Origin: Leucoraja erinacea
Taxonomy: Eukaryota
Length of the DNA: 64,000 bases
Direction of reading: 5' to 3'
NCBI RefSeq assembly: GCF_028641065.1
Contig: NC_073403.1
Span: 16,058,001 to 16,122,000, forward strand
The notes under the pieces were generated by a model, which ran no database searches, had not been told where the DNA came from, and saw nothing but the letters and a program-made list of their open reading frames with translations. The translations under genes and the position numbers were made by a program. Shown piece after piece: positions 1 to 64,000 of the stretch (its first letter is position 1; each line of letters begins with the position of its first letter).

Positions 1-72
1 GATCATATTGAATGGCGGTGCAGGCTCGAAAGGCCGAATGGCCTACTCCTGCACCTAATTTCTATGTTTCTA
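1..72 (+). mobile_element. CR1 LINE 3' end
   Basis: gaatggcctactcctgcaccta..ttctatgtttcta tail, the same as the 3' ends of CR1 copies elsewhere in the window. Confidence 0.75.
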
Positions 73-143
73 AGTGCTTTGGAGCTGATTTAAAAATATA
101 TATATATTATTAACTAAATAAATAAATAAATAAACCAGTTTGA

Positions 144-1016
<873 letters not shown>

Positions 1017-4000
1017 AGTTTTCTGATCTGTTTATTTTATTCAGAGGGTTTTATTTTGTTCTATTTAAGATTAATTTACTTGTTACAATATCTTGCAAAT
1101 TAAATTATGCAGCTCTTTTATGAATATAAAACCTCAACTAAATGTTTGAGGTATGTGTCGAATCAATACAATTTTTTTTATTTTTTTCACCCAGTGGTCA
1201 ATTACAGTTCTATTTTAACTCAAATTTAAATGGCGACATGTAAGTTTCTATAAAATTACTTATTTATAAAATACGATAGATTGCTCATTGGATTATAGGA
1301 TGTGTAAAGCTTCTGTGCAAGGTGTAAAGAGATTACAAGGAATGTGACATTTGGGCGAAGTGCATACATTATTGCAAATCTCGATCACTATTTAAATTGA
1401 TCATATCGTAAAAAGGAATATTTCCTGCTGTTGGATAAAGGACGTGATTGTGGATTTTGTGTATGTGCTAACTTTCAAAAAATGCTTACAGCCGTGTGAA
1501 GACTGACCATAATCATTCACATGATCTTAGTCATCAATTTTTAATAGTTAGCCAGACGAATGTCTGTTATAACAACCCACGTTCCCATTGCTGCAAACTG
1601 GCTAAGAAGCAAATGAACTGCAAGCTGTGACAGGCAGCATCTCTGAAGAGAAGGACTGGGTGACGTTTCTTCAGTCTGAAGAAGGGTCTCGACCCGAAAC
1701 GGTCACCCATTCCTTCTCTCCAGAGATGCTGCCTGTCCCGCTGAGTTAATCCAGCATTTTGTGTCTACCTTCAATTTAAACCAGCATCTGCAGTTCTTTC
1801 CTACATGAACTGCAAGCTGTAAAGGGTATGCAGTAAGGTCCCTTTGTTAGAAAATCTTGTCCTAAAGAAAATATTGTCATGGGATTGCTTTTGCCCAACT
1901 TATTGGGGAAATCTATTTTTCCTCAAATGTGGGTTAGATGTTTGCATTTAATTGTTGCCCTGTTTTCACATCGGTCTTAAGCAAAGCTTTGGATTTGTAA
2001 AGTGAGTTTTTTGTGCCCCACTGACTGCTTCATTGTATCGTCCATTTTTTAATTACAAAGGACCTGCCCTTAAGCCTAATGGTTTTGCTTACTTAGCATC
2101 TCACGTGGGACATTGGTGTGGGAACCCATGATCTACCAATCCATGGCATTTGTGCATTACAGCATCAACAAGCTGTGCACCGAATATCTCCAGTCTTCTT
2201 GCTGTATCATTCTGTACTTTTGCCTTGCAAATTAGCTTTGTACATGTCAGCATATTGGGCATGGCATATGATGTAACTGACTACTGTAAGCACCCTGTGT
2301 TTGATCAAGGGTGTGACATTTTCTTTAATTTCTTAAGTTTCAGTTGCTCTTGCTAACAAGAGGATCTGTTACATGATTGTTATGATCGGATTGTTATATG
2401 TGATTATTTAAGGTATCTTTACTTCAAATCATTTATTTGTTTATATATATATATATTTCAGATGTAATATATTCAATTAATCATATGTTGAATGTCGAGG
2501 ATGTCATGGGAAATCTATTTTATCCTGGCTTTTTTTTGCTTAAGTATTATTCATGTTCGTATTTTACTGTTTTTTTGGTAAACACTGTACTCTCATCCAT
2601 AGCATTTTAAGTGAATATGTAGGACAGAGTATTTTGTGTTTTGGGTCATTTTCTGTACTGTAATCCTGTCTCTCTAAATGATTTTACAAACTCTATGTTT
2701 TAATCGTTAAGTGTAATTAATGGCTTATTTGAGAGGTCATTGAAAATGGAATCAATTGATAATGGTCATGCACTGGTTATCCCAAACCTGAGGTAAACTC
2801 TGTCCCTCAGTCACTAGATAAAATGTGCACATTTTCAAAGTCCTTGGTTATACTGAGCAAAATATGGGTGAGAGATATACCGTTCTTTTGAAACATATGA
2901 AATACATATTACACTAGGACACTGGAATACAAAAAATCCTTGCAACATGGCAATGCCCAGAAGGAACTGCTTGATCATTGGCACGTGTCGGGTCCACATC
3001 CTGACTCCTGTCAACGCAACCAATATGGCCACCAAGCATCCTTGGTCTTGGATATTACGTTGCCCTTTAAAAAGCTTTTTTTTTTTAATGTAGATTATGA
3101 CTTTGCATCTAGATTCAAATCATATTTCAGGCCATGGATGGCCTGAAATATGTTGGTTGCATATGTTGGAAATATGTAGGATGTTGGTTGCTTATGAGCT
3201 GCTTGAGATGAGTTCATTCACTCATAAGGGTTGTTCCCCTTACTACAATTTTGCATCTCCCTTACGGATGTGTTTATTAACTTTAGTTACAGTGGTTGCT
3301 GCAAAACCTTGATGCAGTTGCTGCTAACAGCGTTGGGTGTGCTTTCTGTCTCCTGCTGATAATGTCCCTGCTGCTAGAAGTGTATGTTGGCTTTACCTAT
3401 GTGGCTGCTGCTCTATGCAACCCCTTCCCTGTCCCCAATCTCCCCCGTCCCACCCAACTTCTGGGATTGACAATAGAGGAACAAGTGTGCAATATTCAAT
3501 GTCCTTGGAATGGTGACATTTTTTTCCCCCAGGTAGTGGCTGCTTGTTTTGCAGCACTAATAGAAATGTCAACCTTTGTTTAACATCCTCTAGTAGTTTC
3601 TCCAGGTTACCATTTAAGTCTGTTTGATTGATTTTGTTTGCAGTGCAGTATGAAACAGGAAGGCTATAGTTTGAGCTCCTGATTCCGCAGGTTAGAGGTT
3701 ACTGTGTTTGTGTCCTAAACTGTCAAATCATCTGTATTTGGATTTTTAAAGCATATTAGATTTAAGGATGCAATTGAGTGAGGTTGGCACTGATCCATGT
3801 AGTTTATATTGTACTTTTGCTGCTACTCTGGGTCTCGACACCCAATTATAGACATACCATCGAGCTGTCACTGTGAGACTGCTGCTCTTTGAGATATATA
3901 ACGACATGCCTCCATCTGACTGTCTAGATTAGCATCAAAGGTCCCTGGTGTTCAGACCTGTTTTTCCCACCAGTCAGCACCATCTAAACACATTAACCAG

Positions 4001-5921
4001 TTAAACATCTGTTTGATGTGTGGAAGGTTTGCTGTTACTAGTTTACCACACCTCACCATACCATGGTGGTTCATGGTTGGACAGTGCATTGGATGTCATT
4101 TTTGATGAGAAACTGTGCAAATTTTCTTTCCAAAGATGAATTGCACAGTGTTGTTTTCAAGCTCAGTAAGGAAAGATTGTCTAAAATATTTTGAACTGAT
4201 TTTGTTGATTACAGATGCTACCATGCTCCTACATTAGAAAAAAAAAACCTGTACTTGCATTAAATCCTCGACATACAGTTTTCCTGTCCAACATGGTTTA
4301 GTAATACAGTTGTAATCCGCAAAGCATACGTTTGGAACACAATAACAGAAAATGCTATAAATACATTGCAGTTCAGGCAGCATCGGTGGACACTACCACA
4401 CAATGTAGACGTGGGAGCTCTCCAAGCCTCCTCTACCATTTAACCTATGCTTCTGTGAATCGTCAGCCTGTCCTGGATCCCTTTGTCTAAATATATTGTC
4501 ACCTGGGAAAGTTTCCAGTTGATAACCCGTAGCCTTTGATCAGTGCTGTCTAATCCAACTACTTCCAGTGTTTTATATTTAGATTTTCCAATGTCCACAT
4601 TATTTTGCCTTGGTTTAAACTGGAACATTAAGCTAATTCTTGTTTCCAAAAATAAAAGTATGTGTTTATTTATTTAATTAAATGTGGTCAACTCGTTCTA
4701 CTTCATTCTGCATGAGAGTGAAGACCAAATTTGGCATGGTGGTGAGGCGATGGTTCGGTAGTTCCAGACTTTAACATTTTTGCTCAGTTTCTACTTGACA
4801 GCCCCAGAGTTAATAATCACAAGTTCATTTTATGCTATTAGTTTTAGTAATTTAGTTTAGCTCCATTACATATCGAGATAGTATCAAGGGAAGACTATAA
4901 CATGCCTTGACTCACCAAAAGATAAGTAACACAATCAAGATAAGATAAATAAGCAGTGCTGCTTTCTTTAAATTTAACTATGCAGTCAGTATGGGAAAAC
5001 ATTTAGCAGAGACCTTTGCTAATAGTTCCATCCAAAACAAAAAGCTTGACCTTGCATTCTTTGCAAATAAATGTTTATGAAATCAGCACCTCACCATAAA
5101 ATGGCAACAGGACCAAGACCAAATGACTTTGTTGCAATTCTGGAATAAACTTAATTTCTCTGACATTCAAATCTTTAATCATATCTAGGTTATGAATTTC
5201 AGGATGATGGTGAAAGTTGTGGAATGTAATTGTATATACATGAGGTAAATGTATATTTTGGGGTTTATTGTAAAATTATGCAGTAGTGTATCTGGCATGA
5301 ATTATAGTTGTATGTAATTCTAAATGTAAGGAATAAAATTATTTGCATTCTGTTTGTATTACTGTAATTAATGTTTGATCTATTTCTAATGCACAATAAA
5401 AATCAGGCAATGGGTGCCAGTCTGCCCTGGTTGAGTCCAGGTGTTGTGAATTGATATCTCGTGACACTTCCTTTCATTTGAAATGTCAGGTAGATGTTTG
5501 ACATTTAATACTCTCCACATTTATAATGCATTGCAAATCATTTCCAAAATCACCTGTAAAGTTGGCTTACAAATGGCAGAGATTTCACTGCAGGTTCTCT
5601 TAATAAAAGGATGACACTCCACCTATTCTCTGATTTCACAAACAAATCCATGTCTTCTTCCTCTTGTTCCAATTATGTAGGTGACATATTTGTTGAGTTT
5701 GGAATATTTACATCTGTGTGCATTGTACTGCACAAATGCTCTGGAATCCAACAACACTAACTACAAATGGCAATAGTGCAGTAGTTCAGGACTCCATTAT
5801 TTCTTCAGAAAAATTGTTGTTTTCTTTCATGCAATCATGATTGCTGCTTGGATTTTTTTACTCTTGTGGATTTTTTTTTTTTCCCCAGTCGTCGATCGAC
5901 TTCAGCACATCCTGCAAACAA

Positions 5922-6338
5922 ATAGGATACCAACCTGACCTCCCGGTGGGTCAGCACTTCAATTCCCCCTCCCATTCCGTATCCGACCTCTCTGTCCTGG
6001 GCCTCCTCCACGGCCAGAGTGAGCAACACCGGAAATTGGAGGAACAGCACCTCGTATTCCGCTTGGGGAGTCTGCATCCCGGTGGCATGAACTTTGAATT
6101 CTCACAATTCTGTTATCCCTTGCTGTCTCCTCCCCTTCCTACCTCTCCCTCAGCCCTCGGGCTCCTCCTTTTTCCTTTATTCTCCCCGCCTCCCCCCACC
6201 CCCATCAGTCTGAAGAAGGGTTTTGGCCCGAAACCTTACCTATTTCTTTCGCTCCATGGATGCTGCTGCACCCGATGAGTTTCTCCAGCATTTTTGTCTA
6301 CCTTGATTTTCCAGCATCTGCAGTAACTTCTTAAACAA
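5922..6338 (+). mobile_element. Penelope-like element 3' fragment (GIY-YIG C-terminus plus 3' end)
   Basis: QPDLPVGQHFNSPSHS..EQHRKLEEQHLVFRLGSLHPGGMN. Confidence 0.85.
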
Positions 6339-6489
6339 ATAGGATAGATTGGTGGCCTGCCCATGCCTTTTGAAAATCATGTAAAGGACTTAAACAATGT
6401 AAATTCTGAACTGTTAAAGTTTAATTGTCAGTGTAAAGTTTTATTGCTGGGCAAAAATCTTTTTCCAAGCAAAACCTCAGATATATATT

Positions 6490-7548
6490 GTTTAAGAAGG
6501 AACTGCAGATGCTGGAACATCGAAGGTACACAAAAAAGCTGAAGAAACTCAGCGGGTGCAGCAGCATCTATGGAGCGAAGGAAATAGGCAAGGTTTCGGA
6601 CCGAAACTCTTCTTCAGACTGATGGGGGGGTCGGGGAGAAGAAAGGAAAAAGGAGGAGGAGCTCGAAGGCTGGGGGATGGGAGGAGACAGCAGGAGGGCT
6701 GAGGAAGGGGAGGAGACAGCAAGGACTAACAAAATTGGGTGAATTCAATGTTCATGCCCCCAGGATGCAGACTCCCCAAGCGAAATATGAGGTGCTGTTC
6801 CTCCAATTTCCTGTGTTGCTCGCTCAGGCCATGGAGGAGACCCAGGACAGAGAGGTCTGATACGGAGTGAGAGGGGGAGTTGAAGTACTGAGCCACCGGG
6901 AGATCAGGTTGGTTATTGCGGAGGTGTTCGGCGAAACAATCGCCCAACCTCCGCTTGGTCTCACCGATATAGATCTGCTGACATCTAGAGCAGCGGATGC
7001 AATAGATGAGGTTGGAGGAGATGCAGGTAAATCTCTGTCGCACCTAGAATGACTGCTTGGGTTCTTGAATGGAGTCGAGGGGGGAGGTAAAGGGACAAGT
7101 GTTGTATCTCTTGCGGTTCGCCGAACACCTCCGCTCGGTCCGCAATAACCAACCTAACCTCCCGGTGGCTCAGCACTTCAACTCCCCCTCCCATCCGTAT
7201 CCGACCTCTCTGTCCTGGGTCTCCTCCATGGTCAGAGCGAGCAACACCGGAAATTGGAGGAACAGTACCTCATATTCCGCTTGGGGAGTCTGCATCCTGG
7301 GGGCATGAACATTGAATTCTCCCAATTTTGTTAGTCCTTGCTGTCTCCTCCACTTCCTCAGCCCTCCTGCTGTCTTCTTCCATCCCCCAGCTTTCGGGCT
7401 CCTCCTTTTTCCTTTATTCTCCCTGCCCCCCCCCCCCCCCCACCCCTCATCAGTCTGAAGAAGGGTTTCGGCCCGAAACGTTGCCTATTTCCTTCGCTCC
7501 ATAGATGCTGCTGCACCCGCTGAGTTTCTCCAGCTTTTTTGTGTACCT
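6490..7548. mobile_element. Penelope-like element, inverted pair (- copy ~6490-7115, + copy ~7113-7548) with flanking duplication
   Basis: GIY-YIG endonuclease frame 6726-7043 (-): NLIYCIRCSRCQQIYIGETKRRL..EH; acctcagatatatatt at 6474-6489 and 7545-7560. Confidence 0.88.
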
Positions 7549-9550
7549 CAGATATATATTACTGTTTAAAATTAAAACGTGATGTAAATGTATGATTTAA
7601 TTAAATATTTCTGTTAAAACAGGAAATAAAAGCAATGGTGTGGTCAAATCATTTTGTCTTGGTCAATCTTTCCAGCTATAGTAATCCATAATAATAATTT
7701 TAAAAAGGTAAAGCAAAATGTTTTAGTCAGAGCAATTAACTTGCTACCATTTGAAACCGTTTGGAAACGGCCACTGTAAGTGCCTGGAGGTCTCTTCCAT
7801 GTAACATTTCAGAATAGAGGGAGAGTAAAGATCACTGGACACTTTAGGCTTGTTATTTGACAAGTAAGTTATAATAAGAAAATATGCTGCAACTGTTTAT
7901 TTGCTGTGGTTGTGATGTCAGATTCTGATGTAATTCCTTAAATCTAAAGAACTATTGTCAGTTTCAAGCTAGTCTTATAGCAATTTTGTTTGAAACAAAG
8001 ACTTTTTCACTAATTTTACACTGCCTTTAGGCTAAGCTTTGGTCAATTGTGGTTCCTGTCGGTTTAATTTACCCGCTGAATCTGATTTGTTTTATAATGC
8101 CCACTGTGTGGAAATTAGTGTTGTTGCTCAAGCTAGAGCTGCATTGTACACGCTGTTCTCCTGGGGGAATAATCTCTGCAGTTGTGAATATCTGCTCATA
8201 TGCTGTCTCGTGATTATTTTTACAACATTTTAATGTTATTGTGCAATCACCCACTGTTGAGAATTTTGTTCTACAGCGACCACTACCATCTGCTGACTGA
8301 TGTACTGCAGGTAATACCAAGATCTAGTTCACGTGGGAAGGGCAGCAATAACGTTCAGAAACTTACTGAAAATGTTTTTTTTTTAAACTGGATCTGCTGT
8401 ATCCAGTGAGAGATGAATAATAATATTTCAGATCCAGGGCCTTAAATCAGAACTTAGTTATAGTTAATCAGTCTGAAGAAATGGCCTGAAACATCCTGTT
8501 CATTCCCTCCACATATGCTGCCTGGCCTACTTTCTCAAACTTTGCTTTACTTGCATTATAGTTAACATTAGCTACACTCAACTATACCGTTTGTTTTACA
8601 GTTAAAAACATATTTTATTGCTGTTAGAGACTATGGCATATCATTGTCCTTTAGGTTGCTTAAGGTAATGGCAACTTAATTTTAAATCCTAAAGTTAAAA
8701 AATATTTTTTGTAATAATTCAATTTTTTTCGAGGTGCCTGTATGCTTATACCATCACGAAAAATGCATTGACTATATTAATGATTTGGCTGAGAATGTAG
8801 TGGACATAGTTAATGACTTTGAATGACCCCCCCAAACTTGGTGGACTAAGGGACAGTGAAGAAGGTTATCGAAGATTACAACAGGATTGAGGTAAACTAT
8901 GAGAGTAGGCCAAGGAATGGCAGATGGAGTAACCAGGACAGTGTGAAGTTCCCTAAATCAAGCCAGGTCTTTCACAGTAAATGTCAGGGCCAGGGAGAGT
9001 GATGTTGAACATAGGGACCCGAGGGTACAAGTATGTATAGGAAGGAACTGCAGATGCTGGTTTTCATCGAAGATATACAAAATCCTGGAGTAACTTAGGA
9101 CAAGCACCATCTCTGGAGAAAAGGAATGGACGATATTCAGCGTTGAGACATTTCTTCAGTTCAAGTTGAGTTCTCTGAAAGTGACAGCACAGGATCATGA
9201 AAGTGTTTGACAGGTGGCATTCTCAGAAAGCACTGCTTTAAGTTAGTGATTTTCCATTTTCCATAATAACGTTAAGCCACATTATCTGTGCGTGCTTCAA
9301 TAAACGTAATATACATGATATACATTGTTGTTGACCTGATCTGCTGTGTGTGTATGTAGATATGCTTTTTTCTCGTTTATTATATTGTTTACAATGTATT
9401 ATGTTTCCATATTCAGTTGTGCTGCTGCAAGAAAGAATGTTACCGTTCTATGTAGGACATATGACAATCAAACAGTCGAGTTCCTCCAGCGTTTTGATTT
9501 TTCCTCAGGATTCTGGCATCTGCAGCTTCTTGGTGCAGTCCTGCAACAAA

Positions 9551-9638
9551 GGAAGTGACGTCGCGGGGAGTCGGCCAAAGGTCAGCGGGACCGGCCGAGC
9601 TTCCTCTACTGCTGGCGGCGGCCATCAAGCAGCAGCCG
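9551..9638 (+). promoter_or_regulatory. RPL27: RPL27 promoter and non-coding exon 1 (5'TOP start)
   Basis: GGAAGTGACGTC (ETS/GABP plus CRE-like) at 9551-9562, pyrimidine tract CTTCCTCT at ~9600, YY1-like GCGGCCATC, donor CCG|GTAAC at 9639, CpG-rich 9550-9900. Confidence 0.75.
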
Positions 9639-10546
9639 GTAACGCCACCCTTCTCAATCCGCCGCCATCCTCCGCTCCGCGGCCCCGCTACCCCCTCGTC
9701 GCACCCGGCCCGCGGCCGCACCCACCCCCTCCTCACACCCGGACAAGTATTGCGCGGCTCCGTGTCGGTTTATGTGGTGGATGCGAGGTTTTATGTCGGG
9801 GCCTCTGCGGGCCGAGCTACGGCACCAAGCCGCGGGCTGGAGCCGGCGCTTCACTGCTATCGTTGCCCCGGAGGCCGGGCAGCGGGCTCCCGTGTCAATG
9901 AGTGTAGGAAGGAACCGCAGACGCTGGTTTAAACCGACGATAGACACAAAATGCTGGTTCCTTCAATCCAGAGATGCTGCCTGAGCCGCTGAGTTACTCC
10001 AGCATCTTGCGTTCATCTCGCCGTGGATCAGCCCCTCACGTCGCTGCTGGGCTGGGCAACGCAGTCAGTGCTCGGAGGGCAGAGACTGCAGCCGTTGGAA
10101 CCTGGAGCAAAACCCACAGTGTAGGAGGATCTCATTAAGCAGCATGTGTGGAGGGAAATGCAACCCACGTTGGTTCAAAGACCTGCACTGACACCAATGC
10201 ACTGACGAAAACATGCTGCAACTGGGAAGGCGTCAAACTTTAACTGAGTTGAGGGGGAGGGGGGGGAGAGATATAGAAGTGAGTGCAAGACCTGTGGAAA
10301 GACCTGCCAGAAGGGTCTCGACCCGAAACGTCACCCATTCCTTCTCTCCAGAGATGCCGCCTGTTCCGCTGAGTTACTCCAGCATTTTGTGTCTACCCTC
10401 AGTGATAGATGGATCAGGTGGAGGGCTTCATCGGCAGATGAGTAAGGTGGATAGAGATTGGTACTAAGGGATGAGTGCAGCTTGTGTGCCTATTTAGAAA
10501 GATATTTCATAGTAACCATGTAACACTTATAGTGTCCTTTTATCAT

Positions 10547-10790
10547 GGGGGCGGTCACAGTGGCACAGCGGTAGAGCTGCCGTCTTACAGCAAAATGCAG
10601 CGCCAGAGACCCGGGTTTGATCCCGACTACGGGTGCTGTCTGTATGGAGTTTGTACGTTCTCCCCGTGATCTGCATGGGTTTTCTCTGAGATCTTCGGTT
10701 TCCTCCCACACACCAAAGACGTACAGATTTGTAGGTTAATTGGCTTGTAAAAATGTAAAAATTGTCCAGTATAAAATTGTCCAGTGCCGA
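10547..10790 (+). mobile_element. tRNA-derived V-SINE (HE1-like)
   Basis: A-box/B-box-like head (gtggcacagcggtagag..gggtttgatccc) and V-domain (ggagtttgtacgttctccccgtg..ggtttcctcccac). Related copies at ~25845-26115, ~31652-31985 and ~59270-59570 (-). Confidence 0.75.
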
Positions 10791-11434
10791 GTGATGCGCT
10801 ACCTCGAGCTTTTCAGCGTACTACATACAGATCCAGACCTGCTAGGCTGTGTCCCTCCCTCACCTCTCTTCCAGTTTTTCCCCCCTACTCCCATCAGTCT
10901 GAAGACTTGCCCAGGCCTGACACATCGTCCATCCATTTCCCTCCCAAGATGCTGCCTGACCCGCTGAGTTCCTCCGGCACCTTGTGCTTGGCTCAAGATT
11001 ACAGCACATGCTTATGTCCCATTGGCTAAAATCAGGATGATTGAGCAAGCTGTGGTGAAGAACATTCACGTTTATTTCTCACCTTTCAACCTGTCCCAAA
11101 GCACCCTGCAGTCAGTGAAGTGTGGTGTTTGTCAGCTAATTGTCTGCTCCTCTTAAATAGCAGTTTGATGATAATAATAATAAATTAAATATCTTCAATT
11201 TGAGGGATAAATATCAGCCAGAAGATGAGGCATGAAACCGCTCAACCATTCGGCATCACTTTTGCTCTTTGTAAGAGTCCAGTGGGATCTTGAGAGGGCC
11301 CTGTTTGACCTGCTGTGTTGCAGCGGTTTCTCGGTGCAGGTTTTTGAGCCCAGGTTGGTTGCCGTTCTAAAGCCATCTGGAACAGCTTTGTGCACTGGAA
11401 GAACTTCCTACTTCTCAAGAGTTATAAGTTTTGA

Positions 11435-11602
<168 letters not shown>

Positions 11603-12517
11603 TAAATTTCATTATTAGAAGAATTTCACAGCTATCGATAACATTTCCATTTGTAAAATCATTGATATTTATACTGGTTTTCAAGGGATTTGCAATCCAC
11701 AAAGAACTTTTACTTTACGACTTAATTTTTATGCAGTAAAATAGTTTTAGCTGGATTTGGTTAATAAGAATTTCTGCTAAGGTGGTTTTTGTGGGGAAGG
11801 CTGTCAAAGCATACAGCGGAATACAGATAAGCTACAGTTATAGGTAAAGAAAAGGTGATTACTCCAAGCAAGTGTGAGGTGTTGCACTTTTGAAGATTGA
11901 ATGTAAGGGGAAAGTATATCCATTGTCAGTGGAAAGACCCTTAAAAGCATTGATGTACACTGGAATCTTGAAGAACAAGTCCATAACTCATTAAATTTGG
12001 CAATACAAGTAGATTGTGTGGTAAAGAAGACGCGTGATATGCTTGCTTCATTGGTCTGGGCATTGAGTAGAAGTGTCAGTAAGTCATGTTGCAGCTTTAA
12101 AACTTCAGTTAAACCACAATTTGATTAGTACTGGTGTCAGAGGTTATGGGGAGAAGGCATGAGAATGGGGTTAGGAGGGAGAGATAGATCAGCCATGATT
12201 GAAAGGCGGAGTAGATTTATTGGGTCTACTCCTATCCCGTGTGACTTGTGACAATGAGTATTGTGTGTAGTTCTGGTCACCCCATTACAGGAAAGACAGG
12301 GAGGCTTTGGAGAGGGTGTTGGGGTGAGGAGGCAGATGCATTGGTGATGTTTAGAGGCTTTTAGATGTGTGCTTGGATATGTAGGGAATGGAAAGATATG
12401 GATCATGTGCAGGCGATCAGTTTAACTTGGGATTATTCTCAACAGACATCATGGGCCAAAATAACCTATTCCTGTGCTGTATTGTTCCATGTTCTATGAA
12501 ATGTGTTTATCTTGTAG

Positions 12518-12688
<171 letters not shown>

Positions 12689-13213
12689 TGAGTGCTTCAA
12701 TGGTTATTTTATTGTCAAGTGTACCAAAGATAAATTGTATTTTTTGCATATAGATCCGTGCGATTATTGCCATACATAAACACAATCCCTGATTAAGTAT
12801 CCCATGCATACAAACTACCTGCTGAGTCAAAATACAATAGTCGCCAGATTTTGGAGCCATTTTACACAGTCCGTAAAGGCCAGTTGAAGCCATCACCTCG
12901 TTCAATTTGGCAGCAAGCCATCCTTCTCGTATTTCCTGCCTTCATTTGATTAAAAAATTTCCTACTGTAGTGCTGTGTTCCAAAATGCCTTTGGGGCCAC
13001 TAGATTAGTCACGGGCAGAAGGGCTTAAGTTTACACAGGGTGCTTGAGTAACTCAGCATGTCATGGTCACTGGAGCACATGGATAGGTGATATTTCTGGT
13101 CACGACCCTTCTTCAGACCCAGAGGATCAAGTGTCTAAAGAAGGATCTTGACCCGAAACATCACCTATCCATGTTCTCCAGAGATGCTGCTTGACTCTCT
13201 GAGTTACTTTGTG

Positions 13214-13975
13214 CAGAGCTGCCAAGTAGTTAGGATTTTCCCTATTTTGTACGGAAATGCGATCAGAATACGGATGTACGGATTTGCTTTGTAAATTACA
13301 GATTTTTTTAAAATCTGCGCGACTTCCTGTTTCATCTTGCTGCTTAACAAAATGCAAGGATATAAAAAGTCATACTGTACCTCTAAAAATTATAGCAGAC
13401 TAAATCTATTAGCGTTTTAAATTTCAAGATCTGGAAGTTTTGATCGGCCTGTTCCGCTCCAGGTTTAAACAGCGCTGTTAGTTTAACGTGTGGGAATATG
13501 AACAGTGCTATGAGTTCTAAAAATAGCGCTCCCAGCTGGAGCGCTATGGGCTTTACACATAGCCCTATGGCCACAGTGCTATGGGTCACAGACTGTTAGG
13601 TGAGGGAGGGAGGGAGGGAATAAGAGAGGGAGGGAGATAAAAAAGGAAAGAGAGAGGGAAGGAAATAGAGGAAGGAGCGAGAGAGATTGAGGGAGGGAGG
13701 CTTCCAAAATGGCTTCTACATCATCATCTGATGCTAAAAGCAGGAAGCAGCCATTCAAACAGCAGTATACAAAGAGATGGCAATGAATGCACTGTCAAGT
13801 AAGGTTCGTAGAAGACATGTCAATTGGTAGCAAACCTATGCATTCTTGTACTCTTACATGGGTTTGGCCGCACATAAATTAAAAAACACTTTATTTAACA
13901 AAATGGCATAGCGTAAAAATAGTGCTTTTCAGGTGCTAGAATACTGAAATGCTCTGACAAAACTTGGCAGCTCTA
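13214..13975. mobile_element. Non-autonomous DNA transposon with TIRs and 6-bp TSD, in an RPL27 intron
   Basis: CAGAGCTGCCAAGT ... ACTTGGCAGCTCTA; TTTGTG at 13208-13213 and 13976-13981; it splits a Penelope-derived repeat. Confidence 0.7.
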
Positions 13976-14288
13976 TTTGTGTTTTATTTGTAAACTGCGT
14001 TTGCAGTTCCTTGTGTCTACAGGTCTTAAGTTTAAATGGAAGAGGATAAGTTTCCAAGGTTGCAGTGTATCTGCAATCTGTCAGTGGCTCACTGAAAATG
14101 TTTTGTTTTGAATATTTTGATCAAAATGTTTTGAAAATGCAGCTAAATTAAACCGATTGACAAGAGCCTTTCACAGTTACTGCAGAATTCATCTATGCCA
14201 TCGGGTGAGAGTATTGGGTTTTACCTTAAACTGGGACTGTTTAACTAGTATTCTCCCTTTTGGTGTTAGCTGAAAGTGAAATTAGTTA

Positions 14289-14766
14289 CAGGTCCATCAC
14301 CGATTTTTCAGAAACTGGTGGCCTGACACCACCGTTAATCCAGACACAATCATGAGAGCGAGCTTGAAATCCCCCCAGGTAGCTCCCCAAAAATGTGGCG
14401 CCTTGGCCAGTTGTGCCAGCCGATCTCATTGGGACTTTCGCACCAATTGGCGGGTCGAATTTTCCCCCTACGGTCAGGGCTCTGGAACTCCGGCTCGGCC
14501 AGAGGCGGCAGATCTGTTCCCACAGCTGACTTCTGCAGCCGATTGACGGGCTGAATTTGCCCCCAGATGCTGGGGCTTTGGAATTTCAGCTCGGCTGGAG
14601 GCAGCGTACCCATAGCATGCTTTGCGTGCCGATATCTCTGCTGCCTAGGTGGCCGTTCCGGTACCATTGGACTCTCCTCGGAGGCCATGAGCTCTGTGGT
14701 TCAGCAAAACAGATAATCCAGAAAAGCTCTGGAACCAAGGAAGCCGGAATATTTGTGGTGAGCCTG
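14289..14766. mobile_element. Probable Tc1/mariner (Tigger-like) MITE
   Basis: TA|CAGGTCCATCAC ... GTGGTGAGCCTG|TA degenerate TIRs; GC-rich interior with an internal direct repeat. Confidence 0.45.
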
Positions 14767-16368
14767 TATTATGTCATTAGTGCGGTGAAATAATTGGAGA
14801 GAAAAGACAAAAAGATAGACATTTGTACATTGAGTCATTTAGCATTGAAACGAGCCTTTCAGCTCAACTTGTCCATGTTGGTCAAGATGCCCATCTAAGC
14901 TGGTTTCATTTTAGTTGTGGCCTGATGGTGTAAAACACTACACGATTATTCATGGTGTGACTCGGAGATGGAAATATGGTAGTACGAAATATTTTGAGGG
15001 ACTATATTTCCCACCAAGTATTACTTTGGCTTCCTTTTTCTTGGGACTACTGCAGTTGTAAAATACTTCCTGTTTTAATTGCTTGTTAAATGCAGATACT
15101 GGAATTTGCCTTAAAGGTGATCATTATTTCAAGCTCTGTATTAATTGCAGCTGGACATCTTCAGTTTTACATGGACATATCTGACCATTCTGATGAGTTG
15201 TCAATGAAAGTTGCCTAAAGTTGTAACCTTTAAGGAAGTTTGTTGCCAATTTTATTGCAGGGCAGATATCTTTTTCTAAGTGGTCCGAAGTAGTGTTCTG
15301 TTGACTTATCCATGCATAAATAAAGCTCCATGGCAAATATGATTTCATGAATGTGTCTTGGCCTGAACATCTGAAGTGCGAGAATCTTTTGGATTTCATT
15401 ATTTCCATTGTTTGACTAAACAAATGTGAAGCTTGAACCGTGTGTTTTCTTGCTTTGAATTGTGATGAGAGACAGTGCAAGGAAATGGATGACTTTGGCC
15501 ACTGAGCTCCTCGGTACCTCTTTGAAGTATGAAATAATAGTGCAGAGATAGTGCACTTTTGTTGTGGTTTCCTCTGCTGTGCTTAAACTGAAATAGGTAC
15601 CTTTGGGGTTGCCAGGAGAATAGGGAGCTGATGTATTTACACCAGAAACTGCTGTTACCTTCTTGAGAAGTATGAAATGACTAAGAAGTGCAGATGATGG
15701 TGCACAAAAAGCTGGAGTAACCAGTGACTATTGTCGGACTACGTACTGGGGAGCAGTAGATGGCTGAGAGATTGGGAGTGCTCATCTTGTTTTGCTGACT
15801 CAGTGTTTGACCTTCTTTATCCTGGAACCATGTTCCTTTGTGATCGTTTCTACTAGTTTTTTTTTCTCTGCAAAATTGAAACACATATGGGTACAGTTAA
15901 TAAAAATCAACTTTTATTAGTTCATCCACAAGGAAACCTTTTGCCCACTTCATTTGGTGATTGTAATGAGTACCTGTTTATTGATCACCTCAACTACATG
16001 AAAGTGTTGCTGATCGGTTGCCTTGATTTATTTGATAGGAAAACTTTACGCAACTATCTGCTGCAATTTATTTCTTTTAAATTACCTTTACACCTTTCTT
16101 GAAGCATGATTTTCTGGCTGTAGTTCCGCCTTCTATTCTGCAGTCAAGTGACCAGTCTTTATTTTTGAAACCCCAGGCAGCATATATCAACAAGCTCTTT
16201 TAACAACAAAGCAGGGAAAATAATATTGACTGTTTAATCTGTACTTCTAGGGCATAGTTCCTGTTCCTGCCACTGATCTTAGGTTTCAGTTTACTTTATG
16301 GACATTAAGAATGCTCAGGGCTTTTAATAAATATCGTATATATGTCACAAGATGAATGATCCATTTAA

Positions 16369-16557
<189 letters not shown>

Positions 16558-17342
16558 TGAAACTTGATTGCCAAAATATATTTAACTTTGTGCTTGCGTC
16601 TGATTCAGTTTGCCTAGTGTGACTTTTGTTAGATCAAAGTTGACTTTGCAACCAACTTTCATTTGAAAAGATTGCCCATTACTAGGAAAGTATCTGTGGA
16701 GTGAATGTATTCATTGAGCTCTTGCAAATAACAATTTACCTAAAAGAAGGGCTGCTCATGTTTAAACTGGTAAAGTGTACAAGAAAATAAAGTAGAATAA
16801 ATGCACATGAAATATTAATTATCCCTCCCAACCTCATCGCTGTGCAGCTAATGTTTCCCCCCAAAACGTATAGACTAATGCGTGCATGTTTAGCAGTCTT
16901 GTCTATCGGTTAGCATGTTCCATCGCATCTTGCGTCTTAAAAATAAATTATTGATCTATATACACAAGATGCCTAAGGTGCTTCAACAATGACTTAATAA
17001 ATTAGGTGCAAGGTAGCTAAGGTATGCACCAGTAGTGAAAGAATGGATGGTCTTTGTAAAATAAATGTTTTAAATGCAAGCTTTCCGATTTGGGGAGAGG
17101 ATGCAATAAACACAATAGCCTTTTTTCTGGAGGCCATTATGGTTAAAATTTAATATCTAACATTCATCTAAAGAGAATATCTTAGTTGATCATGTGAGGT
17201 TTCTTCACCTGATAATAATATGCAGTTAGATTTTATTTCTTTTGGTGTCTGTATTGATTAATATGGATTATATATTTTTGTGAAAATAACATTGTAAGAG
17301 AACTCTTGAGGAAATGCTGATTTTGCTTTTATTTTTTTGCAG

Positions 17343-17391
17343 GTACAAGACTGGGAAAAACAAATGGTTCTTTCAGAAGCTCCGATTCTAA
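17343..17391 (+). CDS. RPL27: RPL27 coding exon 4
   Basis: YKTGKNKWFFQKLRF*; total CDS 411 nt = 136 aa. Confidence 0.98.
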
Positions 17392-17407
17392 GTTGTGTAT
17401 CAGTATA

Positions 17408-17413
17408 AATAAA
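17408..17413 (+). terminator. RPL27: RPL27 polyadenylation signal
   Basis: AATAAA 16 nt after the stop codon, followed by T-rich sequence. Confidence 0.8.
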
Positions 17414-18266
17414 TTTTCATTTTAAATGTTTTGACTATTAGTGTCATTTACCATCTAAGTAACCAAAATTTGCAGGTTTCAATATTTTCAGACATAGTAA
17501 ATAGGTGCAGGAGTAGGCCATTCGGCCCTTCGAGCCAGCACCACCATTCAATATGATCATGGCTGTTCATCCAAAATTAGTACCCCATTCATGCTTTCTC
17601 CCCATATCCCTTGATTCCGTTAGCCCTAAGAGCTATATATAACTCTCTTGAATACATCCATTGACTTGGCCTCCACTGCCTTTTGTGCTAGAGAATTCCA
17701 CAGATTCACAACTTTCTGGGTGAAAAAGGTTTTCCTCATCTCAGTCCTAAATGGCTACCCCTTATTCTTACATTAATGTGGAAAGGGGATATCATGCTTC
17801 TGCGCATTTGATCAATAAATTTGAACGCATGTTTAGCCCAACCAACAATAATGGGTCGATTTGTAGCGGGAGCCTTGTTTAATGAGCTTTCCATCTCCAA
17901 CTTCTAGCTTTGGCAGAGGTGCTGCTTGCTTCCTTGGTTGTGTTTTATGGAAGGATTACCTCACAAGCTAACACACCTTGAGCTTCCCCAAGTGTTCCAT
18001 CGGTTGAGGGGTCAGGCGGTGATGTCTGATGCAGAGAGGGTTTATAATGTAAAGTACACTAGGAACGAGTTGTTCAGGCTAAATGTGTAGGAAGGCACTG
18101 CAGGTGCTGGTTTAAACCAAAGAAAACCTGGTCTGAAGAAGGGTCTGGACCCGAAACATCGCCTATTCCTTTTCTCCAGAGATGCTGCCTGACCTGCTGA
18201 GTTACTCCAGTTTTTTTGTGTCTCTAGTTGTTCAGGCTCATCTTTATCCCCTCCTGTATTCCTGGT

Positions 18267-18750
18267 CGTTTGTGAATGATCTACAACGCACATAGTGAAA
18301 GATCAATCTTTATTCCGTAAGTAATCAGGAACATTTAAACTGCCAGCCATTCACTTCCAATCAGGAACATTTAAACTGCAAGCACCTAAGGACTTGACAG
18401 CCCTACAACGATTTCTAGGCACGGTATAATGTTTTGCGCTCCAACTCTCACATACTTCGATGCAGAGTTACCCGTCACCCTCACCTGTGATGCCTCCCAA
18501 TATGGACTGGGCGCCACTTGCCTGCAAGACGACGGGAAGAGTCCCAGACCAGTTGCCTATGCCTCCTGCACCATGACCGACACTGAACAGCGATACACTC
18601 AAATCGAGAAGGAGCTATTCGCAGTCTCCTTTGGAGGCGTGGGTTCGAATCCCACTTCTGACACCATGTTTGTGAATGATCGACAACAATATAGTGAAAG
18701 ATCAATCTTTATTCCATAAGCAATCAGGAACATTTAAATTGCCAGCCGGC
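18267..18750. mobile_element. Ty3/Gypsy LTR retrotransposon relic (RT thumb and RNase H fragments, tRNA-Leu PBS, LTR-end pieces)
   Basis: APKDLTALQRFLGTV (18382-18426); APTLTYFD..LTCDASQYGLGA..PVAYAS..EQRYTQIEKELFAV (18438-18626); ~80-bp direct repeat at ~18267-18348 and ~18668-18748. Confidence 0.85.
18619..18666 (+). pseudogene. 3' 48 nt of tRNA-Leu including CCA (extended primer-binding site; not a tRNA gene)
   Basis: tcgcagtctcctttggaggcgtgggttcgaatcccacttctgacaCCA = variable arm, T arm and acceptor 3' strand of tRNA-Leu; the 5' half is absent. Confidence 0.85.
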
Positions 18751-19259
18751 GTGGCTTGTGAGAGCCGGCTGACCTTGCTAGTGAAAAGCTATGTAGTACT
18801 GTAATACCATGTAAAGGGTGGCATGCATATATGTGTAGTGGAGATTATAAATGGCATGGATTAATAAGGGTTAATCGACACTGGTCATCCTACACTCTCT
18901 AACGCAGGCAATACAACTGACTGCTGGTTGCAGAAAAATAAAATTAAAATCCTGATGTTGCAGTGAAATAATTTGATGTCAAGAAATTGCAATAATCTTA
19001 ATATGCATAGCTGATAATTAGATACCATTCCCTTTCTCACAGATCCTCCTGTCTGTGTGTACTCTCCAATCATCCAAATAACGCACGAGTGATGAATCAT
19101 TCCATGACTGCAAAAGCAAGATATCTATGTGCGACACCCCACCGATACTTTTTTGTTCTTCTGGCCGTTTAATAAAATTTTAAAGGTTACAAAATAATCG
19201 TTTTAAATTGTGGTGCAAACAAAGGGCCTGTTTCTGCATTGTATCTCTAAATTAAACTT

Positions 19260-20105
19260 AACACAAATACCCCAGTTTGCATTGACAGTGCTGAAATTGA
19301 GATGGTTGAAAACTTCAAATTCCTAGGAGTCAATATCACCAACAGCTTCTCCTGGACCACCCATATTGAATTAACGACCAAGAAAGCACATTAACGCCTC
19401 TAGTTCCTTAGAATGCCTAGAAAGTTCAGCATGTCCCCTACAACTCTCACTTCTACAGATGCACCATAGAAAGCAAGGTGGGAGATTGCAACCTTCACGT
19501 GGTCCGCCCTGTTTCGATGAATGCAATCAACCTGGCGTGCACAAACAGAAGGTCAAACAGAACAAGTTGTCTTACAACTTTAGGCTGTGCAGGCCATACG
19601 CAATAAGAAGACCATAGTAAGCCTTTTATCTGGGAGCAGCTCCTTCAAAGACCGCAAGAAATTGCAGCGAATTGTGGACGCAGCCCAGACCATCACACAA
19701 ACAAACCTTCCTTCTATTGACGCCATTTGTACCTCGCGCTGCCTCGGCAAGGCCAGCAGCATAATCAAGGACGAGTTGTATTCTGGCCACTCCCTCTTCT
19801 CCCCTTTCCCATCAGGCAAACGCACACCTCCAGATTCAGGGACAGTTTCTTCCCCGTTGTTATCAGGCAAGTGAATCAACCTACCAAAACCAGAGGGCAG
19901 TGCTACTATCTACCTCTTTGATGTCCCTCAGAATAACCTTGATCGGACTTTGCTGGCTTTACCTTGTACTAAACACTATTCCGTTATCATGTATCTATAC
20001 GCTGTAAATAGCTCAATTATAATCATGTATCGTCTTTCTACTGACTGGATAGCACGCAACAAAAGCTTTTCACTACCTCAGTACACGTGACAGTAATAAA
20101 CTAAA
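19260..20105 (+). mobile_element. Degenerate non-LTR retrotransposon 3' part (Rex1/Babar- or L2-like RT C-terminus)
   Basis: Decayed frames EMVENFKFLGVNI..SWTTH, FYRCTIES, DRKKLQRIVDAAQTIT..LPSID; interrupted by a short element at 19477-19610. Confidence 0.65.
19477..19610 (+). mobile_element. ~135-bp short retroposon with (AAG)n tail, copy 1
   Basis: Near-identical to 52421-52556; TSD-like accatag(a/t)aagc flanks. Confidence 0.7.
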
Positions 20106-21709
20106 CTTTCAGTTATTCTGTTATTACACTTTGCTATTTTATTTAGCCATACTCCACTGCAGCAGGCACTTTGGCCCCACTCATCAATGCTGACCAAGAA
20201 TCCCCATCTAAACCAGTATTAATTGCTTGTGTCTGACCCATATCCCTCTCAATCTTTCCTATCCACATGCCTGTCCAAGTGTCTTTTAAATGCTGTTATC
20301 GTACCTGCCTCAGCTGCCTCCTCTGACATCTTGATCCATAGTGGAAAAGATTGCTCCTAAGGTTCCTATTAAATCTTTTCCCTCTCACTTTAACGCTATG
20401 CCACCTGGTTCTAGATTCCTCTACCTCAGGTAAAAGAACCTGTGCATTCACCCTCTTTATTCCCCTAGTGAGTTTAGACAACTCTAAGTTCACCCCATCA
20501 CCCCCTGCCCTCCAAGGAATGAAGTCCCAGCCTCCTCATCCTTTTCCTGCAGCTCAGGCTCTCGAGTCCTGGCAACACCCCTGTGAGTCTTCTCTGCACT
20601 CTTTCCAGCTCAATGGGAACTTGCTTACAGCAAGCCGACCTAAACTGAACTCGATACAATTAAAATATTTGACAAGGCAGCAAATAATTTTTTTAAATTT
20701 ACTTCTGATATCTAAATCAGTCTCTGTTACATCCTCGTTCCCTTTCTCAAGTCTATATCCGCTTGACCTAATCTAAATGTTTATCCATATCACATCCACC
20801 ACTTCAGTTCTCGAATGTCTTGCTTTCGCTTTGGTATTTTTGTTCCAAACAACTCCAGCTCTGAGCCCAGCACACTTAAACCACCCCTGACTCTAGCAGG
20901 CACATTCCTCCCCTCTCCCCAAGTACAAAGGATACAAAATAGAACAAATGGGATGGAGAACTGATTTGATTTGACAGAAGCACAGAAAAAACCATGATTG
21001 GACCCCAAAGCTCTATGTAAAGAACACACTGTATAATTGCATCACGGCCTGGTTCAGCAACCCAAATGCCCAAGATGAAGCAGATTATACATTTATAATT
21101 ATGATTATACATTTATTGTATTTTTTGATTATTTCATATTATCTGTATTATTATGTTAACAGGCCTGTAAAGGTGATTATACAAATGTCATTGCTCTGTG
21201 GTCAGTGCCTTGACTTTAATTAGATGAAACTGTTAATATTTAACTCTCCTTCAAGTCTGCTGTCATTAGCCTATCTCCAATTTCTTCAAATTCCTTGGAA
21301 ATACTCTCGGATGTCAAATTCATGCCCATCTTACTTGGAACTCCTTGGATTCCCTTCAAAGTGCCCGTACTTTCCTGAACACTTACTGTGCCATCTTTTC
21401 TGAGACATTGGAACAAAGCCAACAATTGTGCAAGACGCTAGTGTGGTCTCACTTGGAGCAGTTGTGTTCATTTCTGGTCACCCCACTGTAGTAAGGACAA
21501 CATTCGGCTGGAAAGTGTGCAGAGAAGATTTACAAGGATGTTGCCAGGACTCGAGGACCAGAGCCACTGGGTGGGATTGGGAAGGTTAGGTCTGTATTCC
21601 TTGGAAGTCTGGAGGCTGAGGGATGATCTCATAGAAGTATATACAATCACGAGGGGAATCGGCAGGGTGAGTGCACAGTCTTTTTCCCTGGCTAAGGAAA
21701 ACAAGAACT

Positions 21710-22567
21710 AGAAACGTAGAAATTAGGTGCAGGAGTAGGCCATTCGGCCCTTCGAGCCTGCACCGCCATTCAATATGATCATGGCTGATCATCCAACTCA
21801 GTATCCCATACCTGCCTTCTCTCCATACCCTCTGATCCCCTTAGCCACAAGGGCCACATCTAAATCCCTCTTAAATATAGCCAATGAACTGGCATCTACT
21901 ACCCTCTGTGGCAGAGAGTTCCAGAGATTCACCACTCTCTGTGTGAAAAAAGTTCTTCTCATCTCGGTTTTAAAGGATTTCCCCCTTATCCTTAAGCTGT
22001 GATCCCTTGTCCTGGACTTCCCCAACATCGGGAGCAATCTTCCTGCATCTAGCCTGTCCAACCCCTTAAGAATTTCGTAAGTTTCTATAAGATCCCCTCT
22101 CAATCTCCTAAATTCTAGAGAGTATAATCCAAGTCTATCCAGTCTTTCTTCATAAGACAGTCCTGACATCCCAGGAATCAGTCTGGTGAACCTTCTCTGC
22201 ACTCCCTCTATGGCAATAATGTCCTTCCTCAGATTTGGAGACCAAAACTGTACGCAATACTCAAGGTGTGGTCTCACCAAGACCCTGTACAACTGCAGTA
22301 GAACCTCCCTGCTCCTATACTCAAATCCTTTTGCTATGAAAGCTAACATACCATTCGCTTTCTTCACTGCCTGCTGCACCTGCATGCCTACTTTCAATGA
22401 CTGGTGTACCATGACACCCAGGTCTCGCTGCATCTCCCCTTTTCCTAGTCGGCCACCATTGAGATAATAGTCTGCTTTCCTGTTTTTGCCATCAAAATGG
22501 ATAACCTCACATTTATCCACATTATACTGCATCTGCCAAACATTTGCCCACTCACCCAGCCTATCCA
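21710..22567 (-). mobile_element. Young 5'-truncated CR1 LINE inserted in an older + strand CR1 (~21455-23015)
   Basis: Open 244-aa frame 21798-22532: KCEVIHF..LVRPHLEYCVQFWSP..QRRFTRLIPG..RRLRGDLIETY..FFTQRVVNLWNSLP. Confidence 0.9.
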
Positions 22568-22608
22568 GAAGTTTAAGATGAGAGAGGCAAGATTTAACAG
22601 GAACCTAA

Positions 22609-22832
22609 TGCCCCTGTCCCACTTAGGAAACCTGAAGGGCAACCTCTGGAGACTGCGCCCCACCCAAGGTTTCCGTGCGGTTCCCGGAGGTTGCAGGTAG
22701 TTGCCGGAGGTTGCAGGTAGTGGAAGCAGGTAGGGAGACTGACAAAAAACTCCGGGAACCACACAGAAACCTTGGGTGGGGCGCAAAGTCTCCAGTGGTT
22801 TCCGTTCAGGTTTCATAAGTGGGACAGGGGCA
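22609..22832. mobile_element. PIF/Harbinger-type MITE
   Basis: TIRs TGCCCCTGTCCCACTTAGGAAACCTGAA / TTCAGGTTTCATAAGTGGGACAGGGGCA; TAA at 22606-22608 and 22833-22835; removing it restores the host CR1. Confidence 0.85.
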
Positions 22833-23159
22833 TAAGGGACAGCTTTTTCACACAGAGGGTGGTGGGTGTGTGGGACAAGCTGTTAGGGGGAGCAGTTGAG
22901 GCAGGTACAATAACAACATTTAGAAGATATTTAGAAAGTTACATGGATAGGAAAGTTTTGGAGGAATATGGGCCAAATGTGGCCTGAAGGCCCGTTTCCC
23001 TCCTGTATGACTCCAAGCAATCCCAACCTTGTACAACTAAAAGATCTTTGTCATATCCAACACTTAACCACTCTGTGAATTTTATACCCTATTCATTTTT
23101 CTCGTGGAAACAGGAACTGCAGATGCTGGTTTACAAAGAAGGACAATATTGATCAATAT

Positions 23160-23840
23160 ACTGGACCATATCTGAGGAAGGTGTGCTGGCTCTGGAGAGG
23201 GTCCAGAGGAGGTTTACACGAATGATCCCAGCAATGAGTGGGTTAACAGATGATGAGCGTTTGATGGCACTGGGCCTATATTCGCTGGAGTTTTGAAGAA
23301 TGAGGGAGGACCTCATTGAAACGTACAGAATAGCGAATAGCTTGGATAGAGTGGACGTGGAGAGGATGTTTCCACTAATGGGAGAGTCTAGGACCAGAGT
23401 TAAATAACATCCGAATTAAAGGACGTTCCTTTAGGAAGGAGATGAGGAAGAATTTTGTTAGTCAGAGGGTGGTGATCTGTGGAATTATTTGCCACAGAAG
23501 GCTGTGAGGCAAAGTCAGTGGATATATTTAAGGCCGAGATAAATCGATTTTTGATTAATACGGGTGTCAGAGGTTATGGGGAGAAGGCCGGAGAATGGGG
23601 TTAGGAGGGAGAGATAGATCAGCCATGATTGAATGGCGGAGTAGACTTAGACAATAGACAATAGATGCATGAATAGGCCATTTGGCCCTTCGAGCCAGCA
23701 CCGCCATTCAATGTGATCATGGCTGATCATCCCCAATCAGTACCCCGTTCCTGCCTTCTCCCCATAACCTCTGACACCTCCCCATAACCACTTGATGGAC
23801 CGAATGGCCCAATTCTATTCCTATCATATATGATCTTATG
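23160..23840 (+). mobile_element. CR1 LINE 3' fragment with a nested opposite-strand CR1 tail
   Basis: LERVQRRFTRMIP..LGLYSLEF..FVSQRVV motifs. Confidence 0.75.
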
Positions 23841-24169
23841 ACATCAAGTGCTGGAGTAACTCTGATCGTGACCTTTAACTTGTCTTTTCCAGTTCTGACA
23901 AAGTTCTTTGATCTGAAATATCTACCCTGCTTCCATTTCCACGGACGCTGCCTGACCTTCCGAGTGTTTCCAGCATTTTCTGTCTTGTCACGGTGAATCA
24001 AGGACCCGTGTATAATTTCTCGGAGAGACGGTGGCACTGAAGAGGTTGCGAGTCCCCGCTGATGCAGGGAGAGTGCCGGAACACGCACTGGGAAAAGGAT
24101 CTAGTGTCAAACATTGAGCGGCGGCGCTGCGCCGTGAACGGCCGGGCAACCCCCTAAACGTTCTGTGTT

Positions 24170-24236
24170 AGTTTCACTTTCCTGGAAGATGTCGAGTTGA
24201 TTGCTGCTTCGTCATTCACAGAAGGTTGCTTTCAGG
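24170..24236 (+). promoter_or_regulatory. IFI35: IFI35 promoter: overlapping ISRE and GAS, and putative non-coding exon 1
   Basis: AGTTTCACTTTCC (24170-24182) overlaps TTCCTGGAA (24179-24187); donor AGG|GTAAGT at 24237; CpG-rich context. Confidence 0.7.
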
Positions 24237-24990
24237 GTAAGTCCTTGAGTTTTCCACCCACCGCAATCCACCAAATGTTGACCAACTTGTCCCCAACCCC
24301 GATGTTCTGCCATGCTTAGTGTTTGATTTGTTAGGGACGCAAGATTTATGTGGGATGATCAATACTGGGGATCAATACTGAGGCGAACGGGACGGAGCTA
24401 CAGTTCCGTAACTGGTCCTGGGAGGAGGGGGGGGGGTCGATAGGTTTTAATGTCACACACCGGGAACATGCAATCTGCAAAAAAAAATTGGCAACTAATA
24501 CTTTATGGGAATGCATCGGGAGCGATCGCGGGGAGGGGAATCGAAACTGAAAGTGTTAAGGGTCCTGAGAAAATAACTTGCTCTTAAGGCAACTTTTAGC
24601 CTTGCCTTCCTTTGTGTTACATTGTGAAGTGTTCCCTCTGTAAAGTGTGGTAAGCATAAAAGATGACAGTAACAACTTTAGAAAGGATGCGCCTTTCGTA
24701 CGAATCCCATCCCTCCGGCGAGGACCATCGCCTCGGCGATTCAAGTGTCATCCAGACTGTTGTGAAATGCTGCCGGGGCTCAGATTTAGCCGCGCTCCCG
24801 GGCAGTGCCTTGCAGAAGGAGCCAGAGTTGACTTGCTTTACTCCTACAGCCACTCTTCGACCTGTGGTATCAAAAATGTACCCCCCATGGCCTATGTTCA
24901 CATCGTGTTGGTTACTCGCTGGTGACATGTAATGTGAAACTTAATATCTTTGTGACAGGTTTGCAATCGTGAAGCTGTGGAAATTATACC

Positions 24991-25020
24991 ATGGAATTTC
25001 CAATTGCTAGAATTGCATGG
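24991..25020 (+). CDS. IFI35: IFI35 putative first coding exon (MEFPIARIAW)
   Basis: Acceptor at 24957-24958, Kozak accATGG, donor GTGAGT at 25021; phase 0 fits the next exon. Confidence 0.65.
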
Positions 25021-25047
25021 GTGAGTCAGTAGTTCTTGAACTGACAG

Positions 25048-25048
25048 G

Positions 25049-25084
<36 letters not shown>
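25048..25084. repeat. (ATA)n microsatellite
   Basis: Direct inspection. Confidence 0.9.
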
Positions 25085-26574
25085 TATTTTATTGTCATTT
25101 GGTAACGAGATTTGGTATGCAGCTTCTTTCCGATAGTCATAACTTAAACAACTAATAAAATTTAGATACCCCGAGAAACATGATTTATATATATATATTT
25201 AAAAGAACAGTAAAACAGTCTAAAGTGTAAATATGTCTGTGCCGGGTCGGTGCGTGAATACAGTTCATGGGGGGGCGTTTGCCGGAAGACAGGAGTTCGA
25301 ACGGACTATTACAAGGGTGTGAGGAGTCTTTGTGGATGCTGATGGCCTTCCTGAGGCACCGTGTGCGGTAGATGCCCTCCAAGGCCGGTAGCTGTGTCCC
25401 AATAATCTACTGCACCCTGTGGACGACGCGCTGAAGAGCTCTCCTCTTCAGATGAAATATAATCAGGTAGAGGCCTGGTCAACCCTCTCACACTGCTTCC
25501 TCATTCAGTAACATTGATGCAGAACCTGTGACTCAAATCTGTTTTCCTACCTGTGGAGGAAGGAACTGCAGATGCTGGTTTAAACCGAAGATAGACACGA
25601 AATGCTGGAGTAACTCAAATGCTGAAGTAATCTCTGGAGAGAAGGAACTGGTGAAATTTCAGGTTGAGACCCTTCTTCAGTTTCGACCCGAAACGTCATC
25701 CATTCCATCTCTCCAGAGATGCTACCTGTCCCACAGAGTTACTCCAGATTTTTGTGTCTATGTTCTGCTTTCCTACCTGATCACAATCTATTTTCATTTG
25801 CATACTCTCCAGAAATCTACTGATCTAAATTACCTCAACACAAAAGTGGCCCAGTGGTGTAGCTGGTAGAGCTGCTGCCTCACAGCAGCACCAGAGTCCC
25901 CGGTTCAATCCTGCCCTTGGGTGCTGTCTGTGGGGGGTTTGGCTCCCTGTGACCATGTGGGTTTTCTCTGGGTGCTCTGGTTTCCTCCCACATCCCAAAG
26001 AGTGCAGGTTTGTAAGTCTGCAGTTGGCCCTAGTGTGTGAACAATTAAAGCTGGTCAGTGTGGACTCAGAGGGCCGGAAGGCACTGTTTCCATTCTGTAT
26101 CTCAAAACTAAATTAAAATAAATTGGTTAGCATCAATGGGAGAGAACTCCAAAGTTTTATAATCTGCTGTGTAAAAATTTCCTCATCAAAATCTTACCTA
26201 TCCAGATACTTAGCATCAGGTTCTGCATGATTCGAAATTCCAGCTGAAAAAATTGGCAGCAATCTTCCCGGAAGGGCTATTTGAAGTTAGCTATTTGAAC
26301 TCCTGGGCCTCCTCCACTGTCCACTGGAGGAATAGCACCTCAAATTTTGCTGGGGTAGTTTACACCCAGTGGAATGAACATTGAATTCTCTAACTTCAAA
26401 TAGCCCATGCTTAGGGCTAAAGGAATCAAAGGATATGGGGAAAAATCAGGAACGGGGTACAGATTTTAGATTGGCATATTGATTGGCATATTGAATGGCA
26501 GTGCTGGCTCGAAGGGCCAAATGTACCTATTTGTCTATGTGTAATCATGTCAGATCTATCTCCAAATCCCATTC

Positions 26575-27000
26575 TCCAGCCTCCTCCCCATGAACCCTGA
26601 CACCCACACTAATTAAGAATATACCTATCTCTGCCTTAAAAATATCCATTGACAGCCTCCACAACCTTCTGCGGCAAATAATTCCACAGATTCACCACCC
26701 TCTGACTAACAAAATTCTTCCTAATCTCCTTCCTAAATTCCTTAATTCTGAGGTTATTTAACTCTGGTCCTAGACTCTTCCACTCGTGGAAACATCTTCT
26801 CCTCATCCACTCTATCCAAGCCTTGCACTGTTCTGTATGTTTCAATGAAGTCCCCCATCATCCTTCTAAAACTCCAGTTAGTACAGGCCCTGTGCCGTCA
26901 AACACTCATCATATGTTAACCCACTCATTCCTAGGATCATTCTTGTAAACCTGAGCCAGCACATCCTTCCACAGATATAGGGCCCACAATTGCTCACAAT
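26575..27000 (-). mobile_element. CR1 LINE 3' fragment
   Basis: FVSQRVVNLWNYLPQKVVEA and RFTRMILGMSGLTYDE frames. Confidence 0.75.
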
Positions 27001-27019
27001 TGCTGTTTCTATTTTGCAG

Positions 27020-27094
27020 GGCACTTTCAAGAATCCACAGGAGCCTGCTATGAATGAGTTGCAAAAGCTGCAACAGGAAATAGAAGGCTGCAAG
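27020..27094 (+). CDS. IFI35: IFI35 exon, coiled-coil
   Basis: GTFKNPQEPAMNELQKLQQEIEGCK; ttttgcag acceptor, GTCAGA donor, phase 0-0. Confidence 0.8.
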
Positions 27095-28487
27095 GTCAGA
27101 GTGAAGTGGTATTTTGTAATTGTCAGGAGTATGAATTCCTCAATGCACTATAAATATGTTAGAGAAAATCTCATTCTGTTCAGTAATCCAGTGAAATTTC
27201 AAATGAGCATTCTTAGATGCATGTAATGCTACTGTAGGTCTCAGAAGGTTACTGTGCAGGTACTGCAAGCAATTAGGAAGTCATATGGAAAATGGTTCTT
27301 GAGAGTTTGGAGAATATGAATAAATAAATCTTGCTTAAATGACACGGCTTCGATTAGGTTAGTTTAGTTTATTGTCACGTGTACCGAGATACAGTGAAAA
27401 GCTTTTTGTTGTGCGCTAACCCATCAGCAGATGACTATACATGATTACAATCAAGCCATTTACAGTTTACAGATACATGATAGAGGGAATAACATTTAGT
27501 GCAAGATTAAGTCATGTAAAATCTGATTATGGATAGTCTGGAGGAATGAATCTTTTGCCTCAGGGAAGAGGCAACAATAATTTACTAGAAAGATTCCTTG
27601 GACTAGAGGTGTAGTCCTGAGAGGAAAGATGAAGGAAAAAGGTGTCTGGAGTTTGAAAGAATGGGTGGTGATATTAATGACTTGGATAGACTTCTTGAAG
27701 GACCATGGGGTGGAATCTGAGGGACTGATTCTCTTGACTGGAGAACCTGGAACCAATAGTCATAGCCTTAGTTTGAGGGTTGGGCAAGTTAGGACTGAGA
27801 TGAGATACTGTGGCGAATCTATGGAGCACCGTCATTTGTTGTGTGTAATTGAGCCTGAGGGGGATAGATTTTAGCATTCTAAGCCCATCAAGAGAAATGG
27901 AGACAAGGCAGTGAAATGGCTCTTGCATATGGACTCGGTGGGCTGCTCCGCACATACTTTACTGACCGGGGCGATTGAGCTTATGTATGGGGATAGCCTT
28001 GCAGATCTGTATGCAAGGCATAAATTTCACTGTACCCGGTACACATGACAATAAAGAAACCATTGACCATTGAGCATTGAAATGGATCAGGTGATCCTCT
28101 TGAATACTCGAACAAGCTTGTGGTCCAAGTATAGATGGACCTATCTCCTTGCTCTCTGATGAAACAACACACAGTGTCCATTCAACTTGTAGGTTCTGAC
28201 AGAATTGACTACACAGAAAGGAAGGAAACGAAAGAGTTTAAAATCTTTTTTCTAATATGCTGAAGTTCAGTGAAAATTAGAGTGAGACTGAACTGGGAGG
28301 GGCTGGTTAAGTCAGAAAAAGTCTCCATTAACACCAATATGCATTAAATGTAACAAGTAGAATGAATGAAAATGATGTGCATATACTCCAATTCTCTTGC
28401 ATCCTTTCCTAAATATTTGCAATTTTCCAACGCATTTGGGTCGACAAAAGGTATTCTGCAATGAAGCACTTTGTTTAATCCAACCAG

Positions 28488-28646
28488 ACCCGTTATAATG
28501 CAGTGCTAAAGAACAAGAAAGCCTTGCTCGCAGCAAAACTAGAAATCGAAGATACAACAGACGAATGTAATGCCCAGATTCAACGTTTCCAAAATAAAAT
28601 TGAGGACGACAAATTAAAAGATACAACTCAGAACCTACATCTTCAA
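28488..28646 (+). CDS. IFI35: IFI35 exon, coiled-coil
   Basis: TRYNAVLKNKKALLAAKLEIEDTTDECNAQIQRFQNKIEDDKLKDTTQNLHLQ; phase 0-0, donor GTTGGT. Confidence 0.75.
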
Positions 28647-29957
28647 GTTGGTATTTCTATAATTTTTTTAAAATATTTATTTGCGACTGGTAGCACTTCA
28701 TTGACAGGAAAATGTTGAGATAGTTCCATTTCCACTCCGTGCATGGTGCTTGGTGGCTGGAACAAGTTGATTCAATGATCAGGACAAGTCAAAACCTGAC
28801 AAGTGACAGAGGGACACAAAAAGCTGGAGTAACTCAGCAGGACAGGTACATCCTTGGAGAGGCTTCACTTCAGATAGCCCCGGCATTCCCCCTCTCTCTA
28901 TCCCTTCCCCACCCAAGTCGCACTAGCTACTCGGCTTCACCTCACAAACAGCTAACAATGTCCTGTTTCCTTTATCAGCGTTACTTTTTGCATATCTCTC
29001 GATCATTTGTTCTTTATCTCTCTATCATCGCCTATATCTCTAGATTCCCTTATCCCTAACCAGCCTCTAGATTCCCTTATCCCTAACCAGTCTCGACCCG
29101 AAACGTCACCCATTCCTTCTCTCCAGAGATGTTGCCTGTCCAGCTGAGTTGCTCCAGCTTTTTGTGTCTATCTTTGGTTTAAACCAGCATCCGCAGTTCT
29201 TTCAGACACAAGTGATAGGTGGATACAGATGAGGTGGGGGTGGGGTTGATTGATGGATGGGTGGAGTAAGTGACAAAGGTTAGAGGTGCAAAGGAGATAA
29301 AAAAAGGTGTCAGATAATGAAATGCAAATCTGTAAGAAGGGATGTAGCTGGAAGAGGACATGGGTGAGGGGAGCGAGGGGGTTAAAAAATGAGTGTAGGT
29401 CCCAGGGATGGGAGATAGACATATGCAGGAGGGGAAAGGAGCAGGGTGACTGGGTTGGTGGGAGATGCTGGGGGAAATGTGTGCACACTGGAGGTGGGGG
29501 GTGGGAGGGGGGGGGCAGGGGAAAGGGGGTTTGGATGGAAATGACTTGAAATTAGAGAATGATGGGTTGTGAGCTACCCATGCGGAATATGAGGTGCTGT
29601 TTTTTCAGTTTGCACATGGCCTCACTCTGGCAGTGGAGGAGGCCCAGGCAAGAACAATCTTTTTATGCATTTCAGTCACTGACGTTACAACTGGCACACC
29701 TTCACTGATGCAGCTTCCCAAATTCGGACTGAGATTTTGGAAGTGCCTTCCACTTCTGTTTTACTCATTCCTTTTTGCAAAATGAAAATTCTCAGTTGCC
29801 ATGAGTTACGTCCCTGTCATATGCAGTTCTCGTGAGCATGTGCATCATCCAGGAGTGAAACCTCTGTCCTGATCCTACTTCTCTTCCGTTGAAAGATCCA
29901 CCAAGGGTTTTGCATGTTTTTAAATGAACGCGTGTGTGTGTGTGTGCTATTCTGTAG

Positions 29958-30074
29958 GGGAAACTGAACGAGGTGGACAGTGAAATTGAAACGGTTACTG
30001 AGAGGGAGAATGCAGTAAAGGAAAAATTGGCCAAACTGGATGAACAGAATGCAAAGATGGAGTTACAGCTGCAG
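29958..30074 (+). CDS. IFI35: IFI35 exon, coiled-coil
   Basis: GKLNEVDSEIETVTERENAVKEKLAKLDEQNAKMELQLQ; AG/GTAAGA, phase 0-0. Confidence 0.8.
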
Positions 30075-30194
30075 GTAAGAAGGAAATAGCGATGTGTTTG
30101 TCCATCGGGTAGAGAGAATAATCTCCTCTGTGGATTTGTTCAGAATCAGCCGCTCCCCTAAGACTCAGGTTTACTTCTCTCTGAGACTTAAAGA

Positions 30195-30660
30195 GCAGGG
30201 GAGATTTACTAGGATGTTGCCAGGTCACGAGGGCTGGAGCTATCGGGAGAGATTGGGCAAGCTAGGATGTTATTCCTTGTATTGCAAAGGGGTGATCTTA
30301 TAGAGGTGTATGAAATCATGAGGGAATAAAAAAGGGTGAATGCACCAAATCTTTTATCCCACGGTAGAGGAATCAAGAATGAGAGGGTGTAGGTTTAATG
30401 TGAAACATGTAAGATTTAATAGGAACCTGAGGGGCAACGTTTTCACATAGATGGTGGTGTGTGTATGGAATGAGCTGCCAGAGGAGGGAGTTGTGGCAGG
30501 TACAATAACATCATTTAAAAGTCATTTGGACGGCTACAATGTTAGGAAAGATTTAGAGGGGTATGGGCAAAATATGGGTAAAATGGGACTAGCCTGGATG
30601 GGGCTCCTTGGTGCGCATGAGAGATAGGGCCTGTTTTTGCGCCCGATGACCTTATGACCT
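30195..30660 (+). mobile_element. CR1 LINE 3' fragment
   Basis: QGRFTRMLPGHEGWSYRERLGKLG; a similar fragment lies at ~31980-32465. Confidence 0.7.
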
Positions 30661-32580
30661 ACAGTAGCTATTGCCCAGGAATGGTCACTGTGGATGGTGG
30701 TGGCTTGGGAGAATATAAGAAGCTGTGGGTATATAAGAAGGTGAGGAAACCAATTGTCCAGCGAGACGATTGTCACTGGACATGGATTGGGAGAGTTGAA
30801 ATAGCTGGGAGAGATCAATTTCGTCGTGGGGATTATTTCAAGATTCAATTTAATTGTCACATGTACCAATTAAGATAGCGGTAAAACTTGAGTTTTTCTC
30901 AAAAGGATTTCCAATACCCTGTTGGCATGAAATGAATAATATAACTGGACTGTCCTAATACTACTTTTGACAGATGTCCCATTCAGAGCAGTCTGATCAC
31001 TCACGGCCGCTAACATAGAGATGTAGGTCTTGAAAGTCCCCTATCCACACCTTAATAAAGGTAGTCACAAAATGCTGGAGTAACTCAGCGGGTGAGGCAG
31101 CATATCTGGAGAGAAGGAATGGACGACGCCACCCATTCCTTCTCTCCAGAAACGCTGCCTCACCCGCTGAGTTACTCCAGCATTTTGTGTCTACTTACGA
31201 TTTAAACCAGCATCTGCAATTCTTTCTTACACATTCTTAATAAAGTTGTCCCTAGGTTATGAACACCCAACTTGTGAAAACCTTGTATATAGGAACGCGT
31301 ATTTGGGAGACCAGGGGCACGGCTGGGGGTGGATATGCCGACTGCTGCATTCCCTGCCGGGTGGAAGCGGGGCATTTCCGTGCTTTCTCCCCTCATTCCT
31401 CGAGCCGAAAGAGTCCGGGACCCGGTGGAGCTGAGCAGAGCTGGGAGTGCAGTGCAGACTCCCTCGCCCACTCACTGTGTCACCGGGCTGCCTGGCGGCC
31501 ACTCTTCCCACGTCCGCTCTCTCTCCCGTCTCAGTTGTTTCTCTGACCCTCTCGAGCTGTACCAGTTGTTGATGAGACCACACATGGAGCACTGTTTGCA
31601 GCTCTGGTTGCCCGGCGACAGGAAGGATGTCATTAAGTTGGCACAGCTGCTGGGTGTCACAGTGGCGCGGCTGGTAGGGCTGCTGCCTCACAGAGCCAGG
31701 GACCCGGGTTCGAGCCAGACCTCGGGTGCTGTCTGCGTGGAGCTTCCACATTCTCCTTGTGACTGCGTGGGTTTCCTCCAGGTGCTCCAGTTTCCTACCG
31801 CATCCCAAAGACGTGCAGGTTTGTAGGCTCATTGGCCTATGTAAATTGCCCTTAGTATGCAGGGAGGGGATGAGAAAGTGGAATAACATCGAACTAGTGT
31901 GAATGGGTGATCAATGGACATCGATGATTTGGTGAGCCGAGAGGGCCTGTTTCCACGCCGTACCTCTGAAACTAAAACTAAATTGGGAAGGGTGCAGAAG
32001 AGATTCACCAGGATATTACTTGGGATTACAGACTTGACATATAAGGAGAGAATGGATAGGCTGGGACTTTTTCCTTTGGAGAGTGAGAGACTGAGAGGTG
32101 ACCTTAGTGACATGTACAAGATCATAAGGGGCATGGATAAAGTGAATGATCACAGATTTTTTTCACAGGGTCAAAAGATTCTAAAACTAGAGGACATCGG
32201 CTTAAGGTGAGAAGGGGGAAATTTAAGAAGGCCCTCAAGAGCACCCTTTTCACTCAGTTGTTTGTCCATAGCTGGAATGAACCACCAGAGGAAGACATAG
32301 AAGTGTGTACAATTATGACTTTGAAAAGGACATTTGTACAGATATATCTATAGGAGGGCTTTATGAGGATAGGGGTCAAATGTAGGCAAATGGGACTTTG
32401 TTGGCATAGACAAGGTGGGATGAAGGGCCTGTTTCTGTGCTGTATAGGTCTATGACTATGACTCTTTCCAACTTATGAACCGTTCCCAGGAACGGAGCCC
32501 TGTTGTAACCTGTGGACTTACCGTAAGCAGTACGCTGTTATAATGCATGCCCATCACATTCGCATTCTGGCGTTCCGCAG

Positions 32581-32728
32581 GTTTCTAAATGTATGCCGGA
32601 GAAAAGATGGGTCTTTGCTGGTCAGGAAGCAAAAGAGCATGACCAAGAAAGAAAATATGATGTCAAGCCTTGCATTCGGTATCCAATCCAAGGGGGAAGC
32701 GCAGTGATCACATTTGAAGATGCCAAAG
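32581..32728 (+). CDS. IFI35: IFI35 exon (IFP35 N domain / start of NID1)
   Basis: VSKCMPEKRWVFAG..IRYPIQGGSAVITFEDAK, the IFI35/NMI signature; phase 0-1. Confidence 0.92.
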
Positions 32729-34349
32729 GTAGGACAGTTTTCCCCGTCACCCAGTCTGGAGGAGAAAGGATCCATTATAACCAATGCCATTTTAGTTTGG
32801 ATTCTCACGAGCAAGGTTAAAGGACCATGCACTACAAACACGGAATGGTTCTCCAAACCGATTCCAAATGACCATGGTATTGTTCGAATGTAAGGAGCGA
32901 TTAGTTGATCAGCCTCTCAATCTTGTGCAGGAAGGAACTGCAGAAGCTGGTTTAAAGCTTAGACATGGTTTAAAGATAGACACAAAATGCTGGAGTAACT
33001 CAGGGGGTTGGACAGCATCCATGGACTGGACCTATTACTTGGCCAGTTCCAGTGATATCTTGTTCCCCTATAAAGTACATAAGAGAGAGTCTCTGGTAAC
33101 TTTCCAACTACAGATGTTAAGCTCGCTGGCGTTTAGTGCCCAGCATTTTCCTTGCAGCATTTCTTGAATAGAGGCACAACATTTGCCACCCTCCAGTCTT
33201 CCAGCACCGCTCCTGTATTTATTGTAAATTTCAACCAGGGCTCCCACAATTTCCTCTCTGGTTTCTCACACTGTCGTTGGATATATCTGATCAGGTCCTG
33301 GAGATTTGTCTACCTTCAGCACCTTCAGCACCTCTTCAATGATAACACTGACTGTACTCAAGACACTTCCATTGACTGCCCCCAAGTTCCTCCGACTTCC
33401 TGTCTTTCCCCTCGGTAAATACAGAGGAGAAATACTAATTGAGGACCTTGCCCATCTCCTGTGGTTCCACACAGAGTTGACCGCTTTGATTCCTGGGGGG
33501 GGGGGGGGGGGGGGGTCACACTCTCTCTCGCTAGTTACCGTTTTCCCCTTATTCATTCATAAAAATCTCTTGTGATTGTCCTTGGACTCTTTTATCAGAC
33601 CTGAATTCTACTAACTAATATGGCAAACCAACTATTGGGAAAATCATTCACCAACCCTTCGAGAATCCCAATGGTTCGTCAAGTGACTCCCCTGGTCACT
33701 CCCCACACACTCGCCCTGACCCCCCCCCTCCCTTTCAACCTGCCGGGTTTGTATGGTTCTAGTAAAGCGCAATAATGCAGCAGGAGAAACTCAGCGGGTG
33801 CAGCAGCATCTATGGAGCGAAGGAAATAGGCAACGTTTCGGCCTGAAACGTTGCCTATTTCCTTCGCTCCATAGATGCTGCTGCACCCGCTGAGTTTCTC
33901 CAGCTTTTTTGTGTAACCTTCGATTCTTCAGCATCTGCAGTTCCTTCTTAAACGCAATAATGCAACAGTTCTGTTTATAGTTTATTGTCACGTGTACTGA
34001 GCTACAGTGAAAAGTTTTTGTTGCGTGCTAACCATTCCGCAGAAAGACAATATATGATTACAATTGATCCATTTACAGTGTCTAGATACATGATAAGGGA
34101 ATAACATTACTGGAATCACTCTGTGTAACACATGAATTAGAAGAGTGTTGAAGTATTAATAAAATAACATCTGATAGTACAAACTTTCAATCCAGCAGCA
34201 CCAAGACACCGGGAATGCTGGATTATCGGAGTGTTACTCAAGTGGGGATTAGATATTCAGTTGCAGTAAATACCACCAATCCCAGTAGAGCTCTTTGTTG
34301 TACTTTGTTTCTGCAACATGTTTGTGTTGAAGTCAATGTTACTGCCTAT

Positions 34350-34580
34350 GTGTAGGAAGGAACTGCAAGTGCTGGCTTATACCAAAGATAGATGCAAAGT
34401 GCTGGATTAAGTCAGCGGGTCAGGCAGCATCTCTGGAGAAAAGGAATAGGTGACATTTTGGGTCGGAACCCTTCTTCAGAAGATGTCTGAAGAAGTGTTA
34501 CGATCCGAAACGCCACCTACTCCTTTTCTCCAGAGATGCTGCCTGATCCGCTGAGTTACTCCAGCACTTTGTCTATCTTG
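34350..34580. repeat. Palindromic Penelope-derived short repeat (representative; others near 1632, 18085, 31062, 33785, 45215, 62516, 63460)
   Basis: gcagcatctctggagaaaaggaataggtg ... cacctactccttttctccagagatgctgc inverted pair, matching the 3' end of the GIY-YIG elements. Confidence 0.75.
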
Positions 34581-34823
34581 CAGCTCAGTGCTCCTGCATC
34601 TCTCAAGCAGGTTAGAATCATTTTATTCTATTATCTAGAGGTACAATAGAAGAATGAAGAAGAGTCTCAACCCTGAAACATCACCTATCCATGTTGTCCA
34701 GAGATGCTGCCTGACCCGGTGATTTACTCCAGCTCCCTATGTTCTACCTGTAACTAGTGGGAAGCATTAAATTGGCTGGCCTTGTAAGTTTTTTTAAATT
34801 GTGTTTTTTAATCATTATTACAG

Positions 34824-34939
34824 TTGCTGCTCAGATATTGGAGATGGGAGATCACAAAATTAAAATTGAAGACAATGAAGATATTGCAATTAATATAAAA
34901 GCTTGGCCTGTGAAGTTGCCCACAGTTGAAGAAATTGAG
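34824..34939 (+). CDS. IFI35: IFI35 exon (NID1)
   Basis: VAAQILEMGDHKIKIEDNEDIAINIKAWPVKLPTVEEIE; phase 1-0. Confidence 0.92.
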
Positions 34940-36782
34940 GTAAGTGTGAACATTGACACCGACCCTCTACCGCTCTGCTCCACTGTACATTCCTCCCCCT
35001 GCCCAGACATGTTTTTCTGCAATGTAAGAGGTGAAACACCTTTCCCTACACCTCCAACCTCACCACCATCCAGTGGCTCAAACTACACTTCCAGGTGAGG
35101 CAGAGACTCACACGCACCTCCTCTTACCGTGTCTATTCTGTGCTCCCCCTATTGTGGTCGCCTCTACATCAGTGAGGTCCAATGCAGACCACCCCCTCGC
35201 CTCTTTATACTCGCTATCTCCACTCCCCTCTTTCAGTCCAGCAGAAGGGTCTCGACTGTCAATTTCCCTGGCAAGGGGCAAGAGTTCACACCAGGCTCAC
35301 TGCAAAGCAACACTGTCTGTGACTCATCGGTCTCTGTATAATGCCCCTGATTCCATTTGTGTACTCATCCCCAGGAATATGTTCTGACACCTCGCATGGT
35401 ATCATGTCCACTTCAATATCCATGTCTACTTGACTGGCAGTGAGCCACCTCGGGAAATACCAATTCCACGGGAGGTGGTACAAAAATGAAAGCTTTTGTT
35501 TTATCTCTGGCCTGTCAAAATAAGCCTCTGTAGTTATAATATTGATCCCTTTGTAGAGCCATTGAGCTCTACAGCATGGAAACAGGCCTTTTGGCCCAAC
35601 CTGTCCATGCTGACCAAGTTGCCTAACCAAGCTAGTCCCACCTTGCCTGCACCTGCTCATATCTCTCTAAATCCTCCCTATCCATGTACAGGCATCTCTG
35701 CTGTAACATGGTAGTTGAATTTCTAAGAATCGTCATGTTACATAAAATCATGTTCCAAACACAATTATGGTGAAATGGGGCAAGAGTCTGGTGAGTTTCA
35801 GACTCGCCGTAACAAATAACAGGATGATCCGGAATAAAGGTCTTCTAAATAGATAAAAGTCTATTTTTGATATCACAAACTAAAAATATTAAAGGCTGTA
35901 TGTTATATTGTTTAATAGAGTATGGTACACATGTCAATAGAAAGGATTGCTTATCAACTTCAATGGCCACCCAGAGTGAAATTGACAGTGTGTTCTTAAG
36001 AGAGAATGATGTTTAATTACTGTGGGGAGGCTACATGGAAACAATTTTCTTTCCCCCAATATTGTTCTTTTTCCAAGACAGCTTTTTTCCTGCTTGTCAA
36101 TTCCTAAAGTAACCTTTGAGTGGTTCTTTATTTCCCAAATAAAATCCAGTACTAACTAATTTGGCCCACGTAATACAAATAGTGTTCCCTAATTCATCAA
36201 TATCATTATATCAAATTTGTCTGGACCGTTCCAAGTATCTTGTGGATATTGTTCCATACCCCATGATACTCTGTCTTGTCTCCAGATTTTCGCCTGTCAG
36301 CCACTGTACAATAAGTTCAGTTTATAAGTGTTAGGAGCAGAATTAGGCCATAATGTCTACTCTGCCATTCAAGCATGGCTGATCTATCTTTCCCCCTCAA
36401 CCCCATTCTCCAACCTTCACCCCATAACCCATGACGGCCATACTACTCAAGAATCTGTCAACATCTGTCTTAAAAATATCCATTGACTTGGCCTCCACAA
36501 CCATTTGTGGCAATGAATTCCGCAGATTCACTATCCTCTGACCAAAGAATTTCCTCGTCATCTTCTTCCTAAAGGTACGTCCTTTTATTCTTAGGCTATG
36601 GCCTTTGGTTCTAGACTCTCCCACTAGTGGAATCATTCTCTCCACGTCCACAATGAACATTAAGTTAAGAACTCTTGTGAGCTTTCTTGCTGGCAGATGT
36701 GATTCTGATTAGCATTGTGTTTGGCATCTGTCTCCATGAAGTCAGAAGCTTGGCATTGAAAAACTTAAAACTGTTTCTGCAG

Positions 36783-36969
36783 ATTCAAACTCAAGTCTGC
36801 AAACGTCGAGTGCTGATTTCAGAAATCCCAAGGTTTCTTACTGTCGACCAACTCTTGGACAAGTTAGAAATCCACTTCAGCAAACAGAAGAACAATGGAG
36901 GGGAAGTGGAAAACATTGAATTCTTGCAAGATTCTGGAAATGTGGTGATTACATTTGTGGATGAAAGAA
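36783..36969 (+). CDS. IFI35: IFI35 exon (NID)
   Basis: RRVLISEIP..LLDKLEIHFSKQKNNGGEVE..GNVVITF, the NID motif; phase 0-1. Confidence 0.95.
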
Positions 36970-37229
36970 GTAAGATATCAAATGCAAAGTTCTCTGCAAC
37001 TCCATGCATATACAACTACCCATGATTTGAGTGCATGAACCCTGAGTATCATTGGTCTCCAAAGATAGACATAAAATGCTGATGTAACTCAGTGGGTCAG
37101 GCAGCATCTCTGGAGAAAATGGATAGGTAAACGTTTTGGGTTGGGACCTTTCTTTAGCCTGACCCGCTGAGTTACTCCAATATATTGTGTCCATATAAAC
37201 CAGCACCTGCAGTTCATTTTTATTATATA

Positions 37230-38658
37230 TTAGACTAAGTGGGACCCGTTGGGTCCCATGTTCACACGAGAGGGCTGGTCCCCCAACGCAATATTCCACC
37301 TCTCCACCAATTCCAATATTGGTGGCCAGTGGAGGGGGGGCTTTTCTGGAGCGCTAGTATGGTTGTTGTGGGCTGAAGGGACTGGTTTCCAGAGGGCTAG
37401 TATGGACATTGTGGGCCAAATGGATTCTTGGGATGGCAGCTCAGTCACTCAAGCCTGATGTACTGGCAGCTCAGTCACTCAAGCCTGATGTACTGGCAGC
37501 TCACTTACGGATGGTGGGCTGGCAGTTGATTCACGGCTATTCCTTGAAATTCCATTTCAAGCAGGGTGTAAGGCCACAAAATTCAAGTGCAGTTTCATAC
37601 CACTTCAAGCAGTGTGCAAGTCCACCAAATTCAAGTGCAGTTTCCTACCACTTCAAGCAGGGTGCAAGGCCACTAAATTCAAGTACAGTTTCATATAATT
37701 TCAAGCAGGGTGCAAGGCCACCAAATTCAAATACAGTTTCATACCATTTCAAGCAGGGTGAAACCACTATAAAACCACACAAAACACCACATAAACACCA
37801 CACTCACAGTTCAGTAGACATTCAGTGGTTTCAGTTGATTCACAGCTCAGACAGTCGTGACCTCTCCCTCCCCCATCTTGCAGAGACTGAGTCACACCCA
37901 CACTTCCGAGTTTTATAATCCCCCCTCCCACTGGAAGGGGCGTGGTCTTCATGGCTTGATTGACAGGAGAGAGATTCTCAACATTTTTTAAACACTAATA
38001 ACACTTTTATTTTTCATTGATGGGAAGAATCCTCTGCACCTGATGAGCGGAGGGGGACTGAGTAAGATGGGCTAAAATCACAGCCGTAAGTGGCATTGTT
38101 TTATCTAAAATCAATATACAGTGCAAACAGGAAGTTGTCAAGTTTAGACATTTAATAATTTGCCGTTTCAAACCAACCACCACCAACCATTTGCTGTGCT
38201 TTGTTTCAAACCAACCACCACCAACCATTTGCTGTGCTTTGTTTCAAACCAACCACCACCAACCATTTGCTGTGCTTTGTTTCATTTCAAATCAACTACA
38301 TTTTTATTTTCAATCCACATTCAGGGCACTCAAGGTCAGTAAAACTACACTCACGGTTTAGTAGACATGTGTTCAGTGTTATTCACAGCTCAGACTGAGA
38401 GACGTGACCCTCTCGCTTTACCCCATCTTGCAGAGACTGACTGAGGCATTTAACACTTCTGGGTTTTATAGTCCCTCCAGAAGGGGCGTGGCCTTCAGGA
38501 GAGAGAATCTCAACATTTTTTAAACACTAATAACTCTTTTATTTTTAATCGATGGGAAAAATCCTCGTCCTGCACACTCTGAGTAAGATGGCCAAAAATC
38601 ACAGCCATAAGTGGCAGCGTTTTTTCTAAAATCAATATCAGACTTTTAGTAATATAGA
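37230..38658 (-). mobile_element. Non-autonomous Helitron (1.4 kb) in an IFI35 intron
   Basis: On the - strand: A|TCTATATT 5' end, subterminal hairpin GGGACCC-AAC-GGGTCCC (37241-37257), CTAA|T 3' end, no TSD; internal minisatellites. Confidence 0.8.
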
Positions 38659-39113
38659 TTTGGACCAATGTTTCCAGCTCTTTACTCTTTCATAAATACC
38701 TTGTAGCACCTTAATTGTACCTTTTTTTGGATCACAGCTACTTTCTGACTTTGTGAAGAGTTGTGATTGTGCATTCTAACAAGGATTTGCTCAGGATGTA
38801 TTTAAGCTCAGTTATGCTAGTTAATACAAGGTAATACAATAGTTAATACAAGGTATCCCTCTCTACCTCCCTTGTAAAGCAGTTGGGATGTTTTACTTTG
38901 CTAAAAATGCTTTCTGGATGCAAGCTGATGCTTTGAGTATCAGAGTTTCCCCCGATGAGTAATCAGTTAAAATAGAAAATCTTTAAAGACAGGCCAAAAG
39001 ACTTCTGAAATTCAAAGAAGTGGAGATGCTGGAAATCTAAAATAATAGTTCATAATACATTTTAGGTGGCCAGGTGTGATTCCGATCTGCGCTGTATCTG
39101 ACATGTGTCTTCA

Positions 39114-39800
39114 TACAATACAATACAATACAATACAATTTATTTGTCATTTGAACCTCATTGAGGTTCAAACAAAATGTTGTTTCTGCAGTCATACACA
39201 CAAGAAAAAGAACCAAGACACAACACAATTTACACAAACATCCATCACAGCGCATCTCCTCCTCGCTGTGATGGAAGGCAAAGTCCTTATCTCTCCCCTG
39301 CACTCCTCATTCTCCTCCCGATGTCAGAGTTAAAGCCCCCGGCGGGCGATGGTAAGTGTCCCGCGGACATTTAAGGCCGCGCCGGGCGATGATGTAAGGC
39401 CCCCCTCCAGGTACTCTTCAACCCCGCAACTCGGGCGGGAGAAGTCGCCGTTGCGGAAGCCCAGAAAAGCGGTCTCCCAGCAGGGACCCGTGGGCTCCCG
39501 GTGTTACCATCCACCAGAACTGCGGTAAGCCTCCGAATCTCCGGGGTCGGGTCGCAGCAGCGCGCCACCCCAGCTCCACCCGCTCCGAACTCGGCCAGCT
39601 CCGCGATGGTGGGTAAGTCCTCAGCTCCGCGATTGGAGCCCCAGGTTGTTCCGGTTAGAGGCCGCTCCACTGTGCTAGGCCCCAACGACAACGGAGACCC
39701 GACAGGGAAAAGGTCGGGTTCTCCGTACAGGGGAAAGATTTTAAAAGTTTCTGCCCCCCACACACATACACAAAAAAAATAAAAATAAAAATGAACCCAA
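39114..39800 (-). repeat. GC-rich interspersed repeat with a (CAATA)n tail
   Basis: Microsatellite at ~39116-39138 followed by a CpG-rich block unrelated to the host intron; family not identified. Confidence 0.5.
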
Positions 39801-40120
39801 GCTTCCAAACAAAGGAATTAGAAATGTTTCATTGTCATTTTTTCCGGCAATGGAACAATGACATTATTACTTGCTGCACCTTAGCAGGCCCATCAACACC
39901 ATAACAGGCAGCTGAATATATAATAATTAGTAATACAATGAATTAATAACTGTAATACTTGGTAAGCAAAAGTGCAAAATCAATGTCCGCATTGGGAAGG
40001 AATATCTGAAGGATTCTGGAAATATTCAGAATGTGACTGCTACTGCAGAAGCTGGTGGAAAAATTCGCCAGACATTACCTGGATACCGAACCGTTTCATT
40101 CCTTTAATTTTGTTTTCTAG

Positions 40121-40233
40121 TTTCTGAGAATTTGACAAAGAAAGAGTTTCATGAGGTGGTGTTTCGAGGAATTAACAAGACGTGCATGTTGAGGGTCTCG
40201 CCGTCTATTAATGGTGAAATTGTGCGCATAAAG
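40121..40233 (+). CDS. IFI35: IFI35 exon (NID2)
   Basis: ISENLTKKEFHEVVFRGINKTCMLRVSPSINGEIVRIK; phase 1-0. Confidence 0.9.
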
Positions 40234-40750
40234 GTATAGAATCTCTTACTTCCTGTTAATTTTGTGGAGGTGATTTTAAAGCAAGTGAAGTTATGCTGCA
40301 TGTGGAAAGCCTGGAGTCACACAGCACAGATACAAGCCCCATGCCAACCAAGATAGCCCAAATTAGATAGTCCCTGAGTATTAACATACAGGTTACGTGC
40401 TAACCAGTCAACAGAAAGACTGTACGTGATTGCAACTGAGCCATCCACCAGTGTACAGATACATAATAAAGGGAATAATGTTTAGTGCAAGATAAAGTCC
40501 GGCAAAGTTAGATTAAAGGTAGTCCATGGTTCTCCAATGAAATAGATAGTAGTTCAGGACCGCTCTCTATTTGTTGATAGGATGACTCATTGGCTGACAA
40601 CAGCTGGGAGAGAAACAAAAGTTACTCCACTCCTGCTATGATATCTAGTCTATTCTTTCCCCTACGAATGTTGCCTGACTTGCTGAATATTTCTGTCATG
40701 TGTTTGTGAACTTATTTACATCTTCTGTTGTATTGTGGTTTTTCCTTCAG

Positions 40751-40951
40751 GCTGGTGAGATTATTTCCAGAAAGAGCGTGCTGTTTTCTGGGATTCCGGA
40801 CATAATAGATGAAGAGAAGCTGAGAGACAATTTGATGATACATTTCCAGAAACCCAGCAACGGAGGTGGGGAGGTGGATGCGATCGTGTACATCCCTGTG
40901 GGGCAAAGCACGATAACTTCCTTTGAGCTAGACAGTGTGGTGGAGATCTGA
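40751..40951 (+). CDS. IFI35: IFI35 last coding exon
   Basis: SRKSVLFSGIPDIIDEEKLRDNLMIHFQKPSNGGGEVDAIVYIPVGQ..* matches the IFI35 C-terminus; the nine exons sum to 1146 nt (381 aa). Confidence 0.95.
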   Translation, partial: AGEIISRKSVLFSGIPDIIDEEKLRDNLMIHFQKPSNGGGEVDAIVYIPVGQSTITSFELDSVVEI

Positions 40952-43900
40952 AGATCCATGGTTTTACCCAGAAGAGAACATTGGAGTGCTAAATGCGAGC
41001 TAGGAATGATAAATTTATTTTCCTATTTGATTTTTAGACAATCTTATTCAGGTCTAATGCTGATGTCTGCAAAACTGTGTGTAAGGAACCCACAATGCGT
41101 TAATCCTACCCCACTCCCAACCAAAGCTCACCAAGCATGTTAAGCATGTGCGCATATACATCTAACATCTGCTGGAGAAACTCTTGCCAGTCTAGAGGCA
41201 CCTGTGGAAGGAAATGGACAGACGACATTTCTTCAGTCCCGACTCAATACGTCGTCTGTCCGTTCCCTCCACAGCTGGTGCGTCTTGCAGTTTCTTGTGT
41301 CTCAAACCAAATGTTAATGTTTTTTTGAGAACGCCACACCATGCGTGCAGAGGAACCTTGGTGGGGACGTCAATGGCGAGTGGACATCCCATATAGACGC
41401 TGCTTTCAGGGAACTATGCAGTTGAACCCCTTGATCCTTCTGTTCTACAACATTCCCCAGGGCTATACTGTTGCACAATTCCGTCTTTAAAAATGCACCC
41501 CAGGACAGAGAGGCTGAGCTAGGGAAGGAGGTCTGGCGCCTTAGTCAGGGCTGCAAAGTATGTTCAAACTTGGATTGAAGATAGACACAAGATTTGTTAT
41601 TCTCAGTGTGTGTGTGTCCTCACTATGATCTTGAACGCAGGAAATGGTCAGGAAAGTGCAATAATGCAGCAGTAATGTTCCATTTAGATTATTGTCACGT
41701 GTACCGAGGTACAGTGAAAAGCTTTTGTTGCATGCTAACGTTAGCGGAAAGACAATACATGATTACAATGAAGCCATATACAGTGTATAGATACATGACA
41801 AGGGAATAATGTTGTAGAGCGTCATATCACAGTGTAGAACTTTCAATTCCAAACATAAAGCCTTTTATAATGTAAGTAGTTAGTTTCCCCTTTTGATTAT
41901 TTTGGATTATGTCCATGTGCATTCATGAGAGCATTACAGACGCTTGTGGTTAGGGTAGTTGTGAATAATCTGGAAGAATTAGGATCTGTGGTCTGTGGGA
42001 ACAGGTGGTCATTTGGAGGGTTTGATGTGAAGGTTGTATCAGGAGTGCAAGGGTGACCAAGGCCTAACTGCCTGTCCGAATTTCTGGACTGTTGCCAAAT
42101 GACCTGGTAATGGTGGAGGTGGCAGTAAACTCCAGGAGAAAGCTATTTTCAGTTTCATAATTTACACCTAATGCTATTGAATTTCTAAGCTCCACATCTC
42201 CTCTTCGAAAAAGCCTCTCGTCATCTGATACCCTCAAATTATACTGCCTTATGTTACTCAATGTCGGATTCTGTCTACAAAGGACTTGTGAAGTGCCTTG
42301 GGACATTTTATGAAAGACATATTAATAAAAGCTTAACAGAGGTTTGTTTTTATGTTAATCGCATGCTCGTGTTTCTATGCTGAATGAACAAGAATTGGCT
42401 GCTCATGCCATTTAAAAATTACATTGGTAAACGCCTTCCATAGAAATAAACATGTACATTTGGTTCATACAACACGGGTGACCATATAAATATTTAGTCA
42501 ACAGATTTACGCTTAACAATTAGTCTGAAGAACCCAAAATGTTTAAGAAGGAACTGCAGATGCTGGAAAATCGAATGTAGACAAAAGTGCTGGAGAAACT
42601 CAGTGGGTGCAGCAGCATCTATGGAGCGAAGGGAATAGGCAACGTTTCGGACCGAAACACTTCTTTAAACCCAAAATGGTGTTTGTTCATTTACTCCTGG
42701 GATGCTGCTCCGCTGAATTCCTCCAGTACTTTGTATTTTCCTCAGGTTCCAGCAACTGCAGTTTCTTGTGTCTCCAACCTAATGTTAATGTTTATTTGAG
42801 AACACCTCACAGCAATACCACACCATACGTGCAGAGGAACCTTGGTGGAGATGTCAATAGAGAGTGGATATCCCACATATACGCCGTGGGCAGGTCAGGG
42901 CTGGCTTGGTGAGTCCCAGAGCATGTGCTGGACTTTGGAGTGTGCTAATCACAGCCCTTGCTTGTGGATGCTTCCTTCTGCTGGAGACCAAAAGGTTTTG
43001 CGCAGTCCACACTAAGCTGAAGGAGATGAACCCACTAGTGGAGCACAGGACGGAGTGCAGAGACTGTTGTGGATGAAGCAGGAAAGATATCAGAGCATTT
43101 AGTTTTTAAGAGGGAACTGCAGAGCAGGAGAAGATACACAAAAAAGCAGAAACTCAGCCAGCACATCTATGGAGCGAAGGAAATAGTTTCGGGCCGAAAC
43201 CCTTCTTCAGACTGACGGGGGCGGGGGTGGGTAACAAGAAAGGGGGTTGGAGGGCAGGAGGGATCACAGATGGGGGACAGTCCCCACACCTCTGTCTAAC
43301 AGGACTCTCTAACAAGAGGGGGTGACTCTCTTCCCCACCACAACTAAACCTCTGTGGCCCTTCAACTCACCATGTCCGTGCCGACCATTAAGCCAATCTA
43401 AATGCCATCTGCCTACACATGGTCTATATCCTGCTATTTCCTGCCCGCTCCTATATCTGAGGATATACATTTCGCTGAGTACATATTGTTGAGATTATTA
43501 TTTGCTCAGGTGTACAAAATGTATATTTTTTCCTAATTCAGTTAGTGAGTAATTTATCAATATTTCATTAAGTTACAAGCACTGACCAGAATATTTAATC
43601 ATTCGCAGACCTTTGGGAGTGCCTCTCTCATGAGGTGCAATGCAATTCAGTAAAGATTTCTTGCCTCTCATTGATTGAGGATAGCCATCTTTAGAATAGC
43701 AAAATTATTCCCAGCACACAAGGGAATTAATTGTTCTCAATCTATTTCAATTAATATCGCATAAATTATCCAATCCTATTTTCAACACCAAAAAAATACT
43801 TTCAGAATCAAATGCTGCCTCACTAAACGACTCCCAACATAAAAAGCATTAAAAAGGATATGCAAGAAACTGCAGATGTTGGAATATTGAGCAAAGCACA

Positions 43901-45866
43901 AAGTGCTGGAGGAACTCAGAGGGAATGGACAGACGTTTCGAGTTGGGGCCCTTCTGCAGATTGATTGTAGTAGGGAAAGAGAAGGCTGGAAAAGAGATGA
44001 GGGCGAAACTAGACTTGGCAAGTGATAGATGAATACAGATGAGGGTTTGATTGGCAAATGGGTGGAATAAGAAGCATTTCTGTTCTAAAGATCGCTAAAT
44101 GCATCATCAGTAATCTTTACAGAATCTCATTTCTCTTATATAAGAAATGTTTTCTGCATTTGCTGTTTTGGAAAACAAAACAACAAAAACTGTTAATGCT
44201 AAATCTTAAAATCACAAGATAAAATGCATTTTAAAGACTTTAACATTATCATCAGGTTATTATGAATGATTTTCTAGCAGGATATTGAAAAAAATACAAA
44301 TAACCAGACAATGGCAACGCATTTTTTTATCAAAGGGAAATCATGTTTGATTTCTTTATTTGCTCTCATTGAAGAAGCACCGTGTAGTGGAGAAAGGGGA
44401 ACCAGTAGATGTGATATACTTGGTTTCCAGAAATCAAATCCATGATCTTTGTGAAAATGAAACTATATGGTATAGGAGGTAATGCGTCGGTGTGACTGAA
44501 AAAGTAGCTTTCAACCAGGAAATAGAGGGGCCATAAATGGAGACAAAGTGCTGGATGGGCAGCATCTCTGGGGAACATGGATGGGTGACGTTTTGGGTCA
44601 GGACCCTTCTACGGACTGATTGTAAGGGGGTGGGGGGAACCTGGAAAAGAGGTACAAAATCAGGTAAGTGATAGGTGGATACATGTAATGTATGGAAAAG
44701 CCAGCAATGAAAAGACCAGAAGTGTGAGATAAGGATAGAAGGGGCACGAAATGTGAAGCCAGAGGAAGGAATATAGGTGGAAGGGGATGGGAGGGGAAGG
44801 GAAACGCGAGGAATGTGTGCCCATCCATGTGGAGCACAGGGAAAATGAGGGGACGGGTGTGTGTAGGTTAGTTACCTAAAATTGGAGAATTCAATGTTCA
44901 TACCATTGGGTTGTAACTACCTGAGCAGAATATGAGGTACTGTTCCCCCTGTTTGCATGTGGCCTCACGCTGGCATTAGAGGCCGATGTAACGGAGGCCA
45001 CAACGGGTGCATCCATTGGGGTAGAATAGTTAGAGGTGCAGGTGAACCTGCCTCACATGAAGGGATCGCTGGGGTGGTGGGAGATATGTGCGTTGCACAG
45101 AGGTGGCAAGGGAACTGGGGGGAGAGGGGTTGCTGGTAGGGAAGGTATTACTTGAAATCAGAGAAGTCAGTGTTCTTGCGTTTGGTTGTAAGCTACCCAA
45201 GCGGAATATGAGTAGGAAGGACACAAAATGCTGGAGTAGTTCAATGGGACAAGCAGCATCTCTGGTGACGTTTCGGGTCGAGACCTTTTTTCAGACTGAA
45301 GACATTCCTTCTCTCCAGAGATGCTGCCTGTCCCGCCGAGTTACTCCAGCATTTTGTGTCTTATCTTCGGTGTAAACCAGCATCTGCAGTTCCTTCCTAC
45401 ACACGAATTGGGATGAGGAAGGTGTCTGGAACCGAAACAGCACCCATTCCTTCTCTCCGGAGATGCTGCCTGTCCCGCTGAGTTACTCCAGCATTCTGTG
45501 TCTGTTGCCAAGCGGAATACGAGGTGTCGTTCTTCCAAGACTGTCCCCCAAACGCTCCAGTGATTTCGGCCTCCTCTTGTTCCCCAGGCTGCCCGCAGCG
45601 GTTCAAATTCCGCCAGATTCCCGGGCCAACACTGAGGGTGTTTGGGACCTACGCTGGCGCTGCCGTGCCGGGGAGATGAGCCTGTCCCTGTCCCTGTCCC
45701 TGCCCCTGTCTCTGCAGAGCTGCCTGATGCTCCTTGCCTGCGGTTGCAAAGATGAAGCCCGCGTTACACAGAGAGAGAGAGCCGGAGCTCGGTGTGTCTA
45801 ACCCGGCCAGGTCTAGTCTCTTGCAGCGGGGATCAGACTCAGGGCTGCAGCCAGCCCTGAAATCAG

Positions 45867-45957
45867 ACTTTCACTTTCGATACTGATATATTCGCGGTTG
45901 CGTTTTTTCTTTTCTGTTTCTCCACGGATTCGAGGATGGTTCGGATGGTCGACAAAG
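45867..45957 (+). promoter_or_regulatory. ISRE-containing promoter and putative exon 1 of the RBM43/DTX3L-like gene
   Basis: ACTTTCACTTTC (45867-45878) and TTTCTGTTTC (45911-45920) inside a CpG-rich region (~45590-46540); donor AAAG|GTAAGG at 45958. Confidence 0.6.
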
Positions 45958-48779
45958 GTAAGGGCTCTGGTGTCCGTTTTTAAACCTGGTGGGACTGGCC
46001 GAAAAAGTAAACCCATTGCTAAACCCTTCGGTGGGGCTTTTCTCCGTCGGAAAGGAACGTGTGGGTGGCTACAAAAGAAAAATAAAATGGCAACATCCGC
46101 ATTTATGTAGTCGTAAACATCGCGAGCCTGGTCGACAGCAAGAGACCCCGCTTGTGGGGCTGGAGTTAGTTAGTTTGGATAAACAGCGCACAGGATGAGT
46201 CACCCTGAAACAGAATGTAATGTCGAGGGCTGGGGCCAGCGGAGATGTTCCACTGTGAGGGAGTGTGGCCTCGCTGGGTTAAGCTGTTCCAGAGGCCCGG
46301 GCTAATGCCTTCAGATTGCGCCGTAGCATAGTCTGAAGATTTGAGTCTGGTCGAAGCAACTAGTCGCCAACCCTCAGTGCGTCGCCTCCCAGTCTCCAGG
46401 TCCAGGGGCTGTGGCCGCTCGTCCCGTCTAGGAGTCTAGTCTGGCCCTCTAGGCTAGACTGAGGAAGGTGCCCCCGCCACGGGAGATGTTGAGCTTAGCC
46501 CCGGTTGCATACCGAGTGCAGCTTGGGCCAGCGTTCATCTCTTAACCAAAGCCAGAATTACTTCTTCTTGAGTGGTTCCCTCAGGATTGGAGACGACCAT
46601 TGCCTTCAGGTGGGTTGGGGGCAACTGATAGGGGGAGGAGGGGTCGGCGGACCCTGGCAGAGGTGGGCCAGGTGATGCATCTTTGGGGTGGGATAGGGGA
46701 GGTGTGAGAGGGGGTAGCTCTTTCCACCATTTGCACAGCATATTGTGTGCTGTTGAGGTGTGAGCCCAAGGGTCTAGAGTCATACACACAGAAACAGGCT
46801 GCCCAGCCCAAATGGATCATGCCGACCAAGATGCCCCTTCTCAGCCAGACCCAATTGCCTGCTTTTGGCTCATAGAAACATAGAAAATAAGTGCAGGAGT
46901 AGGCCACTCGAGCCAGCACTGCCATGCAATATGATCATTGTTGATCATCCAAAACCAGTACCCCGTTCCTGCTTTCTCCCCATATCCCTTTAGCCCTTAA
47001 GAACTATATCTAACTCTCTCTTGAATACATCGTATTCCTCACCACTCTGAACCTTTCGTATCTGTGTAAATATATCTTGGGTGCTGTTATCGTACCCGCC
47101 TCAATTATTTCCTCCGTTGGCTGGTTCCATATACCCACAACCCTCTGTGTGATAAAGTTGCCCCCTCAGGTCCCTATTGAATCTTTCCCCTCTCATCTTA
47201 AACCTCGGCCTTCTAGTTCTTATGTCCTCTACATTGGAAAGAAGATGGCTGATTTACAGCTAGACAATTAAATCGCCAAATAAACTGTGTAAGTGCTCCA
47301 AAAAAAGGCAATTTCTAAAGAGAGGAAGTCCTGTTGGTGTTTACAGCAATGCACCTTCCTGAACCTTAACATTCATTGTTCTTTGCTAGAAGCTGGCAGG
47401 CCAGCTATGCATTTCTAATCTTCTACTATGATTATTTATACCTTGGGCATGTTTGGACATGTTCTACTAAAGTCAATGAGACTGATCACATGAAAAATAC
47501 CAGTGCAGGGGAAACACTTCGTACCTGGGTCATTGTAGTAACCTTAGGAATCCTAACAATATATATTGCAGGTACCATATGGTAATTGTGTAGAAAGGAA
47601 CTTGTTGTATTCAGATTATTGTGGACCCTTTTAATTTTTATAGACACTCAATACCAAGCTCCTCATGCTTGTGTGTGCATTCCCTGGTTACTCTATTAAC
47701 AAATGACACAAAGTGTTGGAGTAACTCAGCAGGTCAGGCAGCATTTGAGCAGGACATAGATAGGTGATGCTTTGAGTCAAAGCCCTTTTTCTGATTGATT
47801 GTCCTGGGCGGAAGGAAAACTGGAAGAGATGAGGGCCAGGGCAAAGCATGGCAGATGAGGGGGGTTTCTGATAGGTAGATGGTCGGACAAAGGCCAGAAA
47901 TGAAAAGGATTAAAGAGTCGCGAACTGTGAAATTGGAGGAAGGAATGTAGAAGGGAGGTGAAGTGGAGAGGAGAAATAGGTGTGAACCTAGGTGGGGGCA
48001 CTGGGGAGAGGGGAAAAGGGTTATGTGAGGACCTAAAATTGGAGATTTCATTGCTCATACCATTGAGTTATTGTAAGCTACCCAAAATAAGAGGTGCTGT
48101 TCCTCAAGTTTGTGTGTAGCTTTACTCTGGCAATGGAGGAGGCCTTGGACAAAAAAGGCCAGTATGGGAATGGGAAGAGGACTTAAGGACTTAATAGGGT
48201 TAGCAATCGGGTGATTGGCACCGTTGGGCTGGAAGCTACCGTGGACTGACGAACAAGCTGTCTTGTGATCCTTCTCTCATCGCCAGCGCTTATTATAATA
48301 TTGATCATAAAGTGATCACGAGAGTAATCTGTATCTGGAATGAGCTACCTAAGGACGCTAGAGAAGCGGATGCAATTACGACTTTTAAAAGGCCTTTGGT
48401 TAGATATGTGAATAGGAAAGGTTTAGAGGGCGATGGGCCAAATGCAGACAAATGGCAGCAGCCAAGTATGCCAACTTGGTCAGTATGGACAAGGTGGGCC
48501 GAATGGTCTGTTTCTGCGCTGTACAGCTGTACGACTGTCCCTCGACAAATGTCAGACCCACCCCCAAGCATAGTTCTGGCTGCATGAAACTAAGAGCCTA
48601 AGTTGGATGAAGACAGAAATAGAAAACTTGCCTTCGTATAGTATCCTTCATATCTTATCAACAATCTATTGTGATTTACAGTCAATAACATAGCTTTAAT
48701 GCACAGGTACTGTTGTAAGGAAGGAAATGCAGAATTTGGTGTTTTGAGCTTAAACGATCCTTTTCTGTTGCAGTCTGAA

Positions 48780-48954
48780 ATGGAGAGGAGCGTACACGTG
48801 TCTGACCTCCCCAGAGGCTTTTCAAAGCAGAGCCTCGAAGACAAGCTCATGATTCATTTCTTGCGGACCAAGAACGGAGGAGGTGAAATCATCGACGTGG
48901 TGTTCCCCTCGGAGACACTCTCATCTGCTCTCATCATCTTTGAGGAAGCAGAAG
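48780..48954 (+). CDS. RBM43/DTX3L-like protein, coding exon 1 (RRM/NID-like domain)
   Basis: Acceptor at 48772-48773, gaaATGG; MERSVHVSDLPRGFSKQSLEDKLMIHFLRTKNGGGEIIDVVFP..ALIIFEEAE; donor GTAGGC, phase 1. Confidence 0.9.
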
Positions 48955-50463
48955 GTAGGCTGCAAAATGAAATTCCAGAAATAAAAGGCATGAAAATGCC
49001 AGCCATTCTCTGATGAAGTGAACATAACTTATTCCCAGCCACCCTGTTCCCTGTCCCTCCTTTGTCCTACATTTATTTCCCTTATATTCCCTCTCTATCC
49101 CCTCGCCCCTGTCCCCCTCCCCTCAGTCGCCATCCACCCACACTCCTCTCTCCGGCTTTCCATTTCACTCCTCCTCATCTCTCTTTATGTCTTTTGTCTC
49201 TTTTTCACCTCTAGCTCTTGTGACTTACTCCACCTCATCAACCAACCACCTACCCTCATCTGTACCCACCTATCACTAGCCAGGCTTTGCTTTACCGCAC
49301 TCTCCTTTCCGGCTTTCATCGCCATACTCCCATCTTTCAGAAGAAGGATCCCAACCCAAAACGTCATCGCTCCATTCCCTCCACAGATGGTGCCTGACCT
49401 GCTGAGTTCCTCCAGCACTTTATATTTTCAGGCTCATTCTAGCTTGGAACAAAAGAAGAAATGGAGAGCGGTTCAGTTGTCACTGGCATGGGTTTTGTTG
49501 GGGGTGCTTCATAATGATTTTGCTCCCTGCAATATTCCATAATGCCGTTCATGGCTTGCAGAGTATCCCTTTGTTTCCCATTCCTACCTGCTCCCTCTTT
49601 TTCCAGCCCTTGCCTCCACCACCACCCCTGCCAGTGTGTTTCAACACCCACCACCCTCTGTGTAAAAAACATACTAGGACTATCTCCTTTAAATTTTGCC
49701 CCTCTCACCTTGAAGCTAAGCCCTCCAGTCTGTGACATTTCTATCCTTGGAAAAGGGTTCTGACTGCCTACCCTTCATGTGAAAACACACTCTCTACCCT
49801 CTTTATGGACGATTAGACGTATCTGTGAGGGTAGTGAAGATGACAAAGGCTTGACCCAGGACCTCAGGTGATGCAGGTGAGATTACAGAGAACGAGATTG
49901 GATGCCTTTGTAACATCGAGTCAGAATGTCACTTCAGGGATAAATACGCCATGGATGCAGAAAGTAATCTGGTTCAGTAACAAACACTGGCCAAAGAAAG
50001 GTGTACAGTTGATGATGGAAATTCAAGCAACGTACACAGGGAAACTGACCCACTTGTCTGCAGATGGTTTGTCACACAGCAGGGTTTAGTTTAGCATGGG
50101 GGAATGCCTAATGCAAAGTCACCCACCTACACTCCGGGTTCTAACAGTGCCACCCACCCCACAGGTAATATGAATGGAACCAGGAACGTCCAGCATCTCC
50201 GAAGATCAAGGATAGGTGACATTTTGGATCAGGATCCTTGGTCACAGGGAGAACTTGCAGACTCCACACTGGCAGCACCAGCGGTCATGATTGAACCCAG
50301 GTCTCTAGCACTGCGAGTCTGCATTGCTAACCATTACACCATTGTGCCATCCCAGGTTTTACGTCTTGAGAACTCCTATTGATGGGCCAGATAATGACTG
50401 ACAATGTTAGCGAACATATAAGTCTATGGTCTTAAATATAATCGTTTTGTATTCCTTATTCAG

Positions 50464-50567
50464 TGGCTCAGCGAGTTCTCCAAATTGAAAACCATGTTCT
50501 TGCAATTAACGGGGAACAACACAAGTTAAAAGTGAAGTCCGCTAATACTGTGATCCAAGTTGATCAG
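50464..50567 (+). CDS. RBM43/DTX3L-like protein, coding exon 2
   Basis: VAQRVLQIENHVLAINGEQHKLKVKSANTVIQVDQ; phase 1-0, AG/GTAAAT. Confidence 0.88.
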
Positions 50568-52420
50568 GTAAATGAAAAATTATTGATATATTTCCAAATA
50601 GATTTTCATTTCCATATTTCATGACTATCTTCTAGTTGTGGTCACTAGTGAACTGCCAAGTTAAGGCTAAGATTGGACATGTGTGGTGCACTATACGGTT
50701 CTGAACCATGCTCCTGATGCATTGACAGCAGAGGCTTCAGTAGAAATGTTATACCTGCTTGCAGACAATACCAATTGCTTATTAATTCACCAGAGGATAA
50801 TAGACAATAGGTGCAGGAGTAGGCCACTCGGCCCTTCGAGTGAGCACCGCCATTCAATGTGATCATGGCTGATCATCCCCAATCAGTACCTCATTCCTGC
50901 CTTCTCCCCATATCCTCTGACCGCTATTTTTAAGAGCCCTATCTAGCTCTCTCTTGAAAGTATCCAGGGAACCGGCCTCCACTGCCCTCTGAGGCAGAGA
51001 ATTCCACAGACTCACAACTCTCTGTGAGAAAAAGTGTTCCCTCGTCTCTGTTCTAAATGGCTTACCCCTTATTCTACCACAATAACTGTGTATTTTTAAC
51101 AAATGTACTTAAAAACCTTTGTGAAAAACAACAAGTTTATGAATTGCAACGTGTTCCTGGTTTCTATTGAACAGCAGCTTGTGGGATTAACCTGAGGGTT
51201 CCTGTACAGGCGGCAGGGAAATCTTTTAAAATTTAAGTATTAGGTATGAATGTTGATTCATTTGATAGTGACCGTTTTAAATTTGTTAAATTATTTTTTA
51301 TTGCTGAATTAAAAGGATGACAAAGCATGTCATTTTACATCTTTCCTTGTTGTTAAAATTGTGTCTGTGCCCAGTGTCAAATCTTTACATTTATAATGTA
51401 AACTGGGGTGTAAATTTGTAACACTGATTACGCCCTCCCTCCCATTGAAGTGGCTGGAGTGTGAGATTCTCATGTGAATGGTTTCCATTTTTAAAATGTT
51501 GATATTGCAGTATATTATGCAACAGTCAAATAAAAAAGAGAGTGTATGTTATCAAAATGAAAATGAGTCAGATCAGCCAGCACATTGAATCCAATGATCA
51601 CCCAAACTCTCACCCTGCTTTTATTTAAGGTTTAATACAGTCTTGTCAGCTTGTGCACAGTGTCACGGGGAAAAAAGTTTAAAAAAATGTATTACAAATA
51701 TTTGTAACTATTGTTTACAAGTATTATTATACACAATCACAGACTCTGATATCCCTCTGAAATCCCTCTGACAGCATTAGCACAGTTGTGTGTTTTTCCC
51801 GTTCTCTATAATGGTTTCTGCTTAACCTTTTAACCAAGATATTAATTTTATTTAGGATGGGTCATTTGAATGTATTCATAGAATCATACAGCATAGTTAG
51901 AGATCAATTGGTCCAACTTGTCCATGGGAAAGATACCCCATCCAAGCTAGTCCCATTTACCCCCTATTTGGCTCATGCCCCTCTAAATTTAATCCATGAA
52001 CTTGTTTACATTTATTTTAAATGTTGTTACTGTACCTGCTTCATCTACTTCATATGCTTGTTCCAGATACCCACCTGGGCAAAAAAGGTGCCCCTCAAGT
52101 ACCTAGTAAATTTTTCCACTATCACCTTAAACCCATGACCTATAGTTCTTGATTCCTCTAACTCTGGAGAAAAATAGGTGTTGTTCATTCACTATATCTA
52201 TTCCCCTCATGATTTTATATATTTCTCTAAAATTACCCCTCAGTCCTAGGTTGTTCAATCTCTCCCTATAGCTCAGGCCCTCAAGTCCTGGCAAAATCCT
52301 CATACATCTTCTCTACACACTGTTCTAACTTCATTTTGTTACCAGATTTCATCCATTTAAATAAAACTAAGTTTTCTTTCAAGCTTCAAGTTGTTCACAT
52401 GAATATGATGGCAGATTTGG

Positions 52421-52556
52421 GGTGGGGGATTGGAACCTTCATGTGGTCCGCCCTGTTTCGACGAATGCCAGCAACCTGGTGTGCACAATCAAATAAGATC
52501 AAATAGAACAAGTTGTCCTACAACTTTAGGCTGTGCACGCCATACGCAAGAAGAAG
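52421..52556 (+). mobile_element. ~135-bp short retroposon with (AAG)n tail, copy 2
   Basis: Same sequence as 19477-19610; gatggcagat duplicated at 52407-52416 and 52559-52568. Confidence 0.7.
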
Positions 52557-52762
52557 GAGATGGCAGATATGATAGTGGCATTTAGATAGGCACATGGATA
52601 TACAGGTAATGGTGGGATATGAATCACATGCAGGTAGAAGAGATTGTTTTAGCATGTTCAACAGAGACATTATGGGCCAAAGGGCATGTTCCTGTGCTGT
52701 ATGTTTTAGGTATACTATTTATTTTGGACTCTAACTACTGTTAGTCTTTTATTTGTCATCAG

Positions 52763-55700
52763 GTCATCCCCCATGTTTCCATGACAATAAACTATGGAAA
52801 ACTCTATGGTGGGAGAAGATTAATAAGACAGTTTCAGAAGACGCATAAAGAAATTCACTTTGGTTTTAATCAGAAAGCAGAGCAGTGCACAGTGGCCGGC
52901 CCATTCTCAGCCATTAAGGAACTCAGCGGAGAGATTCATCCATTGCTCAGTTTAAACCCCGACCAAACCAATGTCGACCCCAGTGAAACTCAGCACCAAC
53001 AACACAAGAGCCAAGAAAGTCCGGCCATCGGTCGTTCAAACGGGAATGGGAAAGGTGCCCAGAAATCAAACGCAGGTTCTTACACCAAGGGGGACAATTT
53101 AGAATTGCAAACTAAGGCTGGAATGGAAAGTTCTGTTCATGCAACTGACAGGAAAGGCACTGATGTGCCACGGGACAAAGAGCAACATACAGGCACACTT
53201 CAGGATTACACTTTATTGATGGACTCTGATATTTTTCTGTATATTCTGAAATTTTGTAAAGACAGGTATGAAAGCATCCTGCTCAAATACATTGTGGAGG
53301 TGGTGGATGTCACTGAAGAAGGCATCACCATGGTCTATCTGCATGCAGCCCCTGGCTGTTTGGAGATCGCAACGTCACTGCAGCAGGCACATCAGGAGCT
53401 CTCTTATCTCTACCAAGAGTTTGAATCAATGCTTCGCAAAGAACAGATCGGGAAGGAGAGTCTAACTCATGACGCCAAACTGCTGCAGAACATCTACGTA
53501 AGCATCCAGGCACAATACCCCCAAATAAATTTCAACCAAGACGCAAATTATTTTTACTTAATAGGCACTTTGTATGATTGTTCCCTGGCCAAGAAGTATC
53601 TACAGGATTTGAAGGAGGATCTGGAAGCACGATCTCAGAAAGAAAAAGTTGTGGCATTAGGCAGTGGCCCTGTAAATGACCAGGCTAACACCAGCAATAC
53701 GTCTCACTCTCTGCAAGGATTTAAGGACGTCAGTCAAGTAGTATTTCCAAAGACAAGTGGCAGAAAGGAACACAAATTGGCTACAAACTTCAATGGTAGT
53801 GGTAACGTTGACAGTGCCTTTAAGGCAGGAAGCAGTGTGGCTAAGGACAATTTGGTTCCTAATCCTGACCAGACAGCTGAGCAACTGATGACAGGGTCTA
53901 CTAAGGTGAGAGGTCCACTGGTGCAAACCAGGAGTTGGGAAATGCAGCAAGTTCCACAGGACAGTGCATCCACCAAAGAGGCATTTACTAATGCTGACAA
54001 GGCATTAAGCATTGAAACAGGGCAGTTTGGTGGAAGCAACAAAGAGTCTCATACCAGGAGCAGCAAAGATTTTTCTATGTTGACGGATCAAACCGAGCTA
54101 CTGAGAAATCCTGACAAAACAGGCAGTGACATTTTATTCCAGGGAGGTGGAGATTCTTCCAATCTCTTTACAAATAAAGGACAACAGGACAAAAGTAGCA
54201 AAGGGCGTGGCCCTGTGAAGTCCCACCACTCAGAAACATCAGCAGGGACTCTCTTTCATCAGGGAGACCTGCTGGACACCGTTTCTCCAGCTAAAGGTTC
54301 AGAACGTCAATCCACCAAAACATCTTTGCGAAAAACCAACAGTTTCTCTGGATGCTCAAAATCAAAGCGGTCCGGAGAAGCTGTCCATAAATCCCAGGAA
54401 AAGCCCGCTGAAGTAGGTCAGACTGAAGCAGTGACTGTCACTGAAGAGCTTCTGATAGATTCTGATGTGTGGTCTTATCTGAAAGACATCCATGATGTCA
54501 CCATAAGAGAAATTACAACCAGAAATGTGGTTTTGGTAAATGAGCAACTGCTGGGAGAAACGACAGTGCTGATGTTAACAGCACTGAACAGGGACAATGT
54601 CACAGCTGCCAAGGAGGACATTCTGTCACTTTACACATTGGTCATGAAGCATTTGACCCAACATCGTCTTCCTTACAGAGATCTTGGTATTGAAGAGTGC
54701 ACAGAGAAAACTGTGGAAGAATGGAGGAGCACATTAACAAAAACATTCCCCAAGGTAAAATTCATTGCTTCGCAACGTGGCTTCCATGTTATTGGCACGT
54801 ATGAACATTGCTTGAAGGTGATGGAAGCTGTTAACCCCGAGTTAAGTTCGAGAGCTTTGGAAGACTTGTCCTGGATGGACATTGCGCCCACAAGTTCTAA
54901 TCAGCAAGCGTTACTTGACGATGTTAATGTTCAGGGCACAGAGAGAGAGAACTTCACCCGATCGGCTGATGGTTTCTCATCCTTGGGTCGAGCCAATAGA
55001 CCTGAGGGCATCAACACTCCAGACTTCCACAGGGATGGCCATGAATTGAATTCAAGGCAGGAATATGGCCCATTTATGGATCAGAAGAGATCACCAAAAA
55101 CTCTCGATGAGGGGAATGGTATTGAGTCATTTCTAGACCAGGCTGATTCTAAGGGTCAGAAGACAATCAAGCAGATGGGAGATGTAGAAGGAGTCAAGAC
55201 AAGGAAGACATTACCAGATAAATTCCATCTTACAACCAGTAGGCTAACGAAGGAAGGCCAGTGGTACAATAAGGAGACCAGTTTGCAACGCAATAAGGTG
55301 GATAGTGCAACGCAGTCATTGCCAACGCTTTCTTATGCCGATAGGTCAGCCTGGTCATTGCATCAAAGAAGCAATGGTCAATATATCGCCGATTCTGCTT
55401 TCGATTCCAAAGGCCAAATGCAAGCAAACTATGTGCAGCAACAAAGTGAGAGCAATGAGACAGTGCTGCAAGAAAGCAAGACCATGAGAAACCCTCAGCA
55501 AAGCCAATGCAGAAGTCCAGCTATAGGAATGGATGCACTGGAGCCGGGCGAATCAACATCAGCATGCTACAACTGCAAGAAAATGGGCAAGCCCTCAAAG
55601 CTGGGCTGTGGCCACTTATTGTGCAAGGAATGCCATACAGCCAATCAAAGTTGTCTGATCTGCATTCAAAATGCTGTTGCAAATAAAAATGAAATGCAAC

Positions 55701-55804
55701 GCCAACCTACTATGAAGCTTGCAGTGCTGAATATTCCATTAAGTGGATATAGCAGAGAAATGACCTTGCAAATAATCTACAACATCCCTGATGGTATCCA
55801 ACAG
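52763..55804 (+). CDS. RBM43/DTX3L-like protein, 3042-nt coding exon 3 (KH-like units, disordered linkers, C3HC4 RING, start of DTC)
   Basis: Uninterrupted 1014-codon frame; acceptor at 52761-52762, donor CAG|GTAAGA; RING CYNC..CGHLLCKEC..CLIC at 55565-55663; Deltex motif LSGY..TLQIIYNIPDGIQ. Confidence 0.93.
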
Positions 55805-56171
55805 GTAAGAACTTTATGTAGTTAAGAAGGAATGAGTGCTTGTAGAATCGTAGGTGAAGTATAGGCAATGTTTTATTTTTGTGGAGAAATAAAATGGCGG
55901 TAGGCATGTCAATTATAAATTAAGCTACATCTTTAAACAAATGTTTCCATTAGTATACACGCTATTTAAAAGTACAAAATCAACACTTGTTAAAAATCAA
56001 ATCTTTTATTGAAATAGTATATATAAAACAATTAAAAAAATGTGAAAATCTTGTTTTTACAAAAAAATTAAATCTAGACTAATGGGAGCAGCTACAGTGG
56101 GACATGCTGAATGTTTGAGGAGAGGCATGTGGCTGTGGTAGCAAGGATGGCTGAGACCTTGGTCAAAGCGT

Positions 56172-56320
56172 GGGGGGGGGGGGGGAGGGAGGAGAGGCAG
56201 GGAGAGGGAGGGGAGGGAGGGGGGGGGGGAGAGAGAGAGGGAGGGGGAGAGGGAAGGGAGGGGAAGAGAGTGGGAGGGAGAGGGGGAGGGGGAGAGGGAG
56301 GGGGAGGGGGGGGGGGGGGA
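56172..56320. repeat. G/A low-complexity tract (G-quadruplex/triplex-prone)
   Basis: About 150 nt of almost pure purines with long G runs. Confidence 0.85.
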
Positions 56321-56603
56321 GACTGACTGACTGACGGGCCTGTTTCCATGCTATATGACTCTATGAGACCAACATGCCCTGTACTGAGGCCCTAGTAGTG
56401 CGACAATGTGGAGCAGGATTGCCTTGGACATCCCCGCCATTGAACCAAGATCATGTGTAAGCTGCTATGGCCCGAACCACCTCACGTTCCTGAGCAGTCT
56501 CGTCATCCTCTATTCTCGGCCACAAGGAGGAGGCAAGGAATGGAGGAACAAATTTGCAGATCCTCACTCAGAGTTTTAACCTTTCATTTTTCTTTTTTAA
56601 AAG

Positions 56604-56815
56604 GGGGGTGATCCAAACCCAGGGGAGCCATTTAGAGGAGGGGAGTTTAAAGCCTATTTGCCTGACAATCTCGAAGGAAAGAAGATTTTGATGTTGCTAC
56701 AGAAAGCTTTCGAGACACGCCTGATCTTCAAAGTGGTGTCCGAGTCTAGAAGGCAAGCCTACGTGACATGGAATGACATTCCTCATAAAACAGCCATAAT
56801 GGGAGGTAAAGATAT
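56604..56815 (+). CDS. RBM43/DTX3L-like protein, coding exon 4 (Deltex C-terminal domain)
   Basis: GGDPNPGEPFRGGEFKAYLPDNLEGKKILMLLQKAFETRLIFKV..VTWNDIPHKT..GG, Deltex_C motifs; not in the ORF track; phase 0-2. Confidence 0.93.
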
Positions 56816-56954
56816 GTAAGTCAATTTTGTTTCTCTCAGTTTGATTATTCAAGTGTCAAGAGTGATTTATTGTCACGTGTCCCAGATAGAACAAATAAAT
56901 TCTTATTTGCCGCAGCACAACTGAATATGTAAAGATAGCACACTGTAAACAATA

Positions 56955-58350
56955 TAGAAACATGGAAAAATAGGTGCAGGAGTAGGCCATTAAGCCCTTC
57001 AAACCAGCACCACCATTCAATATGATAATGGATGATCATCTAAAATCAGTACCCCATTCCTGCTTTTCCCCCCCATATCCCTTGACTCCTTTAATCCTAG
57101 GAGCTAAATATAACTCTCTTGAAAAATCCAGTGAATTGGCCTCAACTGCCTTCTGGGTGAAAAGGTTTTTCCTCATCTCAGTCTTAAATGGTCTACCTCT
57201 TATTCTTAAACTGTGACCCCTGGTTCTGGACTCACCCAACATTGGGAACATTTTTCTTGCTTCTCGCCTGTCCAATCCTTTAAGAATTTTATATGTTTCT
57301 ATTCTATAAGAACCCCTCATCCTTCTAAATTTCAGTGAATATAAGCCCAGTCGACACATTCTTTCATCATATGTCAGTCCCGCCATCCCTGGAATTAACC
57401 TGGCGAACCTACGCTGCACTTTCTCAATAGCAATAATGTCCTTCTTCAAATTAGGAGACCAAAATTGCACACAATACTCCAGGTGCGGTTTCACCAGGTC
57501 CCTGTACAACTGCAGTGGGACCTCCTTGCTCCTAAATTCACATCCTCTTGCAATGAAGGCCAACATGCCATTAGTTTTCTTCACTGCCTGCTGTATCTGC
57601 AGGCTTACTGTCAGTGGCTGATGCACAAGCATACCCAGGTCTCGTTGTGCACTATCCCTTTTCCTAATCTGACACCATTCAGATAATAATCTGTCTTCCT
57701 GTTCTTGCCACCAAAGTGCCAACCAGTTCTTCCTGTTCTTGCAACCAAAGTGCCAACCAGTGCCCCCCCCCCAATACCACTTGCTCTAATTTTACACACT
57801 AATCTCTTGTGCGGGACCTTGTCAAAGGCTTTTTGAAAGTCCAGATACACCACATCCATTGGCTCTCCCTTGTTTTACTTGTTACATCCTCAAATAATTC
57901 CAGAAGATTAGCCGAGCATAATTTCCCCTTCAAAAATCCATGCTGAATTAAACCGATCCTGTCACTGGTTTCCAAATGCGCTGCTATATCATCTTTAACA
58001 ATCGACTCAGGCATCTTCCCCCACTACCGATGTAAGGCTAACTGGTCTATAATTCCCCGTTTTCTCTCTCCCTCCTTTCTTAAAAAGTGTGGTTACATTG
58101 GCTACCCTTTTGGAAAATGATCACCAATGCATCCACGATTTCTAGGGCCACCTCCTTGAGTGCTCTGGGATGCAGACCATCAGCACCTGGGGAGTTATCT
58201 GCCTTCAGTCGCAACAGTTTACCTAACACCATTTCCTGACTAATGTGGATTTCCTTCAGTTCCTCCCTCTCACTAGATCCTCGGTCCCTTAGTATCTGGG
58301 AGATTGTTTGTGTCTTCCTTCATGAAGACAGAACCAAAGTACTTGTTTAA
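56955..58350 (-). mobile_element. CR1 LINE, 3' ~1.4 kb, frameshifted
   Basis: QHGFLKGKLC, DVVYLDFQKAFDKVPHKRL (RT), LVKPHLEYCVQFWSP. Confidence 0.9.
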
Positions 58351-60277
58351 TATAATAAACCAGAACAAATCCAATGTATATATAGACACACAAACATAGT
58401 CACACATAAACACACACACACACACACACTGTATATATATGTACACATACTTATGTACACATAAAAAACGAACAACAATAGTGCAATAATAACAATAATA
58501 TTCAATTATTACACCTGTCGGGGCTATAGGAGAAGCCATGATCGGGCTTAGCTTTCTCCATGTTACACTCAAGTCTCACAACCAGACCTTGGTTGGAGAG
58601 CTCTATCTTGCACTAAATGTTATTCCCTTTGTCCTGAATCAGTACACTGGACGGCTTGATTGTAATCATGTATAGTCTGTCCCCAGACTAGATGGCATAA
58701 CAAAAAAACGTTACACTGTATCTTGGTACGTGTGACAATAAACTAAACTAAACTGGAGAGAGAAAGAGTAGATCAATGCTGACAACGACTACATTCCTGC
58801 CAAGTACAGCTACTTGCTACGAACAGAACAATTGAATTTATTTTTAAACCTTTTAATAATTTAAAACAAAAACAAACTAAATGGTTTATGTTCCATTAGT
58901 ACGTGCATTGAAACCGTATCTTGATTTCAAAGTCACATTTTATTTTATCATTGAAAAGACATTTGGCCAGATGTATGGACTGAATGGGTTAGACTGCTAT
59001 GGGGCCAAATACAGTAAAGGGACTAGCCCAATATGTCACCTTAGACACAGTGGGCCAAAGGGCCTGTATCTGTCCCATATAGCTCTCTGTCCCCCATATC
59101 TAAATTGGTACATGAACTCATGTGATGATGTAGGTTTAGAGGACACACAAATATATAAACCAATGTTAATCAAATCCTGATCTCAAAACTTTGGATATAA
59201 CTATTTTTGAACAAATGTATTTTTGTACTGTTCAAGGAGGGATACCATGTATGTGTGGAGAATGCCATTAATTTAGTTTAGTTTAGAGATACAGCCTGAA
59301 ACAGGCCCTTCAGCCCACCGAGTGCACGCTGACCACCGATCCCTCGTTTTCATCAGCTCTATGTTATTCCACTTCTGCATCCACTTCCTACACGCTAGAG
59401 GAAATCCACCGAGACCAATCAACCTACAACTGTGGGTGGGAGGAAACCAGAGCACCTTGAGAAAACCCATGCGATCACAGGGAGAACGCGCAAACTCCAC
59501 ACAGATAGTACCCGAGATCAGGACCAAGCTTGTGTCTCTGGTGCTGTGAAACAGCAGCTGTGCTGCCCCCAAAAGGGTTATGGGTCTTACCTTTTGGCCT
59601 AGAACTTACTCCAGGGTTTGAGGCTGAAGGGATGTAACAGCAGTAAACCACCAGCTGCAGATTTGGACTGGGTTACACTGAACCAGGATCCCTGGCGCTG
59701 TTCCCAATCGTGGTGGGCACCCACACTAGTCTTCTCTGGAGGTCTAAGCAAGATGATCTACAGCACATGTGGGATCTTGGCCCCTGAAAGCTCACAGAAT
59801 GTGGAAATATCTGCTGTTGTCAAGCCTGCTGTTGTTTTATCCACAACACAGTGGTTGTTACAGGCTGTGAAGTGCACTGCAACATCCGGGGCCAAAACCT
59901 ATTCCCAAATCGGCTATGAATCAAAAAAAAATACTGGAACTCGACAACAGGTCAGGTTGCATCTGTGGACAGTGAGAGACGGGTAACAATTTAGGTGGAT
60001 GACCTTTGGAAGCTGGAGTAGATCTGATGTAGAACTGATTGAAGTGTAAAATATGGCTGTGAAAACGAAAGGTTAGCAATTGGTTTAAGGTCAGAGTGAT
60101 TTGAGAACAACAGGAAAGTGGGTGTGAAGTCAACGGGAGCAGGAAATGGATTAATACCATTATTTGAAGGTGTTTGAAATCTTAAATTGTTGGGAGTTGT
60201 GTAGCTCAGTCGAGAACGTTGTAATGTGGGCCAGTAAAAGAGTGGCGTTTAATTTATTTTCACATGTACAGAGTTAC

Positions 60278-60948
60278 ATAGAAACACAGAAAATATTTGC
60301 AGGAGTAGGCCATTCAGCCCTTCGAGCCAGCACCGCCATTCAATATGATCATGGCTGATCATCCAACATCAGTACCCCGTTCTTGCTTTATCCCTCGATT
60401 TTGTAAGCCCCAAGAGCCAAATCTAACCCTCTTGAAAACATCCAGTGAATTAGCCTCCACTGCCTTCTGTGGCAGAGAATTCCCCAGATTCACAACTCTC
60501 TGGGTGAAAAAGTTTTTCCTCATCTCAGTCTGAAATGGCCTACCACTTATTCTTAAACTGTGAGCCCTGGTTCTGGACTCCCCCAACGTTGGGGAACATT
60601 TTCATGCATCTAGCCTGTCCAATCACTTAAGAATTTTATATGTTTTTATAAGATCCCCTCCTATTCGTCTAAATTCCAGTGAATACAAGCCCAGTTGACT
60701 CATTCTTTCATCATATCTCAGTCCCGCCATCCCGGGAATTAACCTGGTGAATTTACACTGCACCTCCTCAAAAGCAAGAATGTCCTTCCTCAAATTAGGA
60801 GTCCAAAACTGCACACAATATTCCAGGTGCAGTTTCACCAGGGCCCTGTACAACTGCAGTTGGACCTCCTTGCTCCTACACTCAAATCCTCTCACAATGC
60901 CATTAGCTTTCTTCATTGCCTGCTGTACATGCGTGCTTACTTTCAGTG
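60278..60948 (-). mobile_element. CR1 LINE 3' fragment
   Basis: LYRALVKLHLEYCVQFWTP and FFTQRVVNLGNSLPQ frames. Confidence 0.85.
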
Positions 60949-61656
60949 TTTCTGGAGCCCCTGGTTAGTGTAAAGCTGTGTTGTATCCTTAATCAAAACT
61001 GTAAATCTCATCAGCTTGATTTCCAGTTATTACCCCTCATCTCCTGATATCATGCATATTACTGCCCCTGAATATTATTGGTAACGTATATGGTGACCAA
61101 AATAAGGGGAAGCAAAGACAGCAAGTGGTTGATAATTAGACCTGGCACCGAGGCTTGGTGTAGACAAGATCAGCTCATTTTCTGCTTGAGTAGCTTACAA
61201 TCCAACGGTATGAACATTGAATTCTCCAACCTTAGTAATACTCCGTCATTCCCATTTGTCCCCCAGCTTCCATCCCACCTGCTGTGCACCCATCTCTCCC
61301 ACCACCCCAGTCACCCCACTCCTTTTCTTTCCATCGCTCCCTGTTCTCACTCTCCCATCCCTGAGACTCATAGTTCTTCTTATCCACATTCCACTTATTT
61401 CCCCACCCCCTCTGGCTTTATATTTCACTGGCTTTATATCTGACACTTTTTGCCCGCTAGCCTTTGATGCTTACTCCATCCATTTGCCAATCAAGCCACC
61501 CATCACTTGCCAGGCTTTCTAACCCCCCTCCCCCCCTCCGTTTCTCCCTCCACAAATGGAGCCTGACATTTCCAGCATCTGTAGTATTTATTTTTCTGCT
61601 TCAATTCTAAGTGTTATCACTTCTAAATAATAATCAGGGACTCTGTTTCTTCACAG

Positions 61657-61726
61657 GAATGGTTATCCCGACACACTCTACTTGAGGAAGGTTTTGTTAG
61701 CTCTGAAGAGCTACGGGCTTCAGTGA
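61657..61726 (+). CDS. RBM43/DTX3L-like protein, last coding exon
   Basis: (M)NGYPDTLYLRKVLLALKSYGLQ*, matching the Deltex terminal GYPDxxYL helix; phase 2 fits; total CDS 3603 nt (1200 aa); AATAAA at 61831 and 62014. Confidence 0.9.
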
Positions 61727-62013
61727 AGTCAGAGCTACACCACCCATCAAGGATGTTTTTGTATTGTACATATTTTACTGCAGTTTTATTTCATCATGTA
61801 TTTGCCCTTCCTACATTCTGCACATTCAGGAATAAACAAGATACTGAACGAGTCAAAGTCAGGTATTTTAAGGTTGTTCCTCAGAAGGGCGAATGGCTTT
61901 GAGTGCTTCTAACTGATCACCTTGGGGAAATCAAATTTTAATAAGTCACGTGTATTTTCCAGATGCTCAACACATTCCACTGACATTTTACAGCAAATTT
62001 GTATTTAGTTTAA

Positions 62014-62060
62014 AATAAAAAATCTCAATGGTAACACAAAACCAGACAGCAATGTTTATT
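62014..62060. terminator. Opposed polyadenylation signals (+ AATAAA 62014-62019; - strand AATAAA 62055-62060)
   Basis: Hexamers seen directly. A convergent - strand gene (VAT1 in the human gene order) is inferred only. Confidence 0.4.
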
Positions 62061-64000
62061 TAATCCATGTACAAAGTTTAAAAATGGGTGCAAATGTTTA
62101 AATCCCACTTCACATGGTTAGTGTACGAGAGATTGCAACAAAATATAACCTAACAACTTAAGATGGGAAGGGCCGAATGGCCTACTCCTGCACCTATTTT
62201 CTATGTTTCTATGTTTCACCTGGCTGGTTTTCATTGATGAGGCGGTGTCATTCTATAGATATTGAATCGAATCTTCTCACACTTGTTGACTCCAACAGAC
62301 AAAGATGACGTGCCTGCACATTAACCCATCAAATATGGGCAAACTTGCTCGTTTTAGGTGCTTTGAATATGTGGCTTTCAGTAGGGAATGCAAAGATTGA
62401 GGAGATGTTTTTAAATGTTAGATGCCTAGCAGCAAGTTTAAGATTTGCAGATTCTGGCAGACAACTCAATGCAGTGTATGTCTGCACCTGCAATTCAACA
62501 TCTGTAGTTCAATGCATGTAGGGAGGAACTGCAGATGCTGGTTTTAAACCGAAGACAGGCACAAAAAGCTGGAGTAACTCAGCGGATCAGACAGCATCTG
62601 TGGAGAAAAGGAATAGGTGACGTTTCAGGTCGATGCCCTTCTTCAGTCTGAAGAAGCTCGACCCAAAACGTCACCTATTCATTTTCTCCAGAAATGCTGC
62701 TTGACCTGCTGAGTTACTCCAGTTTTTCGGATCTGTCATCTGTAGTTCAATGGTATGCAATTACATGCCGGCAGTCAAAAATCACAAGAGACCAACACTC
62801 ACACATACAAAAACTAGAGCAAGCTGGAGTCATCAGTATGCATTTTATTAAACATTTAAGGCATATGGTAATACCTGGCATAAACAGCATTACATTTCAT
62901 TGTAGAATCCATCTAAATAGCAACTGCTTCACATTTACAAAAGCAGCTTTTGATGGGATTAAAACACCAAATAAACCAAGCACAGATAATAATTGACCTG
63001 TTCCTCTCCCTCCCCAACCCCCCACCCCACTGTCCATTATTATAAAAGGGACAGTTCTTGCCTTCAATGGATTTACAGTTGCAAGATCCTTGTGGCAATT
63101 CTGGATGATGTCTTAATATACAAGCAGCAGCAGACAGAGATTCCCAGCAGCACTTGACATGTTGCATTGAACAAATTTACCATTTCACACATGGAAAATA
63201 ACGTTAGATTTTATTATCCAATTTAATTAAAAAATATCAAAGTTTATCTGTTGAATTGTAGGTTTGATGCCAGCATATGATATTAGGTAAAAGTATTTTA
63301 AATCTAGATTCAGCATTAGCTCTTGAATCCGTTGTACGTTCTCTGGGGAATGTAAATGCTATCAATTCAACCGAGAGGATGATTTTATGTATTGAGTTAC
63401 TACTGTTGCTCCTGACAGTTTCTAAAAGGAAACAAAATGGTTTCTTAAAAGGACAGCGCTGGAGTAAGTCAGTGGGCCAGGCAGCATCTCTGGAGAACAG
63501 GGATTGGTGATGTTTTGGGTCAGGACCCTTCTTCAGTTCTCCTTCATCTGAAGTGGTCCTGACCCAAATAGAACATCACCTATCCACGTTCTCCAGGGAT
63601 GCTACCTGGGCCCACCGACTTACTCCAGCACTTTGTCATTTTATTTTGTAAACAAGCATTTGGAGTTCCTTGTTTTTTTTTTACAAAATGCTCTGCAAGA
63701 TAGTGCCAAGTGGTCACTCAAGGAAGGGTGAATGGACTGCAACACAACTGTACCACAATTCACTAGTGAAATTTCCAATGCCACTGCCAATTAGGTGGTA
63801 CAGGTACTGTTAAACGGCTACCCTTTCAAGCTGGTTTAATCACAACACACTATCTCCACTTGATCTCCACTTCTCCAATTGTCAAGCATCAGGTTTGCAT
63901 GCAGCAGTAGCAGGGGGAAGGTGAGCTACCAAGGAATGCATCCTGGAACTGTCACACCTGACAGCAATCATCAAACAAGGGATACGTGTTATTTATTTTT

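What the first reader, a model, noticed from the sequence alone, without database searches (positions are those of the whole stretch)
24170..61726. Tandem ISRE-driven pair IFI35 + RBM43/DTX-like gene: candidate interferon module
Seen: both adjacent, co-oriented genes have ISRE motifs just upstream of a first-exon splice donor (24170-24182; 45867-45878 and 45911-45920), and both encode the DKLxIHF..KNxGGE module. Known: NID domains mediate IFI35/NMI homo- and hetero-oligomerisation, and DTX3L is interferon-induced. Inference: the two products are co-induced and may bind through their NID-like domains, linking IFI35 to a RING-DTC protein.
Basis: inference. Interest (0 to 1): 0.72.

Follow-up and report, generated by a model that had tools for sequence, protein, structure and literature searches.

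The report
Interferon-induced dead Deltex beside IFI35
Next to the interferon gene IFI35, this skate carries an unstudied gene, kept from sharks to birds, that is built like the antiviral ubiquitin ligase DTX3L but has lost the residues that do the chemistry, so it probably works as an interferon-induced scaffold rather than an enzyme.

Summary
The window is a skate locus, RUNDC1-RPL27-IFI35-gene B, all on +. A 12-bp ISRE lies 54 and 79 nt before the first donor of each gene; RNA places gene B's ISRE inside exon 1. Gene B (1200 aa) is the orthologue of fish si:busm1-163l24.3, named from sharks to birds, with no mammal among 120 hits. It has the DTX3L layout (NID/RRM, five KH-like domains, RING, DTC); its front third resembles RBM43. 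Published tables show minnow ifi35, nmi and RBM43 induced by interferon, and gene B 2.4-fold in one of two cell lines. The DTC catalytic His is absent in 165 of 165 family domains and the Glu in 164 of 165; 0 of 155 RINGs keep both E2-contact residues, against 52 of 68 in other Deltex hits. Yet the DTC is its best-kept domain, and most of the NID dimer face is nearly invariant. Best reading: an interferon-induced pseudo-Deltex scaffold, paralogous with the NMI-RBM43 pair. Binding to IFI35 is untested (about 0.4). No earlier scan note covers it.

The parts
24170..24182 (+). ISRE (AGTTTCACTTTCC) at the 5' end of IFI35
   Evidence: only match to the strict AGTTTCNNTTTCY consensus (recalled) in the window
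24183..24236 (+). 3' part of IFI35 non-coding exon 1 (start unknown), donor GTAAGT follows
   Evidence: sequence only; not covered by the RNA lay
24543..24554 (+). second 12-bp ISRE-like site, IFI35 intron 1
   Evidence: function untested
24959..25020 (+). IFI35 exon 2, ATG at 24991
   Evidence: start resembles those of Pristis, Rhinoraja and Narcine IFI35
27020..30074 (+). IFI35 exons 3-5 (27020-27094, 28488-28646, 29958-30074): N-terminal coiled-coil-type region
   Evidence: tblastn of transcript-derived P0022
32581..40951 (+). IFI35 exons 6-10 (32581-32728, 34824-34939, 36783-36969, 40121-40233, 40751-40951 with stop): NID repeats; whole protein 381 aa
   Evidence: named IFI35 orthologues at 66-82% over exon 8
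45718..45957 (+). gene B non-coding exon 1 (5' end at or before 45718-45783), in a CpG-rich patch; carries an 8-codon upstream ORF from 45936
   Evidence: table 8 (X6 record 12, X1 record 3)
45867..45878 (+). ISRE/IRF-E (ACTTTCACTTTC) inside gene B exon 1
45911..45920 (+). 10-bp GAAANNGAAA core (minus strand) in a pyrimidine run; weak
48774..50567 (+). gene B exons 2-3 (48774-48954 with ATG at 48780; 50464-50567): the single NID/RRM-fold domain, split by a phase-1 intron at the same position as in both IFI35 repeats
52763..55804 (+). gene B exon 4 (3042 nt): five KH-like domains without GxxG, three long disordered linkers, decayed C3HC4 RING, start of DTC
56604..56815 (+). gene B exon 5: DTC core; Pro stands where DTX3L has catalytic His707
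61657..61726 (+). gene B exon 6 to the stop: Asn for Tyr719, Ala for catalytic Glu733; protein 1200 aa

Best explanation
IFI35 and gene B are two separately promoted interferon-stimulated genes in tandem, each with its own ISRE at the 5' end (sites shown; induction shown for fish orthologues, inferred for the skate). Gene B is the si:busm1-163l24.3 family: a sixth vertebrate Deltex-type gene with the exact DTX3L domain order, sister to RBM43 in its first 380 residues (shown by profile, feature and fold searches). It is most likely a pseudo-ligase: the RING can no longer engage an E2 and the DTC cannot activate ADP-ribose or nucleic-acid hydroxyls (residue losses shown; loss of activity inferred). 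The protein would then act as a scaffold or competitor in the interferon-induced PARP/Deltex and NMI/IFI35 network: dimerising through the NID alpha-1 helix, binding partners through KH-like domains as DTX3L does, and using the well-kept DTC as a binding surface (all inferred). The NID partner may be IFI35 or NMI (about 0.4): gene B keeps the basic residue of one salt bridge but never its acidic mate, which IFI35 and NMI supply. The pair mirrors NMI-RBM43, so a two-gene cassette was probably duplicated in the early vertebrate genome doublings, one copy losing RING-DTC (RBM43) and the other being lost in mammals (inferred; the human gene orders are recalled).
For: Identity: 21 hits, many named si:busm1-163l24.3, 85% to Rhinoraja; birds, turtles, gharial, tuatara, lizards, amphibians, paddlefish and eel. 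Architecture: Pfam DTC 123.5 bits, NID 43.7, KH_DTX3L 37.6, all over cut-off; model with five KH-type units; DTC Z 18.4 to DTX3L, N-domain Z 10.6 to RRMs, KH4 Z 10.7; DTX3L is RRM + five KH-like + RING + DTC (PMC11080071); nearest Atlas cluster RBM43 at 0.90, 175 features. Dead DTC: H707, Y719, E733 align without ambiguity to P, N, A; H707A abolishes, E733A impairs, Y719A is defective (PMC11460948); His 0 of 165 and Glu 1 of 165 family domains against 66 and 62 of 85 others; family DTCs form one branch, SH-aLRT 100, 72 of 156 rows. Dead RING: complete C3HC4 in 25 of 155, both E2-contact residues in 0 of 155, against 54 and 52 of 68 others. Yet mean identity to 40 bony-vertebrate rows is 0.44 for DTC and 0.42 for NID against 0.24 for RING. 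Induction: minnow cells, interferon 24 h: ifi35 log2FC 2.9/3.1, nmi 2.7/3.2, RBM43 1.3/1.4, gene B 1.27 (adj p 1e-29) in the viperin-null line; sea bass brain with nodavirus: ifi35 rank 59, gene B rank 245 of about 23,400. Dimer face: positions D153, K154, I157, K161 of human IFI35 are D 147, K 146, I 145, R 147 of 147 scorable family members; E156 is acidic in 0 of 147. Linkage: IFI35 and gene B share a contig length in 4 of 4 cartilaginous fishes with both listed; a chicken gene-B record is filed as an IFI35 isoform.
Against: No induction data for any cartilaginous fish. Gene B is absent from the wild-type interferon table (cut-off 2-fold), so induction is modest; the direction in sea bass is not visible in the held tables. 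No enzyme assay exists; the skate RING keeps all eight zinc ligands, and UniProt labels the family a RING-type E3 (automatic). Some DTC domains outside the family also lack His or Glu (12 of 85 lack both), so loss is not unique. The dimer-face residues could be kept for homodimers or for folding; gene B also lacks one of the two bridges' acids at E149 in the skate (Gln). The RING consensus for E2 contact is recalled, not from a call. No named RBM43 sequence was in hand, so the sister relation and genome-doubling origin were not tested on a tree.
Confidence: 0.62

Rival explanations
1. Co-induced neighbours that do not touch. The pair is a relic of a tandem duplication; gene B homodimerises through its NID or KH1 and works with other partners (PARP14/PARP9-like proteins) through KH-like domains. 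Compatible with the pseudo-ligase reading.
For: DTX3L uses KH-like domains for homo- and hetero-binding. Induction of gene B and RBM43 (about 2.4-fold) is much weaker than that of ifi35 and nmi (6-9-fold). Mammalian IFI35 works with no gene B in evidence.
Against: An invariant Arg at the K161 position without an acid at E156 in 147 of 147 members fits a hetero-pair better than a homodimer (inference). Linkage seems kept from sharks to birds.
Confidence: 0.45
2. Gene B is an active, atypical E3 ligase for protein lysines, as the databases label it, having given up only the ADP-ribose chemistry; IFI35 could serve as adaptor.
For: All eight zinc ligands are present in the skate and 24 other members; RING region folds with pLDDT about 80; IFI35 is reported to promote ubiquitylation of RIG-I and Nrf2 (introduction of PMC13196095).
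Against: 130 of 155 members lack a complete RING pattern, some lose it outright; none has both E2-contact residues or the basic residue after the last Cys; Pfam RING models score under cut-off.
Confidence: 0.12
3. Gene B is a nucleic-acid binder (RRM, KH and DTC pocket together) that reads viral or ADP-ribosylated RNA without modifying it.
For: RRM and KH folds; the DTX3L DTC binds ssDNA and ADP-ribose; the pocket Trp and HKT motif are kept in 90% or more of 55 rows.
Against: No GxxG loop in any KH segment; the adenine-stacking Tyr/His/Phe is Asn in 141 of 165.
Confidence: 0.18
4. The ISRE in gene B is not functional in the skate; fish induction is weak spill-over from the IFI35 locus.
For: Site lies in the 5' UTR and departs from the strict consensus; three other 12-bp sites lie elsewhere in the window; not in the wild-type minnow table.
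Against: Placement by both first donors is unlikely by chance; gene B has its own CpG-rich promoter; strong significance in two fish data sets.
Confidence: 0.15

Closest known systems
DTX3L (Deltex-3-like; PDB 3PG6), partner of PARP9 and PARP14
   Same: Domain order RRM, five KH-like without GxxG, RING, DTC; DTC 44% identical, Z 18.4; interferon-responsive; sits beside another interferon gene.
   Different: Separate DTC branch; lacks H707, Y719, E733 and RING E2-contact residues; N-domain is an NID-type RRM with the NMI/IFI35 dimer helix; long disordered inserts; tandem with IFI35 rather than paired with PARP9; no mammalian member found.
RBM43 (fish si:dkey-154b15.1) and the NMI-RBM43 locus
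   Same: NID + KH_I_RBM43 front end; interferon-induced to a like degree; one human SNP maps to both RBM43 and NMI, matching the recalled tandem.
   Different: RBM43 ends after about 350-480 residues, with no RING or DTC.
IFI35/NMI family (NID; PDB 21NG, 21NH, 21OT)
   Same: Gene A is a plain IFI35 orthologue. Gene B's first domain matches the solved NIDs and shares an intron position with both IFI35 repeats.
   Different: Gene B has one NID, no coiled coil, and no acid at the E156 position. PMC13196095 states that NIDs exist only in NMI and IFI35; gene B and RBM43 contradict that.
si:busm1-163l24.3 (database entries labelled uncharacterised or 'RING-type E3 ubiquitin transferase')
   Same: This is the orthologue.
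   Different: The E3 label is automatic and is contradicted by the residue survey; no full-text paper names the gene.

Membership tests
Deltex E3 ligases | C-terminal DTC domain | tested here: met
   PF18102 123.5 bits, cut-off 25; Z 18.4, rmsd 2.0 over 127 residues to 3PG6
Deltex E3 ligases | RING zinc-ligand pattern directly before the DTC | tested here: met
   complete C3HC4 in the skate, but in only 25 of 155 family members
Deltex E3 ligases | RING E2-contact residues (hydrophobic in first CxxC, Pro in last CxxC; consensus recalled) | tested here: not met
   both in 0 of 155 family members, 52 of 68 other Deltex hits; skate has Asn and Leu
Deltex E3 ligases | DTC catalytic His and Glu (DTX3L H707, E733) and pocket aromatic (Y719) | tested here: not met
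   P, A, N in the skate; His 0 of 165, Glu 1 of 165, Tyr 1 of 165; requirement
Deltex E3 ligases | ubiquitin transfer activity | not testable with these tools
   needs an in vitro assay
DTX3L subfamily | RRM + five KH-like domains before RING-DTC | tested here: met
   (KH4 and the RRM confirmed by fold match; KH1-3 and KH5 by secondary-structure order and profiles)
DTX3L subfamily | orthology to DTX3L | tested here: not met
   own DTC branch with support 100 on a quick tree of 134 columns; sea bass lists a DTX3L-like gene apart from it
RBM43 family | NID followed by RBM43-type KH domains | tested here: met
   PF26774 on 20 of 21 hits; Atlas 0.90 with 175 features
RBM43 family | protein ends after the third KH domain; neighbour of NMI | tested here: not met
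   1200 aa with RING-DTC, neighbour is IFI35
RBM43 family | sister position on a tree | not tested
   no named RBM43 sequence was obtained; unnamed P0096 (RBM43-like at 0.89) groups with gene B on a long branch
IFI35 (gene A) | N-terminal coiled-coil region plus two Pfam NIDs; closer to IFI35 than NMI | tested here: met
   NID 169.9 bits; 66-82% to named IFI35, 47-48% to NMI; tree
NID dimerising domain (gene B) | alpha-1 interface E149, D153, K154, E156, I157, K161 | tested here: inconclusive
   skate Q, D, K, M, I, R: 4 of 6 kept; family D/E at 149 in 121 of 147, acid at 156 in 0 of 147
Interferon-stimulated gene (gene B) | ISRE at the 5' end | tested here: met
Interferon-stimulated gene (gene B) | induction by type I interferon | tested here: inconclusive
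   orthologue 2.4-fold in 1 of 2 minnow lines; virus-responsive in sea bass; no data for the skate

The most novel reading that the evidence does not exclude
Non-mammalian vertebrates have a sixth Deltex paralogue that is a double pseudo-enzyme and docks on IFI35/NMI through a hetero-NID helix, acting as an interferon-induced brake or adaptor of ADP-ribose-ubiquitin signalling. The IFI35-gene B and NMI-RBM43 pairs are copies of one ancient two-gene cassette, which makes human RBM43 a truncated DTX3L relative and predicts an untested NMI/IFI35-RBM43 complex in people.
Probability: 0.3. Interest if true: 0.75.

Novelty: new variant of a known kind. Interest (0 to 1): 0.55.

Why it matters
The Deltex family is counted as five genes whose DTC catalytic residues are called conserved. 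A sixth, kept from sharks to birds with both active surfaces lost but the DTC still the best-conserved part, points to a non-catalytic role for DTC domains and corrects an E3 label on hundreds of database entries. It ties the orphan NID of IFI35/NMI to the RRM-KH scaffolds of DTX3L and PARP14, gives a candidate missing subunit of the interferon-induced NMI/IFI35 speckles, and yields a cheap test in human cells (RBM43 with NMI). It may also matter for antiviral immunity in farmed fish and poultry, where the gene is present and unstudied.

Tried and rejected
Complex prediction: Rhinoraja IFI35 residues 122-353 with gene B residues 1-90 gave no verdict (scores 0.01 and 0.00, mark 0.34, alignments not used by the tool, controls not folded); this is evidence neither for nor against binding. 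No whole genome is held for the window, so downstream neighbours such as VAT1 could not be checked; 61727-64000 shows no coding exon that I could name. Accession-based adjacency in other species could not be obtained. No RNA holder was listed as on record as RNA; the four runs laid were swamped by repeats (15 of 1826 joints shown), so IFI35-to-gene B read-through, which would be in frame from exon 9 to exon 2, was neither seen nor excluded; depths do not allow ranking the genes. The ATG at 45936/45945 as gene B's start was rejected: it is out of frame with exon 2 and stops after 8 codons. A first IFI35 model missed exon 4 (corrected). N-terminal IFI35-like extensions on gene B proteins: none among 288 proteins. 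Supplement searches with no hit for gene B: PMC6261255, PMC11357929 (ifi35 also absent from both, so uninformative), PMC9788611, PMC11591593. Full-text searches: 'busm1-163l24.3' 0 papers; RBM43+interferon+IFI35 5 papers and RBM43+NMI 10 papers, by listing gene-list or GWAS studies; RBM43/KH domain/DTX3L/PARP14, 20 of 27 listed, only one mentioning RBM43. The careful DTC tree did not finish; the quick tree is quoted. Two look-ups of earlier scan notes gave nothing on this locus.


Full report
1. The locus. The window is vertebrate DNA rich in repeats; the nearest named proteins are from the skate Rhinoraja longicauda (85%), so it is a skate. Four genes lie on the + strand: the last exon of a RUN-domain gene (144-1016; Pfam RUN; RUNDC1 by recalled gene order), RPL27 (motifs at 11477, 12641 and 17353), IFI35 and gene B. 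IFI35 has nine coding exons from 24991 to 40951, 381 aa, with canonical splice sites and no internal stop, checked against a transcript-derived protein and named orthologues. Gene B has five coding exons from 48780 to 61726, 1200 aa; P0001, from a 4346-nt contig, covers all four coding junctions.

2. The observation. Both 12-bp ISREs are where stated, 54 and 79 nt before the first donors. The window holds 5 such sites against 1.05 expected; having one within 100 nt of both donors has a chance near 1e-5 (pattern chosen after the fact). RPL27's promoter has none. The third motif (45911-45920) is only a 10-bp core, of which the window has 11 against 4.6 expected. Reads were laid on 36700-56690 only: a 435-nt contig runs 45783-45957 and joins 48774, and another reaches back to 45718, so gene B's motifs are in the 5' UTR. 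These runs may be from a close relative rather than the same species, and their RNA nature is a guess by the tool. IFI35 exon 1 was not covered.

3. What gene B is. It is the orthologue of fish si:busm1-163l24.3. A profile of 14 members found 126 proteins; the 120 listed include birds, turtles, gharial, tuatara, lizards, caecilians, newts, a frog, paddlefish and eel, and no mammal name (only 8000 candidates were scored, some rows are unnamed, and the query held no mammal, so loss in mammals is likely, not proven). Pfam gives NID, KH_DTX3L and DTC over cut-off. The AlphaFold model (55 sequences; mean pLDDT 63, domains near 90-95, three linkers under 50) shows an RRM fold, one KH unit, two KH pairs, a RING-like knot and a DTC, confirmed by fold matches for the RRM, KH4 and DTC. 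That is the published layout of DTX3L (PMC11080071, passages). The first 380 residues are nearest to RBM43 clusters. Its NID is interrupted by a phase-1 intron four residues after a conserved Phe, exactly as in both IFI35 repeats, which points to one ancestral two-exon module.

4. It looks catalytically dead. Against the DTX3L DTC the alignment puts Pro, Asn and Ala at H707, Y719 and E733 (numbering from the chain's end at residue 740, consistent). In DTX3L, H707A abolishes, E733A strongly impairs and Y719A is defective in nucleic-acid ubiquitylation (PMC11460948, section 8 read). Among 250 full DTC domains from the 288 proteins held, the family has His in 0 of 165 and Glu in 1 of 165, the others in 66 and 62 of 85 (family defined by KH-profile score, plus 10 fragments added by hand; partial DTCs dropped). 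On a quick tree of 156 domains the family is one branch of 72 rows with support 100. The RING is complete in 25 of 155 members; none has both E2-contact residues or the basic residue after the last Cys, against 52 and 29 of 68 other Deltex hits (consensus recalled). Still, DTC (0.44) and NID (0.42) are the best-kept domains, the RING is at 0.24. Selection thus keeps a DTC that should not catalyse. Against this: 12 of 85 outside domains also lack both residues, the skate RING keeps its ligands, and no assay exists.

5. Co-induction. In fathead minnow cells given interferon for 24 h (PMC11218377; passages and supplement file 13 seen), ifi35 rose log2 2.89 and 3.15, nmi 2.67 and 3.18, RBM43 1.27 and 1.43 in wild-type and viperin-null lines; gene B rose 1.27 (adj p 1.4e-29) in the null line and is not in the wild-type table, whose cut-off is 2-fold. 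In nodavirus-infected sea bass brain (PMC12246263; section 12, passages, and the held part of the supplement), ifi35 ranks 59 and gene B 245 of about 23,400 (adj p 1.4e-12); it is not found in the held part of the head-kidney table; the tables that give direction were cut off. IFI35, NMI and RBM43 are shared influenza-responsive genes in four birds (PMC10011077, one passage). The zebrafish ISG catalogue names ifi35 and dtx3l in its text but not gene B (10.1101/693333, passages); its supplements are closed and may list it.

6. Do they bind? Crystal structures show NIDs dimerising through helix alpha-1 by E149, D153, K154, E156, I157 and K161 (PMC13196095, parts 1-2 of 6 read). Gene B has Q, D, K, M, I, R there. 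Of 199 family proteins, 147 could be scored (52 lacked the matching stretch): D 147, K 146, I 145, R 147, but never an acid at 156, which all 8 IFI35/NMI central NIDs have. A surface so fixed suggests a partner, and the lone Arg fits a hetero-pair with IFI35 or NMI. This is inference; homodimers or folding could explain it. I put binding at about 0.4.

7. History. IFI35 and gene B share a contig length in Pristis, Rhinoraja, Scyliorhinus canicula and Narcine (4 of 4 with both listed). A 1151-aa chicken gene-B protein is filed as an IFI35 isoform, which suggests overlapping gene models; sea bass ids of gene B and vat1 are five apart (weak). One human SNP maps to both RBM43 and NMI (PMC12382563, passages), and the mouse genes fall in one interval (PMC3432065, passages). 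From memory, human NMI-RBM43-RND3 parallels IFI35-VAT1-RND2. The simplest account is one NID-gene plus DTX3L-like-gene cassette doubled early in vertebrates. An unnamed 1700-aa protein (P0061) with RING and the same dead DTC branches deep in the family. This was not tested with named RBM43 sequences.

8. Novelty. Both genes are in databases; IFI35 is ordinary. No full text names gene B; a 2026 study of Deltex evolution treats five paralogues and mentions neither it nor RBM43 (10.64898/2026.04.23.720386, passages; supplements closed). Subscription papers were not searchable. I file gene B as Deltex-derived, not as a Deltex ligase: a new variant of a known kind. Verdict: observation confirmed, co-induction likely (about 0.8), pseudo-ligase likely (about 0.8), direct binding open (about 0.4); interest 0.55.

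Noticed in passing
window 45936-45957 joined to 48774-48778: An 8-codon upstream ORF spans gene B's first junction and stops one base before the main ATG; it could damp translation.
   Followed up: partly
window 40233 and 48774: The IFI35 exon 9 donor and gene B exon 2 acceptor are both phase 0, so a read-through splice would give an in-frame IFI35-gene B fusion; not seen among the joints shown.
   Followed up: partly
window 52763-55804 (P0001 residues 425-430, 609-616): Two short motifs survive in otherwise unconserved disordered linkers: KLAxxF-like (129 of 199) and a basic R-x-x-S-x-S motif (136-142 of 199), resembling a kinase or 14-3-3 site (recalled).
   Followed up: partly
window 32581-34939 and 40751-40951: IFI35's first and last NID halves look like the two halves of a second, circularly permuted RRM flanking the central one.
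   Followed up: no
window 144-17400: RUN-domain gene last exon and RPL27 (CpG island 9500-10000, GGAAGTGACGTC box near 9551), the usual upstream neighbours of IFI35; no ISRE core in that promoter.
   Followed up: partly
P0033 (chicken XP_024999787.1), P0216, P0219: Bird gene-B proteins of about 1150 aa are named 'interferon-induced 35 kDa protein'; bird expression counts for IFI35 under that annotation may mix the two genes.
   Followed up: no
P0082, P0103, P0113, P0121, P0126, P0131, P0153, P0161, P0164, P0173 and P0095: Unnamed proteins with two or three tandem DTC domains, often with one copy lacking the His or Glu; a separate branch on the DTC tree.
   Followed up: no
P0061 and P0096: Unnamed deep-branching relatives: 1700 aa with extra KH units, RING and dead DTC; 937 aa with KH units and no DTC (RBM43-like, 0.89). 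Possibly jawless-fish or early RBM43 forms.
   Followed up: partly
window 21798-22604, 57036-57785, 60623-60964, 6588-7484 and many introns: Decayed LINE (CR1/L2-type reverse transcriptase ends) and SINE-like repeats, highly transcribed as a class; named from recall.
   Followed up: no

Follow-up and report, generated by a model that had tools for sequence, protein, structure and literature searches.

The gene spanning positions 48780 to 61726 of the analysed stretch of the Leucoraja erinacea genome (64,000 nucleotides of NC_073403.1, hereafter the window) codes for a protein of 1200 aa, which is best explained as a pseudo-Deltex, an interferon-inducible, non-catalytic adaptor whose lineage was disarmed and duplicated. 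The probability of this reading is put at roughly 0.55. Trees and synteny show its historical part, as far as such comparisons reach, and its function would be the one predicted from the domains and motifs described below. The earlier note regarded the gene as unnamed, but its orthologues already bear the placeholder si:busm1-163l24.3 and have the RRM/NID, KH, two KH pairs, RING and DTC. No paper on busm1-163l24.3, dkey-154b15.1 or six gene ids was found in the literature searched by name.

Gene model, leader exon and domain order

In agreement with the earlier note, five phase-compatible exons on the + strand were spliced in frame into a single 1200-aa reading frame starting at ATG 48780, with GT-AG ends at all exon boundaries and intron phases 1, 0, 0 and 2. 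Exon 1 (48774..48954) encodes the first part of the RRM/NID (PF07292, E 2.3e-8) and ends in phase 1, exon 2 (50464..50567) encodes the remainder of the RRM and ends in phase 0, and exon 3 (52763..55804; aa 94-1107) covers a KH domain, KH pair A, a disordered linker, KH pair B, another disordered linker, the RING and the start of the DTC. The DTC core with Phe1122, Trp1163 and Pro1167 is encoded by exon 4 (56604..56815), and exon 5 (61657..61726), with Asn1179 and Ala1193, ends at the stop codon. PolyA-type hexamers are located 3' of the stop at 61830 and 62013.

The full-length relative P0001, a single protein that covers exons 1 to 5 and shares 98% identity across exon 3, came from a single Logan contig of 4346 nt, as compared with the ~13 kb genomic span of the skate gene. 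Among the joints listed, that of exons 3 and 4 was present in contig X1#7, which extends 316 letters past the compared stretch, and a leader (45783-45955) was spliced to exon 1 (48772-48952) in contig X6#17; the RNA origin of both contig sets is a guess. The joints of exons 1-2, 2-3 and 4-5 are supported by P0001 and annotated orthologues. No read-through from IFI35 appeared among the best-supported joints listed, nearly all of them from repeats, with 1055 further joints outside that listing. Exon 3 was covered ~3-8x in the raw RNA run X24, the read and contig evidence being drawn from 4 of 24 runs, and none of the indexed rows containing the gene is on record as RNA. The P0001 contig and the exon joints indicate a single transcript and not separate ones for the 5' and 3' exons.

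The non-coding leader exon lies at 45783..45957 (+) in a CpG-rich stretch (CpG o/e 0.6-0.8) with the donor AAAG/GTAAGG after 45957; its exact 5' end is not defined, and a second contig begins at 45718. Two ISRE-type elements are located inside it, ACTTTCACTTTC (45867..45878, +) and TTTCNNTTTC (45911-45920). The ISRE pattern, picked after the leader site had been seen, matched three times in the 64-kb window versus 0.11 expected (0/100 shuffles). The remaining two matches (24170 and 24543) fall at the presumed 5' end of IFI35 (24170..40951, +), which lies in tandem directly upstream, carries PF07292 matches with the last NID exon ending at 40951, and had its 5' end placed at 24170 on the basis of the ISRE site. 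The pattern was also noted near the 5' ends of the skate PARP14, C1 (DTX3/DTX3L-type) and si:dkey-154b15.1 genes and in the NMI/PARP14-like intergenic region; in the regions read, each of 64-170 kb, its strict form was met 2-5 times, in several cases not at any 5' end, and it had no match at the skate RBM43 locus. According to the accessible part of one report (10.1101/2023.01.06.522985), IFN-alpha induces mouse Rbm43 9-fold; RBM43 has been flagged as a fast-evolving, overlooked immune effector. The skate gene is likewise predicted to be interferon-inducible, the ISRE-type motif being the evidence in skate. A predicted short uORF (MVRMVDKV; 45936..48778, +), read from the sequence, is spliced across the leader intron, a single nucleotide separating its TGA from the main ATG.

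The NID/RRM, KH_DTX3L and DTC domains passed the Pfam cut-offs in the skate protein or P0001, and the AlphaFold model contained an RRM, a KH, two KH pairs, a RING (pLDDT ~65) and a DTC. In Foldseek, the DTC of DTX3L/DTX1/DTX2 ranked first (E 1e-9 to 1e-5), with KH-domain proteins next, none of them better than E 1e-3. The first KH-like domain (52766..52948, +; aa 95-155) lacks the canonical GxxG loop, and PF26774 (KH_I_RBM43) was precomputed at this domain on 20 of 21 homologues. KH-like pair A (53201..53638, +; aa 240-385; PF21718, E 5.5e-10) has its homologue in the C-terminal half of RBM43, and pair B (54431..54838, +; aa 650-785) is a repeat of pair A not present in RBM43. The RRM/NID and the five KH-like folds are without canonical RNA-stacking and GxxG features. 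RNP1, assigned by the RNP consensus, reads ALI/ALL in the skate gene and lamprey versus AYV in RBM43 and si:dkey-154b15.1. Thus, Pfam, AlphaFold and Foldseek bore out the RRM/NID-like N-terminus, KH-like units and DTC of the earlier note, and its C3HC4 RING was recovered by spacing, with no match to Pfam RING models; that note had overlooked the leader exon, KH pair B and the fact that the DTC has lost its active site.

The DTC active site and the RING region

The catalytic His and Glu of Deltex proteins, of which five paralogues have been described, are described as strictly conserved. H707A abolishes and E733A impairs nucleic-acid ubiquitylation by DTX3L (accessible part of PMC11460948), ADP-ribose is contacted by R535, W578, H582 and H594, and the S568A/H582A/H594A mutant was constructed so as to eliminate this binding (accessible part of PMC7442474). 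These positions were compared in 154 family DTCs, which remained from 180 DTC-bearing rows once 24 redundant isoforms or cluster members were removed and two controls set apart; the set is bird-rich and includes same-species isoforms.

The catalytic His (DTX2 H582/DTX3L H707) was kept in none of the 154 DTCs, being Pro in 145, and the catalytic Glu (DTX2 E608/DTX3L E733) was kept in one. Phe occupied the position of Arg535, phosphate-binding in DTX2, in 154/154, and Asn that of H594/Tyr719 in 126/154, with His or Tyr in 7. As many as 146 DTCs retained none of the four pocket residues (Arg535, His707, Tyr719, Glu733) and 8 retained one, whereas all four were intact in the controls, skate C1 and amphioxus DTX3L. 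In the skate protein the replacements are Phe1122 for DTX2 Arg535 (56646-56648, +), Pro1167 for His582/His707 (56781-56783, +) and, in exon 5, Asn1179 for His594/Tyr719 and Ala1193 for Glu608/Glu733. The fold itself was conserved, 39 of 127 columns reaching at least 90%; the adenine-stacking Trp (DTX2 W578; Trp1163 in skate) was retained in 151/154, as was each of W, H, K and T of the WxxIPHKT motif. The skate protein therefore has the C-terminal DTC of a Deltex protein (PF18102, 123.5 bits on P0001; Foldseek 3pg6, E 8e-10) without the catalytic His/Glu or the complete R535/W578/H594 set of ADP-ribose pocket side chains.

The degenerate C3HC4 RING (55565..55663, +; aa 1028-1060) has the ligand spacing of a RING but Asn1030 at the position of DTX2 Ile414, a residue mutated along with Tyr425 in order to eliminate the binding of E2~Ub (accessible part of PMC7442474), so the E2-binding hydrophobic residue of Deltex RINGs is not there; the canonical linchpin is already absent from Deltex RINGs (PMC7615817). 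A complete C3HC4 pattern was found in 25/154 proteins, including those of skate, coelacanth, amphibians and lamprey, and in these the Ile414-equivalent (third CxxC residue) was Q, N, S, R, A, Y, G or E and never I/L/V/M/F. The pattern was incomplete in the other 129, and most of the RING is gone from the models of chimaera, stingray and manta, which retain the DTC. No Pfam RING model matched the RING region of skate, chicken or lamprey, the skate C1 RING scoring 39.5 bits. The full set of zinc ligands in sharks, amphibians and lamprey and the 7-11 Cys kept in many birds and fish suggest that the region is under some selection, and it could still work with an unusual E2. Judged by these residues, the Deltex module of the family is catalytically disarmed, lamprey included. 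Outside this module, conserved linker motifs were present in 111-120 of the 154 family proteins, among them LR[RK]xNSFS (54326..54349, +; 116/154), whose S620 is a candidate phosphosite.

Relationship to RBM43 and the mirrored gene blocks

The first ~370 aa had been said to follow RBM43, and this was upheld: a profile of eight tetrapod RBM43s matched the skate N-terminus in one stretch across the whole folded RBM43 region (136 bits, E 7.6e-41, positions 2-306 of 309). The same profile gave 20.6 bits for the skate DTX3/DTX3L-type gene, below 10 for four skate PARP14-type pieces and 51-63 bits for IFI35/NMI, through the RRM only. An Atlas search also returned RBM43 as the top matches (0.90). These scores and the AU test (p=0.02) place the N-terminus with RBM43 and not with DTX3L or PARP14. 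The two proteins share the order RRM/NID, KH, KH pair, and in skate the first two introns lie at equal protein positions with phases 1 and 0. RBM43 differs in stopping within the large exon, in lacking KH pair B, RING and DTC, in retaining the RNP1 Tyr and in being present in mammals. IFI35 and NMI, neighbours in both blocks and among the PDB matches of the skate gene, share the RRM-type NID motif F..KNGGGE, but have a coiled coil and repeated NIDs and no KH, RING or DTC.

A separate skate RBM43 (exons of 193/95/1140 nt, phases 1 and 0, the same motifs; 475 aa) adjoins NMI; a search of the skate genome with aa 94-379 alone missed it and a shark RBM43 query found it. The order and orientation NMI-RBM43-RND3 on C7 mirror IFI35-gene-RND2 on C27, as the earlier note expected, and both chromosomes carry Hox9 genes; the RND names are presumed from neighbourhood and recall. 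Each gene thus has an NID gene ahead of it in tandem and an RND gene after it, on a chromosome that bears Hox genes, and several gene pairs in paralogous blocks support ohnology. STAT, a further paralogy marker that was sought, turned up only on C27 and C40 and was not found on C7.

The N-terminal tree (39 chosen rows of 124, linkers removed) placed the skate gene and RBM43 in separate clades (100/99 and 99/97), with si:dkey-154b15.1 as the sister of RBM43. The latter, held by sharks, bony fish, lungfish, coelacanth and a caecilian, is a third paralogue with RRM-KH-KH pair and, unlike the skate gene, without RING-DTC; the skate copy on C49 ends after the first KH. Each of the three clades holds sharks and bony vertebrates. 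An exclusive pairing of RBM43 with the skate gene was rejected (p=0.002). The proposed RBM43 ohnology stands by the separate skate RBM43, the matching introns and the mirrored blocks, with si:dkey-154b15.1 as the closest paralogue of RBM43. The two lamprey genes were placed next to the skate family with support of no more than 91/90, and a tree in which the three paralogues of jawed vertebrates form a clade that excludes lampreys was not rejected (p=0.128), so more than one order of duplications is compatible with these data. Searches for a DTC remnant found none (best E 0.014) in the sequence following skate RBM43, around the C49 gene or in the PARP14-PARP9 interval. An NID match on C4 was rejected as an RBM43 paralogue, as it sits among RBR/IBR exons.

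Orthologues of the gene were found from sharks to birds and the lamprey homologue keeps RING-DTC. No full-length mammalian homologue appeared in two homology searches; going by this absence, mammals have apparently lost the full-length copy, as had been claimed. P0117, the other lamprey gene, has no DTC and neither do some of the lizard models, so DTC losses may have been several. A frog gene model fuses IFI35 to the orthologue; complex prediction without alignments for frog IFI35 NID region (aa 128-373) and orthologue aa 1-160 scored 0.00 and speaks neither for nor against contact.

Before the split of lampreys and jawed vertebrates, the active site would have disappeared from the DTC of an RRM-KH-RING-DTC gene with the DTX3/DTX3L exon plan. 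The block of NID gene, skate gene and RND would have been duplicated when the Hox chromosomes were, with the disarmed RING-DTC retained in the copy behind IFI35 and lost in the RBM43 plus si:dkey-154b15.1 lineage, most simply once; the full-length copy was later lost in mammals, apparently. Since the RING-DTC was already disarmed in lamprey, the suggestion that RBM43 is a truncated DTX3L-like protein holds for the truncation of a RING-DTC gene, but the source was a pseudo-Deltex and not a working DTX3L.

Alternative readings and meaning

That the gene is a diverged DTX3L orthologue of sharks and rays is very unlikely. It shares with DTX3L/DTX3 the order RRM, KH-like, RING, DTC, the DTC fold and a five-exon plan, the positions of the three 3' introns being those of the skate C1 gene (3' exons of 3042/212/70 versus 1287/218/70 nt), which also has an ISRE-type element at its 5' end; human DTX3L is the best PDB match of the DTC, and one quail model is named DTX3L-like. 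However, the C1 gene has an intact RING and catalytic residues and matches human DTX3L better (101.7 bits for 70 aa of its DTC versus 95.2 for the whole skate gene protein). With skate C1 and amphioxus as the DTX3L comparators, the skate and lamprey DTCs formed their own long-branch clade (100/99), and grouping the family with the DTX3/DTX3L-type gene was rejected for the N-terminus (AU p=0.02; that row has a long branch). The skate gene also differs in its replaced catalytic His/Glu, phosphate-binding Arg and adenine-stacking His/Tyr, degenerate RING, long disordered linkers and locus. No DTX3L ORF was found in the skate PARP14-PARP9 interval, which is explained by a DTX3L-PARP9 linkage reported to postdate lungfish (accessible part of 10.64898/2026.04.23.720386). 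No RRM exons were found in 41 kb upstream of the C1 gene, which may lack an RRM and may be either DTX3 or DTX3L.

It is rather unlikely that the protein is a brake or decoy for DTX3L/PARP9/PARP14 or NMI/IFI35 complexes, a narrower form of the scaffold reading, acting through its NID or KH-like domains to dampen ADP-ribose-ubiquitin signalling in the way that inactive PARP9 is a partner of DTX3L. The exon plan, domain order and ISRE pattern shared with the DTX3/DTX3L-type gene fit this, as do the NID gene directly ahead in both ohnologous blocks, the frog fusion model and the protein contacts mediated by KH-like domains of PARP9/DTX3L and PARP14, DTX3L D2 being oligomeric (accessible parts of PMC11080071 and PMC10955461); but linkage may mean shared regulation only, and the invariant Phe and new Pro suggest a new ligand over an emptied site. 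An active RING E3 for protein lysines, as in the automatic UniProt name, with the rebuilt DTC picking a protein substrate, is unlikely: eight zinc ligands in C3HC4 spacing in 25/154, the predicted RING-like fold and the adjacency of RING and DTC agree with it, against the non-hydrophobic Ile414-equivalent, the failure of 129/154 and the lack of a Pfam RING match. Homology to RBM43 across the whole folded length, the reported repression of PGC1-alpha mRNA translation by RBM43 (in the accessible part of the source) and the adenine-stacking Trp kept in 151/154 would suit an RNA-binding translational regulator whose DTC reads ADP-ribose or nucleic acid 3' ends without catalysis; with Arg535, His582 and His594 all replaced, and an RRM and KH folds lacking the RNP1 aromatic of RBM43 and GxxG, this is distinctly unlikely.

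According to the preferred pseudo-Deltex reading, IRF/ISGF3 would act at the leader-exon ISRE and induce the gene together with IFI35. Protein docking or oligomerisation would be the main role of the RRM/NID and the five KH-like folds, and the short conserved linker motifs may recruit partners or be phosphorylated. The DTC fold would be kept with a pocket rebuilt by the invariant Phe, near-invariant Pro and mostly Asn for a non-ADP-ribose ligand, probably a peptide, and neither ADP-ribose nor the ends of nucleic acids would receive ubiquitin from it. PARP9 offers a functional analogy only, as an interferon-induced, ADP-ribosylation-inactive partner in the same pathway (accessible part of PMC13224862); its C-terminal domain is unrelated.

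Neither the preprint on DTX3L evolution nor the PARP14 review names RBM43 in its main text, and papers listed as pairing RBM43 with DTX3L, PARP14 or NMI and IFI35 are expression, association and selection studies. Database labels for the family include E3 ligase (the automatic UniProt name) and IFI35 isoforms, so avian IFI35 expression data can be confounded. Chicken (LOC121106446), duck and teleosts have an intact copy, which makes direct testing possible. The family provides a natural inactive DTC for comparison with DTX3L, hinting at a second ligand or role for this domain, and a counter-example lineage to the strictly conserved His/Glu, with the fold kept and the residues gone in nearly all 154. 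For RBM43, it supplies an origin and maps the domains as RRM/NID plus three KH-like folds, a map that predicts ties to the DTX3L/PARP14/NMI/IFI35 network; given the disarmed Deltex end of the family, which was found from lampreys to birds but not in mammals, RBM43 looks like a truncated remnant of a disarmed Deltex protein. Tentatively, the family may be a sixth vertebrate Deltex lineage, a ~500-million-year pseudo-ligase with a pocket rebuilt before lampreys, which would act as an interferon-induced ADP-ribose/ubiquitin regulator in fish, amphibians, reptiles and birds; mammals would keep only the truncated cousin RBM43, possibly a DTX3L-type docking module in the NMI/IFI35/PARP14 network more than an RNA-binding protein.

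Gene structure, transcript and regulatory sites

The spliced genomic sequence confirmed the earlier note's reading of five exons encoding one 1200-aa protein from the ATG at 48780, all introns being GT-AG with phases 1, 0, 0 and 2. The full-length relative P0001, encoded by a single 4346-nt Logan contig, contained exons 1–5 within one protein and was 98% identical to the skate gene across exon 3. Contig joints were read from four of the 24 listed runs, over window positions 40700–60690. Contig X1#7 had exon 3 spliced to exon 4, followed by 316 more letters beyond the stretch, and in contig X6#17 positions 45783–45955 were spliced to exon 1; this segment is therefore a non-coding leader exon, the donor of which lies after 45957. 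Runs X1, X5 and X6 were assigned as RNA by guess only, but the intron-skipping joints in the X1 and X6 contigs are the pattern expected from a spliced transcript. Raw RNA reads of run X24 covered exon 3 at a depth of about 3–8x. An upstream ORF (45936–48778), whose stop ends one base 5' of the main ATG, was also noticed and could tune translation.

The leader exon sits within a CpG-rich stretch and carries the ISRE-type element ACTTTCACTTTC at 45867. The pattern ASTTTCASTTTC, picked only after this site had been noticed, occurred three times in the window versus 0.11 expected, with the remaining two matches at the presumed IFI35 5' end. Skate PARP14, NMI/PARP14-like, the DTX3/DTX3L-type gene on C1 and the si:dkey-154b15.1 orthologue on C49 each had the strict ISRE pattern close to the 5' end, with further matches elsewhere too; none was found at skate RBM43.

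Pfam matches in the protein comprised NID/RRM, KH_DTX3L and DTC. AlphaFold (19-row alignment, P0001 numbering) predicted an RRM (1–80), a KH domain (90–150), KH pairs (235–383 and 643–780) and a RING (about 1021–1055, pLDDT about 65) followed by the DTC, with long disordered linkers between the domains. Foldseek searches with this model ranked Deltex DTC structures top and KH proteins next, at E 1e-3 or weaker.

Kinship with RBM43 and Deltex proteins

The N-terminus follows RBM43, as had been claimed, scoring 136 bits on a profile of eight tetrapod RBM43s, on which IFI35-type proteins reached 51–63 bits, the C1 gene 20.6 bits and PARP14 pieces less than 10. An Atlas search with aa 1–380 ranked RBM43 clusters top. 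The introns of skate RBM43 (C7:67,435,611-67,445,195; 475 aa) interrupt the protein at the same motifs and in the same phases, and RBM43 terminates within its large exon. The proposed synteny mirror was seen within skate: C27 carries RUNDC1, RPL27, IFI35, the gene, VAT1 (opposite strand) and RND2, and C7 carries NMI, RBM43 and, 436 kb further, an RND gene, with a Hox9 gene on each chromosome. Upstream of IFI35 lie the last RUNDC1 exon (window 144–1016; RUN domain, Pfam) and the RPL27 exons (11435–17388), in the order of human 17q21.31; the names RPL27, VAT1, RND2, RND3, PARP9 and PARP14 are presumptive, given from motifs and Pfam matches.

The C7 cluster consists of PARP14-like, NMI and RBM43 genes. 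The second PARP14-like gene (RRM, KH, macro and PARP exons; C7:67,480,229-67,532,352 (+), L062-L082) is head to head with NMI, and the 12-mer ISRE of the leader exon recurs between them at 67,477,418. A NID/RRM exon was also noticed among RBR-type exons (IBR Pfam match; C4:51,506,181-51,521,438 (+), L025-L027) presumably resembling RNF31; this locus may encode a NID-containing RBR E3 ligase, and 51,502,930 is the position of its ISRE-type site.

The N-terminal tree (39 rows) resolved three jawed-vertebrate clades, the gene's family (100/99), RBM43 (99/97) and si:dkey-154b15.1 (100/98), the latter two being sisters (96/89), with two lamprey genes near the gene's family (91/90). All of these were separated, on long branches, from skate C1, amphioxus and hemichordate sequences (96/94). 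RBM43 and the gene's family as sisters were rejected by the AU test (p = 0.002), and a clade of the three jawed-vertebrate paralogues without lampreys was not (p = 0.128). RBM43 thus stands as a paralogue by homology and synteny but not as the direct sister, si:dkey-154b15.1 being nearer to it. Lamprey P0122 has an RRM, three KH pairs, RING and DTC, and the C1 gene shares three 3' introns with the gene, which argues that RING-DTC is ancestral and RBM43 truncated, most simply by a single loss common to si:dkey-154b15.1.

The second lamprey gene, P0117 (proteins P0117/P0199), has an RRM and three KH pairs with no DTC match, and some lizard models (P0077, P0104) end ahead of the DTC; the C-terminal module may have been lost more than once, or the models may be misannotated. 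In the 280-aa Mobula isoform X4 (P0022), RRM-KH is joined straight to the exon 4 DTC via an early donor in exon 3. The C49 gene (C49:925,705-941,760 (-), L031-L032), preceded at a distance of about 10 kb by tandem ISRE-type sites, adjoins a class I myosin gene. The third exon of the C49 gene ends after the first KH domain, versus a 468-aa bamboo shark protein, and the gene product may be truncated.

Orthology to DTX3L is very improbable. The AU test rejected the gene's family with C1 on the N-terminus (p = 0.02), and in the DTC tree the family and lamprey formed a long branch (100/99) away from C1, amphioxus and two skate DTX1/2/4-type genes, the trees being built without named tetrapod DTX3 or DTX3L. 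The skate has a separate gene with an intact RING (Pfam 39.5 bits) on C1 (45,545,350-45,560,830 (-), L046-L048), encoding KH, a KH pair, RING and a DTC with active-site residues, 70 aa of which scored 101.7 bits on human DTX3L; true DTX3L orthology, which would have refuted the earlier note's reading, was not borne out. The RING linchpin of C1 is Gly, as reported for DTX3, tandem ISRE-type sites lie 2.3 kb upstream of its large exon, and no RRM exon was found for it; if it is DTX3, skate DTX3 retains KH domains. Amphioxus P0068, of DTX3L type, has three RRMs, KH, a macro domain, RING and a DTC with the active site intact. Skate PARP14 lies in head-to-head orientation with PARP9 (C7:50,638,972-50,735,000, L068-L078). 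No DTX3L was found between them, in agreement with the dating of the DTX3L-PARP9 linkage to after lungfish in the preprint 10.64898/2026.04.23.720386.

Distribution and naming

The 21 homologues of exon 3, all uncharacterised proteins and several named si:busm1-163l24.3, came from sharks, rays, chimaera, coelacanth, gar and caecilians. A tetrapod-weighted profile search returned 154 proteins, the best 120 of which came from birds, turtles, gharial, lizards, tuatara, amphibians, coelacanth and sharks and included no named mammal; nine unnamed rows of that listing were 74–89% identical to bird or newt rows. Other searches added teleosts, paddlefish and lungfish. In a 124-row tree, the family's amniote members were limited to tuatara, three lizards and a chicken-like pair. 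The claimed loss of the full-length gene in mammals is thus likely, resting on absence.

Family models in chicken, two other birds and one frog are labelled IFI35. In the frog model, P0324, IFI35 and the gene's protein form one fusion, which places IFI35 directly upstream in frog and suggests the same in birds. The gene carries placeholder names and automatic E3 labels, and newer Pfam families tie it to RBM43 by profile (PF26774 on 20 of the 21 homologues, PF28453 on two). In the open literature searched, no paper on the gene was found and, judged by listings, none on a common ancestry of RBM43 with Deltex, PARP14 or NMI/IFI35. The gene is real, conserved and undescribed.

The RING-DTC module and its proposed role

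Alignment to DTX2 and DTX3L (DTX2 numbers counted from Trp578) placed Phe1122 at DTX2 Arg535, Pro1167 at His582 (DTX3L His707), Asn1179 at His594 (Tyr719) and Ala1193 at Glu608 (Glu733). The DTX2 and DTX3L residues at these positions either bind ADP-ribose or make up the catalytic pair (PMC7442474, PMC7615817, PMC11460948). The family set of 154 DTCs (180 rows minus 24 redundant, with two controls apart) is bird-rich, includes some isoforms and ranges from lamprey to birds. The catalytic His was present in 0/154 and Glu in 1/154, the pocket Arg in 0/154, every member having Phe there, and His/Tyr594 in 7/154; none of the four residues remained in 146, and both controls retained all four. The adjacent Trp, His, Lys and Thr were each kept in 151/154, which argues that the DTC fold is under selection.

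The protein would be a non-catalytic scaffold (probability about 0.55). The putatively ISRE-driven gene beside IFI35 would yield a long adaptor, whose RRM lacks the RNP1 aromatic kept by RBM43 (by the RNP consensus) and whose KH folds show no GxxG. Its linkers contain conserved short motifs (LR[RK]xNSFS in 116, [KR]LAxxF in 115 and LPDKF in 114 of 154 members), and its DTC pocket would have been rebuilt rather than decayed. Those same RRM and KH features, with the altered pocket, make a reader of RNA or ADP-ribose improbable. Residual lysine E3 activity is only slightly less doubtful: a full RING pattern persists in 25/154, none of these having I/L/V/M/F at the Ile414 position, and many of the others are Cys-rich remnants. 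A specific decoy of DTX3L/PARP or NMI/IFI35 complexes is somewhat less unlikely than either.

The earlier note was right that the gene retains RING-DTC, but not as a working DTX3L-like module, the pocket residues being replaced and the RING degenerate. Since the pocket loss extends from lamprey through to birds, it predates the lamprey split, and the RING-DTC shed by RBM43 was, as judged from sequence, already a pseudo-DTC.
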